This document shows positions 1 to 64,000 of a stretch of DNA of 64,000 nt, piece after piece. Origin of the DNA: a plasmid; the sequence record NZ_CP024587.1. One strand, 5' to 3'. The position numbers were made by a program, and so were the translations under genes. The notes below the pieces were generated by a model. That model was not told the DNA's origin, did no database searches, and saw only the letters and a list, made by a program, of their open reading frames with translations. Every line of letters begins with the position of its first letter. Positions within the stretch are counted from its first letter, which is position 1.

Positions 1-5
1 ATGAG

Positions 6-1113
6 GTGCTATGGGTGGTGCGGGAGTGCTTCTCGGGCGAGGTCGTGCTGGCGCGCAGCCTGTTGTCGGGTACGGCTGAGGATCTGGCACCGCTGCTACA
101 CGAGGCGGCTAGGGCGATCGGGGTGCCGGTCGAGGGGGTGATCAGCGATGGGCAGACCTCGATCCGTCGCGCCATCGCCCAGGTGCTGCCCGGCGTGCCG
201 CATCAGCTCTGCCAGTTCCACTTGCCTCGCGCGAGGCGGCGAACCTGGTCTACGAGGCCGACCGGCACGCCAAGAAGGAACTCAAGAAGCAGGTCCGCGG
301 CGTGCGCCCGATCGAACGCGCGGTGGAGGGGCGCGACGATGCCGGCTCGGAGGTGGTGCGCGGCTACTGCGCGGCGGTGCGCAGTGCCATCACCGACGAC
401 GGACGCACGCCGCTCTCGGCCCCCGGGCTCAAGCTCAAGGGGCGGCTGGAGGCGGTGGCGGAAAGCCTGGACCGGGTACAGCAAAAGGGGGCGGTGCCCC
501 CCCGGCGCCGCTCGCGCGGCTGCGCCGGTTGATCGGCCGCGGCCTGGAAGGCACGGCCGCGCTCTGGCCTGATGTGGAACGCGCCTACACCTGGGTGCAC
601 GCCGCGGCACGGCTGTTGGGCAATGCTCGTGGCGAGGGATCCGCATCCGTCCGCCGGCGGTTCGATGGCCTGGTCGCGGCCATGCGCCGGCACCGCGATG
701 GCGCCGGCCGTCTGTCCCCTGCCATTGAGCACTTCGCCAAGGTGTTCCGCAGCTACCGGCCCGGACTGTTCCACTGCTACGGCGTGCCTGGCCTGCCGCG
801 GACCAACAACGACCTCGAGCAGTTGTTCGGCTCGCAGCGCTACCACGAGCGACGCGCCACCGGCCGCAAGGCCGCCTCGCCGGCCGCCGTGCTCCGCGGC
901 GAGGTTCGCCTGATCGCGGCCACGGCCACCCGCCTGCGTCCGCCCGATGCCCGAGAGCTGGGATGCGTCAACCGACAGCGATGGGCCGAACTCCGTCAGC
1001 GCCTCGAACGACGACGTCACGCCAGGACCCTGCGAACCCGGTTCCGTCGCGATCCCGACGCCTACCTCGCCGCCCTCGAACATCAAGCCTGCCAGCCAAT
1101 TTTGCCAACCTAG
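6..1113 (+). pseudogene. DDE transposase pseudogene, at least two frameshifts
   Basis: Three overlapping frames (6-572, 302-532, 148-1113) jointly encode one transposase-like protein. N-part 'ISDGQTSIRRAIAQVLPGVPHQLCQFHL' is IS256/ISL3-like; C-part 'LPRTNNDLEQLFGSQRYHERRATGRK' fits the DDE third-E plus K/R region. Family uncertain. Confidence 0.5.
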
Positions 1114-1462
1114 CTTTTTTGACCGTCATGTCGTGGCGGTCGAGCAAGCGCCAGACGGTGCTGGGAGCCACCGCCAAACCGTGATCCCGCCGGAGCATCT
1201 CGGCCAACTCAACCAGTGTGATGTCGACCTTGGCGTCTACCGCGGCGAGGACGATGTCCTTGTAGGCTTCGGCCCGTTGCGACCGCCGGTCGCCACCCTG
1301 ACGTTGCGCCTTGTCCCGGCCGCTCTCCCGCCAATCCTGCACCCAGCGGATCGCGCTGGACACTGAGACGCCGAACCGGGCTGCTGCGGCGCGGCGGGAC
1401 GACCCTGCCTCCACGGCGGCAATGACGCGCGACCTGAGGTCAGAAGACAGCGCTCTGCTCAT
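1099..1462 (-). pseudogene. IS630-family transposase, N-terminal HTH fragment (3' truncated)
   Basis: 'MSRALSSDLRSRVIAAVEAGSSRRAAAARFGVSVSSAIRWV' is a typical IS630/Tc1 N-terminus. The ORF degenerates after about 120 aa and no DDE domain follows. Confidence 0.55.
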
Positions 1463-1882
1463 CCCCACCGGCCTCCTCCCGGCTAACAGGGTGAAGCAGA
1501 TTTCGAGCTGTCCGGGAATCCCTCCCCGACTCAATCAGGTCAGATCATGCTCTAAATCAGACCTTGCGATCTGATGGCGGCGTGCGTCCGTGGAAGCCAG
1601 ATGTGCTGCCATGGCAGTCTTGTTCTGATTGACAGAGACGCGAGTCGGTAGGATTTCGCCCTTCTTTCCACTGTCACACGGGCTGCCCTGCGTGTGGACG
1701 GCCGGCGTGTCATCCGCAACCGCCTGGGCTGGCGCGACTCGCCGACTGAGTACGGCCCGCATGAGACGCTCTACAACCGCTGAGTGGGAAGGGTGTGCTC
1801 AACCGGATCTTCGCGGGCCTGGCAGACCGCCGACGCCAGCCCGCTCGGCTGATGGTCATGCGATCCACCTCCAGGCGCATCG

Positions 1883-2899
1883 TCAGCGAGGCTGCGAGGC
1901 TCTTGGCACTGTGAGGTGCGGGTCAGCCCGCGTCGGGAGAGCGAGCAGCTTGTCGAGGGCCTTGCGCCGACTCAGCCGGCGCCACGGATAGACCCAGGTC
2001 TGGCGCTGCCGGAAGCGTCGCCGGTGGCTCACGCCGGCATCGGTCTGAGCCACCGGTGCCTTCGGCAGAAGCACGTCGAATTCGGCGCAGAGCGCCTCAG
2101 CCTGCCGATAGAAACGGTTGAAATAGTCGTCCCAGGGCCAGCCCGGCGCGATCCAGGGTTTGGGCCCGCCCGTGAAGTGAAAGATCTTGACCCGCTGCCC
2201 GGTGGTCCGTGGATCCCGGATCATCATATGCTCGGTCTGGTAGTTGAAGGTCTGGGACAGCATCACCGTCCTGCCCCTTGCCGCATGGTTCAGTGCGCTT
2301 TGATCGGAGGAGCGGCAGCGCTCCGGATGCTCCTTGAAGAATCGGATAGCCTCCGGGACGATCTCCTTCCAGGGGCGGACTGAGGTGTAGACAACACCGG
2401 CATTGAAGTATTCGTTACAGGGAACTCCGATGCCATCCAGATACTGCTGTTCCCGCTCGATGGACTTGCCTACCTCACCGGTGAAAACCTGCAGGTTATC
2501 AGGCGCGACGGCGATCTTGCCATGCTCCGGTGGCTGGCTCAGGAGCGTGTCAAGGTTGTCATCGACCATCACGTCCCCATCGATATAGAGAAAACGATCG
2601 GTGCCTTCAGGCAGGAAGCGGTCGATCCAGAAACGCGCGAGCGTGATCGGCGGTAGATAGCGATCGCGATGGAAGCGGGCGAGATCCTGGTACTCCGGGA
2701 TGTCGACCCATTGCAGATGCAAGCCTGCCTTCGCCAGGCAGGCAACACCTTGCTCCTTCCAGCTTGGGCGCCGGTCGAGCACATAGATGATGACATCGGC
2801 CGCGTCGCGAGCGGTGTTCGCCCGCGCCGAAAGCGCGGAGGCAACGGTCGGAATCAGGTAGTTATTGTCGCAAATCAGGACGATTGCTGCTTTGCTCAT
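1883..2899 (-). CDS. Glycosyltransferase family 8 (LPS/EPS galactosyl- or glucosyltransferase-like)
   Basis: N-terminal 'AIVLICDNNYLIPTVASALS', DxD motif 'LYIDGDVMV', 'NAGVVY' and 'HFTGGPKPW' are GT8 signatures. Confidence 0.75.
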   Translation of the reverse strand: MSKAAIVLICDNNYLIPTVASALSARANTARDAADVIIYVLDRRPSWKEQGVACLAKAGLHLQWVDIPEYQDLARFHRDRYLPPITLARFWIDRFLPEGTDRFLYIDGDVMVDDNLDTLLSQPPEHGKIAVAPDNLQVFTGEVGKSIEREQQYLDGIGVPCNEYFNAGVVYTSVRPWKEIVPEAIRFFKEHPERCRSSDQSALNHAARGRTVMLSQTFNYQTEHMMIRDPRTTGQRVKIFHFTGGPKPWIAPGWPWDDYFNRFYRQAEALCAEFDVLLPKAPVAQTDAGVSHRRRFRQRQTWVYPWRRLSRRKALDKLLALPTRADPHLTVPRASQPR

Positions 2900-3018
2900 T
2901 CAACACTCCCCAATCGTCGCCATGGGCCGCGCTGTGACCCGACACTCAACCTCGCGCGCCTGTGCGCCCGGCGAAGCGGTCGAGATGATCTCGCGGCGTG
3001 AATCGGTCCGGCATGTGC

Positions 3019-3609
3019 TCACCATGAGAAAATCTCGTGGTGTGTCCGGAGCATGAGCTCCGCCGGCAGGCGGCACCCATGCAGTATCAGTACCAGCGTG
3101 CTGGCCACGACCATCAAAGCAGGCAGGCGTTCTACAGAAGGATTGAAGCCGAAAGGCTGTAGACGGCTGACCATCATAACCGTTCCAGCAATGCCGATGG
3201 CGGCACCCACCAGGACATCTGCCGGACTGTGAAAACCAAGTAGCAACCTTGAACTCCCGAAAGCCGTCGCGAAGGCCAGGCTGACAAGGAAGCTTGCCCT
3301 CAGGGTCTGCAACCGGGCGCCGCCGCAGAGCAGCAGGAGACCTGCATAGGTGACTGTCCCCGCCGCGGTATGGCCACTGGGGCTCTTCAGGCCAACCCAG
3401 GCCAGTGGCCCGGCATAGGAGAAAGTGGCGAGTTTCAGGAGCAGCATGACGCCCAGTGTCCCGAGGACTGCAGCGAGCCAGATGGTCGCGATGCGGATAT
3501 CCGCGAAGATCAGAAGCCAGATCGCGACGAGCAAGGATAGCGGAAGAACGATAGCGAGATCCGCGAAATCGGTCAGAAACAGGATCAAATCTCTCATCGA
3601 TCTTTGCAA
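3019..3609 (-). CDS. PAP2-family membrane phosphatase
   Basis: Polytopic membrane protein with 'KSPSGHTA' (PSGH) and 'SRLLLGFHSPADVLVGAAIG' (SRx5Hx3D) acid-phosphatase motifs. Confidence 0.7.
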   Translation of the reverse strand: MQRSMRDLILFLTDFADLAIVLPLSLLVAIWLLIFADIRIATIWLAAVLGTLGVMLLLKLATFSYAGPLAWVGLKSPSGHTAAGTVTYAGLLLLCGGARLQTLRASFLVSLAFATAFGSSRLLLGFHSPADVLVGAAIGIAGTVMMVSRLQPFGFNPSVERLPALMVVASTLVLILHGCRLPAELMLRTHHEIFSW

Positions 3610-3759
3610 CTTCGGAACTGCGATTGCTGACTGGCGATGGAACGATATCGCCCTTGGATGAGGAGTACACGAAAGGCCGCCGAGTGACCCTGGTTTTCGG
3701 CGTGCCCAGTTGAAGAGGCAAGTCGTGGAAGCGGTCCGGCCGCCACCGCTTCCATCAGA

Positions 3760-4527
3760 TCAGACGGCGCCGGAACCGCGGAGCACGACCTTCACCGTCT
3801 TGACGAGGATCTTCATGTCGGTGCGCATGGACGGCCTGAGCACATACTGGGTGTCGAGCGTGATACGGTAGGCATAGCTGGTGTCGCTGCGGCCGCTCAC
3901 CTGCCACAAGCCAGTCAGGCCGGGACGGACAGAGAGATAGACGCTCTTGCCGTCGGAATAACGCTCGACGAGTTCCTTCTGGGTGACCGGGCGAGGACCG
4001 ACAAGGCTCATATCGCCGCGCAGAACGTTGAAGAGCTGCGGCACCTCGTCCAGGCTGGTCGCGCGCAGCACGCGGCCGATCCAGGTCACGCGAGGATCAC
4101 GGCGGAGCTTCTGCTGAGTCTCCCACTCGTGGCGGATTTCAGGATCGCTGGCCAGCAAGTTCTGCAGGCGCTTCTCGGCGTCGGGCACCATGGACCGGAA
4201 CTTCAGGCAGCCAAACGTCCGACCGTTCCGCGCGATGCGCGGGTGGGCATAGAAGATGGGTCCACGATCCAGGCTTACCAGAAGGGCGATGAAAGCCATG
4301 ATCGGCAAGGCCAGGACGAGCATCACCAGAGAGAGCCCGATGTCCGTGGACCGCTTCAGGAACGGGCGTCCAAGATTGACATAGAAACCGTTTTGAAGCC
4401 GAGGCAGGCGCATCGCGGGATAAGCGATGGAATGGCTGCCGCTCGTAGTGGCAATAGCCGGATCCTGCATCGAGCGGTGCAAAAAGACATCCGCTCTACT
4501 TTCCGTCTGGTTAGCATTAGCAATCAT
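3760..4527 (-). CDS. Polyprenyl-phosphate hexose-1-phosphate transferase (bacterial sugar transferase, WbaP/ExoY-like C-domain)
   Basis: '[22 protein letters not shown]' and '[13 protein letters not shown]' are bacterial sugar-transferase signatures; one N-terminal TM helix; exact start uncertain. Confidence 0.8.
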
Positions 4528-4960
4528 CGAAGAAAATCAACCTCCGTTCCAAGGGACAAGATCCGAGACAAAGTCTCCGCAACGAAATTTGTTCTTCCTT
4601 CGAGCCTGCCTCCGACTGACCGCGACGCTATGTGACCGTCTGTGTCACGAGAGATGAGTAAGCTTCTTCGTTCGCACGAGCAACAAGGAAATCGTGAGAA
4701 AAATCTAATTATAGAGATTACGCACGTCAAAAGGAGAGGAAGCCCGAAAAAAAATAAAACACCCCGTCTTCCCTCTCAGGGAATCGTACTGTTTTTGCTC
4801 ACAAATGCATCAAAAAGCATGCTTGTCGAATTTTAGTACACCCTGGGGTTAAGTACATCACGCGCGCCGGCTGAGTAACAAAACACAACTCCACAAAAAG
4901 CAACCATGGGTTGCTTTGAAAATGCTATACGCTCATAGGACGTATTAATATTGGAATAAC

Positions 4961-6367
4961 ATGCCTAGGGTTGCTGCTGCGCGCGCTGAAGACCTGCTCG
5001 ACACTTTTGGGGTGGTGACGCACCTAGCCTACACGGATGGCGGATACCGCGACCTGAATGCAACCATGGACGCGCTGGCCTATCTGGGCATCGACTATGT
5101 CCGGGACGGAGCGCCGAATCCGAACTACGATCGCTATGGCCAGGAGCATTACGCACAGGCAGCGGCCCTGGGCGTGCATTTCACCTTCGCGGCGGATGGG
5201 GGCGTGGATCCGTTCGTGGAGGTGGCGCGAATCCATGCCATCGAGGCCACCCATCCCGGCACGGTCACAGCGATAGAAGGACCCAATGAGGTCAACAACT
5301 GGCAGGTGGCCTACCAGGGACTTACGGGCACCGCCGGAGCGCAGGCCTATATGAAGGCCCTCTATGACGCGGTACAGGCCGATCCACTCGTGAAGGACAT
5401 CGACGTGTCCGGCTTCACGGACTGGCCCTTCCACGCTTCGGTCTCGGATACGAGTTCCATCCATCCTTACGCAAAGGAGGGGGACCAACCGCTCGCGACG
5501 ATTCAGCAGAACATGGCAGGCCAGAGTGCCGTCGATCCGAACAAGGCCTTCTATATCACCGAGACGGGCTATCACACCCAGATCAACCCGTCGGGCGGTT
5601 GGGAGGGGGTGGATGAGGCCACCCAGGCCAAGCTCCTGCTGAACACCTATATGGACGGCGCCAGGCTGGGGGCGAAGGAAACCTACGTGTACCAGCTGCT
5701 GGACGCCTACTCAGGCTCCTCGCAGGAGGAGCATTTCGGTCTCATGCGCCTGGACAACTCACCGAAGCCCGCGGCGACCGCCATCCATAACCTGACCACG
5801 ATCCTCGCGGATCATGGGGATAAGAATCTGAGCTTTACGCCGCAGAGCCTGTCCTACACGGTCAAAGGCAACGACCAAGCATACACCTATCTGACGCAGA
5901 AATCCGATGGATCCTTCCAGCTGATTGTCTGGTCCGAGCCCGACATCTGGAACCAGGATACCAATCAGCCGATAGCAGTGGCCGCCACGAAGACGGCGAT
6001 CACCTTCGGCACCGCCGCGAAAAGCATCCAGGTCTTCGATCCGCTGACCGGCACCGCCGCCGTGCAGGCCCTGAATCATGCCAGCAGCGTGACACTGAAT
6101 GTCACGGATCATCCGCTGGTTGTGCAGTTTCAGCCGGAGCAGAACCACCACCTGCGAGGCACGGCAGGTGCCGATATGCAGGCCGGGCGCGCGGTCAGCG
6201 ACACGATCCAGCTTCACCATTCTGCCGTCTCCAGTGGCGACCGGGCTCATTCCCTGATGAGCCACTCGGGAGATGACGTGACCCCGAAGATCGGGCTTGA
6301 AACAACCGAGTTCAGCAATTTTTTCCTGCACGGTCTCAAGGCAGCGGATTTCGACCTGTTTTCCTGA
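4961..6367 (+). CDS. Glycoside hydrolase, clan GH-A-like (TIM barrel)
   Basis: 'EGPNEVNNW' (acid/base NE) and 'FYITETGYHT' (nucleophile ETG) motifs. Lies divergent from the sugar transferase across a low-GC promoter region (4530-4960). Confidence 0.55.
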   Translation: MPRVAAARAEDLLDTFGVVTHLAYTDGGYRDLNATMDALAYLGIDYVRDGAPNPNYDRYGQEHYAQAAALGVHFTFAADGGVDPFVEVARIHAIEATHPGTVTAIEGPNEVNNWQVAYQGLTGTAGAQAYMKALYDAVQADPLVKDIDVSGFTDWPFHASVSDTSSIHPYAKEGDQPLATIQQNMAGQSAVDPNKAFYITETGYHTQINPSGGWEGVDEATQAKLLLNTYMDGARLGAKETYVYQLLDAYSGSSQEEHFGLMRLDNSPKPAATAIHNLTTILADHGDKNLSFTPQSLSYTVKGNDQAYTYLTQKSDGSFQLIVWSEPDIWNQDTNQPIAVAATKTAITFGTAAKSIQVFDPLTGTAAVQALNHASSVTLNVTDHPLVVQFQPEQNHHLRGTAGADMQAGRAVSDTIQLHHSAVSSGDRAHSLMSHSGDDVTPKIGLETTEFSNFFLHGLKAADFDLFS

Positions 6368-6471
6368 AGTGAACTGAAGCAGCTGGATCACGGCGTTTCC
6401 AACGACCTGCATGGTCGCCTACCGAGTCGGCCACACTACACGACGGTGATGGCTGGGAGGCCAGGGATCAG

Positions 6472-7476
6472 TTGAAATGGAGGATTCATCCCTCGCGAAG
6501 AAGGATCCTGGCCATGACTGCTCTTCCCGGCTCTCTCATGTCGACGCTATCGTCGCATCTGGCCCTGAGCAGCCGCCGCCTGGAAACGATGGTGGTGATC
6601 ATCCTGGGGCTGGTGAACGGCCGTACCGTGAACCTGAGCCACATCGCCAGCCAGTTTTCCGGGCCGGCGCGCCTTTCCTCCAATTACCGTCGTCTGCAGC
6701 GTTTCTTCCAGTTCGTGCGGCTCGACGAAGCATGGCTTGCCCGCACCCTGATCCGACTTTTGAACCTGCGCGCGCCGTTCACGCTGTGTCTGGACCGGAC
6801 CAGCTGGAAGGTGGGTGCGAAGGACATCAACCTTCTGGTGCTGGCGATTGCCGCGCGTCGGGTGCGCATCCCCATCCTGTGGAGCGTGCTTGCGGCGGGC
6901 TGCAGCAGCACCACTGGCCGCAAGGACCTGATGACGCGCTACCTGGCCATATTCGGCGCGGGCTCGATCGATACTCTGCTTGCCGACCGCGAGTTCGTCG
7001 GCAATCACTGGTTCGAGTTCCTGCTGGGCAACGACATCCCTTTCGCGATCAGGGTCAAGGAGAACCTTGACGTCGTTCTGGATGACGGCCGCAAAGCCGC
7101 GCTTGCCTCCCTGACCAGGCGCAAGAGGACGCGCCTTCAACTGGCCGGCCACAGAGGACACTTCGCGGGAATGAGTGCGGCCTACGCCAGAACGATGGCA
7201 TTCGTCGCCAGGCGACGCGAAGACGGCACCATGATCGTCATCGCCACCAATCGCGAGCCGAAAGCTGCCTTGTCCGTCTACAGGAAGCGTTGGCAGATCG
7301 AATGCCTCTTCTCCGATACCAAGACCCGCGGCTTCAACATGGAGGACACCAGGATCACCCGTCCTGCCAAGTTGCACCTGCTTGTCGCCATGGTCACGCT
7401 GGCTCTGGCCTGTCAATCGGCTTCGAAAAGGGACCCTGATCGGCGTGCAATCGGGGTTCTGACTCAATTTTGCTGA
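6472..7476 (+). CDS. IS4-family DDE transposase, C-terminally truncated by ISL3 insertion
   Basis: 'YRKRWQIECLFSDTKTRGFNMEDTRI' is the IS4 Y-2-R-3-E-6-K signature. The last 23 nt of the ORF coincide with the ISL3 left inverted repeat. Confidence 0.7.
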   Translation: MKWRIHPSRRRILAMTALPGSLMSTLSSHLALSSRRLETMVVIILGLVNGRTVNLSHIASQFSGPARLSSNYRRLQRFFQFVRLDEAWLARTLIRLLNLRAPFTLCLDRTSWKVGAKDINLLVLAIAARRVRIPILWSVLAAGCSSTTGRKDLMTRYLAIFGAGSIDTLLADREFVGNHWFEFLLGNDIPFAIRVKENLDVVLDDGRKAALASLTRRKRTRLQLAGHRGHFAGMSAAYARTMAFVARRREDGTMIVIATNREPKAALSVYRKRWQIECLFSDTKTRGFNMEDTRITRPAKLHLLVAMVTLALACQSASKRDPDRRAIGVLTQFC

Positions 7477-9099
7477 AGTTGACGTGCTGGGTTCCCTGGT
7501 CAGTCAGGGATCAGCAGGATGGCGAGGAACCTCAGTCCGGCAGCTTTAATCCCGCCAGGATTCGTCCTGGAGAGCGTGGACGAGACCGGCACAGCGGTGG
7601 TGATGACGGTGCGACCATCAACGGTGGCAGGGATCTGTCCCGGCTGTGGTGGCGTCAGCCATCGAGTGCACAGCCGCTACACTCGGAACTTGGCCGATCT
7701 CCCGCTGAGCGGGCGTCCTGTGGAATTGAAGCTCCTCGTCCGGCGGTTCCGCTGCGACCGTGCCCTGTGCCCCCGCCGCATCTTCTCCGAACGGTTCGTG
7801 GCTGCGACGCTATGGGCTCGGCGCACGGCCCGGCTGGACGAGATCGTCCACCACCTCGGCCTGGCGCTTGGCGGCCGTCCGGCCGCGAGCTTCGCCCAGC
7901 GGCTGCGATTGCCGGTCAGCAACGACACCTTGCTGCGGGTCGTCCGGCGCCGTGGAAGCCCAGCGTTCACGCCACCGCAGGCGGTCGGGATCGATGATTG
8001 GGCGTGGAAGCGCAACCACCGTTACGGCACGCTGATCTGCGACCTGGAGCGACGACGCACTATCGCCCTCTTGCCCGACCGCGAGCCCGCAACGGCGCAG
8101 GCCTGGTTGTCCGGCCAGCCGCAGATCGAGATCGTGACCCGCGACCGCGGTGGCGCCTACGCCCTGGCCGCGGCACGGGCGCTACCTGATGCGATGCAGG
8201 TAGCCGATCGTTGGCACCTGATGGAGAACGCCAGCCAGGCTTTTCTGGCCGCGACCCGAGCCTGCATGCGCCAGGTGCGCACGGCTATCGGCGCCACCAC
8301 GGTCGACCCCCGGCTGCTGACCGCGGCGGAGAAGCTCCAGTACGAGGGTTATCTCCGACGTGAGGACGCCAACGCCGCGGTCTTGGCGCTGCACAAGGCG
8401 GGCAAGGCGATCAAGGAGATCGTCCGGTGCACCGGTCATAGCCGCGGAACGGTGCGGCGCATCCTGCGCGGCCAGCGCGCGGATGTGTTCCGCACGCGGG
8501 AAAGCTCGCTCGACGCACACCTCCCCTGGCTGGACGCGCGCTGGGCGGCTGGAGTCCGCAACGGCGCCGCGCTGTGGCGCGAGCTTCGCGATCTCGGCTT
8601 CCACGGCTCGCTGCGGGTGGTCGCAGAGTGGGCGACGCGTCGCCGCCGGTCAGAGCAGGTCAACGTCGAGGGGCTGAGCCGTGTTCCGTCGGCCCGCACC
8701 GTGGCACGCCTGATGACCATGGCGCGTGACAGCCTGTCCAAGACGCAGACTGTGACGGTGGCTGCTATCGAAGCAGCGGTGCCTACCCTGGTCCAGGCGC
8801 GGGAGATCGTCGAAGCCTTTCACACCTTGATCCGCCGAAAACATGAGGCCGCGTTGGATGGCTGGCTCGACAGGGCGGCAGCCAGCCTCCTGGCCCCGTT
8901 CGTGCGCGGGCTCGCCCGGGATCATGTCGCCGTCCGAGCCGCAATTTCCTCCGCTTGGTCCAACGCCCAAGCCGAGGGGCAGATCAACAAGCTGAAGGTG
9001 GTCAAACGCCAGATGTATGGCAGAGGGAATCTCGACCTGCTCCAGGCCCGCGTCATAGCAGCAGGCCGATGACCGCCATCGAAATTGCGTCAGAGCCCC
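7454..9099 (+). mobile_element. Complete ISL3-family insertion sequence (about 1.65 kb)
   Basis: Imperfect terminal IRs GGGGTTCTGACTCAATTTTGCTGAAG (about 7454-7479) and the reverse complement of GGGGCTCTGACGCAATTTCGATGG (about 9076-9099) bracket an intact transposase. No target duplication; the flanks are IS4 on the left and IS21 on the right. Confidence 0.6.
7519..9072 (+). CDS. ISL3-family transposase
   Basis: 517 aa; N-terminal zinc ribbon '[23 protein letters not shown]...RRFRC', '[15 protein letters not shown]', C-terminal '[24 protein letters not shown]'. Confidence 0.85.
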
Positions 9100-9109
9100 T
9101 ATTCCACGC

Positions 9110-9678
9110 CGGTCAACAGTCCACACCGCCTCGGCATAGGTGTAGCTCGACGCCCCCAGCACCGCCACGAACACCTGCGCCGTGCGCACCTCGCCGGTGG
9201 CAGGCTCGATCACCTCCACCGTCTGCCCGGCGAAGTCGACGAACAGCCGCTCGCCAGCCGGATGGACCTGTCGCATCACCGGCGACAGACGGCCCTCCCA
9301 GCCTTGGTAGAACTCGCACTAACGGCTGTACTGGTAGCCACCCGGGGTGCTGGCCCGGTACTCTTCCCACAACAGCATCAGCGTCACGCCGGGCCGGCGT
9401 AGTTCCCGGTGCACCACGGCCCAGTCGGGCTCGGCCTTGCGCCGTTGCCCGGCAACCGCCCCGCCGCCCGCAAACAGCAGCGCCTCCAGCGCACCGTCCG
9501 TCAGCGTCGCCGGCAGCGGCCAGGTCAGGCCGGCCGCCGCTGCCCGGTCCAGGCACAGCCGCGCCGTACTGCGCGCCACGCCCACCGCAAGGCCGATCGC
9601 CCGGTCGGAGGCGCACGCCTCGTACTTCAGCCGCAGGATCTCTCGCACTCGTCGCATCGACACTCTCTCGGCTGGCAT
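9110..9678 (-). pseudogene. IS21-family IstA transposase fragment (frameshifted, 3' truncated by ISL3)
   Basis: 'MPAERVSMRRVREILRLKYEACASDRAIG...LLWEEYRASTPGGYQYSR' followed in another frame by '[49 protein letters not shown]', matching the IstA HTH and DDE core. Ends at the ISL3 right IR. Confidence 0.65.
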
Positions 9679-9839
9679 CCGGGCTCCCCCTCGCGTCCAG
9701 CGAGACAGGAGGCCCGGGCCCAGCCCAGCGGTCGAGCAACCACCCACCCCACAGGGGTGCCGACTTCCGATCGGAATGGCCGACTTCATCCCGGAATCAA
9801 CGGCCGACTTCAAATCGGAATCAGGTGCCGACTTGCTCC

Positions 9840-10236
9840 GGAATACGCAGGCCAGACGCTCGATCAGGCGCGCGCCGGCCTTGTCCCCGAGCGCCAGGCC
9901 TACACAGCGCTGCAGATCGCCCAGTCGCCGGGTCCGCCGTGCCCCGGCGGCCGCAACCTCCGGGAGCCGCTCGGCGAAGGTCTGCCGGGTACAGGTCGGG
10001 TCGAGGCAGCGGAACCGCCGTGCCTGGAGACGCAGCGTCACAGGGCGGCCCTGCCATGGCAAATCAGCGAGGCGGCGTTGGTAGTGGCTGTGAACGCGCC
10101 GTGACGACGTGCCGCAAGCTGGGCAGGTGGCGGCCTCGGAAGGTAGCGTGGCGGCGATGATGATGTCATCGGAAGCGGGCAGGACCTGCTGAACCAGCAG
10201 CCCCGCTGGAAGCAGAAGCAGGAGACGCTTGGACAA
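9840..10236 (-). pseudogene. Second ISL3-family transposase, N-terminal fragment (interrupted by the IS21 fragment)
   Basis: 'CPACGTSSRRVHSHYQRRLADLPWQGRPVTLRLQARRFRC...' is an ISL3 zinc-ribbon N-terminus, distinct in sequence from the 7519 copy. The reading frame runs into the IS21 left end. Confidence 0.55.
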
Positions 10237-10245
10237 TCCCAGCTT

Positions 10246-11097
10246 TCAGAGAGAGGAACGATGCCCCTCCAATGTGATCATCCCACCCTGGAACGACGAG
10301 CCACAGCACGGAAAGTGCGGGAGAACCAACTCACGAGTGGCATTGACAAGGGCAACGCCCAGAGCCGAGGGCGGCTCCAGGCTGAGGTGAAAACCCGTCA
10401 CCACGCGGGTAGCGACGTCAATGGCCAGGGTGAGCCAGGGACGGTCCAGCGGACGACGGTCGATGGCGGACACCACCATGATGTCGGCCAGGGTGTGATC
10501 GACCTGCACCAGTCCGAGTGGCCGCTCCTCGGTGAGATGGCCGGCAATCCGACCGAGCTTGCGGCGTGCGTGCCGGGCGCCCCTGCGACGGCGAAGCAAC
10601 TCACGAGGATCCAGGGCTGCCACACGCTGTGTAACAGCCTTCCGCGACGGCAGTGCCAGATCCTGTGCGACGCAACGGCGTCCAATCTCACGCATCAGGT
10701 CAGCCAGCGTCGGGCAATTGGGGCGAAGGTAGAACTCGTCGATGGCCTTCTCGATGGTGGTTTCCACGGCCTTGTTGAGCAGGCGGACGCCGGCGCGGCG
10801 TCCGCTTGGGCCTGGGAGCAGCGCCGTGACAGTTCGGTCCGCGCGCAAACGGCGTAGCAGGCGATAGCACTGAGCACGTTCGATGCCGAGCTCTCGGGCC
10901 GCGGCATCCACTTCACCGGCCGTACTCCGGTCGGTGCGTGCGAGAGGTGTAAGCACCCGGAGCCGGTGCTCGCCTGTGGCCCAGACTACGTCGTTGGGTC
11001 CATGGATATCGATCCTGGGCACAAACAACGATCCAATATCGATACAATTATCATTTTCAGGAAACGGATTATCATGGTCAAGGGAAATCAGAGGCAC
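10246..11097 (-). pseudogene. Mu/TniA-like (Tn5053/Tn7 TnsB-type) transposase, C-terminally truncated
   Basis: N-terminal HTH region, then integrase core 'GLVQVDHTLADIMVV...RPWLTLAIDVATRVVTGFHLSLEPPSA'. Only about 280 aa remain before the ISL3 fragment. Confidence 0.55.
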
Positions 11098-11150
11098 TAA
11101 CCATCTGATTTATCCAAATTTCTGATTATCTTGGTTAAAGAACCCTGACA
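11040..11150. repeat. Low-GC transposon terminus with repeated CTGATTATC-like transposase-binding repeats, ending TGTCA (Tn402/Tn5053-like end)
   Basis: Three to four direct copies of (C)TGATTATC(A/T)TGG spaced about 19-25 bp apart. The terminus reads ...CCCTGACA (reverse complement TGTCAGGG...) and abuts the truncated tetR. Confidence 0.4.
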
Positions 11151-11679
11151 GCAGCGGTTCACCACGGCACGCGTCGCGGAAAGGGCGGGCGTGAGTGTCG
11201 GGTCTCTGTACCAGTACTTCCCGAACAAGGCGGCCATCCTGTTCCGGATACAGCGCGATGAATGGCGCCAGACGACTGACCTGCTACGCACGATCCTTGA
11301 GGACGCCTCAAAGCCACCGCTGGACAGGCTGCGGGCCTTGGTTCACGCCTTCATCTGCTCGGAATGCGAGGAGGCGGCCGTCCGGGCCGCACTCGACGAC
11401 GCGGCGCCCCTTTACCGCGACGCTCCGGAAGCAGAAGAAGCGCGGGCGGCAGGAGACCGCGTCATCGAGGCTTTCATGCGTGACGTTCTGCCCGATGCCT
11501 CGGACGCTACACGCGAGCTGGCTGGCGACCTCGTCATGACCACGATGAGCACCGTTGGGAAGGAGTTCTCCGAGGAGTCGCTCTCGGCGGCGGACATCAG
11601 CGCTTATGCGGATGCCATGGCCGACATGTTCTGCGCCTATCTCGGAAACCATGGTCTCGGGCGCCGCCCCGGCAGGTAG
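11149..11679 (+). pseudogene. TetR-family regulator, N-terminally truncated by transposon insertion
   Basis: The frame opens directly after a stop at the transposon end and reads 'QQRFTTARVAERAGVSVGSLYQYFPNKAAILF', which is the HTH helix 2-3 of TetR. About 20-25 N-terminal residues are missing. Confidence 0.6.
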
Positions 11680-11779
11680 TTGCCTCCACGGTGACCACCG
11701 CGCGGGGCCTTGGGTCTATCTCCCGTGCCCATCGCCTCCGGCACAAGTGGAGCTAGCCGCGGCTGAACTCGTGCGGCTC

Positions 11780-11989
11780 CCCGTCACGCCGGAAGCATTG
11801 TTGCGCGCACAAGGCTGGAACCAGCGCTGGGGCCGGTGGTCGCTGCTGTTCAGCTGGCTGCCGGTGATCGGCGCTCCGCTGACGGTCGTGGCTGGGGTGA
11901 TGCGCGAGCCGTTCCCGCTGTTCCTGGCGCTGGTCACCCTGGCCAAGGTCGGGCGCTATCTGGTCCTGGCCGCGGTCACCTTGGACTGA
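11780..11989 (+). CDS. Possible DedA/YqaA-family membrane protein fragment
   Basis: 'LLFSWLPVIGAPLTVVAGVMREPFPLFLALVTLAKVGRYLVLAAV' resembles the YqaA C-terminal region. No clear start. Confidence 0.3.
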   Translation, partial: PVTPEALLRAQGWNQRWGRWSLLFSWLPVIGAPLTVVAGVMREPFPLFLALVTLAKVGRYLVLAAVTLD

Positions 11990-12297
11990 AGCGGATGATG
12001 CGGGTTACGGAGGCCGTCCCGGTCAGCCGGCTGCGAGGTGTTCGATGAGGATGCCGAGGCCGATCCCCATCAGGCACAGGCCGCCCAGTCCCTCGGCCCA
12101 ACGCCCGAGGCGACCGCCGACAAGCCGCCCCACCATCATGCCCGCGGTTGCCAGAGCGAAAGCCGCCTCACATCGCCATGGCTGCACGGAATTTGCGGGA
12201 GAAAGAACCTGTGTCGTCCCGGCACCTACAGGTGTGGCACCAGATCGCGCTGCTTCCGGCTTGGCTCTGGGCCATCTTCTGGCTATGGATCGTTCCC

Positions 12298-12612
12298 ATG
12301 TCAAAGAAGTTCATCGCTGACGTGATTCAGCAATCCTCCGATCTGACCGGCCTGGCCTCGGTGCGGCTGGCGGGTGCGGTGATCGAGGCCATCAAGGCCG
12401 AGATCGTCGAGACCGGTCGCTTCTCGCTGCCGGAGTTCGGCTCCTTCTCGGTGCGAGAAACCCCGAAGCGGACCAAGATGAACCCGCGCACCGGCGAGAA
12501 GGTCCAGGTCAAGGCCGGCGCGACGGTGAGGTTCAAGCCGTCGCCGAACCTGAAGGAGGCGGTGTTCGCCGGCGTGAAGAAGGCCCGCCGCAAGGCCGCC
12601 AAGGCCGGCTGA
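12298..12612 (+). CDS. hup: HU/IHF-family DNA-binding protein
   Basis: 104 aa; 'MSKKFIADVIQQ...GRFSLPEFGSFSVRETPKRTKMNPRTGEKVQVKAGATVRFKPSPNLKEAV' shows the HU arm and fold. Confidence 0.8.
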   Translation: MSKKFIADVIQQSSDLTGLASVRLAGAVIEAIKAEIVETGRFSLPEFGSFSVRETPKRTKMNPRTGEKVQVKAGATVRFKPSPNLKEAVFAGVKKARRKAAKAG

Positions 12613-12846
12613 CAGGACGCGCCGCGATCACCGGCGCGCCCTGTCGGCTCTTCTCCATCACCGCCTGAGCGAGGACTTTCTTCGTCACATTGTTTCACTA
12701 CAGATCCGTCAGCCTGAGGGAGCCGAGAGCGTCCCAGGCGGAACGATGTAAGCGGGGCCACGAGGCCCTTGGCACTTTGATCTGTGGTAGAGCCGCTGCT
12801 CTTCCTGACATTGAGCACAGCGGCATAGCGCAGGAACTGGGTCGGG

Positions 12847-13455
12847 CTATTCGATCAGGAACGCCTCGCGGCGCCCTCCCGCCGCTTCGTGCGTGACGAT
12901 CCAGCTGGGCGGGCGGCCACGGCCGCTCCACTCCTGGCCGTTCGGCCCACGATACCTGACGGGGACCCGGGCGCCGGCGCGCCGGCTCCGTCCACCCGGC
13001 CCGTGGCCAGGGGCGGGCATGCGGTCATGCACCAATCCCGCCGCCGACAGACCGAGAGCCGCGGCCTTGCTTTCGAACTCGGCGACCAGATCGGCTCTCG
13101 CCTGTTCCAGGCTGGCACGAGCATCCACCTCCCCGCCATCTGTCACGAGTTCAGGGTCCTGCGGTGCGGCGGGTCGACTGGGGTCCACGGCGCTCCCAGC
13201 CTCGGGTGCGTTCCCGGCATCCATCACCAGATCCCGCGCCTGCGCATGCTGCTCCAGCATCGCCGCCAGCGTCGCGTGGGTCTCCAGGAACCCGTCCGCG
13301 CGCCGCACCACCACACTGCCGCCACATGCAGCGAACACGCGCCGCTGCTGCGTCAAGCGCTGCAATTGCTCGGGCGTAGCCACAAGAACCTGGTAGCCAC
13401 AGGCCTGCAGCGTCGCCTTATGCTCAGGTGTCAGGTGCAATGACGTGGCTTCCAC
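12847..13455 (-). CDS. H-NS-family DNA-binding domain protein (C-terminal H-NS motif)
   Basis: C-terminus 'VRYRGPNGQEWSGRGRPPSWI' matches the H-NS/MvaT/Lsr2-type DNA-binding loop (RGxxGxTWSGRGRxPxW). The N-terminal part is atypical. Confidence 0.6.
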   Translation of the reverse strand: MEATSLHLTPEHKATLQACGYQVLVATPEQLQRLTQQRRVFAACGGSVVVRRADGFLETHATLAAMLEQHAQARDLVMDAGNAPEAGSAVDPSRPAAPQDPELVTDGGEVDARASLEQARADLVAEFESKAAALGLSAAGLVHDRMPAPGHGPGGRSRRAGARVPVRYRGPNGQEWSGRGRPPSWIVTHEAAGGRREAFLIE

Positions 13456-13654
13456 GTTTGGGGGTCATTGGGCGCCATAGTCTTCTCTTTATCGTTGGCT
13501 CTTGCGGAATGCGCAGGTGGACCGCTCCTGAAAGTCCGGATTGGTTGGTTATCGGTTGCGCGCTCCGCCCTGTCCGAGGTGGGACGTCCGGCGGGCGATG
13601 TCACCCCTCTTTCGGGTGCACAGCAACGCTTCGGCCACCTGCCGGCATCCACCG

Positions 13655-14506
13655 CTATGGCACCGCCTGGACCCGGATGCCCCCGAATGCGCTATCCTGC
13701 CGCAGGGTCACCACGCGTTGCCGGGCGAGTTCCAGCCCGGCCAGGAAGGTGTTCGCCACGGCGGATCGCTGCCGCAGCGGTGTTGCCGGGGCGGGCGTCC
13801 GCCCGGCTCCGACGCCGAGCAGGTCCACCTCGCCTAGCTGCTCCTCCAGCGCCTGGCGCAGCCATGCCAGGGCGTCCGGCAGGGTCCAGACATCCGGCGC
13901 CACGGGACGGTAGACCCGCGCGATGTCCCCAGGCGCCGAGCCCTGGCCCTGCCCCTCCAGCATGAGCAGCGTCGCCTCCAGGAAGGCCACCACCATCGCC
14001 GCCCGCGGCGGCAGATCCCTCTCCGCCTCCCCTGCCCCGCTGCCCCGGCCCAGCACGTCGATGCCCCGCTGTGGCCGCGCCGTGAGCCACGCCGCCGCCG
14101 CCCGGATCGCCGCCTGCTCCTCCCAGCGCCGCAGCTGCCGCGCCGCCTCCTCCCCGGCCTCACCCGGGGCTTCGCCCGCGACCTCCGGCACCGGCGGCAG
14201 CAGCGCCTGTGCCTTCAGCCGCACCAACTCGCTCGCCATCACCAGCCAGTCCGCCTGCCGCTCCAGCGGCACCTGGCCGCGGCTTGCCTCCAGTGCGGCC
14301 ACGAACTGCTCGGCGAGGGGCACGATCGACAGCTGCCCCAGCCGCAGCTTCTGCTGGCGCACCATCTCCAGGAGGAAGTCGAGCGGTCCCTCGAAGTCCT
14401 CCAGGCTGAGCACCGGCGGGCCACCGGGATGTGGCGCGGCCTCCCTGCCCTGCCCCGCCGGATACTCCCAGGCCACCGCTACCTCAGCCATCCTCCGGCC
14501 CCGCAT
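13655..14506 (-). CDS. scpA: ScpA-like (segregation and condensation protein A / kleisin) protein
   Basis: 'LSLEDFEGPLDFLLEMVRQQKLRLGQLSIVPLAEQFVAALE' matches the ScpA N-terminus. No scpB is recognised next to it. Confidence 0.6.
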   Translation of the reverse strand: MRGRRMAEVAVAWEYPAGQGREAAPHPGGPPVLSLEDFEGPLDFLLEMVRQQKLRLGQLSIVPLAEQFVAALEASRGQVPLERQADWLVMASELVRLKAQALLPPVPEVAGEAPGEAGEEAARQLRRWEEQAAIRAAAAWLTARPQRGIDVLGRGSGAGEAERDLPPRAAMVVAFLEATLLMLEGQGQGSAPGDIARVYRPVAPDVWTLPDALAWLRQALEEQLGEVDLLGVGAGRTPAPATPLRQRSAVANTFLAGLELARQRVVTLRQDSAFGGIRVQAVP

Positions 14507-15119
14507 AATCCGGCCGCAGCTCCAGCGTCAGCTCCGGCCAGGCCCGGCGCAGCCGCCGCAGCGCCTGCCAGGGCGACCAGTCCGCCGACCAGAACTCCAC
14601 CGCCAGTGCGTCCATCCGCCGCTGCCGCCCGTCGCGCCCGGCCGGCACCTCCCGCACGTGCCGCAGCGCCCGGGTCGTGCCCCAGTGCGCCCAGAGCCAG
14701 GCCCGGGCCTGCGGGTCGTCGGGGCCCAGCGCCAGCAGCCGCTCCGGCACCGGCAGCAGCCGCTGCAGGTCGAAGGGACAGCTGAGCTCGCCGGTCCTCC
14801 GCGCCACCGCCCGCTGCTGCAGCACCGCCACCGCATCGTGCAGCCGCTGCGACAGGATCCGTGCCCCGGCCAGGCTGATCGCCCGCTCCCCGTCCGGTGG
14901 CCCCGCCAGCTGCAGGAACCAGTCCTCGCGCAGCCGCTCCAGGTCGTGCTGCCAGGGGATCACCCCGGGGCCCGCCGCCGCCGCCCGGAAATCCGCCATC
15001 CGCGCCGCCGGACCGCTGATCCGCAGCCTGTTGCGCAGCCAGTCGGTGTGCGCCGGCGCCAGCGGGGCCTCGTCCCCGGCCGGGGCAGCAATGGCATCCG
15101 GCACGGAGGCGGACGGCAC
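14484..15119 (-). CDS. Hypothetical protein, co-oriented between the integrase and scpA
   Basis: 211-aa ORF overlapping the scpA start by 23 nt; no family recognised. Confidence 0.4.
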   Translation of the reverse strand: MPSASVPDAIAAPAGDEAPLAPAHTDWLRNRLRISGPAARMADFRAAAAGPGVIPWQHDLERLREDWFLQLAGPPDGERAISLAGARILSQRLHDAVAVLQQRAVARRTGELSCPFDLQRLLPVPERLLALGPDDPQARAWLWAHWGTTRALRHVREVPAGRDGRQRRMDALAVEFWSADWSPWQALRRLRRAWPELTLELRPDYAGPEDG

Positions 15120-15134
15120 GGCCAGACCCCTCGC

Positions 15135-16166
15135 CTACAGGTCGAGCAGCCGGGCCGGGCTGTCGCGGGTGATGCGGACCCGGCGGCGATACCCCTGCGT
15201 GGTGGCGATGCTCTTCTGCCGGGCGTGGTGCATCACCTGCTCGTCCAGCGCCCCCTTCAGATAGGCCTCGGTGATGAAGCCCGCCCGCAGCCCGTGCGGG
15301 CTCAGCCGCTCGGCCGTGTCCACCGTGATCCGGGCCAGCTCCGCCCGCCGGCGCAGGATGCGCCAGACGCCATGGTCGGTGAGCCGGCCCTCGATCTGGC
15401 CACCGGCCGAGAGGCGGCGGAACACCGGTCCATAGGCGATGCGCGCCCGGCGCAGCCATTCCTCCATCGCCCGCACCGGGCAGGACAGCACGTTCCGCCC
15501 GCGCGGGATGCCGATGCTCGCCCCCTCCCGCTCCTGGTCGCGCTTGGAATGGGGGATGAACAGTACCATCCCCTCCGTCGTGAAGCGCAGGTGCTCGTGG
15601 TCGATCGCCACCAGCTCGGAGCGCCGCAACGCCCCGGCGAAGCCGATCAGGAACAGCGCCCGGTCGCGCAGGCCACGGAGGTCGCTGCCGCAGGCGCCCA
15701 GCAACGCCTTGACCTCGGTGGAGGTCAGCGCCGCGGCCGGGCGAGCGGGAGCGCCGTGCTGGCCGAGGATACCGCGCAGCGTGGCGTTGATCACCGGGTC
15801 CCGGCTCTGCCAGGGATGGCCCAGGCGGCGATGCTCATGGGCGATCGCCGCCAGGCGGCGGCGCAACCCGCTGCGGCCGAGCTTGCGGGCCAGGCTCGCC
15901 AGATAGGCCGCGACGACCACCGGCTGGGCCGGCAGCGCGGCCACGCCGCCGGCGGCGCACCAGGCGGCGAAGTCGGCCCAGTCGGCGGCATAGGCGCGCC
16001 TCGTGTTGTCGGCCAGCGCCCGGCCGGCGTAGCGCGCCGCCTCCGCCACCGCCTCGCCAACCGGACCGGTGAGCACGGCCAGCGCCTCCGGCGGCAGCGG
16101 CTCCCGCACCAGGCGCTGCACCGACCGGGGAAGATCGGAGGGCCAGTCGGCAGGCTGATCCGTCAT
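15135..16166 (-). CDS. Tyrosine site-specific recombinase (XerD/phage-integrase family)
   Basis: N-terminal SAM-like domain plus C-terminal catalytic 'HSKRDQ...', 'HGLRAGFITEA' and 'ATTQGYRRRV' (R..H-x-x-R..Y). The ATG overlaps the vapC stop (ATGA). Confidence 0.85.
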   Translation of the reverse strand: MTDQPADWPSDLPRSVQRLVREPLPPEALAVLTGPVGEAVAEAARYAGRALADNTRRAYAADWADFAAWCAAGGVAALPAQPVVVAAYLASLARKLGRSGLRRRLAAIAHEHRRLGHPWQSRDPVINATLRGILGQHGAPARPAAALTSTEVKALLGACGSDLRGLRDRALFLIGFAGALRRSELVAIDHEHLRFTTEGMVLFIPHSKRDQEREGASIGIPRGRNVLSCPVRAMEEWLRRARIAYGPVFRRLSAGGQIEGRLTDHGVWRILRRRAELARITVDTAERLSPHGLRAGFITEAYLKGALDEQVMHHARQKSIATTQGYRRRVRITRDSPARLLDL

Positions 16167-16585
16167 GCGGCCTCCCACGGGTTCACCAGCGTGGCACCCA
16201 GCCCTTCGAAATCGGTCGTGTTCCGGGTAGCGAGGGTCGCGCCATGGGCCAATGCCATCCCCCCGATCAGCGCATCGGCCAGAGCAATGGGCCGGCCCGC
16301 GGCCTCTCGCGCCGCGCGGGCCCGCGCATAACGGGCGACACAGCTCGCATCGAGAACCAGGATCCGGTCCGCGAACCCCTCGGCGAGGAAACGTTCGAAG
16401 AGGCTCTCGAGACCGGCCCGGCGCTGCCCCTCCGGCAATCGCGCAAGCCCATAGCGGATTTCGGCCACGACCAGACTGGGCAGGAACAGGGTTTCCAGGC
16501 GCTGGGCGGCGAGGAAGCGCCGCACCGCCGCATCCGGGCTGGCCCGCATGAGTTCCGAGACGACGTTGGTATCGAGCAGGATCAC
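16163..16585 (-). CDS. vapC: VapC PIN-domain toxin
   Basis: 'MILLDTNVVSEL...' with the conserved PIN acidic residues and 'TLATRNTTDFEGLGATLVNPW' C-terminus. Confidence 0.85.
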   Translation of the reverse strand: MILLDTNVVSELMRASPDAAVRRFLAAQRLETLFLPSLVVAEIRYGLARLPEGQRRAGLESLFERFLAEGFADRILVLDASCVARYARARAAREAAGRPIALADALIGGMALAHGATLATRNTTDFEGLGATLVNPWEAA

Positions 16586-16842
16586 CCTTCGTCCTCACCG
16601 AAGAGTGGCGGGCGGTCCCGCTCCGTGCCGCGGGGCGGCAGAACAAGGTCAAAGCCCCGCTCGGCACCGAACAAGCGCTCGGCGATGGCAGGCAGGGTCT
16701 CGCTGCCCACGGTGTCCCGGGCCATGGCAGCGCGGAGAAGCTCGCGGGCCTCTTCCTCGACAGAACGCCGGTGCCGGCGGGCGCGGGCCTTGAGCTGCTC
16801 CCGCAACGCCTCGTCGACGTTCCGGATCAACAGGCTTGCCAT
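16582..16842 (-). CDS. vapB: VapB/FitA-type antitoxin (RHH or Arc-like)
   Basis: 'MASLLIRNVDEALREQLKARARRHRRSVEEEARELLRAAM', 86 aa. Its stop overlaps the vapC ATG. Confidence 0.7.
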   Translation of the reverse strand: MASLLIRNVDEALREQLKARARRHRRSVEEEARELLRAAMARDTVGSETLPAIAERLFGAERGFDLVLPPRGTERDRPPLFGEDEG

Positions 16843-16875
16843 GTCGTGCTTCTGCCCAATCCAGCCACGGACACT

Positions 16876-16895
16876 ATGCTATCAAATGCTATCAA
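16876..16895. promoter_or_regulatory. Tandem direct repeat ATGCTATCAA x2 upstream of vapB (candidate VapB operator)
   Basis: Perfect 10-bp tandem repeat 34-53 bp upstream of the vapB start, in a low-GC stretch. Confidence 0.4.
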
Positions 16896-17154
16896 GCTGC
16901 ACCAAACCCTTATGAGATCCGGCCGCCCTTCAGCCTTGTGGTCCCGGGCAGTTGCCATGCCCCAGAACCTCCTCGCAGCCTGCTGGCGTTGGTATGCTCG
17001 CCAAGGCTTCATCGGGGGCAGGAAACGAAAGCGCTCTCAGTGCCCGGCTTATGAGCACGCCGAGGAAATAGCGCTCAGGCGTCGATAGGCTTCCAGCCAT
17101 GGCGGGCCCGGCTGCGTCGTAGAATCGAAAGAGAAATGGTCGCCGCGTGCTGGG

Positions 17155-17514
17155 TCATGGAGCGCCCTCTCTGGCGACCGTTGGCTGACCGAAGCCGAAC
17201 ACCCCGAAGAACAGCAGGGCCTGCTCCGCCAGCCAGTCCGCTGGTGCCTCGCCCAGCTTGCCGGCGATGACCGAGCGATCCAGCGTTGCCAGCTTATCGA
17301 AGCGCACCACGGACAGGATCTTTAAGCCGGTCCCCGGACTGGCCGCGAGCGCTGCCATATCGGGGCCGGTGCGGGGCACGGAGGTGATGAAGCAGACCAC
17401 GAGGTCGGTCCGCCGGTCATTGTCGCGTGAGACCACCAGCGCCGGGCGCCGCTTGTCGCCGGACAGGTCGGTGAAAGGAAAGCGGGTGAGAACGATGCTG
17501 CCGAAAGCGAACAC
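17155..17514 (-). CDS. MazF/PemK-family type II toxin (endoribonuclease fold)
   Basis: 'GSIVLTRFPFTDLSGDKRRPALVVSRD' and 'VVCFITS' are PemK/MazF hallmarks. Confidence 0.65.
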   Translation of the reverse strand: MFAFGSIVLTRFPFTDLSGDKRRPALVVSRDNDRRTDLVVCFITSVPRTGPDMAALAASPGTGLKILSVVRFDKLATLDRSVIAGKLGEAPADWLAEQALLFFGVFGFGQPTVAREGAP

Positions 17515-17751
17515 CTAGCGCCGCGTCTCCACCAGGTCGTCATCCGAATATAGGTCGGGCTCATCCCGCAGCCAGTCGAACGCCTTGCCGTCCTGAGCCA
17601 TCCTGCCCATGGGAAGGGTCTCGTTCTCGGTGAACTCGACCACGACATGCACACGGACACCCCCAGGGATGCCACGCCGGGCGAGTTCCGCCGAGACGTC
17701 CCCAGCCGTGGCATCGAGAATGATCTGCGGCATCGATTGGCTCTCCTGCAA
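17515..17751 (-). CDS. Putative cognate antitoxin (family not recognised)
   Basis: 78-aa ORF immediately upstream of the toxin and abutting it (stop/start adjacent), acidic C-terminus 'DWLRDEPDLYSDDDLVE'. Confidence 0.4.
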   Translation of the reverse strand: MQESQSMPQIILDATAGDVSAELARRGIPGGVRVHVVVEFTENETLPMGRMAQDGKAFDWLRDEPDLYSDDDLVETRR

Positions 17752-18311
17752 GCCCCGGGATTCTAGCGGTTCCGGCCCGGGTCGTCTTGCCTGATGAGCG
17801 ACGACGATCTCCGGAGAAGACCATGCTGGAGCTGTTTAGCCTTCCACTCGAAATAGGGCAACTGCCAGTTCCTCAATCATCAGGCACGATAATAGATGCT
17901 TATCGTGCCTGATAATCGGATAACACATTGTTGTCGCGAGATAGATGGCGCCATCCACCGGCAGCAGTCCTCGCACCCAGCATCCCATCACGAAGACAGA
18001 AGCAGCCATCCCGGCAGAGGCAGGATCGTGGCACATCCTTCTGCCTTCCGCCGGTGGGAATGGCGGCGCGGCCCCCGATTTTTCCTGTTCCCGTTCGCAT
18101 CGCGCGGTTCCAGAGCTTGGAGCCGTCGCCGCGAGAGCACAGCACAATGGGTGGATCGGCCGCAGCGAGGTACGACGAGGTTCCTGGCCCTTCCTGGCTG
18201 GCTCGGGCATGCTTCCAGGTGCCAGCACCAACCCCGTATGCCCCCCGCCCCGGGGCAGGAGCCCCTTGGAACACCAGGATGGTCCGTCCCCTGACCGACA
18301 GAACCGCAAGC

Positions 18312-18665
18312 ATGGGAAAGCTCGATACCCCTCTGCCGGCAAACTACCTGAGCGCCATCCAGCAGCTGGTCGACAAGCGCAACGCCCAGGCCATGCAGGA
18401 ACAGAAGCGTTTCTTCGCACGCGATCTGCACGAGGAAGCGCTCGCGGAGCTGATCCAGCGTGCCGAGGCGGGCGAGCCAATCATCTTCATGGCCACCCCC
18501 GCCTCCAGGGCCTCCCGCAGAACTTTGTGGGTCGATGAGAAGCTCAAGGCCGGAGTGGATCACCTGGCCATGCTGCATGGCGTCACCCGCTCGGCAGTGG
18601 TCTGGACCGCCTTGCACGGTTATCTGGAACGCCGGGACGCCCTGCGAGGGGCAATCGCCGCCTAG
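18312..18665 (+). CDS. Small ribbon-helix-helix (CopG-like) protein
   Basis: 'RRTLWVDEKLKAGVDHLAMLHGVTRSAVVWTAL' shows a beta-strand/helix/helix pattern. Start chosen at the internal Met of ORF 17928-18665. Confidence 0.4.
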   Translation: MGKLDTPLPANYLSAIQQLVDKRNAQAMQEQKRFFARDLHEEALAELIQRAEAGEPIIFMATPASRASRRTLWVDEKLKAGVDHLAMLHGVTRSAVVWTALHGYLERRDALRGAIAA

Positions 18666-18937
18666 AATACTATTTTGCGGAGTTTTACGGCTGGACTTTG
18701 GCCAGCATATGCCCGCAATGTCCACCGTCCGGACTCGTCACCCGACGTTTGCGGACATTCCTTCCACCGTCCTGTGAGGACCCAACCCATAGCGCGCTGA
18801 AAAGCAAAACGGCCGGTGCCTGCAAGCACCAGCCGTATCGCACTGAAAACTCTGGATTGGGCCAAAAATGTCTGACCCCAATCTAGAAACGGGCTCACCC
18901 TTCGTCAAGCGACACTTCGCCTGACAACGGGAGAGCC

Positions 18938-20305
18938 TTGTCGACGGTGCGGCTGCGCGCTCGCGAGGAGCGAGCCATGTCGAGTTCGGATTCCGACCCC
19001 CCGGCCCCACCCCGGCCCACCGGCCGGCGCCGCGTCACCCCGGCGCAGATCCGCAACACCGCGGACCTCACCGGCCGCATCGAGGCGGTCAGCCATGTGC
19101 GGGTGCTGGCGGTGTTCAAGCGGGTCTTCCCGCTGCTGGGCCTGGACGAGCGCCTGCGCACGCTGATCGACGTGCTGTTCCGCTACACCACGGCACAGGA
19201 CTGGAACGGCGAGGGACTGCCGATCGTCTGGCCCGGCCGCTGGCAGCTGATGCGCGACCTCGGCCTCGGCCTGCGGGCGGTGCAGTACCACCTCGCTTTG
19301 GCGCTGGAGGCCGGGCTGATCGTCTCGCACGAGCAGGGCGGCGGGCAGCACTGGGGCATGCGGGATGCGGAGGGACGCATCATCCGGGCCTCGGGCTTCA
19401 GCCTGGCGCCGCTGGCCGAGCGGCTGCCCGCCTGGGAGCGGCTGCTGGAGGTGCAGCGGCAGGAAGCGGCCGAGGCGGCGCGGCTGCGGCGCGAATGCGG
19501 CTTCCTGCGGCGGCGGACGCTGGAGCTGACGGCGCTGGGCCAGGCGCGCGAGCTGCCCGGTTCCGACTGGCTGGCGGTGGAACGGGAGGCCGAGGCCCTC
19601 ACCCTCCAGAGCCGCCGCCTGGACGATCCGCGTCCCCTGGCCCCCATCGCCGGTCGGCTGCGCCTGTTGCTGGACGAGACCGAGCGCCTGATCCGGGCGG
19701 CCATCCCTGCGGATCACGGGGAGGATTCACCCCACGGTGCAACCTTGGTTCACCCCATTACAACTACAAACCACCCCTCTATCGCTAAAGCGATTGCACC
19801 CGTCGCCTGCGGCCATGCTCAGGAGGCAGGAGCAGGCGGAACCGGATCGCAGGAGCGGTCGGCCACGGAAGCGGTGGCAAAGGGAGCAGGAGGCGAGTCA
19901 GGACAGCCGGCGGTGCTGCGCGGCTTCCCGATGACGCCGGAGGTGCTGCTCCACCTCGTCCCGGGCCTGCGGGACCGGAGCCGCCGCGTGCCGGCCTCAT
20001 GGCGCGATACCTGGGTGCTGGCCAGCGATGCCGGCGCCGAGATCGGCATCTCGAAACACGCCCGGCTGCACGCATTGAACCTGCTGGGCCAGCAGGGCGG
20101 CGCTGTGGCGCTGGGCACCGTGCTGGCCAAGCACGAGGCTGGCCTGATCCGTAATCCTGGCGGCTACCTGCGGCGGATGCTGGAGAAACACCAGGAGGGC
20201 GACCTGCATCTGGATCGGACTCTGCACGGGCTGGCCGATACTGTGGGCCGGACCGGTACGCCGACTCGGGCATCGGGCGCGGCGGGATCCGTCATGCGAC
20301 CGTGA
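18938..20305 (+). CDS. repC: RepC-like replication initiator protein
   Basis: N-domain 'VLAVFKRVFPLLGLDERLRTLIDVLFRYTTAQDWNGEGLPIVWPGRWQLMRDLGLGLRAVQYHLALALEAGLIV' and C-domain 'GISKHARLHALNLLGQQGGAVALGTVLAKHEAGLIRNPGGYLRRM' match the RepC N- and C-terminal domains. Confidence 0.7.
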   Translation: MSTVRLRAREERAMSSSDSDPPAPPRPTGRRRVTPAQIRNTADLTGRIEAVSHVRVLAVFKRVFPLLGLDERLRTLIDVLFRYTTAQDWNGEGLPIVWPGRWQLMRDLGLGLRAVQYHLALALEAGLIVSHEQGGGQHWGMRDAEGRIIRASGFSLAPLAERLPAWERLLEVQRQEAAEAARLRRECGFLRRRTLELTALGQARELPGSDWLAVEREAEALTLQSRRLDDPRPLAPIAGRLRLLLDETERLIRAAIPADHGEDSPHGATLVHPITTTNHPSIAKAIAPVACGHAQEAGAGGTGSQERSATEAVAKGAGGESGQPAVLRGFPMTPEVLLHLVPGLRDRSRRVPASWRDTWVLASDAGAEIGISKHARLHALNLLGQQGGAVALGTVLAKHEAGLIRNPGGYLRRMLEKHQEGDLHLDRTLHGLADTVGRTGTPTRASGAAGSVMRP

Positions 20306-20414
20306 TCGGCTGAGGGTGAGGATTCACCGCGCCCCGCAACGTCCTGACGCACGGGCTTTGAACAGGTCGTGTAGCCGCCCGACCAGGCCGTGCTGTCACG
20401 AAACCGGGCACAAG

Positions 20415-20429
20415 GTTCTTGTTATGTTC
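20415..20429. promoter_or_regulatory. Alphaproteobacterial LexA (SOS) box GTTC-N7-GTTC
   Basis: GTTCTTGTTATGTTC lies 26 bp upstream of the first ORF of the imuB-dnaE2 operon. Confidence 0.6.
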
Positions 20430-20454
20430 TGGATTCGCCAGATAGCTTGCCGGC

Positions 20455-20688
20455 ATGTCCGACGAGCGTCCCAACGAATCCAGCGGCAATCCGCTGACCC
20501 CCGCGCGGCCGGAGGAGGTGGCCGAGGCCCTGTCCTACGCTCTGCGCTACGACGAGCGCGGCCGGCCGCGACCGCATGGCGGCGAGATGATCGCGGATCT
20601 GGCGGCCCAGCACCTGGCCCGCCATCTGGAGCGGGCCGGCTTCGTGCTGATGAAGCGCCCGCCCGGTCGGCCGCACCATGTCGGCTGA
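20455..20688 (+). CDS. Small ORF (77 aa) translationally coupled to imuB, in the position usually held by imuA
   Basis: 'MSDERPNESSGNPLTPARPEEVAEALSYALRYDERGRPRP...'. The stop overlaps the imuB start by 11 nt. Not RecA-like. Confidence 0.4.
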   Translation: MSDERPNESSGNPLTPARPEEVAEALSYALRYDERGRPRPHGGEMIADLAAQHLARHLERAGFVLMKRPPGRPHHVG

Positions 20689-22195
20689 CCTGGAGCACGC
20701 CCGTCGCGTCGTCGCGCTGCGGCTGCCCTGGCTGGCCGTGGATGCGCTGCGGCGGCGAGCGCCGGATCTCGCTGGCCAGCCGGTCGCGACCTGGCAGGCC
20801 GTGGGCAACCGGCGGGTGCTGGTCTGCGCCGATGCCCCGCCCCTGCGGGCCGGGCAGTCGCTGGCCGATGCCCGGGCCATGCTGCCCGACCTCGTGCTGC
20901 GCCCCGCCGATACCGCCGGCGAGGCCGATCTGCTGCGCCGCCTCGCGACCTGTGCGCTGCGCTTCACGCCGGCCGTGGCGCTGGATGCTCCGGATGGGCT
21001 GATCCTCGACGTTACCGGCGCCACCAGCCTGTTCGGCGGCGAGACCGCCCTGCTGGCGACGCTGGAGGAGGGCTTCCGGCGAGCGGGCTACCGGGTGCGG
21101 GTCGCGATGGCCGGCAATGCCGATGCCGCCGCCGCCCTCGTCCAGGCCGGGTACCACGGCACCGTGGTGGCACCGGGCGAGGATGCCACGGCGCTGGACC
21201 CGCTACCGGTCGCGGCCCTCCGCTTGCCCGCCGGCGTCGCGGGCGGCCTGGCCCGGCTCGGGCTGCGGAGCGTGGGCGCGGTGCTGCGTCAGCCTCGGGC
21301 GCCGCTGGCCCGGCGCTTCGGGCGGCCGCTGCTCGATGCGCTGGACTTCGCCACCGGCGCCAGGGTCCGGCCTCTGCAGCTGATCCAGCCGCCGCCGGAC
21401 TTCTCCGCCGCTCAGACCTTCCTGGAGCCCATCGTCACCCGCCCGGCGATCGACCGCGCCGTGGACACGCTGCTGGAGGAGTTGTGCGGCGCGCTGACTG
21501 AGGCAGGCCGCGGCGCCCGCCGCCTGAGCCTGCTGACCTTCCGCGTCGACGGCGACGTGCAGGAGGTGGCGGTCGGCGTGGGCCAGGCCAGCCGCGCCCC
21601 GGCCCATCTGCGCCGGCTCTTCGTCGAGCCGCTGGGGCGGCTGGAGCCCGATTTGGGCTTCGACCGCTTCGTGCTGCGCGCCACGGAGACCAACCCGCTC
21701 GCGGGAAGGCAGATGGCGACCGTCCTGGGCGGCGCGGAGGCGAATGGTGACCAGGAGACAGTGCTGTCGGAGCTGCTCGACCGGCTGAGCCAGCGCGTGA
21801 TGCTGTGGCGTCCCAGCCCGACCGGTAGCCACTGGCCGGAGCGGGCGGTGGTCCCGGCCAATCCCTTCGTGCCGGCCATGGCGGCGCCCGAGGGCTGGGG
21901 CGAGCGGCGGCGGCCGGTGCGGCTGCTCGACCGGCCGCGCGAGCTGACGGTGATCGCCGAGGTTCCGGACGGCCCGCCGGCGCAGTTGCGCCTGGACGGG
22001 CGCGTGCACCGGGTGCGGCACGCGGCCGGCCCGGAGCGGCTGGAGCCGGAATGGTGGGGCGAGACACACGACCGTCCCCGCCGGGACTACTTCCGGGTGC
22101 TGACCGGGACGGGGGAGCGGCTCTGGCTCTGCCGCCTCGGGGTGGACGGGCCCACGGCACCCGCGCGCTGGTTCCTGCACGGCTACCTGGCGTGA
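20678..22195 (+). CDS. imuB: ImuB (Y-family polymerase-like mutasome subunit)
   Basis: 505 aa; Y-family fold N-terminus and the typical ImuB C-terminus 'RLEPEWWGETHDRPRRDYFRVLTGTGERLWLCR'. Confidence 0.85.
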   Translation: MSADLEHARRVVALRLPWLAVDALRRRAPDLAGQPVATWQAVGNRRVLVCADAPPLRAGQSLADARAMLPDLVLRPADTAGEADLLRRLATCALRFTPAVALDAPDGLILDVTGATSLFGGETALLATLEEGFRRAGYRVRVAMAGNADAAAALVQAGYHGTVVAPGEDATALDPLPVAALRLPAGVAGGLARLGLRSVGAVLRQPRAPLARRFGRPLLDALDFATGARVRPLQLIQPPPDFSAAQTFLEPIVTRPAIDRAVDTLLEELCGALTEAGRGARRLSLLTFRVDGDVQEVAVGVGQASRAPAHLRRLFVEPLGRLEPDLGFDRFVLRATETNPLAGRQMATVLGGAEANGDQETVLSELLDRLSQRVMLWRPSPTGSHWPERAVVPANPFVPAMAAPEGWGERRRPVRLLDRPRELTVIAEVPDGPPAQLRLDGRVHRVRHAAGPERLEPEWWGETHDRPRRDYFRVLTGTGERLWLCRLGVDGPTAPARWFLHGYLA

Positions 22196-22202
22196 GGCTC
22201 CG

Positions 22203-25200
22203 ATGTCCCCCGCCTATGCCGAGCTCGGGTGCCGCTCGAACTTCACGCTGCTCGACGGCGCCTCGCACCCGCAGGAGCTGGTGGCCACGGCCGCGGCCCT
22301 TGGCCATGCCGGGCTGGGGCTCTGCGACACCAACTCCCTGGCCGGGGTGGTGCGCGGGCATGTCGCGGCGCGCGAGTTCGACCTGCCTTATGTCGTGGGC
22401 TGCCGGCTGCGGCTGGACGACGGCGCCGAGTACCTGGCCTGGCCCACCGACCGGACGTCCTACGGCCGTCTGACGCGGCTGCTCTCGCTCGGCCGGATGC
22501 GCTCACCCAAGGGCGAATGCGCCATCACCCGCGAGGAGATGCTGGCCCACGCACCGGGCTGGTGCCTCGCCGCCGTGTCGCCCCTCCGCCCCGACCTCGC
22601 CTTCGCCGATCGGCTGCAGGCCGATGCCCGGGCGCTGCGCGGCGTGCTGGCCCTGCCGCTGCTCTGCACCGCCACGGTGCGCTTCGACGACATCGACGAG
22701 GACCGGCTGGAGGCGCTGGCCGAGATGACGGCGGTGACCGGCACCGGCCTGCTCGCCACCAACGACGTGCGCTACCACGCTCCCGGGCGCCGTCCCCTCG
22801 CCGACGTGCTGACGGCGATTCGCCTCGGCCGCCCCGTCGACCGCCTCGGACAGGCCGCCGAGCCCAACGCCGAGCGGCACCTCAAGCCGCCCGCCGAGAT
22901 GGCGCGGCTGTTCCGCGATCATCCGGACGCCCTGCGCAGCACCCTGCGCGTGCTCGACGCGTGCCAGGGCTTCTCCCTCTCCCAACTCCGGCACGAGTAC
23001 CCCGACGAGATCCTGGAGCCCGGCCGCACGCCGCAGCAGACGCTGGCCGTGCGGGTGGCCGAGGCCGCGACGGCGCGCTTTCCGCGCGGCGTGTCATCCG
23101 ACATCCAGGCGCGCCTTGACCACGAGCTCGCCCTGATCGGGCAGCTGGACTACGCGCCCTACTTCCTGACCGTGGACGAGGTGGTGCGCTTCGCGCGGGG
23201 ACGCGGCATTCTCTGCCAGGGGCGCGGCTCGGCCGCCAACTCCTCGGTCTGCTACGTGCTGGGCATCACCGCGGTCGATCCCTCCAAACACGACCTGCTG
23301 TTCGAACGCTTCCTCTCGGCCGAGCGGGCCGAGCCGCCCGACATCGACGTCGACTTCGAGCATGAGCGCCGCGAGGAGGTGATCCAGTTCCTCTACCGCC
23401 GCTATGGGCGCGACCGCGCGGCCATCGTCGGCACGGTGATCCGCTTTCGCGGCCGCTCCGCCGTGCGCGAGGTCGGCAAGGTGCTCGGGCTGTCGGAGGA
23501 CGTCACCGGCCGGCTGGCCAAGGCCAGCTGGGGGCCAGGGCGGGACGACAGCCTGGTCGAGATCGCCGCGGCCGAGGGGCTGGACCTCGCCGACCGCCGA
23601 CTGCGCCTCGCCCTGGAGCTGGCGGAGGAGATCCAGGACTTCCCCCGGCATCTGGCCACCCATGTCGGCGGCTTCGTCATCTCGCGCGGGCCGCTGATCG
23701 AGATGGCCGTCATTGGCAACGCCGCCATGGACGGGCGCACGGTGCTGGAGTGGGACAAGAACGACGTCGAGGCGCTTGGCCTGCTCAAGGTCGACATCCT
23801 GGCGCTGGGCATGTTGTCCTGCCTGCGGCGTGGCTTCGAGCTGCTGCGCCGGCACCGCCTCGCCGATCTCGACCTGGCCGCCGTGCCGCGCGACTGCGAT
23901 GAAACCTACGCCATGCTGCGCCGGGCGGACTCCCTGGGCGTGTTCCAGGTCGAGAGTCGGGCGCAGATGAACATGCTGCCGCGGCTGCGGCCGAGCCGCT
24001 TCTACGACCTGGTGGTGCAGGTCGCGTTGGTCCGGCCCGGGCCGATCCAGGGCGACATGGTGCATCCCTACCTGCGCCGGCGCTGGGGGGACGAGGCACC
24101 GGTCTACCCCTCCCCCGCGCCGGAGCATGGGCCGCCCGACGAGCTGGAGAAGGTGCTCGGCCGCACTCTGGGCGTGCCACTGTTCCAGGAGCAGGCGATG
24201 CGGGTCGCCATCGTGGCGGCCGGCTTCTCCCCCGGTGAAGCCGACCAGCTCCGCCGTGCCATGGCGACCTTCAAATACACCCAGGGTGTTGCGGTGTATC
24301 GCGACAGGCTGGTCGGCGGCATGGTCCGTCGCGGCTACGACCCCGAGCTCGCCGAACGGGTGTTCAAGCAGATCGAGGGCTTCGGCAGCTACGGCTTTCC
24401 CGAGAGCCATGCCGCCTCCTTCGCCCACCTGGCCTACGCCTCGGCCTGGCTGAAATGCCACCACCCGGCGGTGTTCGCCGCAGCACTGCTGAACAGCCAG
24501 CCGATGGGCTTCTACGCCCCGGCGCAGATCGTGCGCGACGCGCAACAGCACCGGGTGGTGGTGCGGCGACTGGACGTGAACGAGAGCCAATGGGACTGCA
24601 CTCTGGAGCCAGAAGCTCGCAGCGCCGAGGGCCTGGCGCTGCGGCTGGGCCTGCGGCTGGCCGAGGGACTGGCGGCCGAGGACGGCAAGCGCGTGGCCGA
24701 GGCAAGGCGCGCGGGCAACGGCAGCCCCTTCGCCTCGGTCGACGAGGTGGTGCGCCGGGCGGGCGTCCCCCGGCGGGCGATCGAGGCGCTGGCCGCGGCG
24801 GATGGCTTCGCGGGCATGGGACTGGATCGCCGGACGGCCCTCTGGGACGCCAGGGGAGTCGAGAACGATACCCCTCCCCTGCTGCGCCTCGCCGGCCAGG
24901 CAGCGGCGGCCGGCGAGCCGCCGCTGCTGTCCGAACCCTCCTCTGCCCTGCCGGCCGAGGACGATGGGCAAGCGATGATGCTGGACTACGTTGCGACGGG
25001 CCTGAGCCTGCGACAGCATCCGCTCGCCCTGCTGCGGCCGAGGCTGCAAGCGCTGGGCTGCCGCACGACGCGGGACCTGGACAGCCTGCGCGGCGGCGCC
25101 CGGATCCGGCTCGCCGGCCTGGTGCTGATGCGTCAGCGGCCCGGCACGGCCAAGGGCATCGTCTTTGTCACGGTGGAGGACGAGCACGGCACCGCCAACC

Positions 25201-25445
25201 TCGTCGTCTACGCCGACATCGCTGCACGCGACCGCGCTGCCCTGATCGGGGCCCGGCTGCTGCTGGTGGAGGGACGGATCGAGCGTGAGGCCGAGCGGGC
25301 CGAGGTGCCGGTCATCCACCTGATCTGCCGCCGATTGGAGGACCGCTCCGACTTGCTCAGAGGCCTTATGGATGACGATTTCAGCGGTCAAAGGCCCCCG
25401 GCTCAATCACCCAAAGGCATGCCAGCAAGCCGGGACTTTCGGTAA
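22203..25445 (+). CDS. dnaE2: Error-prone DNA polymerase DnaE2 (ImuC)
   Basis: 1,080 aa; PHP domain 'LGCRSNFTLLDGASHPQEL', Pol IIIalpha core ('DIDVDFEHERREEVIQ', 'LLKVDILALGMLS', 'FYDLVVQVALVRPGP') and OB-fold C-terminus. Confidence 0.9.
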   Translation: MSPAYAELGCRSNFTLLDGASHPQELVATAAALGHAGLGLCDTNSLAGVVRGHVAAREFDLPYVVGCRLRLDDGAEYLAWPTDRTSYGRLTRLLSLGRMRSPKGECAITREEMLAHAPGWCLAAVSPLRPDLAFADRLQADARALRGVLALPLLCTATVRFDDIDEDRLEALAEMTAVTGTGLLATNDVRYHAPGRRPLADVLTAIRLGRPVDRLGQAAEPNAERHLKPPAEMARLFRDHPDALRSTLRVLDACQGFSLSQLRHEYPDEILEPGRTPQQTLAVRVAEAATARFPRGVSSDIQARLDHELALIGQLDYAPYFLTVDEVVRFARGRGILCQGRGSAANSSVCYVLGITAVDPSKHDLLFERFLSAERAEPPDIDVDFEHERREEVIQFLYRRYGRDRAAIVGTVIRFRGRSAVREVGKVLGLSEDVTGRLAKASWGPGRDDSLVEIAAAEGLDLADRRLRLALELAEEIQDFPRHLATHVGGFVISRGPLIEMAVIGNAAMDGRTVLEWDKNDVEALGLLKVDILALGMLSCLRRGFELLRRHRLADLDLAAVPRDCDETYAMLRRADSLGVFQVESRAQMNMLPRLRPSRFYDLVVQVALVRPGPIQGDMVHPYLRRRWGDEAPVYPSPAPEHGPPDELEKVLGRTLGVPLFQEQAMRVAIVAAGFSPGEADQLRRAMATFKYTQGVAVYRDRLVGGMVRRGYDPELAERVFKQIEGFGSYGFPESHAASFAHLAYASAWLKCHHPAVFAAALLNSQPMGFYAPAQIVRDAQQHRVVVRRLDVNESQWDCTLEPEARSAEGLALRLGLRLAEGLAAEDGKRVAEARRAGNGSPFASVDEVVRRAGVPRRAIEALAAADGFAGMGLDRRTALWDARGVENDTPPLLRLAGQAAAAGEPPLLSEPSSALPAEDDGQAMMLDYVATGLSLRQHPLALLRPRLQALGCRTTRDLDSLRGGARIRLAGLVLMRQRPGTAKGIVFVTVEDEHGTANLVVYADIAARDRAALIGARLLLVEGRIEREAERAEVPVIHLICRRLEDRSDLLRGLMDDDFSGQRPPAQSPKGMPASRDFR

Positions 25446-25748
25446 AGTCTGCTTTCCCGCTTTCGGGAAATCAGTAGAAACCGATGGCACGTTCGGTCTG
25501 CCCTACTTGTGGTTTGAGGGACGGTACGTTTCTCCCGGCAGATCATCAGCGGCATCTTAGTCAGTACAAGCGCCTGATTTCTCTTACTAGTTCACCCGAT
25601 ACCGAGATGTACCAAAGGGCTGTTTCCGGCTTTCCCGAAATAGGGAAATAGCTCTTTAGGGCTATCGGGTTTCCGTGAAAGCGGGTTACAACGAAGAAGG
25701 TGAGCGGGAAAGCCCGGTTTCACGAAACCGGTGTTTCGGGAGAGTTCC
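25446..25748. promoter_or_regulatory. Iteron/operator-like region with repeated TTTCCCG...CGGGAAA palindromes upstream of parA
   Basis: Short palindromes: TTTCCCGCTTTCGGGAAA (about 25453-25470), TTCCCGAAATAGGGAA, CGGGAAAGCCCG and CGGTTTCACGAAACCG. GC content is lower than the genes. Confidence 0.45.
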
Positions 25749-26426
25749 ATGGCCATTGTGACGTTTGCCCAGGTCAAAGGAGGCTCGGGCAAGACCACCG
25801 CCGCGATGTGTACCGTCGCCGAGCTGGTCGCCCGCGGGGAGACGGTGGCTGCCCTGGACCTCGATCCGAACCGCCCCCTGAAGGCATTTTTTGCGAAGGT
25901 GCCAGAGCTGACGCGTGTCGAGGTGGCTGTTCCGGATGGGGAGCGCCGGGTCACTGCGCTAGTGCGAGATCTGGCATCCAAGCACAATCATGTCGTGATC
26001 GACTTGATGGGCGCTGCCACCAACGACACCCAGGTGGCAATGGCGCTGGCGGACCTCGTCATCGTTCCGTCCCAGATGAGCGAAACCGACCTGCGCTGTG
26101 GGGTAGAGACCTGGCGGCAGGCCGAGGAGGCCCAGGAGATCAGCGGTCGCCGAATTGCGCGCGGCATACTTCTGACGAGGACGGCGGCCGGCGCCGCCAG
26201 GCCAAGAGTGGAAGCCTTTCTGCGCGAGCAGTACCAGCGGGTAGGCGCACATGTTCTCACGGCTGCCTTCGGTGATCGGGCCGCGTGGAAGGAAATGACT
26301 TACACCGCACATATTCCTCACCTCCATGACAGAGGAAGCAATGCCGCCGCTAACTTCGTCGGGGTCTTTGATGAGATGATGGCCCTGATAGCAGGCGATC
26401 CCTCCACCCTGGCCAGCGCCGCCTGA
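25749..26426 (+). CDS. parA: ParA-family partition ATPase
   Basis: Deviant Walker A 'VKGGSGKTTAA'. Start taken at the internal ATG of ORF 25731-26426. Confidence 0.85.
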   Translation: MAIVTFAQVKGGSGKTTAAMCTVAELVARGETVAALDLDPNRPLKAFFAKVPELTRVEVAVPDGERRVTALVRDLASKHNHVVIDLMGAATNDTQVAMALADLVIVPSQMSETDLRCGVETWRQAEEAQEISGRRIARGILLTRTAAGAARPRVEAFLREQYQRVGAHVLTAAFGDRAAWKEMTYTAHIPHLHDRGSNAAANFVGVFDEMMALIAGDPSTLASAA

Positions 26427-26437
26427 AGGATCGACCG

Positions 26438-26842
26438 ATGGCCACCAAACCCCTTCGCCCGGTCCTGCAAGCCCCGGATCTGGGATCTCGCCCCACGCCG
26501 GTTCCCACCTCGGCCCACGATCCACGCTTCAGTGCCGCCGAGGTGCTGGAGACCCCAGAAGCCCTTGAAAGAGGCTTGAGAAGCGGCGCAGTGCGGGTGG
26601 TCAACCCGGAGACAGCACCGGCAGCGAAGCGAGCCGAACCAGGACTTGTGACGTCAGGCCGATCGCCCGAAATTTCACTGTCTACCAAGGCGCCGGAATA
26701 CGTCCTGCAGCAGCTTCGGCGACGCTATGCCGAAACTGGGGTGACCATTCGCAACCAGCTCCTCCTTGCTCTGCGCAAGGACGGGATCGAAGTCTTGGAG
26801 GCAGACCTGCACGACGAACGGAAGCGCCAACGCAACCCGTAG
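26438..26842 (+). CDS. Small partition partner, probably an RHH centromere-binding protein (ParG-like)
   Basis: 134 aa immediately after parA. C-terminal 'ISLSTKAPEYVLQQLRRRYAETGVTIRNQLLLALRK' has an RHH-like beta-alpha-alpha pattern. Confidence 0.45.
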   Translation: MATKPLRPVLQAPDLGSRPTPVPTSAHDPRFSAAEVLETPEALERGLRSGAVRVVNPETAPAAKRAEPGLVTSGRSPEISLSTKAPEYVLQQLRRRYAETGVTIRNQLLLALRKDGIEVLEADLHDERKRQRNP

Positions 26843-26859
26843 GTCTCGGGTTTTCGAGG

Positions 26860-26906
26860 TTTCCGGAAAACCGGAAAGACCGATATAGATCAATCGGTCT
26901 TTCCGG
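26860..26906. repeat. Long perfect palindromes after the par operon (bidirectional terminator or centromere-like site)
   Basis: TTTCCGGAAAACCGGAAA overlaps CCGGAAAGACCGAT-ATAGATCA-ATCGGTCTTTCCGG (14-bp arms). Confidence 0.5.
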
Positions 26907-26928
26907 TTTTCATGATTGTCTCTCCATA

Positions 26929-28308
26929 TCAAATGCCGGCAACAGCCAGGCGTACCGCCCGCCAGCACAGGTCGTCGCGTTCGTCCTGGGATTGCCGTGC
27001 AGGGCCGCTGAAGGTGTGAGGAACCAGGGGAACAGGCCCCTGTAGGCCGAGACCTTCGGCCGTCTCGGCGTGGATGCGTCGCTTCCGTTCGCGATAGACC
27101 AGCTCCTCGCTACCCATGGTGGCGACCACCACGAGAGGATGCCCTCGGCGCGCAAACTGGTCCGAACGAAGGATCCAATCCGGGATGCACGGCTCGCGTG
27201 CCTCGTCTCTATCCGGACAAAGGTCGTGCAGAGGCCTTTCGATTTCGATCGAAAGTTCGACCTTGAGGGCGAGCCAACGTTGCAGGCGGCGCAACTGGTT
27301 CAGCGTGCAACGTTCCGCGGCGCCATTGACCAGCATGAGGTGGGTCTTTGAAATGCAGGGATGCAGGTAGGCGCGCAGCGCCTCAGCAGGCTCCTCCGGT
27401 CCAGGCCGACCGATAAGACAGATCGCGAGGTAAGGCGCCCGCGCCATCCCAGATTCGATCCCAGGGACCGCAGGCCCGATCCATTCTTCCCACACGGAGA
27501 TGCGGCCTCGAACCTCCAGTGGTTCCCCTTGGGCCATCTGCAGCACGCCGGACTTAAACCCGGTCACAACCGACAGCAGGACACCGTAGGTCCTGCCGCG
27601 CATGAAGGCATCCCCGGAGGCCGCGTCGATCCGCCTCAACAGGAGCGGTAAATCAGGCCGCCAGGTGCAAAGCCACTCGGCCAGTGGCACGCCGCGATCC
27701 AGATCCACCTCCTGTGCCGCGCGACGCAGAGCCCTGAACTGCTCTCCAATCGGCGGCGGAAAACCGGGGCCCAGCCGTTGCAGGCCGGCCTCGGCCGCGA
27801 GATGGGTGAGCAGGCAGGCAAGGCTTTCGCGCCTGCGCTCGTAGCTCCGGCGATGCAGCCCCGGCGCCTCGGCCGGCGCCGCCCGGTCCTCGGCGAAGCG
27901 GCGAAGCAGCCGCAGCCCGGACACGCCGTGCCGCCGGTCGTAGCTGCGGACCAGATCGGCCTGCTCGGCCGCGTCGAGGAAGAAATCGCATTCCGCCACA
28001 TGCTCGGCCCAAGGCTCTTCGCTATGGCGCCGGACGTGGCTTTCGGCCACCGGCACCAGCGCGGGCGGGCGGACCCGATCCGGTCTGCAGTCGCAGAAGA
28101 ACCACCGTGCCTGTTGCTGGTGCCGGCGCACCACCTCGGCGCCGCGGCTGCGCGCCCGCTCGCTCCCGAAGCGGCCAAAGGCCGCGCGTAGCACCGCGTC
28201 CTCCTCCGCATCGAGCGGGCGCATGCCGGCTCCGTCTCCACGCCTTCCCACCGCCAGCATGCCGATCTCCCTCGTCTCCAGTCGCCTTTCCCGAGGCTCG
28301 CTCGTCAC
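26929..28308 (-). CDS. Hypothetical protein (about 430 aa), conserved-looking, unknown function
   Basis: Long ORF on the minus strand between the par module and the leading region. Cys/His-rich segments 'WFFCDCRPDRV' and 'AVPGIESGMARAPYLAICLIG'. Confidence 0.45.
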   Translation of the reverse strand: MTSEPRERRLETREIGMLAVGRRGDGAGMRPLDAEEDAVLRAAFGRFGSERARSRGAEVVRRHQQQARWFFCDCRPDRVRPPALVPVAESHVRRHSEEPWAEHVAECDFFLDAAEQADLVRSYDRRHGVSGLRLLRRFAEDRAAPAEAPGLHRRSYERRRESLACLLTHLAAEAGLQRLGPGFPPPIGEQFRALRRAAQEVDLDRGVPLAEWLCTWRPDLPLLLRRIDAASGDAFMRGRTYGVLLSVVTGFKSGVLQMAQGEPLEVRGRISVWEEWIGPAVPGIESGMARAPYLAICLIGRPGPEEPAEALRAYLHPCISKTHLMLVNGAAERCTLNQLRRLQRWLALKVELSIEIERPLHDLCPDRDEAREPCIPDWILRSDQFARRGHPLVVVATMGSEELVYRERKRRIHAETAEGLGLQGPVPLVPHTFSGPARQSQDERDDLCWRAVRLAVAGI

Positions 28309-28456
28309 GGTGCGAACGAGCAGCGAAGGCTGCGTGGCAATCCTCTTTCCGTTCGCATCACGGCCCGCGAGCCTGAACCCGATTGGTGCGGAGAGAGGCG
28401 AGGCATGGAGGGCAGGAGGGGAGGAGCGGGGCCGCTACCGCGAGCACCGGACACGC

Positions 28457-28516
28457 GACAAGGGTGCGTCGGCTGGCGCCTCCCGCGCCGGGGCAGGCCC
28501 CGGCTGCGCCCTTGTC
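28457..28516. repeat. Leading-region stem-loop element, copy 1 (variant GACAAGGG...CCCTTGTC)
   Basis: Inverted repeat about 55 bp upstream of the toprim gene, followed by an SD hairpin ATTCCGAGGAAT. Confidence 0.55.
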
Positions 28517-28568
28517 CCGCGTCCGTCTCGCGGTTGGCGGGTGGAATCACGGTGAAGGATTCCGAGGA

Positions 28569-29522
28569 ATGAGTGGCCCCGATGAGGAGTTGGATAGACT
28601 GAGGGAGGGCGTGAACTGTGCCGCCCTGCTGGAGCGCCTGCCGCCCCCCTGGAAGCTGGACAAGGCGGAAAGCACCCGGGACTGCCTGAAGTACCGGCGC
28701 GGCAAGGGTGAGATCATCATCGTCAACCATGGCGGCCAGGGCTGGTGGGACGCCGGGAGCACCGCCAAGGGCGATGTGTTCCGGCTGGTGCAGCACCTCC
28801 GGCCCGATCTGAACTTCGGCCATGTCCGCAAGCTGCTCCGCGAGATGGTCGGGTTGCAGCCGAGCTTTCCCGAGCACGAGCGGGTGCGTCCGCAAGGGGA
28901 GGGGAGCGTCCCACCCGCCATGCGCTGGGCTGCGGCGAAGTCTCTCCGTCCGGGATCGCGGGCCTGGGGCTACCTGGCCGAGGTCCGGCATCTGCCCTCT
29001 CCGGTGCTTCGGGCAGCGGCGGCGGCGGGCGCCCTCCGGGAGGGGGCCTACGGCACCGCCTGGTTCGCCCATCGCGACGAGAGCGGCACGCTGACAGGCT
29101 TCGACATGCGCGGGCCGGTGTTTCGCGGCTTCGCCAAGGGGGGCGAGAAGACCCTGTTCCGCCTGCCCGGCTGGATCCGCTCGCGGGAGGTGCTGCCGCA
29201 CCGCCTGGCCGTGGCCGAGGCGCCGATCGACGCCCTGAGCCTCGCGGCGGTCGAACGACTGCGGGGCGACACCCTCTATGTCGCGACCAGCGGCGGCATG
29301 GGGCCTGGAACCGTCCGTGCCCTGGACCTTCTGCTGGCCGCCATGGCCGCCCTCCCGGATGCCTGCCTGGCCGTCGCCACCGACAGTGACCCACCCGGCG
29401 AACGCTACGCCGCCTTCCTGGGGGAGCGGGCCGCGGCGGCGGGCGTGCCCAGCGAGCGCTGCCTGCCACCGCACGGGCTGAACGACTGGAACGACGCCTT
29501 GCGACAGGGGAGGGGGGCATGA
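28569..29522 (+). CDS. DUF3991-Toprim domain protein (conjugative-element primase/topoisomerase-like)
   Basis: 'EIIIVNHGGQGWWDAGSTAKGDVFRLVQHL' is DUF3991-like. C-terminal Toprim has 'AEAPIDALSLAAVE...LYVATSGG' and 'LAVATDSDPPGERYA'. Confidence 0.7.
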   Translation: MSGPDEELDRLREGVNCAALLERLPPPWKLDKAESTRDCLKYRRGKGEIIIVNHGGQGWWDAGSTAKGDVFRLVQHLRPDLNFGHVRKLLREMVGLQPSFPEHERVRPQGEGSVPPAMRWAAAKSLRPGSRAWGYLAEVRHLPSPVLRAAAAAGALREGAYGTAWFAHRDESGTLTGFDMRGPVFRGFAKGGEKTLFRLPGWIRSREVLPHRLAVAEAPIDALSLAAVERLRGDTLYVATSGGMGPGTVRALDLLLAAMAALPDACLAVATDSDPPGERYAAFLGERAAAAGVPSERCLPPHGLNDWNDALRQGRGA

Positions 29523-29854
29523 GCACCACCGAACGCGCGGCTCCGGCCCCGAGCCACGAAGCGTGGACCCTTGCACGGGCCCTGCACACCGCCTTTCTCC
29601 GGCTGCCCGACCGGCTGAGAGCCCGCTGCACGGTGCCGCCGACCGGGGATGCCGCGATCGACCGGCCGGTGCTGGTCGAGGCCTGCGACGGCTCCGACCA
29701 CTACCGGGGCGTGGTGGTCGCGGGACAGCGCGACGAGAGCGGCCTCTGGTTGCTGGACGACGCCTTCACCCTGCTGACCCTCGACCACGACGACGGCCCC
29801 GAGGCCGCGCTTGTCGTCTGCCATGGATGGAACTGCCATGCCGACCGCATCTGA
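29519..29854 (+). CDS. Hypothetical small protein
   Basis: 111-aa ORF whose start overlaps the toprim stop (ATGA). It overlaps the helicase 5' end, so one of the two starts is likely shorter. Confidence 0.3.
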   Translation: MSTTERAAPAPSHEAWTLARALHTAFLRLPDRLRARCTVPPTGDAAIDRPVLVEACDGSDHYRGVVVAGQRDESGLWLLDDAFTLLTLDHDDGPEAALVVCHGWNCHADRI

Positions 29855-31877
29855 CACCACAGACCACGACCACCTGGTGGCCGGGCTGACCCCTGCCCAG
29901 GGAGAGGCGGCCGGGATGCACGGGCCGGTGCTGGTGCTGGCGGGAGCCGGAACCGGCAAGACCAAGACGTTGACCGCCGGCGTCGTGCTGCGGATCGCCG
30001 AGCGCGGCATCCCCGCCTCTCGCATCCTGGCCGTGACCTTCACCAACAAGGCCGCCAGTGAAATGCGCGCCCGCATCGTCGCCCTGCTTGACGGCCAGGC
30101 GGCGCCATCCTGGATCGGCACCTTCCATGGTCTTGGCGCCCGCCAGCTTCGCCTGGAGCCGGAGATGGCCGGGCTGCGCGAGGGTTTCGACGTGCTCGAC
30201 GCCGACGACAGCCGGCGCCTGCTCAAGCGGATCATGAAGGCCCGAGGTGAGGATGCCGACAACGAGGGCATGGGCAGGGACCCGGTCAAGACCATCGCCG
30301 GACACATCGGACGCTTCAAGGACAACCTCATCACCCCGGGTGAGGCAGCGATCCGCGCCGAGGCGATGATTGCTGGAGACCGGATGGCCGACGCCTCCGG
30401 CCTGCGCGCCGCGGCGCGTGTCTACCCCGAGTATCAGCGGCGGCTGGTGGAGGCCAACGCCGCCGATTTCGGAGACCTGCTGCTCTGGCCGAGCGTGTGC
30501 ATGGGACACGACGAGGAACGCCGGCAGCGCTTCGCCAGCCGCTTCTCCTGCATCCTGGCCGACGAGTACCAGGACGTGAATGCCGTGCAGTACCGATGGC
30601 TCCGGCTGATGGCCAGGGACCATGGCGAGATCTTCGCGGTCGGCGACGATGACCAGGCGGTGTTCGGCTGGCGCGGCGCGGACATCGAATACATCCGCCG
30701 CTTCACGCGCGACTTCCGGGATGCAGCCGTGGTGAAGCTGGAGGACAACTTCCGCTCCACCGGCCACATCCTCGCCGCGGCCAACGCGGTCATCGCGCGC
30801 GAGGACGGCCGCCTCGGCAAGACGCTGCGCCCTACCCGCGAGCAGGGCCAGCCCATCGAGGTGGTCAGGTTCCGCAACGACGAGGCCGAGGCTACCGGCA
30901 TCGTGGCCGAGATCCGCAAGCGCGGCTCGGAGGGCGTGCTCTGGCACGACATGGCCATCCTGTACCGAGCCAACCACCTGTCGCGCAACATCGAGGAGGA
31001 GCTGCTCCGCGCAAGGGTGCCCTATGTGCTGGTGGGCGATGTCGGCTTCTACCAGCGCGCCGAGATCAAGGATGCCCTGGCACTGCTTCGCCTCGCCGCA
31101 AGCCCTGACGATGGCCAGTCCGACGAGGCCTTCCGGCGCGCCTGCAACACCCCACCCCGCGGCATCGGCCCCAAGGCGCTCGATCTGCTGGAGCGCGACG
31201 CCGAATGGCGCGGCTCCTCGCTGCTCGCCGCCTGCCACACCGCGGATCTGCCGGCCAGGGTGCGGGGGGCGGCCGGAGCCTTCGCGGACGCCGTGCGTTC
31301 GGTCGCGGCCGACACCGGCGCCACGGTGGCCGACCGCCTGTCCATGCTGCTCGACCGGACCGGCTACCGACAATGGCTGCGCGACAGCCGCGCCGAGACG
31401 GTTGAGGGGCGCCTGGAGAACCTGGCCGAGCTGGTGCTGCTGGCCGGAGGCTTCCATTCGGCGACCGACTTGCTGGAGCATGCCGCACTGGCCAGCGCCG
31501 CGCCGGGCGAGGAGGCCGGGGGGCGCGTCCAGCTGCTCACCCTGCATCGTGCCAAGGGGCTGGAGTTCGCTCATGTCTTCCTGCCGGCCTGGAACACGAC
31601 GATCTTTCCGAGCCAGTACGGCGACGCGGCTGAGGAACGGCGCCTGGCCTATGTGGCGCTCACCCGCGGCAAGGAGCGGGTGGCGGTCAGTTATGCCGAG
31701 TTCCGCCGCGGCTACGTCGATCCGTCGCCCTTCCTCGACGACATCCCCGAAGCCAACCGGCATGAGGGATGGCTGCGCCCCCTGGAGCGGCGGCCGGCGC
31801 GACCCTCGCCCCGCCAGGCCGGCATGGACGCCCTCAACGAGATGCTCGCCGGCCTCCGTACCCGGCCAAGGGCATGA
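29811..31877 (+). CDS. UvrD/Rep/PcrA-family DNA helicase
   Basis: Walker A 'LAGAGTGKTKTL', 'VTFTNKAASEMRAR', 'ILADEYQDVN', 'LEDNFRST', 'LLTLHRAKGLEF', 'YVALTRGKERV'. Confidence 0.85.
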   Translation: MSSAMDGTAMPTASDTTDHDHLVAGLTPAQGEAAGMHGPVLVLAGAGTGKTKTLTAGVVLRIAERGIPASRILAVTFTNKAASEMRARIVALLDGQAAPSWIGTFHGLGARQLRLEPEMAGLREGFDVLDADDSRRLLKRIMKARGEDADNEGMGRDPVKTIAGHIGRFKDNLITPGEAAIRAEAMIAGDRMADASGLRAAARVYPEYQRRLVEANAADFGDLLLWPSVCMGHDEERRQRFASRFSCILADEYQDVNAVQYRWLRLMARDHGEIFAVGDDDQAVFGWRGADIEYIRRFTRDFRDAAVVKLEDNFRSTGHILAAANAVIAREDGRLGKTLRPTREQGQPIEVVRFRNDEAEATGIVAEIRKRGSEGVLWHDMAILYRANHLSRNIEEELLRARVPYVLVGDVGFYQRAEIKDALALLRLAASPDDGQSDEAFRRACNTPPRGIGPKALDLLERDAEWRGSSLLAACHTADLPARVRGAAGAFADAVRSVAADTGATVADRLSMLLDRTGYRQWLRDSRAETVEGRLENLAELVLLAGGFHSATDLLEHAALASAAPGEEAGGRVQLLTLHRAKGLEFAHVFLPAWNTTIFPSQYGDAAEERRLAYVALTRGKERVAVSYAEFRRGYVDPSPFLDDIPEANRHEGWLRPLERRPARPSPRQAGMDALNEMLAGLRTRPRA

Positions 31878-31953
31878 GGGAGCATAAAAGGTAAGGGAGG
31901 ACGCGACGGCAGGGGAAGGAGATGGACTCTGTGCCACCCTCGGCCGGATCGCC

Positions 31954-32001
31954 GCAAGGGTGCGTCGGCTCACGCCTCCCGCCGCTGCGCGGCGCCCTTG
32001 C
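31954..32001. repeat. Leading-region stem-loop element, copy 2 (GCAAGGG-N34-CCCTTGC)
   Basis: Upstream of the GHKL gene. The extended about 150-nt unit (31930-32060) is shared with copy 3, including TGCCACCCTCGGCC and the GGTCTTCGAGAAGAAGA hairpin. Confidence 0.6.
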
Positions 32002-32088
32002 CCCGCTCCGCCCGGGGCGGCTGCGCGTGGGGGTCTTCGAGAAGAAGATCAGCAGGAGAGGCTACCCGTGACCCACGCCACCACCATC

Positions 32089-33840
32089 ATGCCCGCGCCG
32101 TCCATTCCGATCGCCCGCATCCGCGGCGCCCTGGGCGAGAAGGTGCTGCGCAAGAGCCCGGAGCTGTTCAACCAGTCGCTGCCCACCGTGCTGGCCGAGG
32201 TGCTGCAGAACGCCCGCCGTGCCGGCGCCAGCCGGGTCGAGATCGAGCACTTCGGCGAGGAGGGCCGGGCCACCCTTGTCGTGCGCGACAACGGGCACGG
32301 CATTGCCGACATGGGCAAGCTGGTGACCTTCGGCGCCTCCGCCTGGGACGAGCGGACGGATCTGGCGGAGAACGCCGCCGGCATGGGGGTGTTCTCGCTC
32401 GCCTCGCGCGGCGTGACCGTGCGTTCCCTCGGCCGGCGGGTGACGCTGAGCCGGGCGGTGTTCTGCGGCGAGGCCGACGCCGCGGTGCTGCCTGACCCCG
32501 GGATGGACGCTGGCACCGAGCTGACCTTTCCGGTCACGGAGGCTGGTGTCGCACGGCTCGTGGAGCGGGCGTGCCGCTTCTACCCATTGCCGGTGACCCT
32601 GAACGGCCAGCCCCTGGGGCAGCGCGACTTCCTGGCCGCCGCCGAGCATGTGGTGGAATGGCAGGGGCTGCGCCTGGGTGTGTTCCGGGAGCCCGGACCT
32701 CAGGTGCTGGATCTGTTCGACCGCCACCGTGGCTGGAGCAGCCGTCTGTACCTGAACTTCCACGGCCACGTCGTGGAATGCGGCACGGCGGTCGCCCTTG
32801 CCGAGGTGAGGGGGCCCACCCGGAGCGTGTTCGTGGACGTGATGTCGGCCCCGGACCTGCGCCTGGTGCTGCCGGCGCGCAACGAGCCGATCGACAACGA
32901 CTTCTTCCGCGCCATGCGGGCGCGGGCGGAGCGGGCTCTGCTGGAGGCGGTTGCCCGGCAACCGAAGCATGCGCTGGCCTTCACCGACGCGGAGCGGGCC
33001 GAGCGGCTGGGGATCACCCTGCCACCCGTGGAGATCGCGCTGTCTCCCTGGCGGATGGTCACCTACGAGACGCGGAGCCGTCTGGATGGCGTGGAGGCGC
33101 CCGTGGTGCTCGGAACGGATGGAACCGAGGTGCTGCTGGCGGACGGCGTCAGGTGGAGTGAGGCCTGCGACCAGGCCAACCTGCACCGCCTGCTGCTGGG
33201 CTGGAAGGATGGTCCCCGGGTGGTGGAGTCCAATCCCCGTTTCGCCGGCTATCCCGCCTATGACGCGCTGCGCGTCGTGTGGGAGGTGTCGGCGGTCGGC
33301 GTCGGTGCGGACGGTATGACCGAGGAGCTGGCGCCGCCGGTCTCAGGCAGCCCGCCCGTGTCGTGCGAGGACGATCGCCGGGTGGTCGAGACGGTGCGTG
33401 CCCGCCTCCTGGTGCAGAACGGAGGCCATTCACCCGGCGTGCCGACCCTTCTGCACGAGGCGGAGGTTCCCTTCTTCTTTACCTCCGAGGCCTTCGGTGA
33501 TCTGTTCCCGGACTTCGTCGTGACGCGTGGCACCGCTCCCGGTGATCTGACTGATGCCCTGGTTGAGGGGTTCTTCAGCTACAGCGACGATGCTGATGCC
33601 GACAGCTACGACCGGCAGCTGGAATGCTTCACGGTGGATGCCCTGGACATGGCTCGCGGACTGCTGCTGGACAATGACGCGGCCGTGGCGGCGCGGATCG
33701 TCGACGCCCTCCGGGATTCCCGCTGGGTGCTGCGCACCCTGGGCACCGGGCGCATCGAGCTGCAGATCACCGAATCCCAGGTAGGCAGCACGATCCGCAT
33801 CGTCAACGCGGCGGGCAAGGAGGTGACGGCCACCCTGTAG
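32089..33840 (+). CDS. GHKL-superfamily ATPase domain protein (N-terminal Bergerat fold, long C-terminal region of unknown function)
   Basis: N-box 'EVLQNARRAGAS', G1 'VRDNGHGIADMGKL', G2 'GMGVFS'. An alternative GTG start is at about 32068. Confidence 0.6.
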   Translation: MPAPSIPIARIRGALGEKVLRKSPELFNQSLPTVLAEVLQNARRAGASRVEIEHFGEEGRATLVVRDNGHGIADMGKLVTFGASAWDERTDLAENAAGMGVFSLASRGVTVRSLGRRVTLSRAVFCGEADAAVLPDPGMDAGTELTFPVTEAGVARLVERACRFYPLPVTLNGQPLGQRDFLAAAEHVVEWQGLRLGVFREPGPQVLDLFDRHRGWSSRLYLNFHGHVVECGTAVALAEVRGPTRSVFVDVMSAPDLRLVLPARNEPIDNDFFRAMRARAERALLEAVARQPKHALAFTDAERAERLGITLPPVEIALSPWRMVTYETRSRLDGVEAPVVLGTDGTEVLLADGVRWSEACDQANLHRLLLGWKDGPRVVESNPRFAGYPAYDALRVVWEVSAVGVGADGMTEELAPPVSGSPPVSCEDDRRVVETVRARLLVQNGGHSPGVPTLLHEAEVPFFFTSEAFGDLFPDFVVTRGTAPGDLTDALVEGFFSYSDDADADSYDRQLECFTVDALDMARGLLLDNDAAVAARIVDALRDSRWVLRTLGTGRIELQITESQVGSTIRIVNAAGKEVTATL

Positions 33841-33916
33841 GGAGGCGGATTCGAGAGGAGGGAAGGGAGAGGAACGAGGGGGCGGGGGAGGCCCTGCCAC
33901 CCTCGGCCAGGACGCG

Positions 33917-33961
33917 GCAAGGGTGCGTCGCTCCGCTCCCGCCGCTGCGCGGCGCCCTTGC
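33917..33961. repeat. Leading-region stem-loop element, copy 3
   Basis: Upstream of the 34030 ORF; followed by the GTCTTCGGGAAGAAGAC hairpin. Confidence 0.6.
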
Positions 33962-34029
33962 CCCGCCCCGGCCGGGGCGGCCGGCGGGCTGGGTCTTCGG
34001 GAAGAAGACGCAGCAGAAGGAACGGGATC

Positions 34030-34203
34030 ATGGATCTCGCCGACCGCCTCGCCCGCCGCAAAGGACGCCGCGAGGACCTCGCCGCCATCGCCGGCCTCCT
34101 CGCCTTCCTGGCCGCGATCCTGGCCATCGTGATCCTGCCCGGGTTCCTGGTGCAGAGCGCCTCCACCAGCCGCGTGCCCGCCCAGCAGGAGGCGCGGCGA
34201 TGA
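34030..34203 (+). CDS. Small membrane protein (57 aa)
   Basis: 'LAAIAGLLAFLAAILAIVILPGFLV' forms a single TM helix; preceded by a copy of the repeat element. Confidence 0.3.
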   Translation: MDLADRLARRKGRREDLAAIAGLLAFLAAILAIVILPGFLVQSASTSRVPAQQEARR

Positions 34204-34562
34204 GCGGCACCACCCTGACCGGCGGCGCCGGCAAACTCGACGTGGCCGTGGTGGAGGACGTGGTGGAAGACGGCTACGGCCTGGTCCGCACCGCCGAGAG
34301 CCCGGCCCTGGTAGTGGCCGTGCTGCATGACGGGACCTCACGTGGCCACGCCCTGGCCCACGGCACCGCCGCCGTGCTCGCCGTGGCGCCCGCGATGCGG
34401 CGCCTGCTCGACGAGGCCCTGAACATCTTCCGCGAGCAGTTCGAGGAGGATGAGCCGGTCTCCGGCGCCGACCTCGTGGACTGGTTCGCGGGCTGGCGCC
34501 GGAAGGTCAGTGCCCTGCTGACACAGCCCGCGCCACCACCGGAAACCCGCACGGACCCCTGA
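34200..34562 (+). CDS. Hypothetical protein
   Basis: 120-aa ORF with ATGA overlap to the upstream ORF. Confidence 0.35.
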   Translation: MSGTTLTGGAGKLDVAVVEDVVEDGYGLVRTAESPALVVAVLHDGTSRGHALAHGTAAVLAVAPAMRRLLDEALNIFREQFEEDEPVSGADLVDWFAGWRRKVSALLTQPAPPPETRTDP

Positions 34563-34618
34563 CGGGCGCGCCGCACCCTCCCGGCTGCCCCCACCATCCC
34601 CACCCGAAAGGAACCGCC

Positions 34619-35209
34619 ATGCCCAACCCGGCACGGCCGCCACGGCTGCTTGTCCTGCGTCCCTACCTGTCGCACGCCGGTCGTGACGACGCCTACGCGC
34701 ATGTCGACGCCCTGGTAATGCACACGCGCGACGGCGCGATGCCACGGCGCTACGGCGATCTGCGACCGCTGCTGTGGCACGAGGACGGCGCCCGGCCGAT
34801 CCTGCACGAGGGCTTCCGCTTCACCTGCCAGATCGACGACCGGCATGCCGAGCCCTACGCACCCCGCTACGGCTATATGCCGGAGTGCGGAGAGGTGTTC
34901 ACCACCAGCGATCTCGCGCGCTTCGGCAAGCCCCTCGCGGCCCTGCAGCGCGGCATGGCTCGGCTGGTCGAGCAGGAAGGGCGCAGCGAGGATCTGGGCC
35001 AGATCCTGGCCCGTCTGGCGCGGGTGCTGCGGGTCGACGGCATCGTCCTGCTGGCGGTTCGGGAACACGGCAGCTTCTTCGCAGAGGATCATCAAATCCG
35101 CCTGACGGCCGAGGCGCCGAACTACGGCGAGGTGATCGGTGATCTCGGCTCCGTCGCCCGCGAGCTGCATCTCCACTGCGCGAAGCGCGCGGGCCGCAGC
35201 GTGGCCTGA
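34619..35209 (+). CDS. Hypothetical protein
   Basis: 196-aa ORF, co-directional; no motifs recognised. Confidence 0.4.
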   Translation: MPNPARPPRLLVLRPYLSHAGRDDAYAHVDALVMHTRDGAMPRRYGDLRPLLWHEDGARPILHEGFRFTCQIDDRHAEPYAPRYGYMPECGEVFTTSDLARFGKPLAALQRGMARLVEQEGRSEDLGQILARLARVLRVDGIVLLAVREHGSFFAEDHQIRLTAEAPNYGEVIGDLGSVARELHLHCAKRAGRSVA

Positions 35210-35212
35210 ACC

Positions 35213-36019
35213 ATGAGTCTCACCTGCGATCCCTCTGAAGGGCTCCCGGCGGCCTGCCCCTGGTGTGGCGGGCCAGCTGTGCTGGAACTGGCCGAGGCGT
35301 GGACCGACCACGCCTTCCAGCTGGAGACCTGCTGCGAGGCGGCCCATGAGGAGGTGTGTGCCGGCCTTGCCGACGATCCCGCCTGGGCGCGCGACCTGCT
35401 GCGCCAACTCGGCGCCGAGGTGCTGTTGGGAGGCACGCTTCGCCGGGTGGCCGATACCGGTTGCGGCCAGCTGCTGCTGGACTGGAAGCTCGAGATCCGG
35501 CCCGTGAGTTTCGCGGCCGCGGCCGGCTTCGTGCGGCGGCATCACGCCCACAATGCCGCCCCGGTCGCCTGGCGCTACGGCGCCGCCATCGCCAACGGGC
35601 CGACCCGGCTGCTGGGCGTGGTGATGGTCGGCAACCCTGTCGCCCGCGGCCTGATGGGCCGCGGCACGGTCGAGGTGAACCGGCTGTGCATCCGCCGCGA
35701 CGTGCCCCGCGTCCTGGCCTGGAACGCCTGCTCGCAGCTCTACGGCTGGGCGGCGCGGGAGGCCGAAGCGCGGGGCTTCGAGCGCATCGTCACCTACACC
35801 CGTGCCGATGAGGAGGGCGGTAGCCTCACCGCCTCGGGCTGGACCAGGGACGCCCGCGTGCGCGGCCGTTCCTGGAGTAGCCCGGCCCGGGCGCGCCGCG
35901 ATCAGGGCGTGCCGATCGACAAGTGCCGTTGGTCCCGCCTCCTGCGGCCTCGCCGGGCAGCGGAGCGCCCATCCGCGCCGAATCCCGTCATGCCTCTCAC
36001 CCTGGATGCTCCCGGGTGA
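35213..36019 (+). CDS. Cys-rich N-terminus plus possible Mom/XF1762-like GNAT-fold DNA-modification domain
   Basis: N-terminal 'CPWCGG...CCEAAHEEVC'. Centre 'FVRRHHAHNAAPVAWRYGAAIANGPTRLLGVVMVGNPVARGLMGRGTVEVNRLCIRRD' resembles the phage Mu Mom family pattern (FVxxxHY...hhGhhhhG...hEhxRLC). Confidence 0.35.
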   Translation: MSLTCDPSEGLPAACPWCGGPAVLELAEAWTDHAFQLETCCEAAHEEVCAGLADDPAWARDLLRQLGAEVLLGGTLRRVADTGCGQLLLDWKLEIRPVSFAAAAGFVRRHHAHNAAPVAWRYGAAIANGPTRLLGVVMVGNPVARGLMGRGTVEVNRLCIRRDVPRVLAWNACSQLYGWAAREAEARGFERIVTYTRADEEGGSLTASGWTRDARVRGRSWSSPARARRDQGVPIDKCRWSRLLRPRRAAERPSAPNPVMPLTLDAPG

Positions 36020-36059
36020 GCCGGCCCGTCCGACAACACCAGCAAGGAGGAGCCACGCC

Positions 36060-36440
36060 GTGGCCACCATCAACATCGTCCTGTCCGCCTATCCCGGCCG
36101 TCGCGTGCGCGAGGTGGGCTGCAGCTGGACCTCCATCGGCATCGGCATCGGCGGCGGCACGCCGACGCGCCGCCTGGCCGTGCAGGGCCTGGGCGGCATC
36201 ACCGAGGCCGTGTCCGCCTTCGGCCGCGACGTGCTGGCCGCCAACCCGGAGGCAAGCTTCGTCATCTCCGTCACGATGGCAAGCGACCAGCGCAAGCCCC
36301 GCGGCTTCGACGACGCCGAGAGGGCCGGGACCTTCGGCCAGCACGCTCATCTGCGCGATGACGTTGGCGAAGAAGCGAATTACCGGAAGCTGGCCAGTCC
36401 GACCGTTTCCGCCCCGACACCGGCTCCAGTCCCGGCATGA
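36060..36440 (+). CDS. Hypothetical protein (GTG start)
   Basis: 'VATINIVLSAYPGRRVREVG...' ORF following the previous gene after 40 bp. Confidence 0.3.
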   Translation: MATINIVLSAYPGRRVREVGCSWTSIGIGIGGGTPTRRLAVQGLGGITEAVSAFGRDVLAANPEASFVISVTMASDQRKPRGFDDAERAGTFGQHAHLRDDVGEEANYRKLASPTVSAPTPAPVPA

Positions 36441-36494
36441 GGCAGGAGAGATGAGAGACAGGGAGGAGGGGCGTGCCGCACCCCGTCCCCCGCC

Positions 36495-36539
36495 GCAAGG
36501 GCAGGGGCCTGACGGCCCGCCGCTGCGCGGCGCCCTTGC
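36495..36539. repeat. Leading-region stem-loop element, copy 4
   Basis: Upstream of the 36594 ORF; followed by the GGTGTTCGGAAAGGAACACC hairpin (36571-36590) holding the SD in its loop. Confidence 0.6.
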
Positions 36540-36593
36540 CCCGGGGGCACGGGGCGCCGGCGACAGGGGAGGTGTTCGGAAAGGAACACCGCC

Positions 36594-36941
36594 ATGGAAA
36601 TCCGCCGCCTTGCCGCCCGTCCGGGCACGGCCCTGCTCACCCCGCTCGCGCCCGCCGCCGCGAACGACGCGATCGCCTGCTCCCGGTGCAGCACGGCCTT
36701 CGGCACCGATCCGACGCTTGCGGTTGACTGCCCGGTCTGCCGCGCTCCGCAGGGCGAGCGTTGCCGCCAGCCGGCGCAGGGCGGCTTCCACCGCTCACAC
36801 TACACCCGCGCCCGCATGGCGCTGGCCCTTGGTCGCATGGGCGCCTGCCCGGCCCTGACCTGGGACGATCTCCACGCCCTGCCAGTGCGCGTGGCGCCGG
36901 CATCCCCGACCATCGACCAGCCCGTCCCCGAGAGCCCTTGA
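36594..36941 (+). CDS. Small zinc-ribbon-like protein
   Basis: 'CSRCSTAF...CPVCRAPQGERC' pair of CxxC motifs; preceded by the repeat element and an SD-sequestering hairpin. Confidence 0.35.
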   Translation: MEIRRLAARPGTALLTPLAPAAANDAIACSRCSTAFGTDPTLAVDCPVCRAPQGERCRQPAQGGFHRSHYTRARMALALGRMGACPALTWDDLHALPVRVAPASPTIDQPVPESP

Positions 36942-36951
36942 GGAGCCCCCC

Positions 36952-37230
36952 ATGAGCGCCGTCCGCACCTTTCTCGACCTGTCCACCGCCCATCTCTCGG
37001 ATGAGGATCGGACGCTGCTCGAAGCCTGCGCCGGACACGACACCGGCGAGGTCCTCTGCGCCAGGACCCCCTACGGCTGGTTCGTCTTTGCCTGCGAGGA
37101 ACGGCCAGAGATCTCCGACACCCTCTGGGGATTGTTCCAGAGCGCCCGGGAGCAGGGCTGCGAGTACCTCCTGTTCGACCGTGACGCCCCGATGCTCGAC
37201 GACTTCGCCACCTTCGAGTGGCACGCCTGA
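36952..37230 (+). CDS. Small conserved hypothetical protein
   Basis: 92 aa, 'LDLSTAHLSDEDRTLLE...TPYGWFVFACEE...GCEYLLFDRDAPMLDDFATFEW'. Confidence 0.4.
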   Translation: MSAVRTFLDLSTAHLSDEDRTLLEACAGHDTGEVLCARTPYGWFVFACEERPEISDTLWGLFQSAREQGCEYLLFDRDAPMLDDFATFEWHA

Positions 37231-37296
37231 TCCGGTGATCCCGGAAGAAACGGGGCATCGGGAGAGCAGGGCCGTCCCGCACCGGGGACGGCCGCC

Positions 37297-37342
37297 GCAA
37301 GGGGCCGTCGGCTGGCGCCTCCCGCGCTGCGCGCGCCCTTGC
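37297..37342. repeat. Leading-region stem-loop element, copy 5
   Basis: Preceded by hairpin GCCGTCCCGCACCGGGGACGGC (37271-37292); about 100 nt nearly identical to copy 6. Confidence 0.65.
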
Positions 37343-37394
37343 CCCAGCCGCCCCGGATGCGGGTTCGGGTCGCATCGCGAAAGGAGACAGGGCG

Positions 37395-37709
37395 ATGACG
37401 ACCACGATCCACAATCTCAAGCGTGAGGCACTGCGGCCGGGCGATGTGCGGATCGACCGCCGCACCGAGTTCGGCAATCCGTTCGTGCTGGGGCGCGACG
37501 GCACCCGGGCGGAGGTGATCGCGCAGTTCGAGGCCGCCGAGCGCGCGCGGCTCGCCGACCCGAAGACCGGCGCGGCGCGGCGGGCGAAGGTGCGGGCGAT
37601 GCACGGCCGGCGGCTTTTCTGCTGGTGCGCGCCGCTGCCCTGCCACGGCAACGTTTACGCCAGGCTCGCCGCCGAGCTGGTGCAGGCCGAAGGCGAGGCG
37701 AAGCCGTAG
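37395..37709 (+). CDS. DUF4326-family protein
   Basis: 'EFGNPFVLGRDGTRAEVIAQFE...MHGRRLFCWCAPLPCHGNVYARL' matches the DUF4326 pattern (GNPF...L.C.C.P..CH). Confidence 0.55.
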   Translation: MTTTIHNLKREALRPGDVRIDRRTEFGNPFVLGRDGTRAEVIAQFEAAERARLADPKTGAARRAKVRAMHGRRLFCWCAPLPCHGNVYARLAAELVQAEGEAKP

Positions 37710-37787
37710 GGCAGGCGGAGGAGAAGGAAACCAGCGGCAGAGAGAGGGGAGGGAGAGGCGAGCCGTCCCGCACCGGGGACGGCCGCC

Positions 37788-37833
37788 GCAAGGGTTCGTC
37801 GGCTGGCGCCTCCCGCGCTGCGCGCGCCCTTGC
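37788..37833. repeat. Leading-region stem-loop element, copy 6 (upstream of ardC)
   Basis: Same upstream hairpin (37763-37784). Followed by SD hairpin GGTGTTCC-GAGAGAATGAAAG-GGAACACC (37863-37891) abutting the ardC ATG. Confidence 0.65.
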
Positions 37834-37892
37834 CCCGGCCGCCCCGGATGCGGGGGCGGGGAGGTGTTCCGAGAGAATGAAAGGGAACACCG

Positions 37893-38867
37893 ATGGCCCA
37901 TCCCCGCCGCCAGTCGTCCGAACGCCCGGCGTCCCGCGACCACTACGCCGAGATCACGGCCCAGGTGATCGCGGCACTGGAGGCGGGCACCCTGCCGTGG
38001 CGCCGTCCCTGGGACCAGGACAAGGCCGGCGCCGGTCCGCTCTCGCCGCGCAATGCCACCACCGGCCGCCGTTATCACGGGATCAACCTGCTGCTGCTCG
38101 GCATGACGGGCATGGCCTTCGCCGGCACCGACCCCCGGTGGCTGACCTACAAGCAGGCCGAGGCGAAGGGCTGGCAGGTCCGCCGCGGCGAGCGCGGCTC
38201 GCGCGTGTTCTTCTTCCGCAAGCTGACCCTGCGCGACGGCGACGCCGCGCCGGATGCCGGCGGCGAGGGGGAGGGGGCCACCCGCACCGTGCCGGTGCTG
38301 CGCGCCTACACCGTATTCCACGCGAGCCAGGTGGACGGCATCGCCCCCTTCGAGGCGCCTTCCGTCGAGGAGGCGTCCTGGCGCACGCCCGAGGCAGCCG
38401 GGACCATCATGCGCAACAGCGGCGTGGTGTTCCGCGAAGGCGGCGACCGTGCCTTCTACTGCCCCGCCACCGACCACATCCAACTGCCCCCACGCGCCGC
38501 CTTCGCGAGTCCGGAAGGCTATTGCGCGACGGCGCTGCACGAGCTGGCGCACGCCTCCGGCGCGACGCACCGGCTCGACCGCGACCTGACCGGCCGCTTC
38601 GGCAGCCAGGCCTACGCGCAGGAGGAGCTGCGCGCCGAGTTGGCCTCCTGCTTCATCGGCGCCGAGCTGGGCCTGCCCTGCGATATCCCCAACCACGCCA
38701 GCTACGTGGCGTCGTGGCTCAGGACGCTGCGCGAGGACAAGCGCGAGATCTTCCGCGCCGCGGCGGAGGCACAGAGGATCACCGACTACCTGCTGGCCTT
38801 CCACCCCGGATACGCCCGGATCGCGGCCGAGGACGCACGGCGCGACGAGGCCGGCGACGAGGCGTGA
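37893..38867 (+). CDS. ardC: ArdC-family antirestriction protein (ssDNA-binding N-domain plus zincin-like metallopeptidase C-domain)
   Basis: 'ITAQVIAALEAGTLPWRRPW', 'YHGINLLLL', 'RWLTYKQAEAKGWQVRRGERG' and C-terminal 'ALHELAHASGATHRLDRD...AQEELRAELASCFIGAELG'. Confidence 0.8.
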   Translation: MAHPRRQSSERPASRDHYAEITAQVIAALEAGTLPWRRPWDQDKAGAGPLSPRNATTGRRYHGINLLLLGMTGMAFAGTDPRWLTYKQAEAKGWQVRRGERGSRVFFFRKLTLRDGDAAPDAGGEGEGATRTVPVLRAYTVFHASQVDGIAPFEAPSVEEASWRTPEAAGTIMRNSGVVFREGGDRAFYCPATDHIQLPPRAAFASPEGYCATALHELAHASGATHRLDRDLTGRFGSQAYAQEELRAELASCFIGAELGLPCDIPNHASYVASWLRTLREDKREIFRAAAEAQRITDYLLAFHPGYARIAAEDARRDEAGDEA

Positions 38868-39874
38868 GCGCCACCCTGAGGCAAGGCCAGGCCGGGGATG
38901 CGCCCGACCTGCGCTCCTACGACCACGTCGTCCTGTTCACCTCCGGCGGCAAGGACGCCACGGCGTGCCTGCTGCACCTGCTGGAGCAGGGCGTGGACCC
39001 GGCCCGCATCGAGCTGCACCACCACGAGGTGGACGGCCACGGAGCCACCTTCATGGACTGGCCGGTGACGGGCGCCTACGTCGCCGCCCAGGCGGAGGCC
39101 TTCGGCCTGCCGCTGTTCCGCTCCTGGCGCGAAGGCGGCTTCGAGCGGGAGATGCTGCGCCAGGATGCACCGACGGCGCCGATCCTGTTCGAGACGCCTC
39201 ATGGCCTCATGAGGGCAGGAGGCGCGGGGCCACGCAACACCCGGCTGCGGTTCCCCCAGGTCTCGGCCGACCTCTCGGTGCGCTGGTGCTCGGCCGCGCT
39301 CAAGATCGGCGTCGGCGCCGCCACGATCGCCGGTCAGGACCGCTTCCTGGGCCGCCGCACCCTGGTCGTGACCGGCGAGCGGGCGCAGGAAAGCGCGGCA
39401 CGGGCACGCTACGCCACCTTCGAGCCGCACCGCACCGACACGCGCGGCGGCACACGCCGGTCGCGTCATGTCGACCATTGGCGGCCGGTCCATGGCTGGG
39501 ACGAGGCCCGGGTCTGGGAGGCGCTGCGGCGCCACGGCGTGCGGCCGCACCCGGCCTATGAGCTGGGCTGGTCGAGGCTGTCCTGCATGGCCTGCATCTT
39601 CGGCTCGGCGGCGCAGTGGGCGACGATCCGCCATATCGCGCCAGCGCTGTTCGAGCGCATCGCGGCCTACGAGGAGCGGTTCGGCCGCACCATCCAGCGC
39701 GCCCGCTCGATCCGCGCCCTGGCCGATATTGGCCGTCCCTACCCGGTTGCCCTCGCCCGTCCCGACCTCGTGGCGCTTGCCCTGGGCGAGACCTGGGATC
39801 TGCCGATCCTGGGGTCGCCCTTGGCCTGGACCCTGCCAGCAGGCGCCTTCGGCGAGGCCGCCGGGCCTTCCTGA
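38864..39874 (+). CDS. PAPS-reductase-like (PP-loop ATPase) family protein
   Basis: PP-loop 'VVLFTSGGKDATACLL'. The GTG start overlaps the ardC stop. Confidence 0.65.
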   Translation: MSATLRQGQAGDAPDLRSYDHVVLFTSGGKDATACLLHLLEQGVDPARIELHHHEVDGHGATFMDWPVTGAYVAAQAEAFGLPLFRSWREGGFEREMLRQDAPTAPILFETPHGLMRAGGAGPRNTRLRFPQVSADLSVRWCSAALKIGVGAATIAGQDRFLGRRTLVVTGERAQESAARARYATFEPHRTDTRGGTRRSRHVDHWRPVHGWDEARVWEALRRHGVRPHPAYELGWSRLSCMACIFGSAAQWATIRHIAPALFERIAAYEERFGRTIQRARSIRALADIGRPYPVALARPDLVALALGETWDLPILGSPLAWTLPAGAFGEAAGPS

Positions 39875-40104
39875 CCATACCCCTGTTTCCACCCCCGCAC
39901 ACAAGGGAGGCCCCCATGGGCTGGCTCGTTTCCGATCGCCCCCTGACCCACGAAACCCCGGCCGCCTATCTGTCCCGGGAGTTCGCCTGCGCCAACGAGA
40001 CCAACCGCACGGAGGTGCTCGCCGCGAGCCAGGTGAAGGGTGCCGTCTACCTGGCGGTGCGCCACACCTCCCTCACAGGCGAGCGGGCTGGCCGCTCCTA
40101 CGTA

Positions 40105-41611
40105 GTCGGCCTTGAACAACGTCTTCAGGCTGTCGCCCCTGCGAGCAGGGTGCGGCCTGTCGGGACGCTGGCTTGGCTGATCGGGGTGAGGATTGCCTGT
40201 CGGAGGGCGGCGAGGAGAGCGGCCAAAAGGGCCCTGAGGTGGGCGAGGATCTTGCGGATGTTGTGGCCGCAGCCGCAGAGGACGGCGTAGAGAGCATCGC
40301 CGAGCGTGCCCTTGAGGGCGCAGCGGGCGAGGCGGCCATCGGTCTTCATGTGGCCGATCTCGGGCTCGATGGCGCTGCGGCGGCGGAGCAGCCGGCGCAG
40401 GCGGGGCGTGAGGCCGCGGCTGGTGCCGCTGACGAGCACCCTGGTTGCCGTGACGCCATGGCCGCGGTAGCCGCGATCGACCACGGCGAGGCTGGGACGC
40501 TGGCCGGTGAGGGTCTCGACCTGCTGGAGGGCGTCGGCGAGGGTGTGGCCGTCGTAGGGATTGCCGGGCTGGCTGCGCATGCCGACGACGAAGCCACCGG
40601 CGAGGGTGGTGGCGATGCTGACCTTCGTGCCGAACTCGTAGCGCACCCGCGCCTTGCCCTTGGCGATGCAGTCCACCTCGGGCTCGTGCAGGGCGTAGAG
40701 CTTGCGGGACGACTTCGGTGTCTGGAGCAGCAGGCGGGTGACGAGGGCGATGCGCTGCTCGATGCGCGCCCGCAGTGGCCCGTCAGGGACGGCGCCGAGC
40801 TTGCGTTCAACATCGCGCAGGATGCGGCCGGTGTAGCCCTTGAGCGTGCGCAACGCCTTGCGCATGCGGCGGAACTGCCGGGCGTGGGCGTAGCGCCCCA
40901 CCTGGCCGGCCAGGCGCGGCGCCAGGCGATTGTAGTTCTGGCGCAGGGCGATCCCGGCCTTGTGCGCCAGCGTCACCAGCGAGTGGCGGGCCCGCTCATA
41001 GAGGCGGCTGTCGGTCGGATGGGCGATGGCCTTCTCCATCACTGTGGTGTCCACTGCGATCTCGGCCAAGCTGTTCGACGTCACAGCTCCCGAAGCCTGA
41101 GCCGCCTCGATCGTCCTGGTCAGCAACCACTCGACACCTTCCTCACCGATGCGACCGCGCCAGCGGCTGAGAGAGGAGGGATGGATGGGCGCACGGTGCT
41201 GGAAGAAGGTCTCACCCGTGAAGTGCTGGAAGTACGGGTTCTCCACCCAGCGCGCGAGCACCGCCTCGTCGGAGAGGCCATGGGCGTGCTGGAGGTACAT
41301 CAGCCCGGCGACCAGACGCGGATGCGTGGCCGGCCGTCCCTCAGCGGCGGGGAAGAAGCCGGCCCATTCCCGCTCGAACCAGGACCAGTCGATCAGCGCC
41401 GCCAGCCGCACCAGTTCGTGCCGCCCATCGATCATGTCGACCAGCCGCGGCCGCAGCAGATCGGCCTGTTCCGGCGGGCGCGGGCGGTGCTTCATGCCCA
41501 CAAGATTCGCAGGGTTTGTCGTCGAAAACAATCGAACCCTGCAAATCCAGGTCGCCGAGCCCGGAAAATCTCACAGCTAGATCAGTGCCTTACGAGTTAT
41601 TCAAGGCCGAC
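40105..41611 (-). mobile_element. IS5/IS1182-family insertion sequence (about 1.5 kb)
   Basis: Terminal IRs GTCGGCCTTGAA / TTCAAGGCCGAC flanked on both sides by TACGTA. Contains an intact transposase. Confidence 0.65.
40125..41495 (-). CDS. IS5-family transposase (DUF772 N-domain plus DDE)
   Basis: 'LVRLAALIDWSWFEREWAGFF...THPRLVAGLMYLQHAHGLSDEAVLARWVENPYFQHF' and C-terminal 'RSAIEPEIGHMKTDGRLARCALKG'. Confidence 0.8.
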   Translation of the reverse strand: MKHRPRPPEQADLLRPRLVDMIDGRHELVRLAALIDWSWFEREWAGFFPAAEGRPATHPRLVAGLMYLQHAHGLSDEAVLARWVENPYFQHFTGETFFQHRAPIHPSSLSRWRGRIGEEGVEWLLTRTIEAAQASGAVTSNSLAEIAVDTTVMEKAIAHPTDSRLYERARHSLVTLAHKAGIALRQNYNRLAPRLAGQVGRYAHARQFRRMRKALRTLKGYTGRILRDVERKLGAVPDGPLRARIEQRIALVTRLLLQTPKSSRKLYALHEPEVDCIAKGKARVRYEFGTKVSIATTLAGGFVVGMRSQPGNPYDGHTLADALQQVETLTGQRPSLAVVDRGYRGHGVTATRVLVSGTSRGLTPRLRRLLRRRSAIEPEIGHMKTDGRLARCALKGTLGDALYAVLCGCGHNIRKILAHLRALLAALLAALRQAILTPISQASVPTGRTLLAGATA

Positions 41612-42241
41612 TACGTATTCTGCGCCGTCGTGCTCGTCTTCAACAACGCCCGGCAGGGCTTTGGCCGAAAGACCATGGACGAGAGCTGCGGCCCCTGTGA
41701 GGTCGACTGCCCGGCCCGGATCATGGCGCTGCTCTCGCCGATCGAGGACATCCCCAATCCTGGCTACGCAGCGGATTGGCGCGCACGGGTCGCCGCGGCG
41801 GCGGCCTTGCGCCGCGAGGCGACCGCCAGCGGCCGGAACCTCGATCCCGGACAGCGGATCAGCCTTACCCAGCAGATCAGCTTTGACGGCGGGCGGGTCG
41901 TCACGAGCGAGTTCGAGGTCGTGCCGACGCCGCCCGGCCGGCGCGGGCCGATCTTCCGGCCCGTGGGGCACGACTTCCTTTGCCGGGTGCCCCGTCACCT
42001 CCTAGCCACGGCGATGCACGTCGCGGGCGGCGCCGCTGACACAGCATCCCGGAGCATGCCGTGATCGCCCAGGCGGAGGTCCGGGACGGCAACACCAGCG
42101 AGGCGGGCCTGCGCCGCCTACGCCAGTCGGAGAGGACCGAGGCGTACCGGCGGATGGTGCTCATCCTCACGGTCGGCAGGAGCGAGACACAACCCGACCT
42201 GCTGCTGCCGTGACAGCGGGGCCAGCGTCTAAGCCTCCTGA

Positions 42242-42310
42242 AAGCCTGCAAGCCTGCAAGCCTGAGTTCGGGAAATCCCGAAAGAGGGAAAGCAGGAAAG
42301 CAGGAACGAG
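42242..42310. repeat. Tandem 8-bp repeats (AAGCCTGC x3) followed by TTCGGGAAATCCCGAA palindrome and GGAAAGCA repeats
   Basis: Read directly from the sequence; it shares the GGAAA(G)C / TTTCCCG motif vocabulary with the regions at about 25450-25730 and 48482-48533. Confidence 0.5.
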
Positions 42311-42759
42311 AGAATCAGGGGCGAGAAGCTGCTGGCATCCCGGCCGTCCCGGCACCGCTGCGCTCCATGGCCGGCAGCGCAACCCAGCCCGTCTGGGCCG
42401 CAACCCTGCGGGCCGCGTCCTGCGCCGGCCAGGGCCGCTCCCCGGCCATGGTGCCGGCCCGCCCGCGCTGCCCGCGGCGGAGGGGTCATAGGAACAGACC
42501 CACAGGAGGCTCCATGGGAAACAGGTACGAGGCCTGCCATTCGCACAGCCAGTTCCCCGGCACCGCCGTCACCGTGACCGCCCCCTGGCCGCTGCGCCAG
42601 AGCCCGCCGTCCTGGCTGGCCTGACAGCCTGAGCGGCACCTGAACGGCCCGCTCTCCCCGAAACCTCCGCCCCTCCTCCAACCACCGCATCGCACAGGTC
42701 ACCCGGTCGCCCGCATGGGCCGCCGGGCGGCCGCGCATGCGCGCTCGGGAACCCGCGCC

Positions 42760-45700
42760 ATGGCCAAGGCCAAGTCCTCCCTCGACCAGCTCAGCCTGTT
42801 CGACACCACCGCCCTGACCTCCTTCTCGCTCGACGGCGGCGGCTTCGGTACGCTGCTGCCGCCTCTCGATGCGACGGAGGAGGAGCCGGACGACGCGCCG
42901 ATCGCGCCCGCCGTGCCGCGCGTGGTCGCCCACGACTTCCGCCTCGCCGGCGACCGTGGCCTCGCCAGCAGCTGGAAGGCCCGTGCCGCAGGCAACCTCG
43001 CCGCCATCCGGCTGATGCAGCGCATCGAGGCCGAGACGCGTCCGGCGACCGCCGAGGAGCAGGCGGTGCTGGCGCGCTTCGTGGGCTACGGCGCCTCCGA
43101 CTTGGCCAACGCGCTGTTCCGCCGCCCCGGCGAGGCATGGCGGGAGGGCTGGGCCGAGCAGGGCGACGGGCTCGAGCAGGCCGTGTCCGCCGCGGAGCTG
43201 GCCAGCCTCGCCCGCTGCACGCAGTACGCACACTTCACCCCCGAATACGTCGTGCGCGCCGTCTGGGCCGGGCTGACCCGGCTCGGCTTCCGTCAGGGCA
43301 GCATCCTGGAGCCCGGTTGCGGCACCGGCCTGTTCCTGGCCCTGCGGCCGGAGGGGATGGCGGACTGCTCCACCGTGACCGGGATTGAGATGGACACGGT
43401 CACCGCCCGTATCGCGGCGCTGCTCCATCCGAAGGCCTGGATCCGCCAGGAGGACTTCACCCGCGCCCGTATCCCCGAGACCTTCGACCTCGCCCTCGGC
43501 AACCCGCCCTTCTCGGACCGCACGGTGCGGGCCGACGACCCGGCCGGCAAGCTCGGCCTCAAGCTGCACGACTACTTCATCGCCCGTGCCGTCGAGCGCC
43601 TGAAGCCCGGCGGATTGGCCGCCTTCGTCACCAGCCACGGCACGCTGGACAAGGTGGACCCCAAGGCACGCGAGCACATCGCGGGGATGGCCGACCTGGT
43701 GGGCGCGATCCGCCTGCCCGCCGGCAGCTTCGCCGCGGCCGCCGGCACCGACGTCGTGGTGGACATCCTGTTCCTGCAGCGCCGCGAGCGCGGTGCCGAG
43801 CCGAACGGGGTGGAATGGGCCCATCTCGCGGAGGTGGTCCCGGCCGAAGCCGGCGAGGCGGCGATCCACGTCAACGCCTGGTTCGCCGCGCACCCGGAGA
43901 CGGTGCTGGGCCGCCACGGATGGACCACCGGCCCGTTCGGCCTGGCCTACGACTGTGCCCGCGACGGACGTGACCTGGACGCCGCCCTGGCCGAAGCCGT
44001 CGCCCGGCTGCCCCAAGGCATCCACCAGCCGCCGGCGGACGCCGTGGCGGCGCGCCCGGCGAGGACCGCCGCCCGGGCCGGCACCGCCGCCGAGGGTGCG
44101 ACGATCAAGGAGGGCTCCTACCTGATCGGCGAGGGTGGCGTGCTGTTGCAGGTGGTGGACGGCACCGCCGAGCCGGTCGCGGTGAAGTCCGGCAAGGGCA
44201 CGGTCGGCCTGTTCGCGAAGCACGCCCGCATCATCCGCGGCCTGATCCCGGTCCGCGAGGCGGTGCGCGGGGTGATCCGTGCCCAGGAGGCCGACCAGCC
44301 CTTCGGCGCCGCCCAGGTGCGGCTGCGGGCGGCCTATGGCAGCTTCGTGCGCGCCTTCGGGCCGATCAACCTCACCAACATCAGCACCAGCACGGATGAG
44401 GAAACGGGTGAGGTCCGCGAGACCGTGCGCCGGCCCAACCTGCAGCCCTTCCTCGATGACCCGGATTGCTGGCTGGTCTCCTCGATCGAGGAGTACGATC
44501 CCGAGACCGGCACCGCCCGCAAGGGGCCGATCTTCACCGAGCGGGTGATCCACGCCCCGGCCGAGCCGATGATCGTCTCGGCCGCCGACGCGCTGGCCGT
44601 GACGCTGGCCGAGCGTGGCGTGGTGGACCTAGCCCATGCCTGCGACCTCCTCGGCCGCGACCGCGAGACGGTGCTGGCCGAGCTGGGCGACACCGTGTTC
44701 CTCGATCCTGACCTGACCACCGAGGGCTTCGAGGCCTGGCAGACCGCCGACGAGTACCTGTCGGGGCAGGTCCGCCGCAAGCTCGCCGCGGCCCGTGCCG
44801 CCGCGACGCTGGATGCGCGCTACGCCCGCAACGTCGTGGCGCTGGAGCGGGTGCAGCCCGAGGACCTGCGCCCCTCCGACATCACCGCCCGCCTCGGCGC
44901 CCCCTGGATCCCGGCCCGGGACGTCGCGGCCTTCATCCAGGAGGTGATCGGGGTGGAGACGCCGGTCCGTCACACCGTCGAGGTGGCGCATTGGAGCATC
45001 GACGTCCACCGTTTCGTGGGGCTGGCCTCCGCCACCTCGGAGTGGGGGACGCACCGCCGCCACGCGGGCGAATTGCTGGACGATGCCCTGAATGCCTCGA
45101 TCCCGCAGATCTGGGACGTGTGGCGGGACGCCGAGGGCGAGCACCGGCAGCTCAACGCCCAGGAAACCGAGGCGGTGAAGGACAAGCTGGCGAAGATCAA
45201 GGACGCCTTCGAGCGTTGGGTCTGGACCGACAGCGACCGCGCCGAGCGACTGGTCCGCCTGTATAATGACGCCTTCAACAGCCTGGTTCCCCGGCACTTC
45301 TCGGGCGAGCACCTGCAGCTGCCGGGCGCCTCCACGGTGATCCAGCTGCGCCCGCACCAGAAGCGTGTCGTCTGGCGCATCGTCGCCTCGGGGCAGACCT
45401 ACGTCGCCCACGCGGTCGGCGCCGGCAAGACCTTCACCATCGCCGCCGCGATCATGGAGCAGAAGCGCCTCGGCCTGATCTCCAAGGCCATGCTGGCCGT
45501 GCCCGGCCACTGCCTGGCCCAGGCCTCGCGCGAGTTCCTGCAACTCTATCCGGGTGCCCGCATCCTGGTGGCCGACGAGACCAACTTCTCCAAGGACAAG
45601 CGCGCGCGCTTCCTGGCCCGGGCGGCCACCGCCAACTGGGACTGCATCATCATCACCCACTCGGCCTTCAAGTTCATCGCCGCCCCGGCCGCGTTCGAGC

Positions 45701-47832
45701 GTGGTCTCGTACAGGACCAGCTCGATGCCTACGCGGCCCTGCTGGAGAAGCTCGATGGCGACGACCGCATCGCCCGCAAGCGCATCGAGCGCATGAAGGA
45801 AGGCATGCAGGAGAAGCTCGAAGCGCTCGCCTCGGCCAAGGACGACATGCTGACCATCGCCGAGATGGGCGTCGACCAGGTGATCGCCGACGAGGCACAG
45901 GAGTTCCGGAAGCTCTCCTTCGCCACCAACATGGGCAACCTCAAGGGCATCGCCCCGGACGGCTCGCAGCGCGCCTGGGATCTGTTCGTGAAGTCACGCT
46001 TCGTGGCGACCGTGAACCCGGGCCGGGCGCTGATCCTCGCCTCCGGCACTCCCATCACCAATACCCTGGGCGAGATGTTCACCCTGCAGCGCTTCATGCA
46101 GCCGGAGATGCTGGAGGAGCGCGGCATCCAGGAGTTCGACGCCTGGGCCGCCAACTTCGGGGACACGCGCACCGAGCTGGAGCTGCAGCCCTCGGGCCTC
46201 TACAAGCCGGTGACCCGCTTCTCGGAGTTCGTCAACGTCGCCGACCTGATCGCCATGTTCCGCTCGGTCGCGGACGTCGTGCTCAAGGACGACCTGCGCC
46301 AGTACCTGAAGCTGCCCGCCATCCAGGGCGGCCGGCGCCAGATCGTCACCGCCCCCGCCAGCCCGGCCTTCCGGGACTACCAGAGCGCCCTCGCGGCGCG
46401 CATCAAGGCCATCGAGGCGCGCAAGGGCAAGCCCCAGAAGGGCGAGGACATCCTGCTCTCGGTCATCACCGATGGCCGCCATGCCGCCATCGACCTGCGT
46501 TTCGTCGTGGCGGAGGCGGAGGATGACCCCGGCAACAAGCTCAACGCGCTGATCGACAACGCCTTCCGCATCTGGTCGGAGACGCGCGGCAAGGTCTTCC
46601 GCAACCCGGACGGCACGCCGCACCCGACCCCCGGTGCCACGCAGATGATCTTCTCCGACCTCGGCACCGAAGGGGCAGCGGCGACGCGGGGCTTCTCGGC
46701 CTACCGCTGGATCCGGCAGCGCCTGATCGGCCTCGGCGTGCCGGCCGAGCGCATCGCCTTCATGCAGGACTACAAGAAGGCCGAGGCCAAGCAGGGCCTG
46801 TTCACCAAGCTGAACAACGGCCAGGTGGATTTCCTGCTCGGTTCCTCGGCCACCATGGGAACGGGGGTGAACGCCCAACGCCGGCTGGTGGCGCTGCATC
46901 ACCTCGACGTGCCCTGGCTGCCCTCCGAGATCGAGCAGCGCGAGGGCCGTATCGAGCGGCAGGGCAACCAGAACGACGAGATCGGCCTCTACGCCTACGC
47001 GACCCTGGGCTCGATGGACGCCCAGATGTGGCAGAACAACGAGCGCAAGGCGCGCTTCATCGCGGCGGCGCTGGGCGGCGACCGCTCGATCCGCCGGCTG
47101 GAGGATATCGGCTCCCAGGCGAACCAGTTCGCGATGGCCAAGGCCATCGCCTCGGGCGACCCCCGCCTGATGCAGAAGGCTGGGCTGGAGGCCGAGATCG
47201 CCCGGCTGCAGCGCCAACGGGCGGCGCATTTCGACGACCAGCACGCGGTGCGGCGGCGCGTCGCCGAGGCGCGCTCGGCCATCGGCCGTGCCACCCAGGC
47301 CATCACCGACACCGAGGCGGACCTCGCGCGCCGGGTATCGACCCGGGGCGAGGAGTTCCGCATGGAGGTGCAGGGCAGGACCTTCGCCGAACGCAAGGAG
47401 GCGGGGGCCGCACTGCTGAGGATCCTGCGCACTGTGCAGTTCGAGGGCCGCCAGGGCGATTGGGAGCTCGGCGCGGTCGGCGGCTTTCCGCTGACGCTGG
47501 AGGCCCGCCGTTACCGCCAGGGGGCCGATCTGGACATCCACCTGCTGCTGGGCCGCGCCTACGGCCAGCAGGAGATCCAGGTGGAGGACGACCTGTCCGC
47601 GCTCGGACTGGTGGCCCGGCTCGAATACGCCCTGGGACGCTTCGAGGCGGAATTGGCCGGGCACCGGCGGGACCTGGAGGAAGCCGAGCGCCGGCTGCCG
47701 GCCTACCAGGCCCGGCTGGGCGACGCCTTCGAGTTCCAGGCCGAGCTGGATGCCAAGCTGGCTGAAATGCAGGCACTGGAGGCGGATCTGGCGCAGAGTG
47801 GCAAGGAGGAGGCGGTTGCCGCGGCGGCATGA
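42760..47832 (+). CDS. Large methyltransferase-SNF2/DEAD helicase fusion (about 1,690 aa)
   Basis: N-terminal N6-adenine/N4-cytosine MTase motifs 'ILEPGCGTGLF' (motif I) and 'LGNPPF' (motif IV). Central helicase 'LRPHQKRVVWRI...AHAVGAGKTF' (motif I), 'ADEAQEFRKL' (DEAQ). C-terminal helicase 'QGLFTKLNNGQVDFLLGSSATMGTGVNAQRRLVALHHLDVPW'. Confidence 0.85.
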   Translation: MAKAKSSLDQLSLFDTTALTSFSLDGGGFGTLLPPLDATEEEPDDAPIAPAVPRVVAHDFRLAGDRGLASSWKARAAGNLAAIRLMQRIEAETRPATAEEQAVLARFVGYGASDLANALFRRPGEAWREGWAEQGDGLEQAVSAAELASLARCTQYAHFTPEYVVRAVWAGLTRLGFRQGSILEPGCGTGLFLALRPEGMADCSTVTGIEMDTVTARIAALLHPKAWIRQEDFTRARIPETFDLALGNPPFSDRTVRADDPAGKLGLKLHDYFIARAVERLKPGGLAAFVTSHGTLDKVDPKAREHIAGMADLVGAIRLPAGSFAAAAGTDVVVDILFLQRRERGAEPNGVEWAHLAEVVPAEAGEAAIHVNAWFAAHPETVLGRHGWTTGPFGLAYDCARDGRDLDAALAEAVARLPQGIHQPPADAVAARPARTAARAGTAAEGATIKEGSYLIGEGGVLLQVVDGTAEPVAVKSGKGTVGLFAKHARIIRGLIPVREAVRGVIRAQEADQPFGAAQVRLRAAYGSFVRAFGPINLTNISTSTDEETGEVRETVRRPNLQPFLDDPDCWLVSSIEEYDPETGTARKGPIFTERVIHAPAEPMIVSAADALAVTLAERGVVDLAHACDLLGRDRETVLAELGDTVFLDPDLTTEGFEAWQTADEYLSGQVRRKLAAARAAATLDARYARNVVALERVQPEDLRPSDITARLGAPWIPARDVAAFIQEVIGVETPVRHTVEVAHWSIDVHRFVGLASATSEWGTHRRHAGELLDDALNASIPQIWDVWRDAEGEHRQLNAQETEAVKDKLAKIKDAFERWVWTDSDRAERLVRLYNDAFNSLVPRHFSGEHLQLPGASTVIQLRPHQKRVVWRIVASGQTYVAHAVGAGKTFTIAAAIMEQKRLGLISKAMLAVPGHCLAQASREFLQLYPGARILVADETNFSKDKRARFLARAATANWDCIIITHSAFKFIAAPAAFERGLVQDQLDAYAALLEKLDGDDRIARKRIERMKEGMQEKLEALASAKDDMLTIAEMGVDQVIADEAQEFRKLSFATNMGNLKGIAPDGSQRAWDLFVKSRFVATVNPGRALILASGTPITNTLGEMFTLQRFMQPEMLEERGIQEFDAWAANFGDTRTELELQPSGLYKPVTRFSEFVNVADLIAMFRSVADVVLKDDLRQYLKLPAIQGGRRQIVTAPASPAFRDYQSALAARIKAIEARKGKPQKGEDILLSVITDGRHAAIDLRFVVAEAEDDPGNKLNALIDNAFRIWSETRGKVFRNPDGTPHPTPGATQMIFSDLGTEGAAATRGFSAYRWIRQRLIGLGVPAERIAFMQDYKKAEAKQGLFTKLNNGQVDFLLGSSATMGTGVNAQRRLVALHHLDVPWLPSEIEQREGRIERQGNQNDEIGLYAYATLGSMDAQMWQNNERKARFIAAALGGDRSIRRLEDIGSQANQFAMAKAIASGDPRLMQKAGLEAEIARLQRQRAAHFDDQHAVRRRVAEARSAIGRATQAITDTEADLARRVSTRGEEFRMEVQGRTFAERKEAGAALLRILRTVQFEGRQGDWELGAVGGFPLTLEARRYRQGADLDIHLLLGRAYGQQEIQVEDDLSALGLVARLEYALGRFEAELAGHRRDLEEAERRLPAYQARLGDAFEFQAELDAKLAEMQALEADLAQSGKEEAVAAAA

Positions 47833-47904
47833 CTGTCCATCCCGAATATCCATATTTTCTGGATATTCGGGATCCGGATCTCGGCCGCGAGGCGCTTGAA
47901 GCAG

Positions 47905-47991
47905 GCAGAGGAGGAGGAACGGGTACGTCTCGTCAGCGCGCGGCGGGCGACCAGGGCGGAACGGAGGGCCTACGAGGATGGCAGCGATCAG
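47905..47991 (+). pseudogene. Remnant of a BrnT (RelE-like, DUF497) toxin, only the C-terminal tail retained
   Basis: Frame upstream of brnA reads 'EEERVRLVSARRATRAERRAYEDG', matching the BrnT C-terminal consensus (xRIISARKATKxEReQY). It has no start and about 60 N-terminal residues are absent. It overlaps the brnA ATG as in intact brnTA operons. Confidence 0.45.
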
Positions 47992-48262
47992 TAAGGAGCA
48001 GCGCGAGCGCCTGGAACGGCTGGCCGCCGCGCCGGAGGATGAGATCGACACCACGGACATTCCGGAAGTCCGGGACTGGTCCGATGCGGTGCGCGGCGGC
48101 CTCCACAGGCCGCGCAAGGAAGCCATCACGATCCGGCTGGATGCGGATGTGCTGGCCTGGTTCAGGGAGCACGTCCAATCGGGCCGGGGCTATCAGACCG
48201 AGATCAACCGAGTGCTACGCAAGCATGTGCGGAATGCCGCGAAGGGGGGCAAGACCCTGTAG
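47978..48262 (+). CDS. brnA: BrnA-family antitoxin (orphan)
   Basis: 'EDEIDTTDIPEVRDWSDAVRG...RKEAITIRLDADVLAWFREHVQSGRGYQTEINRVLRKHV' matches BrnA. Confidence 0.65.
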   Translation: MAAISKEQRERLERLAAAPEDEIDTTDIPEVRDWSDAVRGGLHRPRKEAITIRLDADVLAWFREHVQSGRGYQTEINRVLRKHVRNAAKGGKTL

Positions 48263-48481
48263 CTCGGCCTTGGACCGGCCGTGCAAAAAGAAAGGCGGCG
48301 CCCGAGGGTGCCGCCCAAGTTTAGGGAGGAAACGTCCAAGTAAGGCGGCAACCCAGCGGGTGCCGTGTCGCCGCACCCCGCACCATGACCCAGGCTGCCC
48401 TTCGGGTCCAATCAAATGACGCGCCGCAGCAGAACGGGCCGAGCCGGTGTCCTCGTGCTCCGCTCTCATGCCTGGGATGTT

Positions 48482-48533
48482 GGAAAGCCGGAAAGCCGGA
48501 AAGCGGGAAATCGGGAAACACGGAAAGCGGGGG
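48482..48533. repeat. Tandem 8-bp repeat array (C/G)GGAAA(G/T)C, about 6 units, upstream of the parB-like gene
   Basis: GGAAAGCC GGAAAGCC GGAAAGCG GGAAATCG GGAAACAC GGAAAGCG. ORF 48416-48925 is merely its translation. Confidence 0.55.
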
Positions 48534-48770
48534 AGAGGAGGAGCAGGAGCGCTGGCATCCGGGCACCGCCCGGCACCGCTTCGCTCCACGGCCGCCTGCG
48601 CAGCCCTGCCCCGCTGGGCCGCAGCCCGCCCTGCCGGGCTGGGCCGCGTCCGGCGACGGGTCAGGGCCGCTCGCCCGCCGTGGTGCCGGACGGCCCCCGG
48701 CCGCCGGCGTGGGAGGGGTCAGCCCAGGAATGGGGTGACGGGAACCCCGGTCCGGAGAGCCACTCTCGCC

Positions 48771-50537
48771 ATGAAGATCGTCCACGCCAACCCGCGCAAG
48801 CTGCGCGACAACCCCGAGAACCCCCGCCGCACCAGGCCGAGCGCGGAGGCCGACGCGCAGTTGCTCGCCAATATCCAGGCGGTCGGCATCCTGCAGCCGC
48901 CCACCGCGCGCGAGATCGCGGGTGAACTGGTCCTGATCGCCGGCCACCGTCGCCGCGACGCGGCCATCAAGGCGAAGCTGAAGGAGATCGCCGTCCTCGT
49001 CCGCGAGCCCGGCGACGACGCCGCGCAGGGCGGCGACGGCGTGCGGGCGCTGGCCGAAAACATGGTCCGCACCGCGATGAGCCCGGTAGACCAGTGGCGC
49101 GCCGTCGAGGCGCTGGTCGGGGAGGACTGGACCGAGGACGCCATCGCAGCCGCGCTGAACCTGCCGGTGCGCCGCATCCGCGCCCTGCGCCACCTCTCGC
49201 GCGTGCATCCGGCGATGCTGGACCACATGGCACGCGGCGACATGCCGACCGACCAGCAGCTCCGCACCATCGGCCTCGCCTCGGCCGAGGATCAGGCCTC
49301 GGTCTGGCAGAGGAGCAAGCCGAAGCGCGGCGAGCGCGCCCACTGGCACGGTATCGCCGCCGCCCTGGAGAAGCGCCGCATCCCCTTCGCCGTCGCCAGG
49401 TTCGGCGAGGCCGAGACCGAGGCCTTCGGGATCGTCTGGCAGGACGACCTGTTCGCCCCCGCCGGAGAGGAGGGCCGCTTCACCACCCAGCTCGACGCCT
49501 TCCTGCAGGCGCAGCAGGCGTGGCTGGAGGCCAACCTGCCAGACCGCGCCGTGCTCCTGGGCCTCGACGAGTGGGGCCGCGTCATGTTCCCCAAAGGGGC
49601 GCAGGAGCTCTACTACAAGCAGCCCCGCGACGAGTTCGACCGCATCGGCCTCACCGTCGATCCGCGCTCCGGCGAAGTGCGGCAGACGCTGTTCCGGGAG
49701 GCACCGCCCCGCGAGGAGCGCGGTGGCCGGGGCCGTGAGGCATCGGCCGATGGCACGGTGCTGCCCAAGGTCACCCGCCCGCCGCTGACCCAGAAGGGCG
49801 ACGCCATGGTGGGCGACCTGCGCACCGACGCGCTGCACGAGGCTTTCGCGCAGGCCGAGATCCCGGACCAGACCCTGATCGGCCTGCTCGTGCTCGCGCT
49901 CGCCGGGCAGAACGTGCAGGTCCGCAGCGGCGCCAAGGGCGACGACCTGTACGCCGGAGCGCGCGCCGCGATCGCCGCCGGCCTCCTCGAAGGCGGCGTG
50001 CTCACCGCAGACGCGGACGCCCTGCGTGCCGCCGCCCGCGCCATGCTGCGCCAGGCGCTGTCCTGCCGGGTGGGCTTCTCCACCTCGGGCCTGGTCGCCC
50101 GCTACGCCGGGGTGGCTGTCGATGCCGACGCCTACCTTCCCACCACCGCCACCGAGGAGTTCCTGGCCCATCTGAGCAAGGACGCGATCATGGGCACGGC
50201 CAGCGCCAACAACGTGGCGCCGCGCAACACCGGCAAGGCAACCCGTGCTGCGGTGGTCGAGCGCTTCAAGGGGCAGACCTTCCTCCACCCGCTGGTGCGC
50301 TTCGCGCTGACCACGGAGGAGCAGCGCAAGTTGGCCGAGCAGCGGCAGCGGGAGGAGAGCCGCGCCGCCCTGCGCGCCAGCTGGCAGTCCTCTGGGGAGG
50401 ATGATGGGGAGGACGAGAGCTCCGGCGAGGAAGAGACCGCGGGCAACATGGATATGGATGGCGAGGAGGTGGATCTCCCTACCGATGGCCTCCATCCGCC
50501 GTCCGGCAGCCAGCCCCCGGTTGTCCATACCACCTGA
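48771..50537 (+). CDS. ParB/Srx nuclease-domain protein (leading-region ParB-like)
   Basis: N-terminal ParB box 'LVLIAGHRRRDAA', 589 aa, acidic C-terminal tail. Confidence 0.75.
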   Translation: MKIVHANPRKLRDNPENPRRTRPSAEADAQLLANIQAVGILQPPTAREIAGELVLIAGHRRRDAAIKAKLKEIAVLVREPGDDAAQGGDGVRALAENMVRTAMSPVDQWRAVEALVGEDWTEDAIAAALNLPVRRIRALRHLSRVHPAMLDHMARGDMPTDQQLRTIGLASAEDQASVWQRSKPKRGERAHWHGIAAALEKRRIPFAVARFGEAETEAFGIVWQDDLFAPAGEEGRFTTQLDAFLQAQQAWLEANLPDRAVLLGLDEWGRVMFPKGAQELYYKQPRDEFDRIGLTVDPRSGEVRQTLFREAPPREERGGRGREASADGTVLPKVTRPPLTQKGDAMVGDLRTDALHEAFAQAEIPDQTLIGLLVLALAGQNVQVRSGAKGDDLYAGARAAIAAGLLEGGVLTADADALRAAARAMLRQALSCRVGFSTSGLVARYAGVAVDADAYLPTTATEEFLAHLSKDAIMGTASANNVAPRNTGKATRAAVVERFKGQTFLHPLVRFALTTEEQRKLAEQRQREESRAALRASWQSSGEDDGEDESSGEEETAGNMDMDGEEVDLPTDGLHPPSGSQPPVVHTT

Positions 50538-50628
50538 CACCGCAAGCCTGGTCGCATGGCCGACGCCCTGGGAAGGCTGAGAAGCGGACGCAGGACACGA
50601 AGGCCCCTGCCGCATCCGTCCCCCGGCG

Positions 50629-50671
50629 GCAAGGGTGCGTCGCTGCGCTCCCTCGCTCCGCTCGCCCTTGC
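50629..50671. repeat. Leading-region stem-loop element, copy 7
   Basis: About 100 nt (50607-50705) near-identical to copy 8, with one mismatch. Confidence 0.65.
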
Positions 50672-50724
50672 CCCCGGCGGTCCGGAACGCGGCGGCTGGG
50701 GAGGGATCAAAGTAGGAGAAAGCC

Positions 50725-50922
50725 ATGCGCGCGAGCGAAACCGAACTCGACCGCCTCTGGAACAGGTGCGCGAGCCTCGCCAACGACCTGGAGGAAGGTC
50801 TGTGGTCCATGTTTCCGCGGGAATGGGAAGACATCGCCGGGAAACTGGATGAACTGCTGGGCGAGATGGAGGAACTGTCTCCGTCCAGACGCCAGACATT
50901 CGCGGAAAGCCTCGGCCGCTGA
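50725..50922 (+). CDS. Small hypothetical protein (65 aa)
   Basis: Preceded by repeat-element copy 7 and a clear SD 'AGGAGAAAGCC'. Confidence 0.35.
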   Translation: MRASETELDRLWNRCASLANDLEEGLWSMFPREWEDIAGKLDELLGEMEELSPSRRQTFAESLGR

Positions 50923-51077
50923 CACGCACCCGGCGCCCTAGGCGGCGCCGGGCCCTCCTTGCTCCCTCGCAAGCACCAATACGAGTGCGCGCCCTTGCGG
51001 CGCGCGCCGCGTGATCCACGCATGCCCGGCATCCAGCCGGGCCCCCCTTTCCACGATAATCAGAACGAGGTGGCCCA

Positions 51078-51374
51078 ATGGCCTTCATCAGCGTTGCCAC
51101 GCGAGGCTCGGAATCCGAGCCGTTCCAGCTCTCCGGCAAGAACCCGATCCAGCACACGCCGGGTGCCTGCGAGAGCCACGACCGCTTGTTCGAGTATGCC
51201 GGAGGCCACCTGGGCTTCTACGGCTTCCTGCGCGTCGCCAACGCCCGCATCTCCCGGCGCCTTGGGATCGGGCTGGCGGATCTGCCGGACCGGCTCTGGC
51301 GGGATGCCTACGACGACGAGGCGCACCCTTCCGAAGCCGCCGACGAGGCGATCGAGGAAGAAGCCGGCGAATAG
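51078..51374 (+). CDS. Small hypothetical protein (98 aa)
   Basis: Acidic C-terminus; a degenerate copy of the repeat element lies upstream. Confidence 0.35.
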   Translation: MAFISVATRGSESEPFQLSGKNPIQHTPGACESHDRLFEYAGGHLGFYGFLRVANARISRRLGIGLADLPDRLWRDAYDDEAHPSEAADEAIEEEAGE

Positions 51375-51410
51375 GAGCGGAGGGAGCGCTGCCGCATCCG
51401 TCCCCCGGCG

Positions 51411-51453
51411 GCAAGGGTGCGTCGCTGCGCTCCCTCGCTCCGCTCGCCCTTGC
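51411..51453. repeat. Leading-region stem-loop element, copy 8
   Basis: Upstream of the 51549 ORF; shares the CTGCCGCATCCGTCCCCCGGCGGCAAGGG leader with copies 7 and 9. Confidence 0.65.
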
Positions 51454-51548
51454 CCCCGGCGGCCCGGAACGCGGCGGCTGGGGAGGGTCGAGGAGAAAGC
51501 GGCCGGCAAGGCCGGGGCCACCTCGGCATCCCGAATCCCTGATGGGAG

Positions 51549-52256
51549 TTGAGCAATATGGACACCCTGGTTGAGCGCGCCCTGCGCTCGGCAGCCGAGG
51601 ATCTCGGCCTTTCGCCCGATGGATGGAGCCGGATCCGGGGCGATTCCGGCACGAGCCAGGCCTTCCGGCACACCGCCCGCCCCGCCCTGGTGGTCGAGGT
51701 GAGCATGGATGGGCCCGGATGGAGCTGGACGGCCAGCCTGGCGAAGTCGCATCGCCAGCCCGCCCTTGGTCCTGCCCAGCCCTGGGCGTGCATCGACGGC
51801 CTTGCCGTCCGGGTCAGCCCCAGCCAGCGCGGGGCGCTCCTCGATGCCCTGGCGATCGCCGGCGACAACATCGCGGAGGCCAACGCCTGCTCGACCGCGA
51901 TGCTGCAGACCCGCCTGGACGTGCTGGTCAGCCGTCGCGGTTTCGACCTGTTCGTCGCCCCCGTGCAAAACCTCGACAGGAGGCAGGCCGAGCCGGCTGC
52001 CCCGCTGCGCCTGGATTGGAGCTACCGAGGGCAGACGCCGGACGGCGACGACGTCGCGGGCGTCGTTCAGGGCGCAGACGAGGCCGAGGCCATCGAGGCG
52101 GTCGAGCGCCTCTGGGCCGGCCTCGACCTCATGGAGCTATCACCACGCCTCGCCGGGCTGGCGCCCTTGTCCTCCGCTGCCCGCCGCTTGGCCGAAGATG
52201 GATTGCGGCAGGCGGGAGCCCAGGGGCCCGCATCGGGTCTGCCCGCGCTGCACTGA
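51549..52256 (+). CDS. Hypothetical protein (235 aa)
   Basis: Preceded by repeat-element copy 8; followed by a perfect 14-bp-arm palindrome (52290-52319). Confidence 0.4.
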   Translation: MSNMDTLVERALRSAAEDLGLSPDGWSRIRGDSGTSQAFRHTARPALVVEVSMDGPGWSWTASLAKSHRQPALGPAQPWACIDGLAVRVSPSQRGALLDALAIAGDNIAEANACSTAMLQTRLDVLVSRRGFDLFVAPVQNLDRRQAEPAAPLRLDWSYRGQTPDGDDVAGVVQGADEAEAIEAVERLWAGLDLMELSPRLAGLAPLSSAARRLAEDGLRQAGAQGPASGLPALH

Positions 52257-52339
52257 TCCTCCCACCCCCCGAAACAGCCATCGGCATCGCGAACGGCAGG
52301 GCCTGGGCCCTGCCGTTCGCGTTTCAGGAGCCCCGCGCC

Positions 52340-54148
52340 ATGATTTCCGAGCACGGCCACGCCACCATTCTGCACGCCCACCTCTTCGCCGGCCTCGGCG
52401 GAGGTGCCCGCGGCTTCAACCGCGCCACCTCGCGGGTGGGCAACCTCACCGCCAGCTTCCGCTGCCTCGGCGGCATCGACGTCGACGCCGGGGCGATCCG
52501 CGACTTCGGCCGCCTCGCCGGTGTGCCCGGCACCTGCATGGACCTGTTCGACCGCGAGCAGTACCGCGACTTCCACGGCCAGGAGCCACCGATCGGCTGG
52601 CGCGAGGCCACCGTGGACGATGTGCGCGCCGCCTTCGGCCACGAACGCCCCCACGTCCTGTTCACCTCGCCACCCTGCAAGGGCTTCTCCGGCCTGCTCA
52701 GCGAGACCAAGAGCAGGACCCGGAAATACCAGGCGCTGAACCGCCTGACGCTGCGCGGCATCTGGCTGGCGCTGGAGGCCTATCGCGACGATCCGGTGGA
52801 GCTGATCCTGCTGGAGAACGTGCCGCGCATCGCGTCGCGCGGGCGTCCCCTGCTCGACCGGATCACCGGCCTGCTACGCGCCTATGGCTACGCCGTGGCC
52901 GAGACCACCCATGATTGTGGGCAGTTGGGTGGCCTGGCGCAGTCGCGCCGCAGGTTCCTGCTGGTGGCCCGCCACACCGCCAAGGTGAAGCCCTTCCTCT
53001 ACCAGCCGCCGAAGCGCCCGCTGCACGGCGTGGGGGACATTCTTTCCCGGATGTCCCTGCCGGGCGATCCGGCGGCCGGGCCGATGCACCGGGTCCCGAT
53101 GCTGCACTGGTCCACCTGGGTCCGGCTCGCCTTCGTCGAGGCCGGAAGCGACTGGCGTTCCCTCGGCAGGCTCAAAGTCGAGGACGGGATGTTGCGCGAC
53201 TACGCCCTTGCCCCCTGCGGCGAATGGCGCGGCGGCGTTCTCGGCGTGAACCGCTGGGACGAGCCGTCCGGCACCGTGGCGGGCCGTTCCGGTCCCTCCA
53301 ACGGCGCCTACAGTGTCGCCGACCCGCGCCGCGCCGAAGGCGTGGCCGCCTTCGGGCAGTACGGGGTCAAGCGCTTCGACGAGCCGTCCCAGGTGGTGAT
53401 CGGCAAGGCCGCGGTCGGGGCCGGCCATTTCGCCGTGGCCGATCCTCGCCACGCCGGGCCGCCCAAGCACAGCAACGAGTTCCGCATCGTCCCCTGGGAC
53501 GGGGCCGGACGGGCGGTCACAGGCGCCCATGGCACCGGCCAGTGCGTGGCGGATCCGCGCGGAGACGTGCGCCGCTCCGGAGCGCTGGGCGTCGTGTCGT
53601 GGGAGTCCAATGCCGGCACCGTGGCGGGTGAGAGCCTGCCATCCAACGGCACCTTCGCGGTCGCCGATCCCCGGCCGCGCCTGGAACGGGAGAAGGGTGA
53701 CGACTACTACGGCGCCGGCCATTACGGCGTGGTGCCGTGGCGGGAGCCCACGGGTGCCGTCAGCGCCGCCGCCGGCTACGACAACGGCCGCTGGAGCGTG
53801 GCGGACCCCCGCCCGATCCTGCCCAGCGCGACCGAGAAGGTCGTGGCCCGCATCCGCGCCCTCGACGGCACCTGGCACCGGCCTTTCACCACCGCCGAGC
53901 TGGCGGCGCTGCAATCGTTGTTCGACCCGGAGGAGCAGGCCGAGCTGGACGGGCTGAGCGATGCCGACTGGCGCGAGCGCATCGGCAACGCCGTCCCGCC
54001 CGACGCCGCGCAGGCCATCGCCGAGACGATGGGCCGCACGCTCCTGCTGGCCTGGTCGGGCGAGGGCTTCATGCTCTCGGCCCTGCCGATCTGGGTACGT
54101 CCGGTCGCGGTGGCCCTCTCCGTACGCCAGCCCCAGGACGAGGCCTGA
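52340..54148 (+). CDS. Orphan C5-cytosine DNA methyltransferase with C-terminal repeat region
   Basis: Motif I 'LFAGLGGGARGF', motif IV 'TSPPCKGFS', motif VI 'LLENVPR'. The C-terminal half carries five 'VADPR' repeats. Confidence 0.75.
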   Translation: MISEHGHATILHAHLFAGLGGGARGFNRATSRVGNLTASFRCLGGIDVDAGAIRDFGRLAGVPGTCMDLFDREQYRDFHGQEPPIGWREATVDDVRAAFGHERPHVLFTSPPCKGFSGLLSETKSRTRKYQALNRLTLRGIWLALEAYRDDPVELILLENVPRIASRGRPLLDRITGLLRAYGYAVAETTHDCGQLGGLAQSRRRFLLVARHTAKVKPFLYQPPKRPLHGVGDILSRMSLPGDPAAGPMHRVPMLHWSTWVRLAFVEAGSDWRSLGRLKVEDGMLRDYALAPCGEWRGGVLGVNRWDEPSGTVAGRSGPSNGAYSVADPRRAEGVAAFGQYGVKRFDEPSQVVIGKAAVGAGHFAVADPRHAGPPKHSNEFRIVPWDGAGRAVTGAHGTGQCVADPRGDVRRSGALGVVSWESNAGTVAGESLPSNGTFAVADPRPRLEREKGDDYYGAGHYGVVPWREPTGAVSAAAGYDNGRWSVADPRPILPSATEKVVARIRALDGTWHRPFTTAELAALQSLFDPEEQAELDGLSDADWRERIGNAVPPDAAQAIAETMGRTLLLAWSGEGFMLSALPIWVRPVAVALSVRQPQDEA

Positions 54149-54301
54149 GCGCCATGCACCCCACACCATCCATCCCCTGCCGCCGGACCTGGCAGCGGAT
54201 CCTGCACCGCCACAGCCATCGTGCCCCGCCGAAACTGGGGCACCGGCGTCGCAGCCAAGGGTCCGGCCGGGGCACAGCCTGCCGGCAGGACGGCGAGCGG
54301 C

Positions 54302-54853
54302 CTAGCCCGCCGCGGCGCGGATCCGGGCGAGATCGAGGACGCCCTTCGCGCCCCAGCCCTTCGTCCCGGCTGCCACCTCCGGGCGGAACTGCTCATAGAG
54401 CCGGAAGGCCACCCGGTTCAGCTCATCCGGATCCAATGTGGCCGCCAACTCCTCCATCGCCTTCCTGACCGGCGCCAGATCCTCCCCGAAGGCCCTCCGG
54501 ACATACCCGGCTGCCGCCTGCGCGGACGCCGGCTTGTCGTGATCGAGCGCGCGTAGCGACCCATCCACCTCGACCACCGGCAGGTCGCGGCCGAGCAGAT
54601 GCACCGCCTTCTGCCGATGCCTCCCCTGACCCTGCTTGCGCGCCTCGTCACGCAGGTCGCCGCTCTCATGCCCCTCCTCGGCGATGCCGATGGACTTCGC
54701 CTTCGCGCGGGCACTGAGGCCGGCGACGGCCCGGCCAAGCGTGATCGCCGTTTCGGGGTCATGCCCCAGGCGCTCGGCCACCACCGCGGCCCAGAGCGTC
54801 AACACCGGCGCCCGGTTCACCTGGACCGTCGGCCCCGCCTTCGTCCCGGTCAT
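54302..54853 (-). CDS. Hypothetical protein (183 aa), opposite orientation
   Basis: Start at the internal Met 'MTGTKAGPTVQVNRAPVLTLWAAVVAERLG' of ORF 54302-55651. The upstream part of that ORF overlaps the + strand gene and is probably spurious. Confidence 0.4.
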   Translation of the reverse strand: MTGTKAGPTVQVNRAPVLTLWAAVVAERLGHDPETAITLGRAVAGLSARAKAKSIGIAEEGHESGDLRDEARKQGQGRHRQKAVHLLGRDLPVVEVDGSLRALDHDKPASAQAAAGYVRRAFGEDLAPVRKAMEELAATLDPDELNRVAFRLYEQFRPEVAAGTKGWGAKGVLDLARIRAAAG

Positions 54854-54982
54854 GCGCGTCCATCCCATCCATCCCGCTCGCCTCAACGAGCGAGCGGCGG
54901 GACGGATGCGCCACGCCGGCTTCCACCATCCCGGCCATTGGCCGAGCCGGCGCCTCGCGGATTCCGGGGCAGAGCCAACACC

Positions 54983-55477
54983 ATGAAGATCGAACTCCGC
55001 AGTGTCAGCTACAACGCCGCCCTGAGCGAGGAGACGATGAACTTCCACGCCGACATCTGGATCGACGGGAGGAAGGCGGGCTTCGCCCATAACCACGGGA
55101 CCGGCGGCAACACCAACGTGCAGCCCAACACCCTGCGCCAGCGCCTCGACGAGTACGGCAGGACTCTCCCGCAGGTGGACATCGGGACCGCCACGGGCGG
55201 CGAGCCGCGCATGATCACCCAGGACGCCGAGTGGATCGTGGACAGCCTCCTGACGGAATGGATCGTGCGGCGTGACCTGAAGCGGGCACTGAAGAACCGC
55301 GTCCTCTACACCCACACGGAGATGCCCGGGGTCTACCAGACCAAGGTGCTGAAACCGGACGAGATGGCGAAGATCCTCGCGTCGACGGAGGTGAAAGCAA
55401 AGTGGAAGGTCAAGGCTTGGCTGAACACCATGCCGGAAGAGGAGGCCATCGCCATCTACCGGAACAACGGTCGCTGA
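54983..55477 (+). CDS. Hypothetical protein (164 aa)
   Basis: 'MKIELRSVSYNAALSEETMNFHADIWIDGRKAGFAHNHGTGG'; lower GC and a good codon pattern. Confidence 0.45.
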   Translation: MKIELRSVSYNAALSEETMNFHADIWIDGRKAGFAHNHGTGGNTNVQPNTLRQRLDEYGRTLPQVDIGTATGGEPRMITQDAEWIVDSLLTEWIVRRDLKRALKNRVLYTHTEMPGVYQTKVLKPDEMAKILASTEVKAKWKVKAWLNTMPEEEAIAIYRNNGR

Positions 55478-55528
55478 AACGCGCACGAGGGCAGGACGGA
55501 AGATGGCTGCCGCATCGTGGCGTCCGCC

Positions 55529-55574
55529 GCAAGGGAAGGCGGCTGCGCCGCCCGCGCGAAGCGCGCGCCCTTGC
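55529..55574. repeat. Leading-region stem-loop element, copy 9
   Basis: GCTGCCGCATCG...GCAAGGGAAGGCGGCTGCGCC...GCGCGCCCTTGC upstream of the 55689 ORF. Confidence 0.6.
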
Positions 55575-55688
55575 CCCGGCCGCCGCCGTCGCGGCCGGCC
55601 AGAACGGGACAGGGGAAAGAATGGCCAGGCGCGGCAGCGGGCGTCCGGCAAATCCCTGATCCATCCATGACGCTGCGGAGATCAGCCC

Positions 55689-55901
55689 ATGTCGGACCCG
55701 TTCCACGATGTTCACGCTCCGGGCCTGGAGGCCCGGACCTGCGGCGGAACCCATGATGCATGCGTGGAGATGGACCGCCTCTCGCAGCTGCTGTGCGCCT
55801 GCGACGACGGCGTGCTGACGGAGGAGGGCCTCCACGAGGCGGCCGTCCTCGCCGAGCGGCTGGGACGCACTGACGAGCTGTTCGACGCACTGATGAAGTA
55901 G
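55689..55901 (+). CDS. Small hypothetical protein (70 aa)
   Basis: Preceded by repeat-element copy 9. Confidence 0.3.
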   Translation: MSDPFHDVHAPGLEARTCGGTHDACVEMDRLSQLLCACDDGVLTEEGLHEAAVLAERLGRTDELFDALMK

Positions 55902-55936
55902 CCGATGCCGCCCGCGCCCGGCCGGGTCATGATGGG

Positions 55937-56127
55937 CTACGCTGACTGCCTCTCCAGTAGCCGCAGGATCACCACCACCTCTCCCGGAGGGCCGATCTCG
56001 GCCCATCGGCGGACGCTGCGCGCCACGTCTCGCGCAGGGTGCCCGTGGTCCGTCAGCCACCGGCCGAACGCCGCCTGGGTGAACCCCAGATCAGCGAGGG
56101 CGGCGCGGAAATCCTCAGCGGTCATCA
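55937..56127 (-). CDS. Small hypothetical protein, possible HTH (about 63 aa)
   Basis: 'MTAEDFRAALADLGFTQAAFGRWLTDHGHPARDVARSVRRW'; begins a minus-strand block. Confidence 0.3.
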
Positions 56128-56459
56128 ATGATGCTCCTCCGGAGCGCCCGCATCCGACGCCCCCATTCCCGGTGGTAGTCTGCTGTCGCCACAGCGGCGT
56201 CATAGGCTGCCTGTGCGTCCCCGGGCGGGCACATGCCCTGCCGGATCGTCATGACGCGACCCTGCACGGGCGATCCGTCCCTGAGCGGCATCACCAGATG
56301 CCACTCATCCCTGCGGGTCACCGGGTCGTGGACCTCGACCGCCAGGCATCCGCCACCCAACTGTCCGGTCAGGGCGCGGCGCATCGAGGCGGCGCTGTCC
56401 ACCTCGTGCATGGAGCGCGGCGCCGCAGCCGACGAGTGTGCGAGTATCGCGATCCGCAT
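56115..56459 (-). CDS. Hypothetical protein
   Basis: 114-aa ORF co-oriented with its neighbours. Confidence 0.3.
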   Translation of the reverse strand: MRIAILAHSSAAAPRSMHEVDSAASMRRALTGQLGGGCLAVEVHDPVTRRDEWHLVMPLRDGSPVQGRVMTIRQGMCPPGDAQAAYDAAVATADYHREWGRRMRALRRSIIDDR

Positions 56460-56468
56460 CGTCGCCTC

Positions 56469-56855
56469 TCACGCGTAGTAGGCGTAACGGACGGGCTCGC
56501 CCCACAGCGTGCCCTCGGCCTCACCAGCAAAAAAGCCGCGGCCGAAACCCGTGAACCGCAGTTCCTGCCCCGCCTCGGTGATCACCTGGGGAGCCACACT
56601 GCCGTTGTCGCGCATCAGGCGACGGGCCGTCCAGGACCGGGCGCTGGGGGCCGGGCGCGCAACCGGCGCGGCCGGGACAGCCATCGCGCCGATCGCTGCG
56701 ATGACGCGGTCGGCCTCGCGACGGTTCACGAACACCGTGACGGTCAGGCCGTCCACCGAGCTGTCACGCGCGCCGGGCGCCAGCATGGTCTGCACCAGGG
56801 CAGACACCGCGCCCTTGATGCGGGGCAGTGGCGTCGATCCGGGTCTTGGCGCCAA
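56469..56855 (-). CDS. Hypothetical protein
   Basis: 128-aa ORF; start uncertain. Confidence 0.3.
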   Translation of the reverse strand: MAPRPGSTPLPRIKGAVSALVQTMLAPGARDSSVDGLTVTVFVNRREADRVIAAIGAMAVPAAPVARPAPSARSWTARRLMRDNGSVAPQVITEAGQELRFTGFGRGFFAGEAEGTLWGEPVRYAYYA

Positions 56856-57001
56856 ACCGGCTGGTGGTGATAGAAACGCTCATCGTCTCGGTCTCTCCCG
56901 GCCGGACCTCATTGCCCTTGCCGATAACCAACATATAGGCGCATTTCACCTATCTAGTAACAGGAAAACGTACTCACCGGCCGATTTTTCGGAAACCACC
57001 G

Positions 57002-57607
57002 ATGCCCGCTGATATCCCCTGCGCCGAGGCCAACGCCACGGCCATCGCGTTCATGCGCCGAGGCGAAACCATGCCTGGCTGGTCAGGGCCAAAAGAGGAA
57101 GGGGTCCGTCTGATCTTGGACGCATCAGGGCTGACGCTGCTCAGCCTTTATGAAAGCCCCACCGCCCGGGAGATCCGTGGGGCGCGGACGGGGAAGATGC
57201 GTGTCGGCCTGCTGCCGATCGGCATGCACACACTGATGCTGCTCTACGATGTTGATCTGCTCACCAACAGCTGGTCGGATGCCCCGTTCGCGCTGGGAGC
57301 GCAGGGCCCCGGGAACCGCACGCTGATGGCGCGCGAAAGGGGGCAGGGACGCCTCCTCATGTCCATCATGGCGGACGCCACGAGCGGCATGGTGCATGCC
57401 CTGCGCGGCTTGAGCCTTACGCCGAGCTTCTGTGATGTCCTAGACGATCTGGTGGAAGCGCAGCGCGCTGCCCTGCCAACCTACACCCCGCAGGCCTATG
57501 CCGCTGAGCTGAACGCCGCCTATGCCCGATGGCCGACCTCGACGGCGATGGTGCCGCATGCCCGGATCGTCGAACGCGTCGGGTTGCCGATCGGCGAAGC
57601 GAGCTGA
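57002..57607 (+). CDS. Hypothetical protein (201 aa)
   Basis: ORF with regular codon usage; no motif recognised. Confidence 0.35.
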   Translation: MPADIPCAEANATAIAFMRRGETMPGWSGPKEEGVRLILDASGLTLLSLYESPTAREIRGARTGKMRVGLLPIGMHTLMLLYDVDLLTNSWSDAPFALGAQGPGNRTLMARERGQGRLLMSIMADATSGMVHALRGLSLTPSFCDVLDDLVEAQRAALPTYTPQAYAAELNAAYARWPTSTAMVPHARIVERVGLPIGEAS

Positions 57608-58389
57608 GTTAGTCAATCATCCTGGACGCCAGTCGGGCAACCGTTCGGACCCAAGGCTCGCACGGCGCATCTTCAACGCCTGGCGCATCGGAACCGCCAT
57701 GCCGATGCCCGACATCGCTCGCCTGCTGGACGTCTGCGGCCATGGGGCGGCTGCCAGCCGGATGCGCCAGACGGCGCTGGAGGGCGGCAGCAATCCCGGC
57801 CTGACCCTCGAAGAAGTCACCGATCTCATCTCCTGCTGGGCGGACGAAACACGGGCTGCGCGACGCAACGCCACGCCTTGAGGCGGGCTCGCGGGGTGCC
57901 CCCTTTCGCCGCCGTCGACCGCGATCCCGCGGAAAGGATGGCATTGGCGCCGCTGATGCCCGGCTCCTGACCAGTCCATAGAGGTCGGATCAGGGATAGG
58001 ATGGAGGGGGAGGAGGGGAATAGAGGAGATTGGAGACGGGCCAGGGGAGATGTCCGAAGGACGAGAGTGGGGAGACGTGTGTCGGCTACCTGCCCGTGCC
58101 GGCCGCATATCCTCGGGGTGCTGCGGTCTGAGCCACGGCGCCGGCCGCTCCTACCCCCGCTTTCCCCGAAGCCGGGGAAAGCGCCTCCGGCTCGGCACGC
58201 TCGGTCAGGGGCCGGGGCCGCGCCTTGCGCGGGGCGATGCCCCGCTGCGGCGCAACCCCAACCCCCTCCCTCACATGCCTCGGGGGTAGGACCGCCCGCC
58301 ACCGCGCCTCTGTTCGACCGCACCCGAGGATACGCGACCGGCACGGGCCGGAAGCCTCTTCGGGGAGAGAGAATGAAGAGGATCTGACG

Positions 58390-58878
<489 letters not shown>

Positions 58879-58987
58879 CGGCTCGCGCTCCGGTGCCCTT
58901 GGCGGGGCACCGGGCCGCTTCCCGCTGCTCCCGCTCCACCCCACCGGGCCGCCTGATGGCTGGCCCGGCTCACGAGGATTCCGCCCG

Positions 58988-59272
58988 ATGCCCGCAAGCC
59001 TGCTCGCGTCCATCGCCCCGCCGCGCCCGCATGCGCTCACCACCATCATCTGGGATACCATCCACGAGGAGGGTTTCCAGGGCCTCTATGGCCGCTGCCA
59101 CCTCACGAGCTCCTACCATCCCTATCGTTTCGCCTCACGCGAGGCCGCTGGCCGCTTCGCCGCCGCGATGTGCGAACGCCTCGGCTACGACGGCTTCCGC
59201 CTGGACACGCCCGGCCACCGACCGCCGCCGTTCCCTGCGGTGATGTTCGACGACTGCGAAATCCCGTTCTGA
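58988..59272 (+). CDS. Hypothetical protein (94 aa)
   Basis: Start at the internal Met of ORF 58580-59272; C-terminus 'DDCEIPF'. Confidence 0.35.
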   Translation: MPASLLASIAPPRPHALTTIIWDTIHEEGFQGLYGRCHLTSSYHPYRFASREAAGRFAAAMCERLGYDGFRLDTPGHRPPPFPAVMFDDCEIPF

Positions 59273-59282
59273 GGAGCGTGGC

Positions 59283-59534
59283 ATGGGTTTCGTACTGATC
59301 TTCGACCCCGAGCCGCTGCTGAGCGCGCCGCAGTTCTTCGGCCCCTTCGCCTCCCAGTCAGCGGCCAAGCGGTATGCCGAGGCCACGGGGATGACCCTCG
59401 GTCGCGACTTCGACCAGGCCGCCGCCGAGGCGGACAGTCCGGAGGGGCACGGAACGACCGACTTCCCCTGCGCGGTGGCCGCCCTGCGGCCCGGCAATGC
59501 TGGCCCCCGGAACACCGTGGAGGAGCGGACCTGA
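59283..59534 (+). CDS. Hypothetical protein (83 aa)
   Basis: Tightly packed with its neighbours; its stop overlaps the next ATG. Confidence 0.3.
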   Translation: MGFVLIFDPEPLLSAPQFFGPFASQSAAKRYAEATGMTLGRDFDQAAAEADSPEGHGTTDFPCAVAALRPGNAGPRNTVEERT

Positions 59535-59923
59535 TGCTGCGCCAGTATCACGCCCCGCGCCGCCAGGGCGGCGACAACCCGCTCGGCGTCGGCACCATCG
59601 CCCTCGGCTCCGTCTTCTATCTCCAGGACGACGGCCACTGGCGCGCCCGCTTCCGCGGCGGCGCCAGCTGTCGCGCACCCTGGATCGTCGAGGCCTTCCT
59701 CAACGGGCAGTACCACGCCGCCCGCCGCGATCCCGCCACGGGCCACTGGCTCAGCATCTACGCCGCCAACCGCACCGACCTGGCCCTGGTGCGCTCCCTG
59801 CGCGACGGCCGCCGCCTCACCGTCGCGATCCGCCTCCTCCAGCTGCACGAGGACGAAGGCCTGGGGCTTCCGGACAACCGCTACCCGTCCTTGCCCCGGC
59901 CGCGTCAGCGCCCGGCGCACTGA
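59534..59923 (+). CDS. Hypothetical protein (129 aa)
   Basis: 'GTIALGSVFYLQDDGHWRARFRGGASCRAPWIVEAFLNGQYHAARRDPATGHWLSIY'. Confidence 0.35.
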   Translation: MLRQYHAPRRQGGDNPLGVGTIALGSVFYLQDDGHWRARFRGGASCRAPWIVEAFLNGQYHAARRDPATGHWLSIYAANRTDLALVRSLRDGRRLTVAIRLLQLHEDEGLGLPDNRYPSLPRPRQRPAH

Positions 59924-60198
59924 GGCCGCCCGCCCGGCCGAGGGGGGGTGGCCACGCCACCTTCCCTCCCCCCGACAGAAGGCCACCACCATGCCCGCGA
60001 CCTCGTCCCACGACCGGCACGCTCATGCCCTCACCATGGCCAGCAGCCTCGCTTCCGCCCGTCGCTGGCAAAGCGAGGCCTGCGCCCTGCGCGAGCACGC
60101 TGCCCTGCCTCGCCTCACCGCCGCCCAACGTGCGCAGCTACTCCGCGAGGCCGAGGCCGCCGACCGTCAGGCCCGCTTCTGGCTCGACGGCCCGCCCG

Positions 60199-60789
60199 TC
60201 ACCCCGCCGGGCGACCGGCGCGACTGAGCGACCCACGCGGGGACGGCGGCAGCCACCACTCGTCCCCCGCCGCGTCGCGCTCGGCCGCAGGCCGCCACGT
60301 CTCGCCCCGGCGCGCCATCGACACCACCGTCGCCGCCGCCGACGCCTCCAGCGACAGACCATAGGCTTCCAGCGCCAGACGAGCCGCCTCCGTGGCCATC
60401 TCGTCCGCCCGGCGCCGCAGCACCTCCAGCCCGGCATCGCCACGGCGCTGCGACAGATCCGCCACGCGAGCCTGCGCCGTCTCCGCCGCCGCCCATGCCT
60501 CGTCGGAGACCTCCCGCGCCGCTGTCGCCCGGCTGTCGTAGTCCAGCAGCAGCGACCGCAGCGCCGCATCCCGCCGGGCGCCCCGCTCCGGCGGCACGTT
60601 CGCCTCGACGAACCCCGCTACCGCCGCTTCCGCCCGCTCCCGCAGATCCGCCGCCGGCATGTCCAGCTGGAACGCCTCCGCGATCTGCAGCACGACCCGC
60701 ACGTCTGGCACCGCCTCGTGCGCTGCGGCCTCCCGCTCGGGCAGCACCCGCAGCAGCGGGAACCGCACCACCTTGCCAACCTCCGTCAT
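60199..60789 (-). CDS. Hypothetical protein (about 197 aa; start uncertain)
   Basis: Minus-strand ORF divergent from the 60942 gene across an AT-rich promoter region (60790-60940). Confidence 0.35.
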   Translation of the reverse strand: MTEVGKVVRFPLLRVLPEREAAAHEAVPDVRVVLQIAEAFQLDMPAADLRERAEAAVAGFVEANVPPERGARRDAALRSLLLDYDSRATAAREVSDEAWAAAETAQARVADLSQRRGDAGLEVLRRRADEMATEAARLALEAYGLSLEASAAATVVSMARRGETWRPAAERDAAGDEWWLPPSPRGSLSRAGRPAG

Positions 60790-60941
60790 CGCCGCCTCCT
60801 GGCCGGATGATTCCATGGGGCGGAACATAGCCGGGATTTTGCGGAGAAGCAAGTAAGTAATTGATATCACTACAATAAATTGGGGAGCCATGCCCCTTGC
60901 TCGCCCGCTCCGACCGTTCGTGTCACAAGGAACCCACGACC

Positions 60942-61922
60942 ATGGATCATCCGCAGCCCGACATCCTCGGCGAGCTGGCCGCCGCTTACGCGAACCGTCC
61001 GGCGTTGCCCGACTGGTCCAGCGCCTGGGCGGCCCAGGGCGCCGCGGCCGCTGCCTCGCCGATCGCCGAGGCCCTCGCCCCGATGCTCAGCCAGCCCGAC
61101 ACGCCCCATGAAAGGGGCAACGCCGTCATCGCGCTGCTCCGCCGCCTGCACGGCATTCTCCCCGGTCTCCCGCCGGTCAATGCTGGCCCCATCCATGACC
61201 TTTGGCCGCCCGATCTCCGCGGTCGTTTCGTCCTCGCCGACGAGCGCATGGTCCACCCCTGGAACCGGACCTGGCCCGCGGATGACGTCCTGCTGCTGGC
61301 CGAGGCCCTGGGTCGCGCCCAGCATCACCTTGGCGGCCGCGACGCCCTGGAAGCCGAGCTGATGCGTCTCGCCACCGGCCCCTGCGCCGAGGCCAGGCGC
61401 TCCGCTGAGGCTCATCGGATCGCCGCCGACGAGGGCCGGCGCCGCATCGAAAGCGTTCGCCGCTCGGCCGACGACACCCTGCTCCGCTATCTCCTGGCCG
61501 CCCTGACCCTGAACACCCTCCATCACGTCGACCAGGAGCGCTCCGACGAAGCCCGGCAGGCAGCCAGCCTCCGCTCCGAAGCCGGCATGTGGACCCTGGG
61601 GCCGCCCGACAGGGCCTACCTGAACACATGGGTGCGGCAGCTCTCCGATCTCCTCGCCGGACAGCCAGATCCATCAGGGATGCGCTACGCCGAGGAGTTC
61701 CTCCGCTGCGAAGCCTCCTATCACAGCACCGCTCTGCCGGAGGACGCCTCCCCAGCCGAGATCGTCGCCTGGCTCGTGCCGTTCCTGTACGCCGACGAGG
61801 CCATCGAGCTCTACCACCGCCTGGGCGCCGAGCCCTTCGAGGTGGACGCGACTGACGAAGCGGACGACGCGGACGACGCGGACGGGGACGACTGCCCCGA
61901 TGCCCCGCACTTCTCCCCGTGA
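60942..61922 (+). CDS. Hypothetical protein (326 aa) with acidic C-terminal tail
   Basis: 'MDHPQPDILGELAAAYANRPALPDW...'; C-terminus 'DATDEADDADDADGDDCPD'. Confidence 0.4.
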   Translation: MDHPQPDILGELAAAYANRPALPDWSSAWAAQGAAAAASPIAEALAPMLSQPDTPHERGNAVIALLRRLHGILPGLPPVNAGPIHDLWPPDLRGRFVLADERMVHPWNRTWPADDVLLLAEALGRAQHHLGGRDALEAELMRLATGPCAEARRSAEAHRIAADEGRRRIESVRRSADDTLLRYLLAALTLNTLHHVDQERSDEARQAASLRSEAGMWTLGPPDRAYLNTWVRQLSDLLAGQPDPSGMRYAEEFLRCEASYHSTALPEDASPAEIVAWLVPFLYADEAIELYHRLGAEPFEVDATDEADDADDADGDDCPDAPHFSP

Positions 61923-61934
61923 GCCCCGCCATGG

Positions 61935-62171
61935 ATGCAGCCGACCCACCATCCAAACCGGCCCCTGTCCAGCGTCCCGGCCAGCCAGCCCGATCCCGCT
62001 CGCGCCGGCCGCATCGTCGCCACCCCTGGCCTGCCCTTCGAGCACAACCGCGGCGTCTGCGGCCGCTGGGGCGCTCTGCGCCTCGCCTACGATCCCGCCA
62101 AGGGCAGCGACGGCACCTGGTTCTGCGAGGCACACGTCCCCGCCTCCTTCCACCGCTACCGTGGCGCCTGA
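61935..62171 (+). CDS. Small Cys/His-containing hypothetical protein
   Basis: 'HNRGVCGRWGALRLAY...TWFCEAHVP'. Weak. Confidence 0.25.
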   Translation: MQPTHHPNRPLSSVPASQPDPARAGRIVATPGLPFEHNRGVCGRWGALRLAYDPAKGSDGTWFCEAHVPASFHRYRGA

Positions 62172-62409
62172 GCCGTCTCGGCAAGACCGGCAGCAGAAAC
62201 AGGGCACGTCCCCGCAAGCGGGGACCGGGCTCTACTCGGCCGCTTCGCGACCTCCCCAAGCCCCCTTCGGGGTCTTGGCCCTTCGGGTGACGATCCCTCG
62301 CGCAGGCGCCTGACCCCGGTGTAAACAGCAGCGGCCGCAGAGCAGGCTGAGCCGTCTTTCCTCGCTGGCGATGGCTTCCGCAGCGCCCGTCACCCGTTCC
62401 GGCGCCCCG

Positions 62410-62673
62410 TGTGTGGATCAGCCTTTCCCTCGCCCCTCTCTCCGGGCGGTAGCAGGACCGGGCTCCGCCCTGGCACGCCGGCTTAGGGCGACGACCCCGC
62501 GCCGCTGGCATGGCGAGTATTCGCTTGGCATTGCAAGTATAGCCGAAATATTCATGCGTCTCGATTTGCCCCCGCCATGCCATCGTCTCGGGGCAGCCGC
62601 CCACGCCCGCGCACCAGGCCGGAACCCGGTCCTACTACCTGAGAGATGCGCGAGGGAAAGGCTGATCCACACA
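62410..62673. repeat. 23-bp perfect inverted repeats flanking a 218-bp non-coding segment
   Basis: TGTGTGGATCAGCCTTTCCCTCG (62410-62432) and its exact reverse complement (62651-62673). The internal segment is lower in GC. Followed by G7/C7 hairpin GCGCGCCCTCAACCCCCCCACAAGGGGGGGGCGTCGGACGCGC (about 62705-62747). Confidence 0.5.
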
Positions 62674-62969
62674 AACCTCCCGGCGCGCCTCCACTACCGT
62701 CCGTGCGCGCCCTCAACCCCCCCACAAGGGGGGGGCGTCGGACGCGCAACCTCCGGCGGGCAAAGGGCTCCGCCCTCTGCACTCCCGGCGCTCAGGAAAG
62801 TCTGATTATCTTCCTATTACTTGGGATGCCGCAGTTGATCGTTAGACTTTTACTGTGGACACCGGGCAGGATTACTTATATTCTTCTCTTGTTCCCGAGA
62901 GAGGGAACGGCCGGAAGGGCGGGCTGGAACCCCACCCCCCCGGCCTCACCAGAGACAGGAAATCGGATC

Positions 62970-63686
62970 ATGTCCCAGGCTCAGCAGAACATCGCTTCCG
63001 GCACCGTTTCCGACAAGGGCGAGGCTGACAACGCCATGGCCCAGGCCATCAAGGGCGCTACCCCCCGCAAGCCCGCTTCCAACAAGGGCAAGGGCAAGCA
63101 GCCCCAGCCCGCCAAGGACCAGGCCCGCGCGCCCGTTCGCGGCTCCATGGGCAGCCGCCAGACCATCACCCTTGCCACCGCCGCCGCCCAGGCGCCCACC
63201 GCCGACCAGATGGCCCGCATTTGCAGGATGTTCGGCACCGAAGCCGTGGACGTGGACGGCATCCATTCCGCGACCTCCGACAGCCTCATGCAGCAGGCGG
63301 AAGCCCTCCGGCCCAACCTCAGCGACAAGGCGATGGAGATGCACTTCCAGCGGATCGTCGGCGCCTATGTCGGCAGCGCCTATGGAGCCGCGCAGTTCTA
63401 CGACGCGAAGCGCCTCGTGGCCCGCGACATGGCCAGCAAGTTGAACGAGATGCGCGACGAGGACCGCGACGGCCCGAGCGGTTTCGAGAGCCGCTTGGAG
63501 CGTGCCCAGATGTTCGCCGCCGACATGGCCGCTCAGAGCTTCGCCACCCTGGCCGCCGCGGAAGGCGCGGTTGCTGCCTATGCCGAGATCACCGGCAACG
63601 AGTGGAAGCCTTACGTCGCCAACACCCCCGACACCCAGGCCGTCAGCCGTCAGGCCGCCACCCTCCGCGCTTCCGCTTTCGACTGA
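62970..63686 (+). CDS. Hypothetical protein (238 aa), Lys/Ala-rich N-terminus
   Basis: Start at the internal Met (MSQAQQNIASG) preceded by a low-GC promoter region. Upstream ORF residues look spurious. Confidence 0.4.
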   Translation: MSQAQQNIASGTVSDKGEADNAMAQAIKGATPRKPASNKGKGKQPQPAKDQARAPVRGSMGSRQTITLATAAAQAPTADQMARICRMFGTEAVDVDGIHSATSDSLMQQAEALRPNLSDKAMEMHFQRIVGAYVGSAYGAAQFYDAKRLVARDMASKLNEMRDEDRDGPSGFESRLERAQMFAADMAAQSFATLAAAEGAVAAYAEITGNEWKPYVANTPDTQAVSRQAATLRASAFD

Positions 63687-64000
63687 TCCCGCGATGGGCG
63701 GGGGCTTCGGCCTCCGCCCTGGCGGAACCCGCGGCCAGGGGGGCGCCGCCCTCCGGGCTTCGCCCCCCTGGACCCCCCAGGTTTCCCCAGGACCCACCGT
63801 TCCACACAAGACGCCCTGGCCGCCGGATCATGCGGACGGCGCTTCGCGCCGGACCATGCCTCATGGCGTCCCCTTCGGGGCCGCGCCAGACCAGACCTCA
63901 CCGCCCGGGGCCATGCCCCCTCCGGCGTGGCGGGGCCGCCCCTGCCGCAACGCCGCTTCGCGACGCCGCGTCCGGCGCAGCCCAGCCACGCCAGGGCGCA

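Follow-up and report, generated by a model that had tools for sequence, protein, structure and literature searches.

A probable leading-region and anti-defence island of a Roseomonas plasmid, with candidate single-strand promoter or priming elements

[quoted passage not shown] This reading of the initial annotation is supported by gene content, by a relaxase gene to the right of the block, by the polarity of the predicted nic site and by conserved gene order. Islands of this kind are already known; family A, a cis-element repeated within the block, is possibly new. The window (~70% G+C) resembles Roseomonas plasmid DNA, and the closest record, R. gilardii U14-5 plasmid 1, shows 94-97% identity over the block. 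The source plasmid would combine a RepC replicon with a relaxase of the MOBF/TrwC type; its nearest complete relative also carries a T4SS of Dot/Icm type (MPF_I).

Genes were called with a codon-usage gene caller and checked against the RefSeq annotation of the orthologous region. The block holds 36 genes, 31 of them on the + strand, so the rightward co-directional array described initially stands with five minus-strand exceptions: an IS5-type insertion (40105-41610), a 183-aa gene (54302-54853) and three small genes (55937-56807) that sit within an indel. Its true extent is wider than 28-60 kb, from ~18.9 kb (repC, imuB, dnaE2) to at least 63.7 kb. Domains were assigned by profile matches to Pfam, NCBIfam and PHROGs, and every family listed in the initial annotation (ArdC, PAPS-reductase-like, MTase-helicase, C5-MTase, ParB_N, SSB, DUF3991-Toprim, UvrD, DUF4326, Mom-like, BrnA) was matched:

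28569-29522, + strand: DUF3991 and Toprim protein, primase-like (Pfam DUF3991 E 4e-18, Toprim_2 E 5e-9)
29838-31877, + strand: UvrD-family helicase (Pfam UvrD-helicase E 8e-70, UvrD_C E 9e-55)
32068-33840, + strand: 590-aa protein, weak GHKL ATPase (HATPase_c_3) N-terminus (Pfam E 9e-6)
35213-36019, + strand: XF1762-family, Mom-like protein (NCBIfam NF045478; PHROG 1384)
36952-37230, + strand: DUF5983 protein (Pfam E 2e-26)
37395-37709, + strand: DUF4326 protein (Pfam E 4e-20)
37893-38867, + strand: ArdC (Pfam ArdcN E 1e-35, MPTase-PolyVal E 8e-49; HELAH motif)
38864-39874, + strand: PAPS-reductase-like protein (Pfam PAPS_reduct E 1e-9; PHROG 424 E 9e-32; weak BrxP/DndC/SspD matches)
40105-41610, - strand: IS5-family insertion sequence (Pfam DUF772 and DDE_Tnp_1; transposase gene 40125-41501)
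42715-47832, + strand: N6-MTase and SNF2/DEAD helicase fusion, DarB-like (Pfam N6_Mtase, ResIII/SNF2, Helicase_C)
47978-48262, + strand: solitary BrnA antitoxin (Pfam BrnA_antitoxin E 1e-15)
48771-50537, + strand: ParB_N (ParB/Srx nuclease-like) protein, ~590 aa (Pfam ParB_N E 6e-10; PHROG ParB-like families)
52340-54148, + strand: C5 cytosine DNA methyltransferase, 602 aa (Pfam DNA_methylase E 2e-12)
54302-54853, - strand: conserved 183-aa protein, gene convergent with the C5-MTase gene
58390-58878, + strand: plasmid SSB (Pfam SSB E 5e-34; acidic DDDVPF tail)
58988-60227, + strand: four small conserved genes after ssb (94, 83, 129 and 78 aa), no family match

The longest DUF3991-Toprim ORF starts with TTG at 28383, while its orthologue begins at 28569; homologues occur on 556 plasmids, 366 of which are typed conjugative. 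NCBIfam matches of the 590-aa protein at 32068-33840 are weak and of MutL type only. The Mom-like protein matches NF045478 with 152 bits (cut-off 50) and the 'Mom-like DNA modification protein' family PHROG 1384 with E 4e-24. ArdC consists, according to Pfam, of a ssDNA-binding N domain and a zincin metallopeptidase, and its stop is overlapped by 4 nt by the start of the PAPS-reductase-like gene. The MTase-helicase has 1,705 aa if translation begins at the first ATG and 1,690 aa if it begins where the orthologue does. That BrnA is an orphan, as the initial annotation had it, holds true, since the merely 145 nt upstream of brnA leave no space for a BrnT gene. The 183-aa protein, of which more than 6,700 homologues exist, matches no Pfam family, and the 129-aa protein past ssb has 269 homologues and a poor AF2 model. 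About 20 small ORFs of the block have no family match in Pfam, NCBIfam or PHROGs, and classical ArdA, KlcA, PsiB and anti-CRISPR families were not detected in the block.

In agreement with the initial annotation, neither relaxase nor T4SS was found inside the window, a search that comprised Pfam on the block and selected left-flank genes and RefSeq names for homologous parts of 7.4-25 kb; the window holds no oriT either. The annotation had predicted that both relaxase and oriT would lie rightward of 60-64 kb, and near-identical contigs indeed carry a TrwC relaxase and a nic motif there. The last gene of the window encodes a 238-aa protein that recurs unchanged on eight contigs, and all six that extend far enough rightward carry, ~6 kb downstream on the + strand, a 105-aa gene and a 1,040-aa TrwC-domain relaxase. 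Contigs L007 and L008 show 99.97% identity to the window's last 3.0-4.2 kb. The relaxase (TrwC/MOBF) lies at window-equivalent 69.7-72.9 kb, ~5.7 kb beyond the window end. It is known from near-identical contigs and not provably present on the window's own molecule, and the link of the block to transfer genes depends on these contigs and on complete relatives. In the nearest complete plasmid a T4CP and a Dot/Icm-type T4SS, which the initial annotation suggested looking for, stand just past the relaxase, and related Acetobacteraceae plasmids are typed conjugative, MOBF and MPF_I.

The minus strand of the 357-bp intergenic stretch before the relaxase carries GCGCACATAGGGTGCAATGGTGTATGG, which resembles the experimentally defined nic strand of R388, GCGCACCGAAAGGTGCGTATTGTCT/ATAGC (PMC4176350). 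In an Acetobacter plasmid with a relaxase of only 52% identity, the motif is conserved at all but one of 17 positions (chance expectation 2e-4), and it stands opposite the relaxase strand in every Roseomonas locus and in the Acetobacter plasmid. The nic site and polarity are thus predicted by similarity to R388. Because the motif is on the minus strand, the window's minus strand would be the transferred strand and the template of the block genes. The relaxase would nick oriT ~5.3 kb to the right of the window end and pilot this strand 5' end first into the recipient, so that DNA left of oriT would enter first, with the block 9-41 kb from the nick. Given the predicted polarity, gene orientation makes the entering strand the template for 31 of the 36 genes. 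The distance from the predicted nick to the block start, ~9 kb and roughly 12 ORFs, counts against the leading-region reading.

Thirteen intergenic elements fold into stable hairpins on the strand predicted to enter; their structure, conservation and strand bias are shown by the sequence analysis. Window copies of family A were scored with a covariance model, R1:

28417-28557, + strand: family A copy 1 (R1 87.5 bits), 12 nt upstream of the DUF3991-Toprim gene
31913-32044, + strand: family A copy 2 (R1 112 bits)
33876-34004, + strand: family A copy 3 (R1 89.8 bits)
36455-36583, + strand: family A copy 4 (R1 73.4 bits)
37256-37386, + strand: family A copy 5 (R1 91.8 bits), flanks the DUF4326 cassette together with copy 6
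37747-37877, + strand: family A copy 6 (R1 111.7 bits), 16 nt upstream of ardC
50589-50716, + strand: family A copy 7 (R1 87.3 bits)
51371-51498, + strand: family A copy 8 (R1 94.1 bits)
55489-55618, + strand: family A copy 9 (R1 74.3 bits)
42240-42475, + strand: family B element before the MTase-helicase gene, common to 48470-48735
48470-48735, + strand: family B element before the ParB_N gene, common to 42240-42475
58075-58365, - strand: imperfect ~290-nt hairpin directly upstream of ssb, best fold on the minus (transferred) strand
62400-62680, - strand: second long hairpin (~280 nt), before the 238-aa gene at 62970-63686, in the interval from the block to the predicted oriT

Family A is an apparently undescribed family of conserved hairpins before genes. 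The element is ~105 nt long. Its nine window copies are confined to the block, share a single orientation and end 9-71 nt short of start codons. Beyond the window 119 copies were found in Alphaproteobacteria (100 loci from other genomes), 59 of which directly precede a gene for a DUF3991-Toprim, ParB_N or ArdC homologue and none of which is divergent; no Rfam family matched the element. Compensatory changes affect 12 of the 17 pairs and the covariation score is 0.253 against 0.077 in shuffles; the p-values ignore kinship among copies. Of 118 copies, 113 fold more stably on the antisense strand, the excess over what composition explains being -1.7 kcal/mol, and the direction is the same in all nine window copies (copy 1, for example, has an MFE of -42.7 on the template and -38.0 on the sense strand). 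In family B, 8-nt GGAAAGCC-type repeats precede a ~150-nt hairpin; z is -3.0 on the template and +0.3 on the sense strand for the hairpin part at 42240-42475, and -2.6 and -0.7 for the element at 48470-48735. The ssb hairpin, the strongest fold within the window, stands ~25 nt before the ssb start and is kept in relatives (template strand: MFE -127.0, z -13.4, 11 G.T pairs; sense strand: MFE -102.1, z -5.4, 1 G.T pair). The second long hairpin has 36-nt arms that are 92% complementary (template strand MFE -113.4, z -16.4; sense strand -88.7, z -10.1), and in both the transferred strand is favoured by ~25 kcal/mol.

In pESBL and F, leading operons are preceded by hairpin ssDNA promoters of several classes (PMC12672017). 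The elements of families A and B, like the two long hairpins, are candidates for single-strand promoters or priming sites, the ssb hairpin being a candidate Frpo-type element. On the model of the Frpo/ssi elements of F and IncI1 plasmids, they would recruit RNA polymerase and/or primase before complementary-strand synthesis; if this is true, they may switch genes on while the incoming DNA is still single-stranded. An alternative, somewhat less probable than not and yet serious, is that the elements do not act as ssDNA at all and are instead RNA structures, duplex repressor sites or recombination-prone repeats. The RNA version would be 5'-UTR or intercistronic, with processing, stability or translational control as its role. 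Their position shortly before starts, within possibly polycistronic transcripts, fits this alternative, as does helix 3 of family A, where the mismatches are G-U pairs of the sense strand (67 versus 4 A-C). In helices 1, 2 and 4, however, sense A-C mismatches, which are G.T on the antisense strand, prevail over G-U (42 versus 3), opposite to the bias that an RNA-based aligner would introduce. All 118 copies that have letters there share an unvarying CAAGGG/CCCTTG core, as expected for a protein-recognised site; but copies on one and the same plasmid, which face identical trans-factors, differ from each other by compensatory changes, and this speaks for base pairing and not for two half-sites. 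On our own reading of the sequences, the stems contain no convincing sigma-70 -35/-10 hexamers, and near-identical copies flank cassette indels (copies 5 and 6 share 93% identity over 110 nt, copies 7 and 8 99% over 99 nt). Against this stand the better folding of the antisense strand after composition control and the strand difference of the long hairpins, in energy and in G.T pairs. Copy 1 and its R. mucosa HV2 counterpart lie in a divergent intergenic region, and therefore are not terminators of an upstream co-directional gene.

For the proteins of the leading-region island, anti-defence roles are proposed from family membership. SSB would coat the single strand, ArdC would block type I restriction, and the DarB-like MTase-helicase, the C5-MTase, the Mom-like XF1762 protein and perhaps the PAPS-reductase-like enzyme would modify the incoming DNA. 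UvrD and DUF3991-Toprim would aid single- to double-strand conversion, and BrnA would neutralise a resident BrnT-type toxin.

To the left, the island adjoins the following genes:

18947-20305, + strand: RepC-type replication initiator (Pfam RP-C E 5e-32, RP-C_C E 4e-16)
20678-22195, + strand: imuB-like Y-family polymerase (RefSeq name of the R. gilardii plasmid 1 orthologue)
22203-25445, + strand: dnaE2 error-prone polymerase (RefSeq name of the R. gilardii plasmid 1 orthologue)
25731-26426, + strand: ParA/VirC1-like ATPase (Pfam VirC1 E 8e-14, MipZ, CbiA)

Homologous plasmid regions are annotated repC in RefSeq. The proximity of RepC, and of the ParA-like gene at 25.7 kb, could mean that the block is an ordinary replication and maintenance backbone that acts in vegetative life, its closeness to oriT being incidental. 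Toprim, UvrD, SSB and ParB_N are generic DNA-metabolism domains which could equally serve such functions, and MOB-suite types several host plasmids, among them the closest ones, as 'non-mobilizable'. We consider this unlikely. The typing conflicts with the MobF and Dot/Icm genes annotated on these plasmids (that of R. gilardii also has T4CP and T4SS), the ParB_N protein has no adjacent ParA in relatives, ArdC, DarB-like and Mom-like proteins are anti-restriction types, and the hairpins favour the transferred strand. Moreover, gene order toward oriT is kept beside three transfer systems: MOBF/MPF_I here, MOBF/MPF_T in R388 (ssb, ardC) and MOBQ/MPF_T in a Ti plasmid.

It is very improbable that the block is a host-protecting defence island (Gabija-, DISARM-, BREX-, Dnd-like or restriction-modification). 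In PADLOC, UvrD scores up to 274 bits against GajB models, the fusion protein matches DrmD/BrxH with its helicase part, the PAPS-reductase-like protein matches BrxP/DndC/SspD (E ~1e-6) and the C5-MTase matches type II and Druantia MTase models, and the conserved 183-aa gene is convergent with that of the C5-MTase. However, PADLOC detected no complete system: GajA, DrmA/B/C, PglZ/BrxC, DndA/B/D/E and a recognisable nuclease are all absent. The UvrD matches are only generically GajB-like, the MTase-helicase has no nuclease partner, and the C5-MTase, matched by MTase models only, has no recognisable restriction partner. The Toprim protein had no PADLOC match, the confident AF2 model of the 183-aa protein (pLDDT 83.5) found no PDB neighbour, nuclease-like or other, and anti-defence is the reading that suits ArdC, SSB and the way the block lies and points with respect to oriT. 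Least probable of all is a prophage or phage-plasmid remnant with phage-type modification and anti-restriction genes. PHROG families do match the Mom-like, PAPS-reductase and ParB-like proteins, but when 24.6 kb were compared with 50,697 phage records at DNA level, the matches to Ralstonia phage genes spanned only 300-470 nt, all in the MTase-helicase gene, one of them to an annotated 'DarB-like antirestriction protein'. Capsid, tail, terminase and lysis genes were not found in the block, and the whole block is syntenic with plasmids bearing RepC, relaxase and T4SS.

The island is a mosaic, in which cassettes of one element copy and a gene vary between plasmids, some flanked by near-identical copies. 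The DUF4326 cassette (37210-37761) is absent from R. gilardii, the UvrD gene is an indel relative to R. gilardii and present in R. mucosa HV2, and the brnA slot holds a Phd antitoxin and chrA in R. gilardii. Likewise absent from R. gilardii is the IS5 insertion, which splits a DUF6927 gene and has terminal inverted repeats GTCGGCCTTGAA and a target duplicated at the junctions. The ParA/VirC1-like gene lies, according to synteny blocks, within a 3-kb insertion (25352-28422) absent from R. gilardii plasmid 1. This plasmid and that of R. mucosa HV2 otherwise keep the same order, from relaxase through island to dnaE2.

Published islands have oriT at one end and a translesion polymerase operon at the other, and their genes point so as to be transcribed from the T-strand (PMC11541004). 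Compared with such catalogued leading regions, as the initial annotation proposed, the block fits the definition in position and orientation, and imuB-dnaE2 marks its far boundary, by analogy to the umuCD boundary of those islands. In R388 the nic strand is likewise opposite trwABC, and the layout is a mirror image, with trwABC, oriT, stbABC and then ssb and ardC pointing back toward oriT. In the Ti plasmid the genes follow the same order and are directed toward the traC/traA oriT, imuB-dnaE2 stands at the same place, and family A is present in one strong and two weak copies.

The block at 28,383-60,227 had been predicted by the initial annotation to be a conjugative leading region and anti-defence island, and our results support this reading: it is very probably an establishment and anti-defence island of a known kind, belonging to a MOBF conjugative plasmid, in which island genes are preceded by an apparently undescribed, alphaproteobacteria-wide structured element of about 105 nt, here called family A. 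The G+C content of the window is about 70%, and its high-identity megablast matches in PLSDB are almost exclusively plasmids of Roseomonas (Acetobacteraceae). Of these, R. gilardii U14-5 plasmid 1 (NZ_CP015585.1, 265 kb) matches best, with 94-97% identity over the block and several indels. Because shadow ORFs are plentiful at this G+C content, genes were called with a codon-usage model trained on long ORFs, and starts were compared with the RefSeq annotation of the orthologous region. From left to right the window contains accessory cargo (1-18000, pieces of which are 96-98% identical to parts scattered across several Roseomonas plasmids), RepC, an imuB-like gene with dnaE2, an insertion and the block.

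Features to the left of the block
1883-4527, minus strand: GT8 glycosyltransferase and sugar-transferase genes
left-third cargo: DDE_Tnp_1-type transposase gene and ISL3 transposase gene
left-third cargo: Tn7-like tniQ/tniB/Mu-transposase segment
left-third cargo: integrase, scpA, H-NS/HU, VapC and PemK toxin-antitoxin modules
18947-20305: RepC replication gene
20678-25445: imuB-like and dnaE2 genes
between dnaE2 and the block: 3-kb insertion with a ParA/VirC1-like gene

All of the domains that had been named in the block from its sequence are present with significant HMM matches (Pfam, NCBIfam, PHROGs).

Genes of the block
28569-29522, plus strand: DUF3991 and Toprim protein
29838-31877, plus strand: UvrD helicase
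35213-36019, plus strand: XF1762-family Mom-like protein (NCBIfam 152 bits, cut-off 50; PHROG 'Mom-like DNA modification protein', E 4e-24)
37395-37709, plus strand: DUF4326 protein
37893-38867, plus strand: ArdC (ArdcN 123 bits, MPTase-PolyVal 165 bits; HELAH motif in the translation)
38864-39874, plus strand: PAPS-reductase-like protein
40125-41501, minus strand: IS5-type transposase
42715-47832, plus strand: fusion of N6-MTase and SNF2/DEAD helicase (1,705 aa if begun at the first ATG, 1,690 aa with the start used in the orthologue)
47978-48262, plus strand: BrnA
48771-50537, plus strand: ParB_N protein
52340-54148, plus strand: C5-MTase
54302-54853, minus strand: 183-aa protein
58390-58878, plus strand: SSB with a DDDVPF tail

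The XF1762-family match bears out what had been only a possible Mom-like modifier, and BrnA is indeed an orphan antitoxin, as space for a BrnT gene is absent beside its gene. Both the N-terminal ssDNA-binding domain and the C-terminal zincin metallopeptidase domain with HExxH are present in ArdC (Pfam). Additional matches in the block were DUF5983, DUF6927 and a weak GHKL-ATPase N-terminus of a 590-aa protein; for ORFs left unannotated by Pfam, the collections NCBIfam and PHROGs gave XF1762/Mom-like, PAPS reductase and ParB-like matches only, and about 20 ORFs of the block have no family in any of the three collections. The 129-aa protein encoded after ssb has 269 homologues and an AF2 model with pLDDT 49.8. 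The gene classes expected of an anti-defence island are present (ArdC, two MTases, the Mom-like protein, SSB and BrnA, by simple tally). The roles of the block proteins, including protection by ArdC against type I restriction, are candidate roles which rest on family membership.

The block had also been described as a co-directional array. This stands for 31 of the 36 called genes, which lie on the plus strand, while the five exceptions on the minus strand are the IS5-type transposase gene, the conserved 183-aa gene and three small genes situated within an indel (55.9-56.8 kb) that are absent from some near-identical contigs. The IS5-family element (40105-41610) splits the DUF6927 gene, is bounded by terminal inverted repeats GTCGGCCTTGAA and a target duplication of about 6-7 nt (...CTACGTA), and is missing in R. 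gilardii plasmid 1.

In agreement with the initial annotation, neither a relaxase nor a T4SS gene was found inside the window by Pfam, on the block and selected left-flank genes, or by RefSeq names in the homologous parts of 7.4-25 kb. The relaxase was predicted to lie rightward of 60-64 kb. The exact 238-aa product of the last window gene (62970-63686), looked up in public assemblies, is present in eight contigs, and all six that reach far enough share one layout about 6 kb downstream of this gene: a five-gene minus-strand operon, an intergenic region, and then, on the plus strand, a 105-aa gene and the gene of a 1,040-aa protein. This protein carries TrwC and AAA_30 domains (Pfam on record) and is named 'MobF family relaxase' by PGAP, so the prediction of a rightward relaxase held in near-identical contigs. 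Two of them match the end of the window at 99.97% identity, L007 across 4.2 kb and L008 across 3.0 kb, and therefore window-equivalent positions, carried through them past 64 kb, can be given.

Relaxase locus, in window-equivalent positions
69,064-69,421: intergenic region before the relaxase operon, 357 bp
69,735-72,857, plus strand: relaxase

The link of this predicted relaxase to the window, made outside the window's own record, is supported by the near-identical contigs and by complete relatives. In R. gilardii plasmid 1 the orthologue, annotated 'MobF family relaxase', lies at 260,271-263,393, and beyond it, across the record origin, are a T4CP gene (2272-4575) and T4SS genes (1-30 kb), among them homologues of DotD/TraH, IcmT/TraK, DotG, DotH, DotI and DotA/TraY. 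The search for T4CP and T4SS genes, proposed as a check of the initial annotation, was thus successful in this plasmid only, where they share a replicon with the MobF relaxase. Related Acetobacter and Komagataeibacter plasmids, with relaxases 52-54% identical, are typed conjugative (MOBF and MPF_I). The whole arrangement is mirrored, at about 83% DNA identity, in R. mucosa HV2 plasmid unnamed2 (the HV2 plasmid), where the order is mobF, accessory gene, intergenic region, divergent operon, ssb, C5-MTase, ParB_N, MTase-helicase, PAPS reductase, ArdC, XF1762, UvrD, DUF3991-Toprim and then dnaE2. The MOB-suite label in PLSDB for the two Roseomonas plasmids NZ_CP015585.1 and NZ_CP025063.1 is 'non-mobilizable', which conflicts with their own annotation, since MobF is annotated in both; 20 of the 28 plasmids matching 50-64 kb of the window are likewise typed non-mobilizable. 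The mobility of Roseomonas plasmids is probably under-called by this standard typing tool. Directly downstream of the relaxase gene and convergent with it there is a MutS-family gene (804-895 aa; MutS_I/III/IV/V; L007 13145-13921, also in L003-L006 and L008), an unusual plasmid cargo beside a transfer gene.

On the minus strand of the intergenic region a G+C-rich hairpin is followed by GCGCACATAGGGTGCAATGGTGTATGG, and the predicted nic-region sequence on this strand is GCGCACATAGGGTGCAATGGTGTATGGAGC, with the cut predicted after ...GGTGT. The nic strand of R388 is GCGCACCGAAAGGTGCGTATTGTCT/ATAGC, of which the proximal arm GGTGC, the next nine single-stranded bases and a purine after the cut are essential (PMC4176350). 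The nic-like version of the HV2 plasmid, GCGCACCATCGGTGCATTGGTGTATG, has the same 5-bp arms as R388. The 17-mer GGTGCAATGGTGTATGG is found with one mismatch on the same relative strand of the corresponding intergenic region in Acetobacter sp. AC2005 plas4 (chance 2e-4), although the Acetobacter relaxase is only 52% identical; the Komagataeibacter plasmid L013 gave no match even when 3-4 mismatches were allowed. The predicted nic motif is accompanied by four direct repeats of about 22 nt (CATCGGGCGAGCATCGCG...) and short inverted repeats (L007 9385-9480, window-equivalent ~69,150-69,245); the direct repeats may be sites for relaxosome accessory proteins.

The R388-like motif and the relaxase gene occupy opposite strands in all Roseomonas loci. 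In R388 the nic strand has this relation to trwABC, the divergent stbABC adjoins oriT, and ssb and ardC lie farther away, pointing back to oriT; the Roseomonas locus is a mirror image of this layout. From the analogy with R388 we infer that the T-strand corresponds to the window's minus strand. Starting at ~69.3 kb, this strand would leave leftward with its 5' end first, and the block, at a distance of 9-41 kb from the predicted nick, would enter early as the template strand of its own genes. The block is thereby predicted to lie on the first-entering side of the nick, and the T-strand to be the template of its 31 plus-strand genes, both as first proposed.

Several other readings of the block, or of parts of it, were considered. 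The C5-MTase could in principle have a restriction partner in the 183-aa protein, the gene of which is convergent with it in an arrangement constant in Roseomonas plasmids. The AF2 model of this protein is confident (pLDDT 83.5), with no significant PDB neighbour, and no evidence of a nuclease was found; therefore the orphan status of the C5-MTase, for which no restriction partner was recognised, provisionally stands. The 183-aa protein belongs to a very widespread family, with more than 6,700 homologues at ~60% identity or more, to which neither Pfam nor NCBIfam assigns a name. For a complete defence system such as Gabija, DISARM or Dnd, the PADLOC matches were all generic (helicase, MTase, PAPS reductase); the full sets GajA+GajB, DrmA/B/C plus MTase, and DndA-E were not found in the block, and the Toprim protein, the 590-aa ATPase-like protein and others were without a PADLOC match, so this reading was rejected. 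Phage origin was rejected as well: there is no synteny with the phage collection, and the DNA matches, 300-470 nt long, are all within the MTase-helicase gene, to Ralstonia phage genes of which one is annotated 'DarB-like antirestriction protein'. An integrative and conjugative element was dropped in view of the RepC gene and the plasmid matches, no tRNA gene being found in the window.

A repeat search detected dispersed intergenic repeats which, once aligned, defined family A. Its outer stem is TGCCGCA... / ...GCGGC and its second stem CCGCCGCAAGGG / CCCTTGCCCCGG, with compensatory variants such as GACAAGGG/CCCTTGTC, while the inner hairpin is variable (CGCCGC-TGC-GCGGCG, CGCGC-GAA-GCGCG, or an 8-bp version in copy 1). 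The covariance model used for scans, R1, finds nine copies in the window, all on the plus strand within 28,417-55,618, which end 9-71 nt before the starts of plus-strand genes, namely those for DUF3991-Toprim, the 590-aa protein, ArdC, DUF4326 and five small ORFs. At E<=1 no further copy was found in the window; none was found in the oriT-proximal contigs or in 121 kb of other R. gilardii plasmid DNA (one match of E 0.48). The blocks of R. gilardii and the HV2 plasmid have seven and nine copies, respectively. No Rfam 15 family matches the hairpins, at the gathering threshold over the whole window or at E<=5 on 25-64 kb, and the core motif gave no text match in searchable papers.

The pattern CGCAAGGGN{25,50}GCGCCCTTGCCCC, scanned over 185,579 species genomes, gave at least 120 stretches, and R1 recognises 119 family A copies among the first 100 loci of these. 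The hosts listed are nearly all Alphaproteobacteria (Acetobacteraceae, Rhizobium, Shinella, Hoeflea, Methylosinus, Rhodoblastus and others), apart from one Burkholderiales MAG and some MAGs with no label finer than Proteobacteria. R1 gave no hit on the pattern matches in Sorangium, Geomonas, Aeromonas and similar genomes, which are chance matches. Homologues of block genes are present within 8 kb at 62 of 80 loci. A co-oriented homologue lies just downstream of 59 of the 119 copies (DUF3991-Toprim 24, ParB_N 18, ArdC 14), a divergent one beside none of them, and at all 31 multi-copy loci the copies share one strand.

The secondary structure of family A is well supported. In the alignment of 119 sequences 92.2% of cells form a standard pair, against 80.2% after shuffling and 36-52% when the pairing is slid; 12 of 17 pairs are changed on both sides (194 cells; control mean 7.8 pairs); and the covariation score is 0.253, against 0.077 for shuffled alignments, with none of 500 shuffles reaching it. 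These covariation figures overstate independence, given that related copies were compared in an alignment fitted to the model itself. The CAAGGG/CCCTTG core is invariant in all 118 sequences which have letters at the core.

Three lines of evidence point to the gene-complementary strand, the predicted T-strand, as the strand that folds. Among the non-standard cells of helices 1, 2 and 4, A-C or C-A (G.T on the antisense strand) occurs 42 times and G-U on the sense strand three times, which is the opposite of the bias expected from an RNA model; in helix 3, two pairs in a poorly aligned stretch, the relation is reversed (67 against 4). Folded with DNA parameters, 113 of 118 copies favour the antisense strand, the mean difference being -4.06 kcal/mol; dinucleotide shuffles attribute -2.33 of this to composition and leave an excess of -1.73 kcal/mol, seen in 88 of 118 copies (Wilcoxon 3e-11 for the strand excess, the relatedness of copies being ignored). 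Among the window copies the template strand folds better in nine of nine and has the more negative z-score in seven of nine.

Longer hairpins are also present. In a GC-normalised sliding fold scan of the minus strand over the whole window, 58,121-58,360, directly upstream of ssb, ranks first (z -4.9) and 62,401-62,640, upstream of the 238-aa gene, third. As ssDNA the first has -127.0 kcal/mol, z -13.4 and 11 G.T on the template strand against -102.1, z -5.4 and one G.T on the sense strand, and the other -113.4, z -16.4 against -88.7, z -10.1. The second-ranked fold, 26681-26920 (z -4.5), served as a control and is strand-symmetric (-62.3 against -61.1 kcal/mol); situated where the ParA-like gene and a 459-aa gene converge, it resembles a bidirectional terminator. 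Plasmids with an SSB only 53-71% identical retain the ssb-upstream hairpin (z -11.9, -8.7, -5.3 and -4.3, the weakest in an Acetobacter plasmid of 44% GC). A third element, family B, consists of 8-nt GGAAAGCC-type repeats with a ~150-nt hairpin behind them and precedes the MTase-helicase and ParB_N genes; both copies fold better on the template strand, and only there is the folding significant.

Palindromes of the TTTCCCG-N-CGGGAAA type with runs of 8-nt GGAAAGCC/GGAAAGCG repeats are situated downstream of dnaE2 (25436-25642) and upstream of the MTase-helicase (42250-42277) and ParB_N (48496-48527) genes, and may be operator or iteron-like regulator sites. Rfam RF00519 (suhB/mmgR, an alphaproteobacterial sRNA) is matched at 48278-48353 on the minus strand (57.2 bits, gathering 41; E 4e-9), antisense to the block genes in a variable slot between the BrnA and ParB_N genes; a copy of a chromosomal-type sRNA in a plasmid leading region is unexpected.

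By analogy with characterised systems, the elements are candidate ssDNA promoters or priming signals, as they show the position, orientation, dispersion and strand bias expected of these. A role at the level of RNA, or as a duplex operator, is a serious rival. The A-C excess in helices 1, 2 and 4 speaks against folding as RNA, helix 3 has the reverse bias, and reading of the stems by eye gave weak hexamers only, such as CTTGCC in family A, with no A+T-rich -10. Intrinsic terminators were rejected for family A, which has no T-run and two copies of which lie within divergent intergenic regions. The cores of attC sites are RYYYAAC/GTTRRRY; the boxes of family A are unlike these and no integron integrase gene is present in the window, so attC-like recombination sites were rejected too.

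Under the ssDNA reading, family A would fold on the incoming T-strand and would there drive zygotic expression or complementary-strand priming of the DUF3991-Toprim, ArdC, ParB_N and cassette genes, in Roseomonas MOBF/Dot-Icm megaplasmids and in Ti plasmids alike. Compared with R. gilardii, the window has extra cassettes at 29.9-31.8 (UvrD), 37.2-37.8 (DUF4326), 47.9-48.4 (BrnA) and 50.4-51.0 kb. Two family A copies, which share 93% identity across 110 nt, border the DUF4326 indel (37210-37761), and the copies at 50,607 and 51,389, 782 nt apart and 99% identical over 99 nt, flank 65- and 98-aa genes and adjoin the second indel (50415-51018). Such near-identical copies around cassettes suggest that recombination between them may gain or lose units of element plus gene, and as a portable 'promoter plus gene' unit family A would also shuffle the cassettes of the anti-defence island. 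The complete proposal, a new alphaproteobacteria-wide ssDNA promoter and/or primase loading site which also mediates cassette shuffling, is offered tentatively, with rather less than even confidence. The hairpin family is a concrete candidate for single-strand promoters or priming signals outside Enterobacteriaceae, and in alphaproteobacterial plasmids it would serve as a sequence tag by which to find leading regions and the polarity of oriT. Anti-defence islands in leading regions have so far been documented mainly in enterobacterial and Gram-positive elements; the concept is hereby extended to Acetobacteraceae plasmids of Roseomonas mucosa, an opportunist and commensal of human skin.

In pESBL and F the induced leading operons are transcribed from ssDNA by way of six hairpin promoters, which fall into three sequence classes, and such elements may prime complementary-strand synthesis too (PMC12672017); Frpo/ssi single-stranded promoters are known from F and ColIb-P9 (Masai and Arai 1997, as cited in PMC11541004). 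The Roseomonas elements have in common with those of F, ColIb-P9 and pESBL same-orientation dispersed repeats before leading operons, long imperfect hairpins of the transferred strand (here predicted), one of them directly before ssb, and several sequence classes within one plasmid. They differ in the far smaller size of family A (~105 nt), in its branched interior and its CAAGGG/CCCTTG stem that never varies, in that no reconstituted sigma-70 boxes were seen here on reading by eye, and in the alphaproteobacterial distribution of family A.

Anti-defence islands are clusters that extend from oriT to, often, umuCD homologues, rich in anti-restriction, MTase, SSB and toxin-antitoxin genes which face for transcription from the T-strand, with Frpo-type single-strand promoters, often one just before ssb (Samuel et al., Nature 2024, PMC11541004). 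The comparison with catalogued leading regions, proposed earlier as a check, shows agreement with this definition in position between the (here predicted) oriT and a translesion-polymerase operon, in wealth of anti-restriction genes, orphan MTases, SSB and antitoxin genes, in near-uniform orientation with the (likewise predicted) transferred strand as template, and in structured elements before genes, including directly before ssb. The differences are a host plasmid of the acetobacter family with 70% GC, a MOBF relaxase and a Dot/Icm-type T4SS; a far boundary (20.7-25.4 kb) formed by dnaE2 and a Y-family polymerase gene of imuB type, which in R. gilardii has the DUF3991-Toprim gene as its immediate neighbour and is, by analogy, a functional counterpart of umuCD, not a umuDC homologue pair; no ArdA, KlcA, PsiB or Acr families detected in the block; a start ~9 kb from the predicted nick and a reach to ~41 kb, past the 'first 30 ORFs' enriched there; and hairpins in which reading by eye showed no canonical -35/-10 hexamers.

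In both R388 (IncW, MOBF) and the Roseomonas locus a small accessory gene precedes a TrwC-family relaxase, a divergent operon lies by oriT with ssb and ardC behind it facing oriT, and the same GCGCAC(C)...GGTGC inverted repeat, TGT(C)T/AT(A)G-like cleavage region and purine after the cut, here predicted, are present. No sequence similarity was found between the 105-aa protein and TrwA, or between the oriT-proximal 279-aa ATPase of the divergent operon and StbB; the analogy between these accessory proteins is positional only. Unlike in R388, the relaxase here has no adjoining T4CP gene, the T4SS of relatives is MPF_I instead of MPF_T, and the island is about five times longer. The MTase-helicase resembles DarB-type proteins of phage P1 in being a giant fusion of N6-adenine MTase and SNF2/DEAD helicase, a link made here through the Ralstonia phage annotation; protection in cis or co-delivery with DNA would follow by analogy only. 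The metallopeptidase domain of ArdC is Pfam's 'MPTase-PolyVal'; 'polyvalent proteins' of phages and conjugative elements are reportedly the subject of a 2017 paper by Iyer et al. in J Bacteriol.

The Ti plasmid (pTiC58-type; NZ_CP032929.1) has the same order and orientation of imuB, dnaE2, DUF3991-Toprim, a 1,693-aa MTase-helicase, ParB_N and ArdC, then a divergent operon and the relaxase, with all island genes facing traCDG/oriT/traA. Family A is represented there by three copies of this same orientation, of which one is strong (50.8 bits) and two are weak. The RefSeq name of the plasmid's MTase-helicase (9866-14947 of locus L137) is 'lactate dehydrogenase', as also in an R. mucosa plasmid, evidently a propagated mis-annotation. 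Unlike the window's plasmid, the Ti plasmid has a MOBQ relaxase, an MPF_T T4SS and DUF1419, DUF3085, DUF736 and zeta toxin cassettes, and the DUF3991-Toprim proteins of the two are ~40% identical. In PLSDB, 556 plasmids carry a homologue of this protein, and 366 of these plasmids are typed conjugative. The Ti synteny and these plasmids thus make the island a widespread alphaproteobacterial module and not a Roseomonas peculiarity, and as the same module stands beside unrelated transfer systems in Ti and rhizobial plasmids, its ~20 conserved genes without assigned function are candidate anti-defence or establishment factors.

Follow-up and report, generated by a model that had tools for sequence, protein, structure and literature searches.

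Frpo and ssi, the single-stranded DNA promoters, were reportedly described by Masai and Arai in 1997. To our knowledge, promoters that act only on single-stranded DNA (ssDNA) have been shown to date just in plasmids of the E. coli type. Frpo is roughly 300 nt long, compared with ~105 nt for the hairpins of this study. At the ssoA/ssoU sites of rolling-circle plasmids, host RNA polymerase uses folded ssDNA with −35/−10-like elements in its stem, in a strand-specific manner, and conserved unpaired motifs are combined with variable stems, as in our hairpins. These sites differ in that they yield a short lagging-strand primer and not an mRNA, occur once per plasmid, belong to Gram-positive hosts, and are not coupled to gene starts. 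The early promoters of phage N4 are small GC hairpins with a 3-nt loop that work on a single-stranded template with the help of SSB; inner hairpin A of our elements, a GC stem of 5-6 bp with a triloop, resembles them. N4 early promoters need the N4 virion RNA polymerase, and no gene for an enzyme of this type was found among the proteins scanned in the window, the whole 64-kb stretch of plasmid DNA analysed here.

Closest to our elements are the Frpo/ssi of F and ColIb-P9, likewise long imperfect stem-loops of the leading region (PMC9849209; PMC11541004). The strand that folds is the T-strand, from which co-oriented early genes such as ssb, psiB, and ardA are read; the stem rebuilds the −35 and −10 boxes, and activity is lost once the DNA is double-stranded, all of which we propose for our hairpins as well. 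Single-stranded promoters before six operons have been proven with the IncI plasmid pESBL and F (PMC12672017, PMC9849209). In pESBL each of six operons has its own hairpin, and the class 2/3 promoters are non-homologous hairpin classes before the klcA, ardA, and methyltransferase operons (PMC12672017).

The plasmid studied here resembles pESBL in having several hairpin classes (the family described below, “class 2”, and an ssb-upstream hairpin) at equivalent positions. In pESBL, transcription starts were mapped and canonical E. coli boxes are present; our family, defined by sequence and fold, lacks such boxes. It differs from Frpo in its alphaproteobacterial hosts, in a three-way junction above the −35, in a −10 that would be cut to (C/T)A with an extrahelical A, and in its nine copies per plasmid, against two homologous Frpo in F. 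A distant BLAST search of PLSDB gave matches only in alphaproteobacterial plasmids and no sequence similarity to Frpo. No Rfam family matched the element, and we found no description of such a hairpin family in the literature searched.

Results

Nine hairpins in one gene block

The window was scanned with the core pattern CAAGGG-N20-45-CCCTTG, which gave nine matches, all of them on the + strand (mean of 0.18 in shuffles). When a covariance model was run over the 64 kb with filters off, these nine copies scored 50.8-84.6 bits and nothing else exceeded 18.7 bits; the count is thus exactly nine, and every copy falls within 28.4-55.6 kb. This bears out the first-pass annotation, which had reported at least nine same-orientation copies limited to a 28-56 kb block, although it had also placed ssb in that block: ssb (58225-58878) lies outside and is preceded by a different hairpin. 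All nine copies are intergenic and 5′ of a + strand gene. Between the 3′ end of the core and the likely start codon there are 53-115 nt, a slightly wider range than the 60-110 bp first estimated; the spacing is 53-55 nt in five of the nine copies and 60 nt in one more.

The palindrome of 43-48 nt noticed earlier is only the inner part of the element. Its flanks also pair, which extends the hairpin to ~105 nt and gives it a three-way junction; it comprises two inner hairpins, an outer stem of ~20 bp, and the GCAAGGG/CCCTTGC core, which is invariant. A purine-rich (GA) tract lies directly 5′ of each hairpin on the + strand (mean 71% purine over the 43 elements of the family described below); seen from the minus strand, which folds, it is a polypyrimidine tail that follows the hairpin on its 3′ side.

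All nine hairpins are placed on the minus strand; cores, GA tracts, and the T opposite the conserved unpaired A are given on the + strand. Copy 1 (28427-28545; CAAGGG 28459-28464, CCCTTG 28509-28514; T28436; GA tract 28383-28430) precedes, and would drive, a unit of DUF3991-Toprim, 111-aa, and UvrD genes (ATG 28569). Copy 2 (31923-32032; core 31955-32000; T31932; GA tract 31902-31926) stands before a gene for a HATPase-domain protein (GTG 32068), and copy 3 (33886-33992; core 33918-33960; T33895; GA tract 33846-33889) before a 57-aa open reading frame (ATG 34030) followed by genes at 34200-36019. Downstream of copy 4 (36465-36570; core 36496-36538; T36474; GA tract 36432-36468) are a zinc-finger-like 115-aa protein (ATG 36594) and then DUF5983. 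Copies 5 (37266-37373; core 37298-37341; T37275; GA tract 37251-37269) and 6 (37757-37864; core 37789-37832; T37766; GA tract 37731-37760) lead into a DUF4326 gene (ATG 37395) and the ArdC gene (ATG 37893), respectively. Copy 7 (50599-50702; core 50630-50670; T50608; GA tract 50589-50602), in which inner hairpin A is degenerate, precedes a 65-aa open reading frame (ATG 50725); copy 8 (51381-51484; core 51412-51452; T51390; GA tract 51364-51384) precedes a C5 cytosine methyltransferase unit with candidate starts at 51558 and 51623; and copy 9 (55499-55605; core 55530-55573; T55508; GA tract 55480-55502) precedes open reading frames of 70 aa (ATG 55689) and 321 aa. The pairs with shared flanks, 2/3 (77% identity), 5/6 (90%), and 7/8 (93%), were confirmed; copy 9 is only 58% identical to copies 7/8, so the supposed triplet 7/8/9 does not exist.

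Between the large hairpin and the start codon lies a small leader stem-loop, exemplified at copy 6 by GGTGTTCC...GGGAACACC (37863-37890, + strand). It is predicted to form the 5′ end of the transcript, and in 39/43 members the + strand gives the better fold of the leader region. Other long hairpins nearby are not members of the family. The “class 2” hairpin upstream of the ParB_N gene (48560-48705, minus strand), which has a paralogue upstream of the 1705-aa methylase-helicase (42335-42480), is related to the family by position and minus-strand bias, and so is the hairpin upstream of ssb (58140-58285, minus strand), kept in two Roseomonas plasmids ~105 nt 5′ of ssb.

A family in alphaproteobacterial plasmids

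The covariance model search returned 43 members (E 1e-11 to 0.05) in Roseomonas, Komagataeibacter, Acetobacter, Methylosinus, Rhizobium, Bradyrhizobium, Afipia, and Rhodoblastus. Every one of them (43/43) is co-oriented with a conserved block encoding ArdC, DUF3991-Toprim, ParB_N, and a giant methylase-helicase, and none was found in 87 kb of non-block plasmid DNA. Only three of 100 chance loci with the core pattern scored with the model, two of these lying directly 5′ of ArdC or DUF3991-Toprim. Starts were counted at nine plasmid loci with annotation tables (L001, L003, L004, L125-L130; 34 elements): in 33/34 the element lies 15-84 nt 5′ of an annotated co-directional start. The genes served include ArdC, methyltransferases, ParB_N, DUF4326, Toprim/UvrD, and a BrnA antitoxin, and the Toprim gene has an element in front of it in five genera. 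The gene content between elements varies among plasmids. Near the served genes we also observed ssb and imuB/dnaE2. REP/BIME and rhizobial RIME are likewise GC-rich, repeated intergenic palindromes, but they occur chromosome-wide and in both orientations, whereas this family keeps to one plasmid gene block and one orientation, has no Rfam match, and was absent from the non-leading DNA searched.

Pairing in the family is maintained by compensatory changes, and the data support selection on the structure: 90.9% of cells are paired, compared with 75% in shuffles and ~42% with partners slid, and 15/20 pairs show changes on both sides. We count against our reading that shuffle z-scores of single sequences reach only modest values (−2.7 to −4.0), since at 80% GC any sequence folds well. 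The half-sites of the core are 29-44 nt apart in the window and at varying distances elsewhere. The junction strands CGGGAG and CGACGNA are conserved on the minus strand; read as + strand RNA, ~60% of members have the anti-Shine-Dalgarno-like junction motif CCUCCC.

Strand preference and transfer polarity

The downstream block genes have the minus strand as their template, and this strand folds more stably than the + strand in 42/43 members with DNA parameters (mean −4.6 kcal/mol, p = 1.6e-8), in 26/27 non-redundant representatives, and in 32/43 members with RNA parameters. The 300 control windows are unbiased (160/300 split, mean difference −0.2 kcal/mol). Read on the + strand, outer-stem mismatches are mostly C.C (79), A.C (44), and C.T (34), with G.T (19), A.G (8), and G.G (5) being rarer; on the minus strand they are therefore of the stable G.G/G.T/G.A types.

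With the nic architecture of R388 as a reference (PMC4176350), R388-like IR-plus-nic sequences were found adjoining a small-gene and mobF operon in the plasmid of R. mucosa AD1, which is 93% identical to the window, and in the same setting in a Komagataeibacter plasmid. In each of these two plasmids, it is the template strand for the block genes that is nicked. Because of these nic sites by mobF in two related plasmids, the minus strand is predicted to be the T-strand; the polarity is taken from relatives since the 64-kb window contains no oriT or relaxase. We count against it that the sole annotated relaxase of the Methylosinus plasmids (MobA/MobL) is convergent with the block.

Promoter-like geometry of the fold

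Sigma-70 promoters of Alphaproteobacteria have a −35 TTG and TA at −12/−11 with a spacer of 17 bp, and −7T is absent from most of them (PMC8407463, PMC7703639). The non-template arm of the hairpin carries CTTG(C/A)C (CTTGAC in Rhizobiales), followed after a spacer of 17-18 nt by an A that is conserved and unpaired. Of the 43 members, 41-43 have the TTG; GG(C/T/G)A begins within arm positions 25-27 in 37/43 non-template arms and in 0/43 of the other arms, and the conserved A is unpaired in 29/37 minus-strand folds. The geometry is −35/−10-like in the alphaproteobacterial sense. Of the −35/−10-like hexamers that the first-pass annotation asked about, the −35-like one is there, with the unpaired A 17-18 nt on; a TATAAT-like −10 is absent from the elements, (C/T)A at −12/−11 being its only conserved part and −12 mostly C, not T. 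A scan of both strands for promoters of the E. coli type gave no match. We also count against a promoter the G.G mismatches that end the −35-like hexamer, in its last position or last two.

Discussion

The best reading of the hairpins is as ssDNA promoters of a new family, one that resembles Frpo by analogy and not by homology. With moderate confidence we regard each element as a promoter that would exist only while the plasmid is single-stranded. The Frpo-like reading first put forward for these repeats is partly supported, by covariation, strand bias, the predicted T-strand, the −35-like box, coupling to gene starts, and absence from the non-leading DNA searched; a TATAAT-like −10 and a sequence relation to Frpo are not seen.

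From these features we infer how the elements might be recognised by RNA polymerase, where transcription might start, and why activity might be confined to ssDNA. In conjugation, the T-strand (the minus strand of the window and template of the block genes) would enter the recipient with its 5′ end leading, starting at an oriT located past coordinate 64000. On arrival, each intergenic element would fold into its ~105 nt hairpin with a three-way junction, and the stem would restore duplex promoter DNA with the 3′ arm as the non-template strand. The invariant core on this arm would provide the −35-like CTTG(C/A)C, and the GC-rich stem a spacer of 17-18 bp; in the (C/T)A that follows, the A would be extrahelical or mismatched, 3-4 bp from the stem base, and could therefore act as −11A. 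Past the stem base the strands would fork, the template into the gene and the other end into the unstructured polypyrimidine tail. Host RNA polymerase (sigma-70, perhaps with CarD and SSB) would start ~38-40 nt past the core, giving an mRNA with the small stem-loop, then the Shine-Dalgarno site, and then the start codon. Complementary-strand synthesis would remove the hairpin, and in the rightward duplex, which has G/C in place of the A, the promoter would therefore be off.

The most serious alternative, which we nevertheless consider unlikely, is that the elements are single-strand initiation sites: a primase or primosome (host DnaG, PriA, or the DUF3991-Toprim protein encoded by the plasmid itself) would load on or recognise the T-strand hairpins and begin the complementary strand at several places in the leading region. 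The T-strand bias and covariation fit priming as well as they fit a promoter. The conserved junction strands and the polypyrimidine tail, for which a simple sigma-70 model has no role and which we count against it, suggest sequence-specific recognition of ssDNA and could be marks for another protein, e.g., a primase; a pyrimidine template would also favour purine-initiated primers. The block itself encodes a Toprim protein and a UvrD helicase, with an element before the Toprim gene in the five genera. However, priming has no need for a fixed, short, co-oriented spacing to start codons, as seen in the annotated loci, for a conserved + strand leader hairpin and Shine-Dalgarno site, or for an unpaired A set at the spacing of a promoter from TTG. 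The two activities would be compatible, because Frpo transcripts also prime DNA synthesis: production of primer RNA from Frpo is reported in PMC12672017, which cites Masai and Arai 1997.

Both alternatives raised by the first-pass annotation, a REP-like structure stabilising RNA and a shared operator, are disfavoured. At the RNA level, the + strand could act within a polycistronic mRNA as a site of RNase III-type processing, as a barrier to decay, or as a control of translation between cistrons, as in the early region of phage T7. Its RNA fold is very stable too (mean ~−63 kcal/mol), and the inter-cistron position, the CCUCCC motif, and the upstream GA-rich tracts could matter. We find this improbable, as the opposite strand folds better even with RNA parameters while controls are unbiased, the + strand mismatches are the destabilising C.C, A.C, and C.U, and the conserved T of the + strand 5′ arm is the A of the motif conserved on the minus strand; moreover, no element has a U-tract or a terminator-like site.

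Far less probable than priming is a double-stranded operator, at which a plasmid regulator would co-repress the block through the GCAAGGG/CCCTTGC half-sites, much as with the ArdK, KorA, and KorB boxes of other plasmids. The half-sites are conserved across orders and repeated before each operon, but the gap between them is variable, the arms outside the core diverge yet stay complementary through compensatory changes and indels that duplex binding does not need, and a preference for one strand means nothing in duplex DNA. Equally doubtful are recombination sites or cassette boundaries of folded ssDNA that would shuffle leading-region modules: integron attC sites are likewise strand-selective folds between co-oriented small gene units, with structure kept more than sequence, and copy pairs with common flanks suggest modular duplication while inter-element gene content varies, but no integron integrase (IntI), which attC requires, was found among the window proteins scanned, the conserved sequence is central in the palindrome and not in outer R′′/R′ sites, and the elements lie at a fixed distance before starts, with a promoter-like motif, and not 3′ of cassettes after stops.

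If the hairpins are indeed ssDNA promoters, they would let about nine operons for anti-restriction and establishment be expressed early and transiently.

Results

The window, with a GC content of about 70%, contains nine matches to the pattern CAAGGG-N20-45-CCCTTG, all on the plus strand (28459, 31955, 33918, 36496, 37298, 37789, 50630, 51412, and 55530), against an average of 0.18 in shuffles. The first-pass annotation had described a repeated palindrome of 43–48 nt. The repetition was borne out, with nine copies found by both the core pattern and a covariance model, but the flanks of every match pair too, so the real element is a hairpin of about 105 nt. It comprises an imperfect outer stem of about 20 bp, a conserved internal loop that reads C.C/C.C on the plus strand and G.G/G.G on the minus strand, an invariant 7-bp core (GCAAGGG/CCCTTGC) and, within the core, a three-way junction formed with a GC-rich hairpin A, closed by a triloop, and a smaller hairpin B. 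A pseudoknot pairing the junction CCTCCC with a GGGAGG just downstream was rejected, the motif being present in only about 60% of members. Copies 2/3, 5/6, and 7/8 (numbered by rising coordinate) are close pairs, with 77%, 90%, and 93% identity, respectively, but copy 9, which had been grouped with 7/8, is only 58% identical to them. The proposed distance of 60–110 bp to the next gene is corrected here: likely start codons lie 53–115 nt past the core, five of the nine at 53–55 nt and one at 60 nt.

A MAFFT alignment of 17 copies misaligned the outer arms, with RNAalifold recovering just 14 pairs, and neither Nussinov-type column pairing nor a helix-length heuristic gave a clean enough signal; their place was taken by a structure set by hand, a covariance model, and a comparison of the arms without alignment. 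The covariance model, built from 17 copies and run on the 64 kb with filters off, scored the nine copies at 50.8–84.6 bits and the next best candidate at no more than 18.7 bits.

According to Pfam scans, the genes of the window include RepC (18938–20305), an imuB-like/DnaE2 cassette (20455–25445; tabulated from 20678), and SSB (58225–58878). The plus-strand block (within 28–59 kb) encodes a DUF3991-Toprim protein, UvrD, a HATPase protein, DUF5983, DUF4326, ArdC, a 1705-aa methylase-helicase, a BrnA antitoxin (47978–48262), a ParB_N protein, and a C5 methyltransferase. The BrnA-family gene appears to be an orphan antitoxin, as suspected at first pass, with no neighboring BrnT toxin in the window. 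The sole sizeable minus-strand gene within 28–56 kb is an IS5-type transposase (DUF772 and DDE_Tnp_1; 40125–41531), located between the ArdC unit and DUF6927, and an ISL3 transposase lies at 7519–9072. The cassette of an imuB-like Y-family polymerase and the DnaE2 error-prone polymerase directly adjoins the block, an arrangement reminiscent of the umuDC-like operons that have been reported to border anti-defense islands (PMC11541004). The closest relatives of the window are Roseomonas plasmids, the block being 93% identical in R. mucosa AD1 plasmid unnamed2, and the same gene block was found in 502 alphaproteobacterial plasmids, including Ti/Ri-type plasmids of Agrobacterium/Rhizobium.

Run on plasmids and contigs, the covariance model, a kind of check suggested by the first-pass annotation, identified 43 elements. 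They come from the window, from nine loci on plasmids, and from three genome contigs, all associated with the block and, in every case, oriented as its genes. Host organisms comprise Roseomonas, Komagataeibacter, Acetobacter, Methylosinus, Rhizobium rhizogenes (pRi2659), Bradyrhizobium, Afipia, Rhodoblastus, and two Acetobacteraceae MAGs. Of the 34 elements on the nine plasmid loci for which annotation tables were fetched (L001, L003, L004, and L125–L130), 33 end 15–84 nt before an annotated co-directional start codon. The model matched nothing in the other 36 kb of the window. It also matched nothing in 87.5 kb of plasmid DNA outside the block, comprising the AD1 T4SS/relaxase region (37.5 kb) and a 50-kb stretch of the Komagataeibacter plasmid, its non-leading part included. 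A search for GCAAGGG-N20-50-GCCCTTGCC over 596 Gb of genome contigs returned 120 loci, nearly all by chance, as this pattern is too loose; as a specificity control, the model scored just 3 of 100 genome loci chosen by the core pattern, and the two of these whose neighbors were scanned carry elements directly upstream of ArdC and DUF3991-Toprim. This distribution (one orientation in all matches, absence from the 87.5 kb of non-block DNA, and 3 of 100 core-pattern loci scoring) excludes a REP/BIME-type repeat, which the first-pass annotation had kept as an alternative. An intrinsic terminator was likewise rejected, since none of the five terminator-like sites in 28–38.5 kb coincides with an element and G/A-rich sequence follows the elements. 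A scan of copies 4–6 against Rfam at E ≤ 10 gave nothing relevant, and the family is not described in the literature searched.

The hairpin structure is under selection, and on the minus strand. In the 43-sequence alignment, 90.9% of cells are standard pairs, compared with 75% in column shuffles and about 42% with slid partners; changes on both sides occur in 15 of 20 pairs (108 cells). Mismatches in the outer arms, compared without alignment and read on the plus strand, are strongly asymmetric, with C.C outnumbering G.G (79 versus 5), A.C outnumbering G.T (44 versus 19), and C.T outnumbering A.G (34 versus 8). Read on the minus strand, the frequent mismatches therefore become G.G, G.T, and G.A, the most stable kinds. 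The C.C count derives mostly from the conserved loop beside the core. Folding of both strands, another check suggested at first pass, agreed: under DNA parameters, the minus strand gives the more stable fold in 42 of 43 elements, by a mean of 4.6 kcal/mol, and in 26 of 27 non-redundant representatives, and under RNA parameters in 32 of 43. Control windows from the same block show no bias (160/300; mean difference −0.2 kcal/mol), and the 40-nt leader 3′ of the hairpin provides an internal contrast, as there the plus strand folds better in 39 of 43 elements. DNA folds of the element give −43 to −45 kcal/mol, equaled or bettered by 0–3 of 200 shuffles, and z-scores for three copies are −3.1, −2.7, and −4.0 on the minus strand versus −1.8, −0.3, and −2.8 on the plus strand. 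Covariation, the minus-strand bias in 42 of 43 elements, and the shuffles all indicate a stable stem-loop on the minus strand, the presumed T-strand.

No oriT or relaxase was found in the window, and the polarity of transfer was read from relatives. In the AD1 plasmid, GCGCACCATGGGTGCATTGGTGTATGGAGC occurs in the intergenic spacer that precedes a small gene and mobF. In a Komagataeibacter plasmid, the equivalent spacer has GCACCCGGAACGGGTGCATTTGTATATGGAC, on the opposite strand of the record. Each of the two is similar to the R388 nic 25-mer GCGCACCGAAAGGTGCGTATTGTCT, which consists of a hairpin, 8 nt, and nic, read on the transferred strand (PMC4176350). The candidate oriT nic regions lie at 16731–16765 on the plus strand in the Roseomonas MOBF plasmid (locus L002) and at about 18270–18305 on the minus strand in the Komagataeibacter MOBF plasmid (locus L131), and have in common GGTGCATT(G/T)GT(G/A)TATGGA. 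With these R388-like sites by mobF, the T-strand is the template strand of the block genes in both plasmids. By the candidate nic sites, the block genes point toward oriT in the AD1 and K. saccharivorans plasmids, the same geometry as in the F leading region (PMC9849209). A leading region with the T-strand as template is thus found through the nic sites of relatives and, for the window, we infer by homology that the minus strand would be the T-strand, entering from the high-coordinate side. In PLSDB, 16 of 18 related Roseomonas plasmids are typed non-mobilizable, possibly an underestimate.

On the T-strand hairpin, the 5′ arm corresponds to the template, and the non-template role falls to the 3′ arm, followed from the junction toward the base. 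The core of this non-template arm is CCCTTG(C/A)(C/G)G, with TTG in 41–43 of 43 members; the −35-like CTTG(C/A)C is invariant and is CTTGAC in Rhizobiales. Further along, GG(C/T/G)A begins at arm positions 25–27 in 37 of 43 members, versus 0 of 43 for the other arm, and its A lies 17–18 nt past the TTGNNN hexamer. As the other arm lacks the motif and has almost no A at positions 24–33, the conserved A is not Watson-Crick paired; indeed, it is unpaired in 29 of 37 minus-strand DNA folds, typically 3–4 bp from the stem end, and the plus-strand base at its position is T in 9/9 window copies. Past the stem, this non-template arm runs on into a polypyrimidine tail, the complement of the GA-rich upstream tract of the plus strand (mean 71% purine), which creates a fork junction. 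An E. coli-type scan of both strands of 28–38.5 kb found no promoter, and the element has no TATAAT. By strict E. coli criteria it fails; by alphaproteobacterial criteria it is a weak but correctly spaced putative match. Alphaproteobacterial sigma-70 promoters have a −35 TTG, TA at −12/−11, and a 17-bp spacer, mostly without −7T, for which CarD was proposed to compensate (PMC8407463, PMC7703639), and the pattern of the element would fit the relaxed −10 described there (PMC8407463). By-eye comparison rejected sigma-54 (TGGCAC-N5-TTGC; motif order and spacing are wrong), sigma-32 (CCCTTGAA-N13-15-CCCCATNT; CCCTTG is similar, but AT is about 5 nt too close), and the Caulobacter consensus TTGACGS-N10-14-GCTANAWC, whose −35, but not −10, fits Rhizobiales members.

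Two features flank the hairpins. A GA-rich tract of 14–48 nt (71–86% purine) lies directly upstream of every window copy (28383–28430, 31902–31926, 33846–33889, 36432–36468, 37251–37269, 37731–37760, 50589–50602, 51364–51384, and 55480–55502) and is kept across genera, reaching 92% purine in Komagataeibacter. It is possible that this tract is an unstructured landing pad for SSB or primase on the T-strand or forms a stable RNA:DNA hybrid as primer. Between the hairpin and the start codon, a small leader stem-loop (37863–37890, 36572–36590, 32032–32048, 33993–34008, and equivalents) with the conserved sequence GGTSTTC-purine loop-GAASACC is found just before the Shine-Dalgarno site, and in some cases shows the Shine-Dalgarno sequence in its loop. 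Placed at the extreme 5′ terminus of the predicted transcript, it could be an mRNA-stabilizing 5′ hairpin.

Roseomonas plasmids harbor at least two other minus-biased hairpin classes at equivalent positions, upstream of ParB, methylase, and ssb genes. “Class 2” hairpins of about 130 nt, 77–81% identical to each other, precede the 1705-aa methylase-helicase (42335–42480; −39.3 on the minus versus −34.4 kcal/mol on the plus strand) and ParB_N (48560–48705; −46.6 versus −38.1 kcal/mol). This class is kept 64–66 nt before ParB in two other Roseomonas plasmids, and in other genera the main family occupies this position. The 696-aa ORF called for ParB probably overshoots the gene by about 97 codons. 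Upstream of ssb is a long hairpin of a third kind (58140–58285; −46.5 on the minus versus −41.5 kcal/mol on the plus strand), which is kept about 105 nt before ssb in two related plasmid loci (L001 and L129) and has no TTG on the would-be non-template arm. At the Rfam gathering threshold, the only match in the window was a full-length suhB/mmgR sRNA of the alpha-r8 family (48278–48353, minus strand; 57.2 bits, E = 4e-9), between the BrnA antitoxin and ParB_N genes and antisense to the block. It carries the CCUCCC loops of its family, and many block-gene leaders open with GGGAGG. With the plus strand as its template, this sRNA would be made only after complementary-strand synthesis, and we can only speculate that it shuts off early genes.

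Discussion

On present evidence, the hairpin would work like an ssDNA promoter. The folded molecule is the strand complementary to the mRNA, which argues against an mRNA structure and for ssDNA, and we consider it quite probable that the element functions in single-stranded form, on the T-strand. That it is specifically a promoter is only slightly favored. In the model proposed here, the hairpin with its three-way junction would display a −35 in duplex form (CTTGAC/CTTGCC) together with an already flipped −11 adenine at the fork junction, so that a full −10 element would not be needed. Transcription would start 6–7 nt past the putative −10, about 38–40 nt past the core, which in most copies places the predicted start at the foot of the small leader hairpin, 15–25 nt before the start codon. 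In double-stranded DNA, the rightward duplex has G/C where the A was, which would abolish the promoter. About ten leading-region operons would also each have their own switch, on in ssDNA and off in dsDNA.

The element may instead be a primase or primosome site, as its strand bias, conserved junction strands, and pyrimidine tail fit such a role, but this leaves the coupling to start codons, the leader, and the promoter spacing unexplained. The two roles could coexist, as proposed for Frpo, and the conserved junction strands and polypyrimidine tail may give a promoter an additional role, for example in primer formation or SSB/primase loading. An mRNA processing or stability element is contradicted by the strand bias, and an operator recognized as duplex by the variable spacing of its half-sites, the compensatory changes, and the strand asymmetry. 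Integron attC sites carry R″/R′ (RYYYAAC/GTTRRRY) at their outer ends and are associated with an IntI integrase; here, the outer columns of our alignment A2 are unconserved, conservation is central, and the scanned proteins of the window yielded no integrase.

To our knowledge, demonstrations of single-strand promoters are confined to enterobacterial IncF/IncI plasmids, and searches beyond these were based on E. coli consensus boxes or BLAST to Frpo. When an element was compared by distant-mode BLAST with 72,556 plasmids, among which IncF/IncI plasmids are abundant, only Roseomonas, Komagataeibacter, and Methylosinus were matched. Judged by this plasmid-set BLAST, the element is apparently not a sequence homolog of the Frpo/pESBL hairpins and would not belong to the Frpo family. 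It differs from the known ssDNA promoters in architecture, with its three-way junction and reduced −10 with an extrahelical A, and also in host clade, size, and copy number. In pESBL, each of six operons has a hairpin and a mapped start (PMC12672017). The Roseomonas hairpin classes at equivalent positions mirror the promoter classes that coexist on that plasmid. Whether we have here a previously undescribed, structurally defined ssDNA-promoter class, widespread in alphaproteobacterial conjugative plasmids including Ri/Ti-type and human-skin Roseomonas plasmids, is in our estimate evenly balanced.

From a biological perspective, single-strand promoters explain how incoming plasmids express anti-defense genes before they become double-stranded, and a covariation-supported, strand-biased alphaproteobacterial family would show this strategy to be general. 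The small, easily synthesized element is a possible model for RNA polymerase at fork-junction or hairpin promoters without −7T. The core, stem, and unpaired A provide a searchable signature to annotate leading regions, and hence candidate anti-defense genes, in a clade whose plasmids are mostly typed “non-mobilizable”. Finally, the genes behind the elements, many of them small and uncharacterized, are flagged as candidates for early establishment or anti-defense.

Follow-up and report, generated by a model that had tools for sequence, protein, structure and literature searches.

Inverted repeats stand just in front of several start codons in the leading region of a Roseomonas-type conjugative plasmid, and the question is what they do there. 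Leading-region genes (anti-restriction, SSB, methylase) need to be expressed within minutes of entry, from single-strand DNA (ssDNA), and work on the mechanism of this early expression has been confined almost entirely to the F and IncI plasmids of enterobacteria. In pESBL and F, each leading-region operon has its own ssDNA-promoter hairpin (PMC12672017). We analysed a 64,000-nt stretch of plasmid record NZ_CP024587.1 (the window), which has a GC content of 69%, is syntenic with Roseomonas plasmids and forms the leading region, with genes for ArdC, SSB, a DUF3991-Toprim protein, DUF4326 and DUF5983 proteins, a UvrD-like helicase, ParB_N and a giant methylase. The MobF relaxase gene lies downstream of the leading region on the same strand. 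From this position, and by analogy with MOBF plasmids, the − strand was taken as the transferred strand.

An earlier, sequence-only reading of this DNA had listed six small hairpins that would sequester the Shine-Dalgarno sequence before unrelated genes and that, together with an upstream stem-loop, would make up a shared two-part leader. It offered two explanations, namely coordinated translational control or a structured ssDNA promoter whose loop carries the ribosome-binding site.

Large hairpins upstream of leading-region genes

Consensus scans of positions 36300-38000 predicted no sigma-70-type double-strand promoter and no intrinsic terminator. A sigma-54 promoter (GG-N10-GC around CCCTTGC) was rejected on inspection of the sequence because its spacing is wrong. 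The element that recurs upstream of the genes is a ~105-nt imperfect hairpin with a CAAGGG..CCCTTG core (module 1), of which the window holds nine copies, all on the + strand, against 0.1 expected:

28426..28543, + strand: large element, Toprim-gene leader; 59.2 bits
31922..32030, + strand: large element, HATPase-gene leader; 81 bits
33885..33990, + strand: large element, leader of the gene at 34030; 69.2 bits
36464..36569, + strand: large element, leader of the ORF at 36594; 55.2 bits
37265..37371, + strand: large element, DUF4326 leader; 72.7 bits
37756..37862, + strand: large element with CAAGGG..CCCTTGCCCC core, ardC leader, co-oriented with the gene; 82.5 bits
50598..50702, + strand: large element, leader of a 65-aa gene (ATG 50725); 66.6 bits
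51380..51484, + strand: large element, leader of a 232-aa gene; 70.8 bits
55498..55604, + strand: large element, leader of a 70-aa gene; 64.3 bits

A loose palindromic regular expression for module 1 is strand-blind and noisy in distant loci, and a covariance model (R1) was used instead. All of its matches in alphaproteobacterial loci (76/76) are co-oriented with the genes, and it gave 0 matches in 8 distant ArdC loci. The stem pairs show many CG↔GC swaps. Module 1 folds better on the − strand in 46/59 leaders, and counts of wobble pairs in its arms are only modestly biased (70 vs 47), so that the strand assignment comes mainly from fold energies. The large element of the ardC leader probably folds on the − (transferred) strand. 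In 58/59 leaders, an invariant junction base has a −35-like TTGC(G/C)N at a distance of 17 or 18 nt, and it is with this base that the unpaired sequence at the foot of the stem begins in 30/53 folds.

The element shares several properties with Frpo/ssi of F and ColIb-P9 and with classes 1-3 of pESBL. These are likewise large imperfect hairpins upstream of genes with the transferred strand as template, likewise serve ssb, anti-restriction genes and methylases, and likewise carry a −35-like TTG in the stem, 17-18 nt from the junction. Module 1 differs from Frpo/ssi in being much shorter (~105 nt), GC-rich and alphaproteobacterial, and in having no recognisable −10 hexamer (no TATAAT-like sequence); its GC-rich core bears no obvious resemblance to Frpo/ssi, as judged without direct comparison. 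Rfam contains no Frpo/ssi family. Module 1 would most likely fold on the transferred strand and act there as an ssDNA promoter or priming signal, a promoter activity suggested by its geometry and by these likenesses.

Placement and folding strand of the small hairpins

The small hairpins (module 2) are given below with predicted RNA energies and with z-scores of these energies against dinucleotide shuffles:

28543..28563, + strand: GGAATC/ACGGTGAAG/GATTCC, 5 nt before ATG 28569 of the DUF3991-Toprim gene; −8.2 kcal/mol, z −1.7
32032..32050, + strand: GGTCTTC/GAGAA/GAAGATC, 17 nt before GTG 32068 of the HATPase-domain gene; −13.0 kcal/mol, z −1.1
33993..34009, + strand: GTCTTC/GGGAA/GAAGAC with outer extension GCUG..CAGC, 20 nt before ATG 34030; −17.8 kcal/mol, z −4.7
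36571..36590, + strand: GGTGTTC/GGAAAG/GAACACC, 3 nt before ATG 36594 of a 115-aa zinc-finger ORF; −14.9 kcal/mol, z −4.3, 0/200 shuffles
37373..37397, + strand: weak hairpin CATCGC/GAAAGGAGACAGG/GCGATG before the DUF4326 gene; −7.2 kcal/mol, z −1.5
37863..37891, + strand: GGTGTTCC/GAGAGAATGAAAG/GGAACACC, 1 nt before ardC ATG 37893; −13.4 kcal/mol, z −3.7
51487..51527, + strand: larger branched first hairpin GTCGAGG...CCTCGGC enclosing an inner hairpin, leader of the 232-aa gene, offset unchanged; 82-nt leader −36.1 kcal/mol, z −2.5
58355..58381, + strand: CCTCTTC/13 nt/GAAGAGG, before ssb ATG 58390, with the 3' arm as ribosome-binding site; −13.4 kcal/mol, z −0.7, not significant alone

Five of the six hairpins listed earlier are present as described, and the predicted stability of the small hairpins as a whole (−7 to −18 kcal/mol) agrees with the earlier proposal. 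The sixth, before the gene at 28569, had been mis-specified: 'ATTCCGAGGAAT' (28559-28570) is a 4-bp palindrome that homologues do not keep, and the GGAATC/GATTCC stem replaces it. The DUF4326 hairpin was absent from that list, and the gene formerly placed at 32089 more likely starts at GTG 32068, according to the annotation of homologues. The leader at 50725 (65-aa gene) has no small hairpin after the large element (−1.1 kcal/mol), and that of the 70-aa gene has no compact one.

Small hairpins are frequent in this DNA. Generic 6-bp hairpins with purine-rich loops number ~70 per strand in the window, and a single hairpin is therefore unremarkable. This frequency is the point in favour of chance palindromes in GC-rich intergenic DNA, and is set against placement. 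A compact hairpin follows module 1 in 46/60 leaders, and the two-part arrangement proposed earlier for unrelated genes was confirmed in 12/16 gene families; the other 4/16 have no compact hairpin. From the CCCTTG of module 1 to the beginning of the small hairpin there are 30.6±3.1 nt (12 family medians), as against a distance of 11±10.7 nt between hairpin and start codon (range −7 to +30 nt). The next 40 nt downstream of module 1 have a mean energy of −12.5 kcal/mol, compared with −8.4 for dinucleotide shuffles (p 5e-16), and reach ≤ −12 kcal/mol in 59% of cases, compared with 12% of shuffles. Searches against Rfam found no family for either hairpin across the whole window at the gathering threshold, and only chance-level matches in 36400-37950 at E up to 10.

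The arrangement is also conserved, as the earlier proposal had anticipated for homologous elements: the two-part leader is kept in plasmids of Roseomonas, other Acetobacteraceae, Rhodoblastus, Roseiarcus and Acidisoma. Fixed placement after module 1 together with this conservation is well beyond chance.

Stem sequences change and pairing is kept. GTCTTC/GAAGAC becomes GTCTCG/CGAGAC or GGTCTC/GAGACC, and covariation in the GTCTTC-type alignment includes the hairpin of the gene at 34030. The Toprim-leader stem is GGAATCC/GGATTCC in 9 homologues and covaries to GGCATTCC/GGAGTGCC and GGGAATCC/GGGTTCCC. The ardC stem is swapped for others across genera and lineages (GGTGTTC/GAGCACC, GGCTGTTTT/AGGACAGCC, GGGGT../..ATCCC), and homologues of the 36594 ORF keep its hairpin, with the variants GAACATC, GAACGCC and GGACACC still pairing through G·U. 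Within Roseomonas, the arms of the ardC and 36594-ORF hairpins are nearly invariant, which could reflect a sequence-specific rather than a structural constraint, e.g. a GGAGGTG motif.

These data also bear on the possibility that the repeats are operators for a plasmid repressor on double-strand DNA. Repeated operators before establishment genes are known (Reg576 in p576; PMC6294495). However, the stems differ among families with pairing kept, which does not fit one DNA-binding protein, and an asymmetry towards G·U pairs, given below, is unexpected for double-strand sites. Chance, for its part, is excluded by placement within about ±3 nt and conservation across genera. Taken as one explanation, operators or chance palindromes are very improbable.

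Relatedness among the sequences inflates the figures for strand and covariation, which are these: in 51/59 leaders the + strand gives the better fold of the small-hairpin region; a strand-symmetric stem finder applied to 47 distinct arm pairs counted 29 G·U against 12 A·C on the + strand, a moderate bias (p 0.012, uncorrected); and alignment A2 has pairing in 85.6% of its cells (27-57% with slid partners), 3 pairs that change on both sides, and a covariation score of 0.276 against 0.194, which was reached in 0/500 shuffles. Tolerance of G·U on the + strand points to RNA, and the small hairpins probably fold in the mRNA (+ strand).

This strand preference weighs on a quite unlikely alternative, in which the small inverted repeat is a DNA-level part of the ssDNA promoter that folds on the transferred strand directly after the large hairpin, where it could serve as a downstream duplex for RNA polymerase, as a block to coating by SSB or as a roadblock to synthesis of the complementary strand. 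The distance to the large hairpin is constant, the small hairpin also appears in the fold of the − strand DNA, and the ssp2 stem-loop of F stalls complementary-strand synthesis (bioRxiv 2026.01.09.698686). Against this, the substitutions that pair on the + strand as G·U would be A·C on the − strand, the small-hairpin region in most leaders folds better on the + strand, and an open-complex bubble would not fit into the linker. The stems of 6-8 bp with loops of up to 13 nt were also judged weak as DNA. The earlier notion of an ssDNA promoter with the ribosome-binding site in its loop is divided between the two modules: the large hairpin is promoter-like on the − strand, and the small one belongs to the RNA level.

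Ribosome-binding sites and the 5' end of the transcript

Whether the hairpins hide ribosome-binding sites differs from leader to leader (the automatic site caller was noisy, and sites were assigned by inspection). Sequestration holds in part for ardC, the 36594 ORF, Toprim and DUF4326 and is ambiguous for ssb; elsewhere a separate, unpaired site lies downstream. For ardC and the 36594 ORF, the 3' edge of the site and the spacer are paired as claimed, but the GAAAGG core is in the loop (in the 36594 ORF it also takes in the edge of the 3' arm), with a mean pairing probability of 0.36-0.44. The DUF4326 leader has its site unpaired within the loop and its start codon (37395) paired within the 3' arm. 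Separate unpaired sites follow the hairpin in the leaders at 34030 (GAAGGAA) and 32068 (AGGAGAGG), and in at least six leader families altogether (57-aa, HATPase, LPD29, 88-aa, 170-aa, 127-aa).

It is unlikely, on this evidence, that the hairpins occlude the site as riboregulators or RNA thermometers and so give coordinated translational control of leading-region genes. Occlusion would suit the ardC, 36594-ORF, Toprim and DUF4326 leaders, whose stems reach −7 to −15 kcal/mol and whose 3' arms lie over the start codon, the spacer or a part of the site, as well as the 5' arms CCUCUUC and UGUUCC, which resemble the anti-Shine-Dalgarno sequence. It would also suit the ardC hairpin, which ends 0-3 nt 5' of the start in all alphaproteobacterial lineages examined. 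It does not suit the free sites 13-30 nt downstream of the hairpin in the six or more families above, nor the looped-out GAAAGG cores, nor ssb, where the 5' arm of the hairpin has an alternative partner upstream (CCGAGGAU), the alternative fold is favoured in a 93-95-nt context (window sequence), and one homologue (L008) has lost the hairpin. Above all, the hairpin is fixed to module 1 and not to the start codon, so that hiding the site is unlikely to be its shared job and occlusion is not supported as a general principle of control. Shared hiding of the ribosome-binding site is not what the placement of the hairpins shows.

Two other translational devices were considered. A 'split' site, in which GGAGGUG 5' of the hairpin is brought beside the AUG, is not favoured, as a GGRGG tract also follows the large hairpin in leaders with an ordinary downstream site. 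A small leader ORF from the ATG inside the ardC and ssb loops was rejected, the ATG being lost in homologous loci L007 and L008 and the frame being open or inconsistent.

We propose instead, tentatively and as a possibility that falls a little short of probable, that the small hairpins are 5'-proximal stem-loops of the mRNA, a second module after a candidate ssDNA promoter with a role at the 5' end of the RNA. Module 2 would be an RNA hairpin of 5-11 bp whose 5' arm is rich in pyrimidines and whose loop and 3' arm are rich in purines. It would follow the base of module 1 by 6-11 nt, close to where the transcript is predicted to start. The geometry of module 1 would put this start no more than about 4 nt to either side of the first base of the small hairpin. 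A strict sigma-70 start (12 nt past the stem base) would count against this reading: where the linker measures 8 nt (ardC, 36594 ORF), it would lie 0-4 nt into the 5' arm and so shorten the RNA hairpin.

The shared role of module 2 may be to protect or stabilise a transcript that is produced in a brief burst off a single template, as suggested by analogy with other leaders, and it may also give the leader a defined fold. The ribosome-binding site would then be shown at the 3' side of the loop in ardC, the 36594 ORF, Toprim and DUF4326, and would be free downstream of module 2 in the leaders at 34030 and 32068 and in others. Where the stem covers the spacer or start codon, as in the first four, translation is probably tuned.

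A distinctly improbable variant gives the small hairpin another task at the same place: by folding on itself, the first RNA would peel the transcript off its single-strand template, giving mRNA rather than an RNA-DNA hybrid primer. Wherever the ribosome-binding site lies, the RNA-level constraint comes where transcription is predicted to begin, and Frpo-type promoters can yield RNA-DNA hybrids from which synthesis of the complementary strand is primed. However, the four families that lack the hairpin count against it, as does the ability of bacterial RNA polymerase to free its RNA from a single-strand template unaided. It is similarly doubtful, and improbable on present evidence, that the two hairpins are one unit in which the large one recruits RNA polymerase and the small one, folding within the initial 20-30 nt of nascent RNA, detaches the transcript from its partnerless template. 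If that were true, the small hairpin would decide between a stable, translatable mRNA and an RNA-DNA hybrid primer, and the leader would represent a previously undescribed, alphaproteobacterial class of ssDNA expression cassette, reused before unrelated anti-defence genes.

Related leaders in other systems and the region upstream of ssb

Regarding the proposed 5'-proximal role of module 2, the ompA 5' UTR is an example of a 5'-terminal stabilising stem-loop of a bacterial mRNA. In p576, inverted repeats in the ardC 5' UTR raise expression and their deletion lowers it, which the authors credit to transcript stability (PMC6294495). Both have a stable hairpin near the 5' end that is independent of the position of the ribosome-binding site, as is proposed here, and by analogy module 2 may stabilise its RNA. 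They differ from the present leaders in that the 5' end of the transcript is here a predicted one and some of the hairpins overlap the ribosome-binding region.

ROSE and fourU thermometers and other site-sequestering hairpins likewise pair a pyrimidine-rich arm with a purine-rich sequence near the start, as in ardC, the 36594 ORF, Toprim and ssb. In contrast to ROSE and fourU, the core of the site is here mostly in the loop, many leaders place the site outside the hairpin, and the hairpins match no Rfam family.

Repeated regulatory sequences upstream of establishment genes also include the CUP repeats of the IncN plasmid pKM101. EGeRS1 and EGeRS2 of pLS20 and p576 are conserved structured repeats before unrelated establishment genes including ardC (PMC8708921, PMC6294495), and in this they resemble the leaders described here. 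EGeRS1, however, is ~600 bp long and occurs on plasmids that transfer the non-template strand, whereas the present module is ~140 nt with two discrete hairpins, and EGeRS2 consists of ordinary promoters with repressor operators, unlike this two-hairpin module. A second conserved, RNA-level hairpin directly 3' of the large one is not described in the literature that we found on Frpo/ssi.

On alphaproteobacterial plasmids, the compact modular leader recurs in front of 16 or more gene families. If confirmed, it would provide a sequence signature for early-expressed establishment genes in GC-rich plasmids and a simple system for the stabilisation and translation of transcripts from ssDNA. A shared switch that sequesters the Shine-Dalgarno sequence is a narrower claim and would matter less.

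The ssb gene, included earlier in the two-part set, does not belong to it: it has no CAAGGG..CCCTTG element upstream. It is preceded by a structure unlike the large element:

58130..58310, − strand: ~180-nt branched stem-loop upstream of ssb, predicted fold

The predicted energy is −93.7 kcal/mol (z −6.9, 0/200 shuffles; 263 nt, DNA parameters), and from this modelled fold the stem-loop is a candidate second class of T-strand hairpin.

Genes of a probable leading region and their upstream element

Plasmids of Roseomonas gilardii and R. mucosa share 77-91% DNA identity and a conserved gene order with the window (GC content 69%), and carry a MobF relaxase gene downstream on the same strand. F and R388 are MOBF plasmids and, orienting the region by analogy with them, we infer that it is a leading region and that the − strand is transferred. 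The − strand would therefore be the template for + strand genes, and + is the predominant strand among the genes examined in the window to the right of about 28 kb.

Genes of the region, with Pfam assignments
28569-29522, +, DUF3991-Toprim gene
29811-31877, +, UvrD-like helicase (UvrD/REP family) gene, E 8e-70
32068-33840, +, HATPase-domain protein gene
36594-36941, zinc-finger ORF, weak match below the Pfam cut-off
36952-37230, DUF5983 gene
37395-37709, DUF4326 gene
37893-38867, ArdC gene (ardC)
38864-39874, PAPS-reductase-like protein gene
48447-50537, ParB_N protein gene
58390-58878, SSB gene (ssb)

The motif CAAGGG-N20-50-CCCTTG occurs nine times in the window (0.1 expected), on the + strand every time, and each copy is followed by a start codon 50-160 nt downstream. 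An alignment of 51 copies shows a long imperfect hairpin (hereafter the big hairpin) in which CAAGGG/CCCTTG is invariant, with CG/GC swaps at the adjoining stem pairs in about 40% of the sequences. A covariance model made from this alignment was searched in the window and in 22 alphaproteobacterial ArdC-anchored loci (Roseomonas, uncultured Acetobacteraceae, Acidisoma, Rhodoblastus and Roseiarcus), giving 76 matches, all on the ardC strand; eight more distant ArdC loci gave none. The 40-nt flank 5' of every big hairpin in the window has a + strand purine content of 68-93%; the window averages 50±9%, and none of the nine flanks falls below the 97th percentile. Read on the transferred strand, the flank forms a CT-rich tail adjoining the stem base, and may contribute a third part to the leader module.

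Purine-rich flanks
28394-28433, +
31888-31927, +
33853-33892, +
36432-36471, +
37233-37272, +
37724-37763, +
50566-50605, +
51348-51387, +
55466-55505, +

In pESBL and F every operon of the leading region is served by an ssDNA-promoter hairpin of its own, and RACE has located the start sites (PMC12672017; PMC11541004). If the big hairpin folds on the − strand, CCC-TTGC(G/C)N lies on the arm that would be the non-template strand. An invariant base (T on +, A on −) is found 17 or 18 nt beyond TTGC(G/C)N in 58 of 59 leaders, and is the first unpaired nucleotide at the stem foot in 30 of 53 DNA folds. Together they resemble a −35 hexamer optimally spaced from the −11 adenine at a fork junction. 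The big hairpin has no TATAAT-like hexamer, and neither a double-strand sigma-70 promoter nor an intrinsic terminator was predicted in the intergenic regions within 36300-38000.

Placement of the small hairpin and the ribosome-binding site

The sequence-only reading had proposed that hairpins close before several start codons sequester the Shine-Dalgarno (SD) sequence, either for coordinated translational control or as part of a structured ssDNA promoter with the ribosome-binding site in its loop. The hairpins themselves were confirmed at 36571-36590, 37863-37891, 32032-32050, 33993-34009 and 58355-58381. The motif quoted for the 28569 gene, ATTCCGAGGAAT (28559-28570), is a 4-bp palindrome that homologues do not retain; the conserved hairpin there is GGAATC/ACGGTGAAG/GATTCC at 28543-28563. 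The gene placed at 32089 more probably starts at GTG 32068, after the site AGGAGAGG, in agreement with homologue annotation. The hairpins have predicted RNA energies between −7 and −18 kcal/mol, and only three are individually significant against dinucleotide shuffles (36594 ORF, z −4.3; ardC, z −3.7; 34030 gene, z −4.7). As each strand of the window has about 70 hairpins with a stem of at least 6 bp and a purine-rich loop, single hairpins are insufficient to make the case.

We pooled the leaders of the window and of eight annotated Roseomonas plasmids, 60 in total. In 46 of them, representing 12 of 16 gene families, a compact hairpin (5 or more Watson-Crick pairs, loop of at most 15 nt) comes after the big element. 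The spacing from CCCTTG to the hairpin's first base is 30.6±3.1 nt (family medians, range 24-37), and that from its last base to the start codon is 11±10.7 nt (range −7 to +30). Given this tight spacing on one side and loose spacing on the other, the upstream element, not the start codon, anchors the small hairpin. The 40 nt 3' of the big element have a mean folding energy of −12.5 kcal/mol versus −8.4 for their own dinucleotide shuffles (p 5e-16), and 59% reach −12 kcal/mol versus 12% of shuffles.

The linker between stem base and small hairpin is 6-11 nt long, so a transcription start about 12 nt past the stem base would be about 4 nt or less from the small hairpin's first base. In the 34030 and 32068 leaders the predicted start would coincide with that base, and for ardC and the 36594 ORF it would lie within the 5' arm, a few nucleotides in. 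In nearly all leaders the linker is occupied by a G-rich tract, often GGGGAGG, irrespective of where the real ribosome-binding site lies. It is a perfect GGAGGUG in the 36594 ORF (36566-36572) and ardC (37858-37864), is also present in the compared loci L009-L019, and could be an initial transcribed sequence or an SD-like 5' element.

The small hairpin takes two arrangements relative to the ribosome-binding site. For four leaders (ardC, the 36594 ORF, Toprim and DUF4326) the site's core (GAAAGG, AGGAGAA, GAAAGGAGA) is located in the purine-rich loop, and the spacer is covered by the 3' arm, which in DUF4326 covers the start codon instead. ardC keeps this arrangement in all lineages examined, the hairpin ending 0-3 nt before the start codon despite differing stems.

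Stems of the ardC hairpin
Roseomonas, GGTGTTCC/GGAACACC
Uncultured Acetobacteraceae, GGTGTTC/GAGCACC
Rhodoblastus, GGCTGTTTT/AGGACAGCC
Acidisoma, GGGGT../..ATCCC

In the second arrangement (34030, 32068, LPD29, 88-aa, 170-aa and 127-aa leaders) an interval of 13-30 nt separates the hairpin from the downstream start codon and contains an ordinary unpaired site (GAAGGA, AGGAGA). Where the hairpin overlaps the ribosome-binding region, it would also affect translation initiation. The sequence-only reading was right about five of the six hairpins that it listed and only partly right about their mechanism; a shared SD-sequestering switch is not supported, since the hairpin follows the upstream element and the site is often outside it.

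The ssb leader lacks the CAAGGG..CCCTTG element. The 3' arm of its small hairpin, GAAGAGG, is the ribosome-binding site, and the 5' arm pairs equally well with upstream CCGAGGAU; the hairpin is absent from the predicted fold of the 93-95-nt ssb context in the window and missing in one homologue. ssb is instead preceded by a different branched stem-loop of about 180 nt (58130-58310), predicted on the − strand (263 nt, −93.7 kcal/mol, z −6.9) and kept in four Roseomonas plasmids. Its position matches that of Frpo in F, and it may represent a second class of T-strand hairpin.

Strand signatures and interpretation

Pairing-preserving changes are seen in the small-hairpin stems: GTCTTC/GAAGAC becomes GTCTCG/CGAGAC or GGTCTC/GAGACC, GGAATCC/GGATTCC becomes GGCATTCC/GGAGTGCC, and CCGTGAGGG/CCCTTACGG becomes CCGTGAGG/CCTCACGG. 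In a MAFFT alignment of 17 GTCTTC-type hairpins, paired cells make up 85.6% versus 27-57% with partners slid, three pairs are altered in both partners and none of 500 shuffles matches the observed covariation score, figures that are inflated by the relatedness of the sequences. Single substitutions are mostly transitions giving G·U on the + strand (e.g. GAACACC to GAACATC or GAACGCC), which on the − strand are A·C. With strand-symmetric scoring of 47 distinct arm pairs, the counts are 29 G·U and 12 A·C (binomial p 0.012, phylogeny ignored). Under RNA parameters the + strand folds better in the small-hairpin region of 51/59 leaders, and the − strand in the big hairpin of 46/59.

From this substitution bias and the modelled folds we conclude that constraint on the small hairpin operates at the level of + strand RNA. 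Action at the DNA level is disfavoured by the strand asymmetry, and a role as operators by stem sequences that vary between families. For the big hairpin, folding makes constraint on the transferred strand more likely, with a direct wobble count in its arms of only 70 versus 47.

The best-supported reading is a modular leader, in which the big hairpin would act as a candidate single-strand DNA promoter and be followed by a 5'-proximal RNA stem-loop. This stem-loop probably serves the transcript 5' end in all its leaders, stabilising the RNA and giving it a defined fold. Inverted repeats in the 5' UTR of p576 ardC boost expression, which the authors credit to transcript stability (PMC6294495). 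More speculatively, the RNA hairpin might aid release of the nascent transcript from the single-strand template. If so, it would favour mRNA over RNA-DNA hybrids, which at Frpo-type promoters prime complementary-strand synthesis (bioRxiv 2026.01.09.698686).

The general kind of leader is already known. Stem-loops are common in 5' UTRs, and unrelated establishment genes are preceded by repeated, structured regulatory sequences in other systems too, among them the CUP repeats of pKM101 and Frpo/ssi. EGeRS in pLS20 and p576 are of the same kind (PMC8708921). We found no Rfam family for the leader module, and no description of it in the literature library that was searched. What appears new is the specific compact two-hairpin module, its wide distribution in alphaproteobacterial plasmids and the opposite strand signatures of its hairpins.

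Neighbouring features

The UvrD/REP-family helicase gene (29811-31877, +) sits within the leading region. Melting of the F ssDNA-promoter stem-loop ssp2 during complementary-strand synthesis requires host UvrD (bioRxiv 2026.01.09.698686), and this plasmid may supply its own helicase. Upstream of the leaders, at 18887-25445 (+), homologous plasmids annotate Y-family polymerase and error-prone DNA polymerase genes (imuB/dnaE2-like) on the same strand; from this annotation, mutagenic polymerase genes appear to belong to the early-entering region.

The alphaproteobacterial sRNA family mmgR/suhB (RF00519) is matched over its full length at 48278-48353 (−), with 57.2 bits for a gathering score of 41; the match runs antisense to the direction of the genes, with the giant methylase operon on one side and the ParB_N gene on the other. 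Directly 3' of the stop of the 1736-aa methylase/helicase ORF, ATCCCGAATATCCA/TGGATATTCGGGAT form a perfect inverted repeat of 14 bp around a 7-nt loop (47839-47873), and related CCCGAAT..CCCTGAT motifs occur in the 232-aa (~51528) and 70-aa (~55650) leaders. Inverted repeats of the form TTTCC(C/G)G-N4-6-C(G/C)GGAAA, which may be operator sites, are found three times near 25-27 kb (25453-25470, 25631-25648 and 26860-26877) and once in the ssb upstream region (58160-58181).
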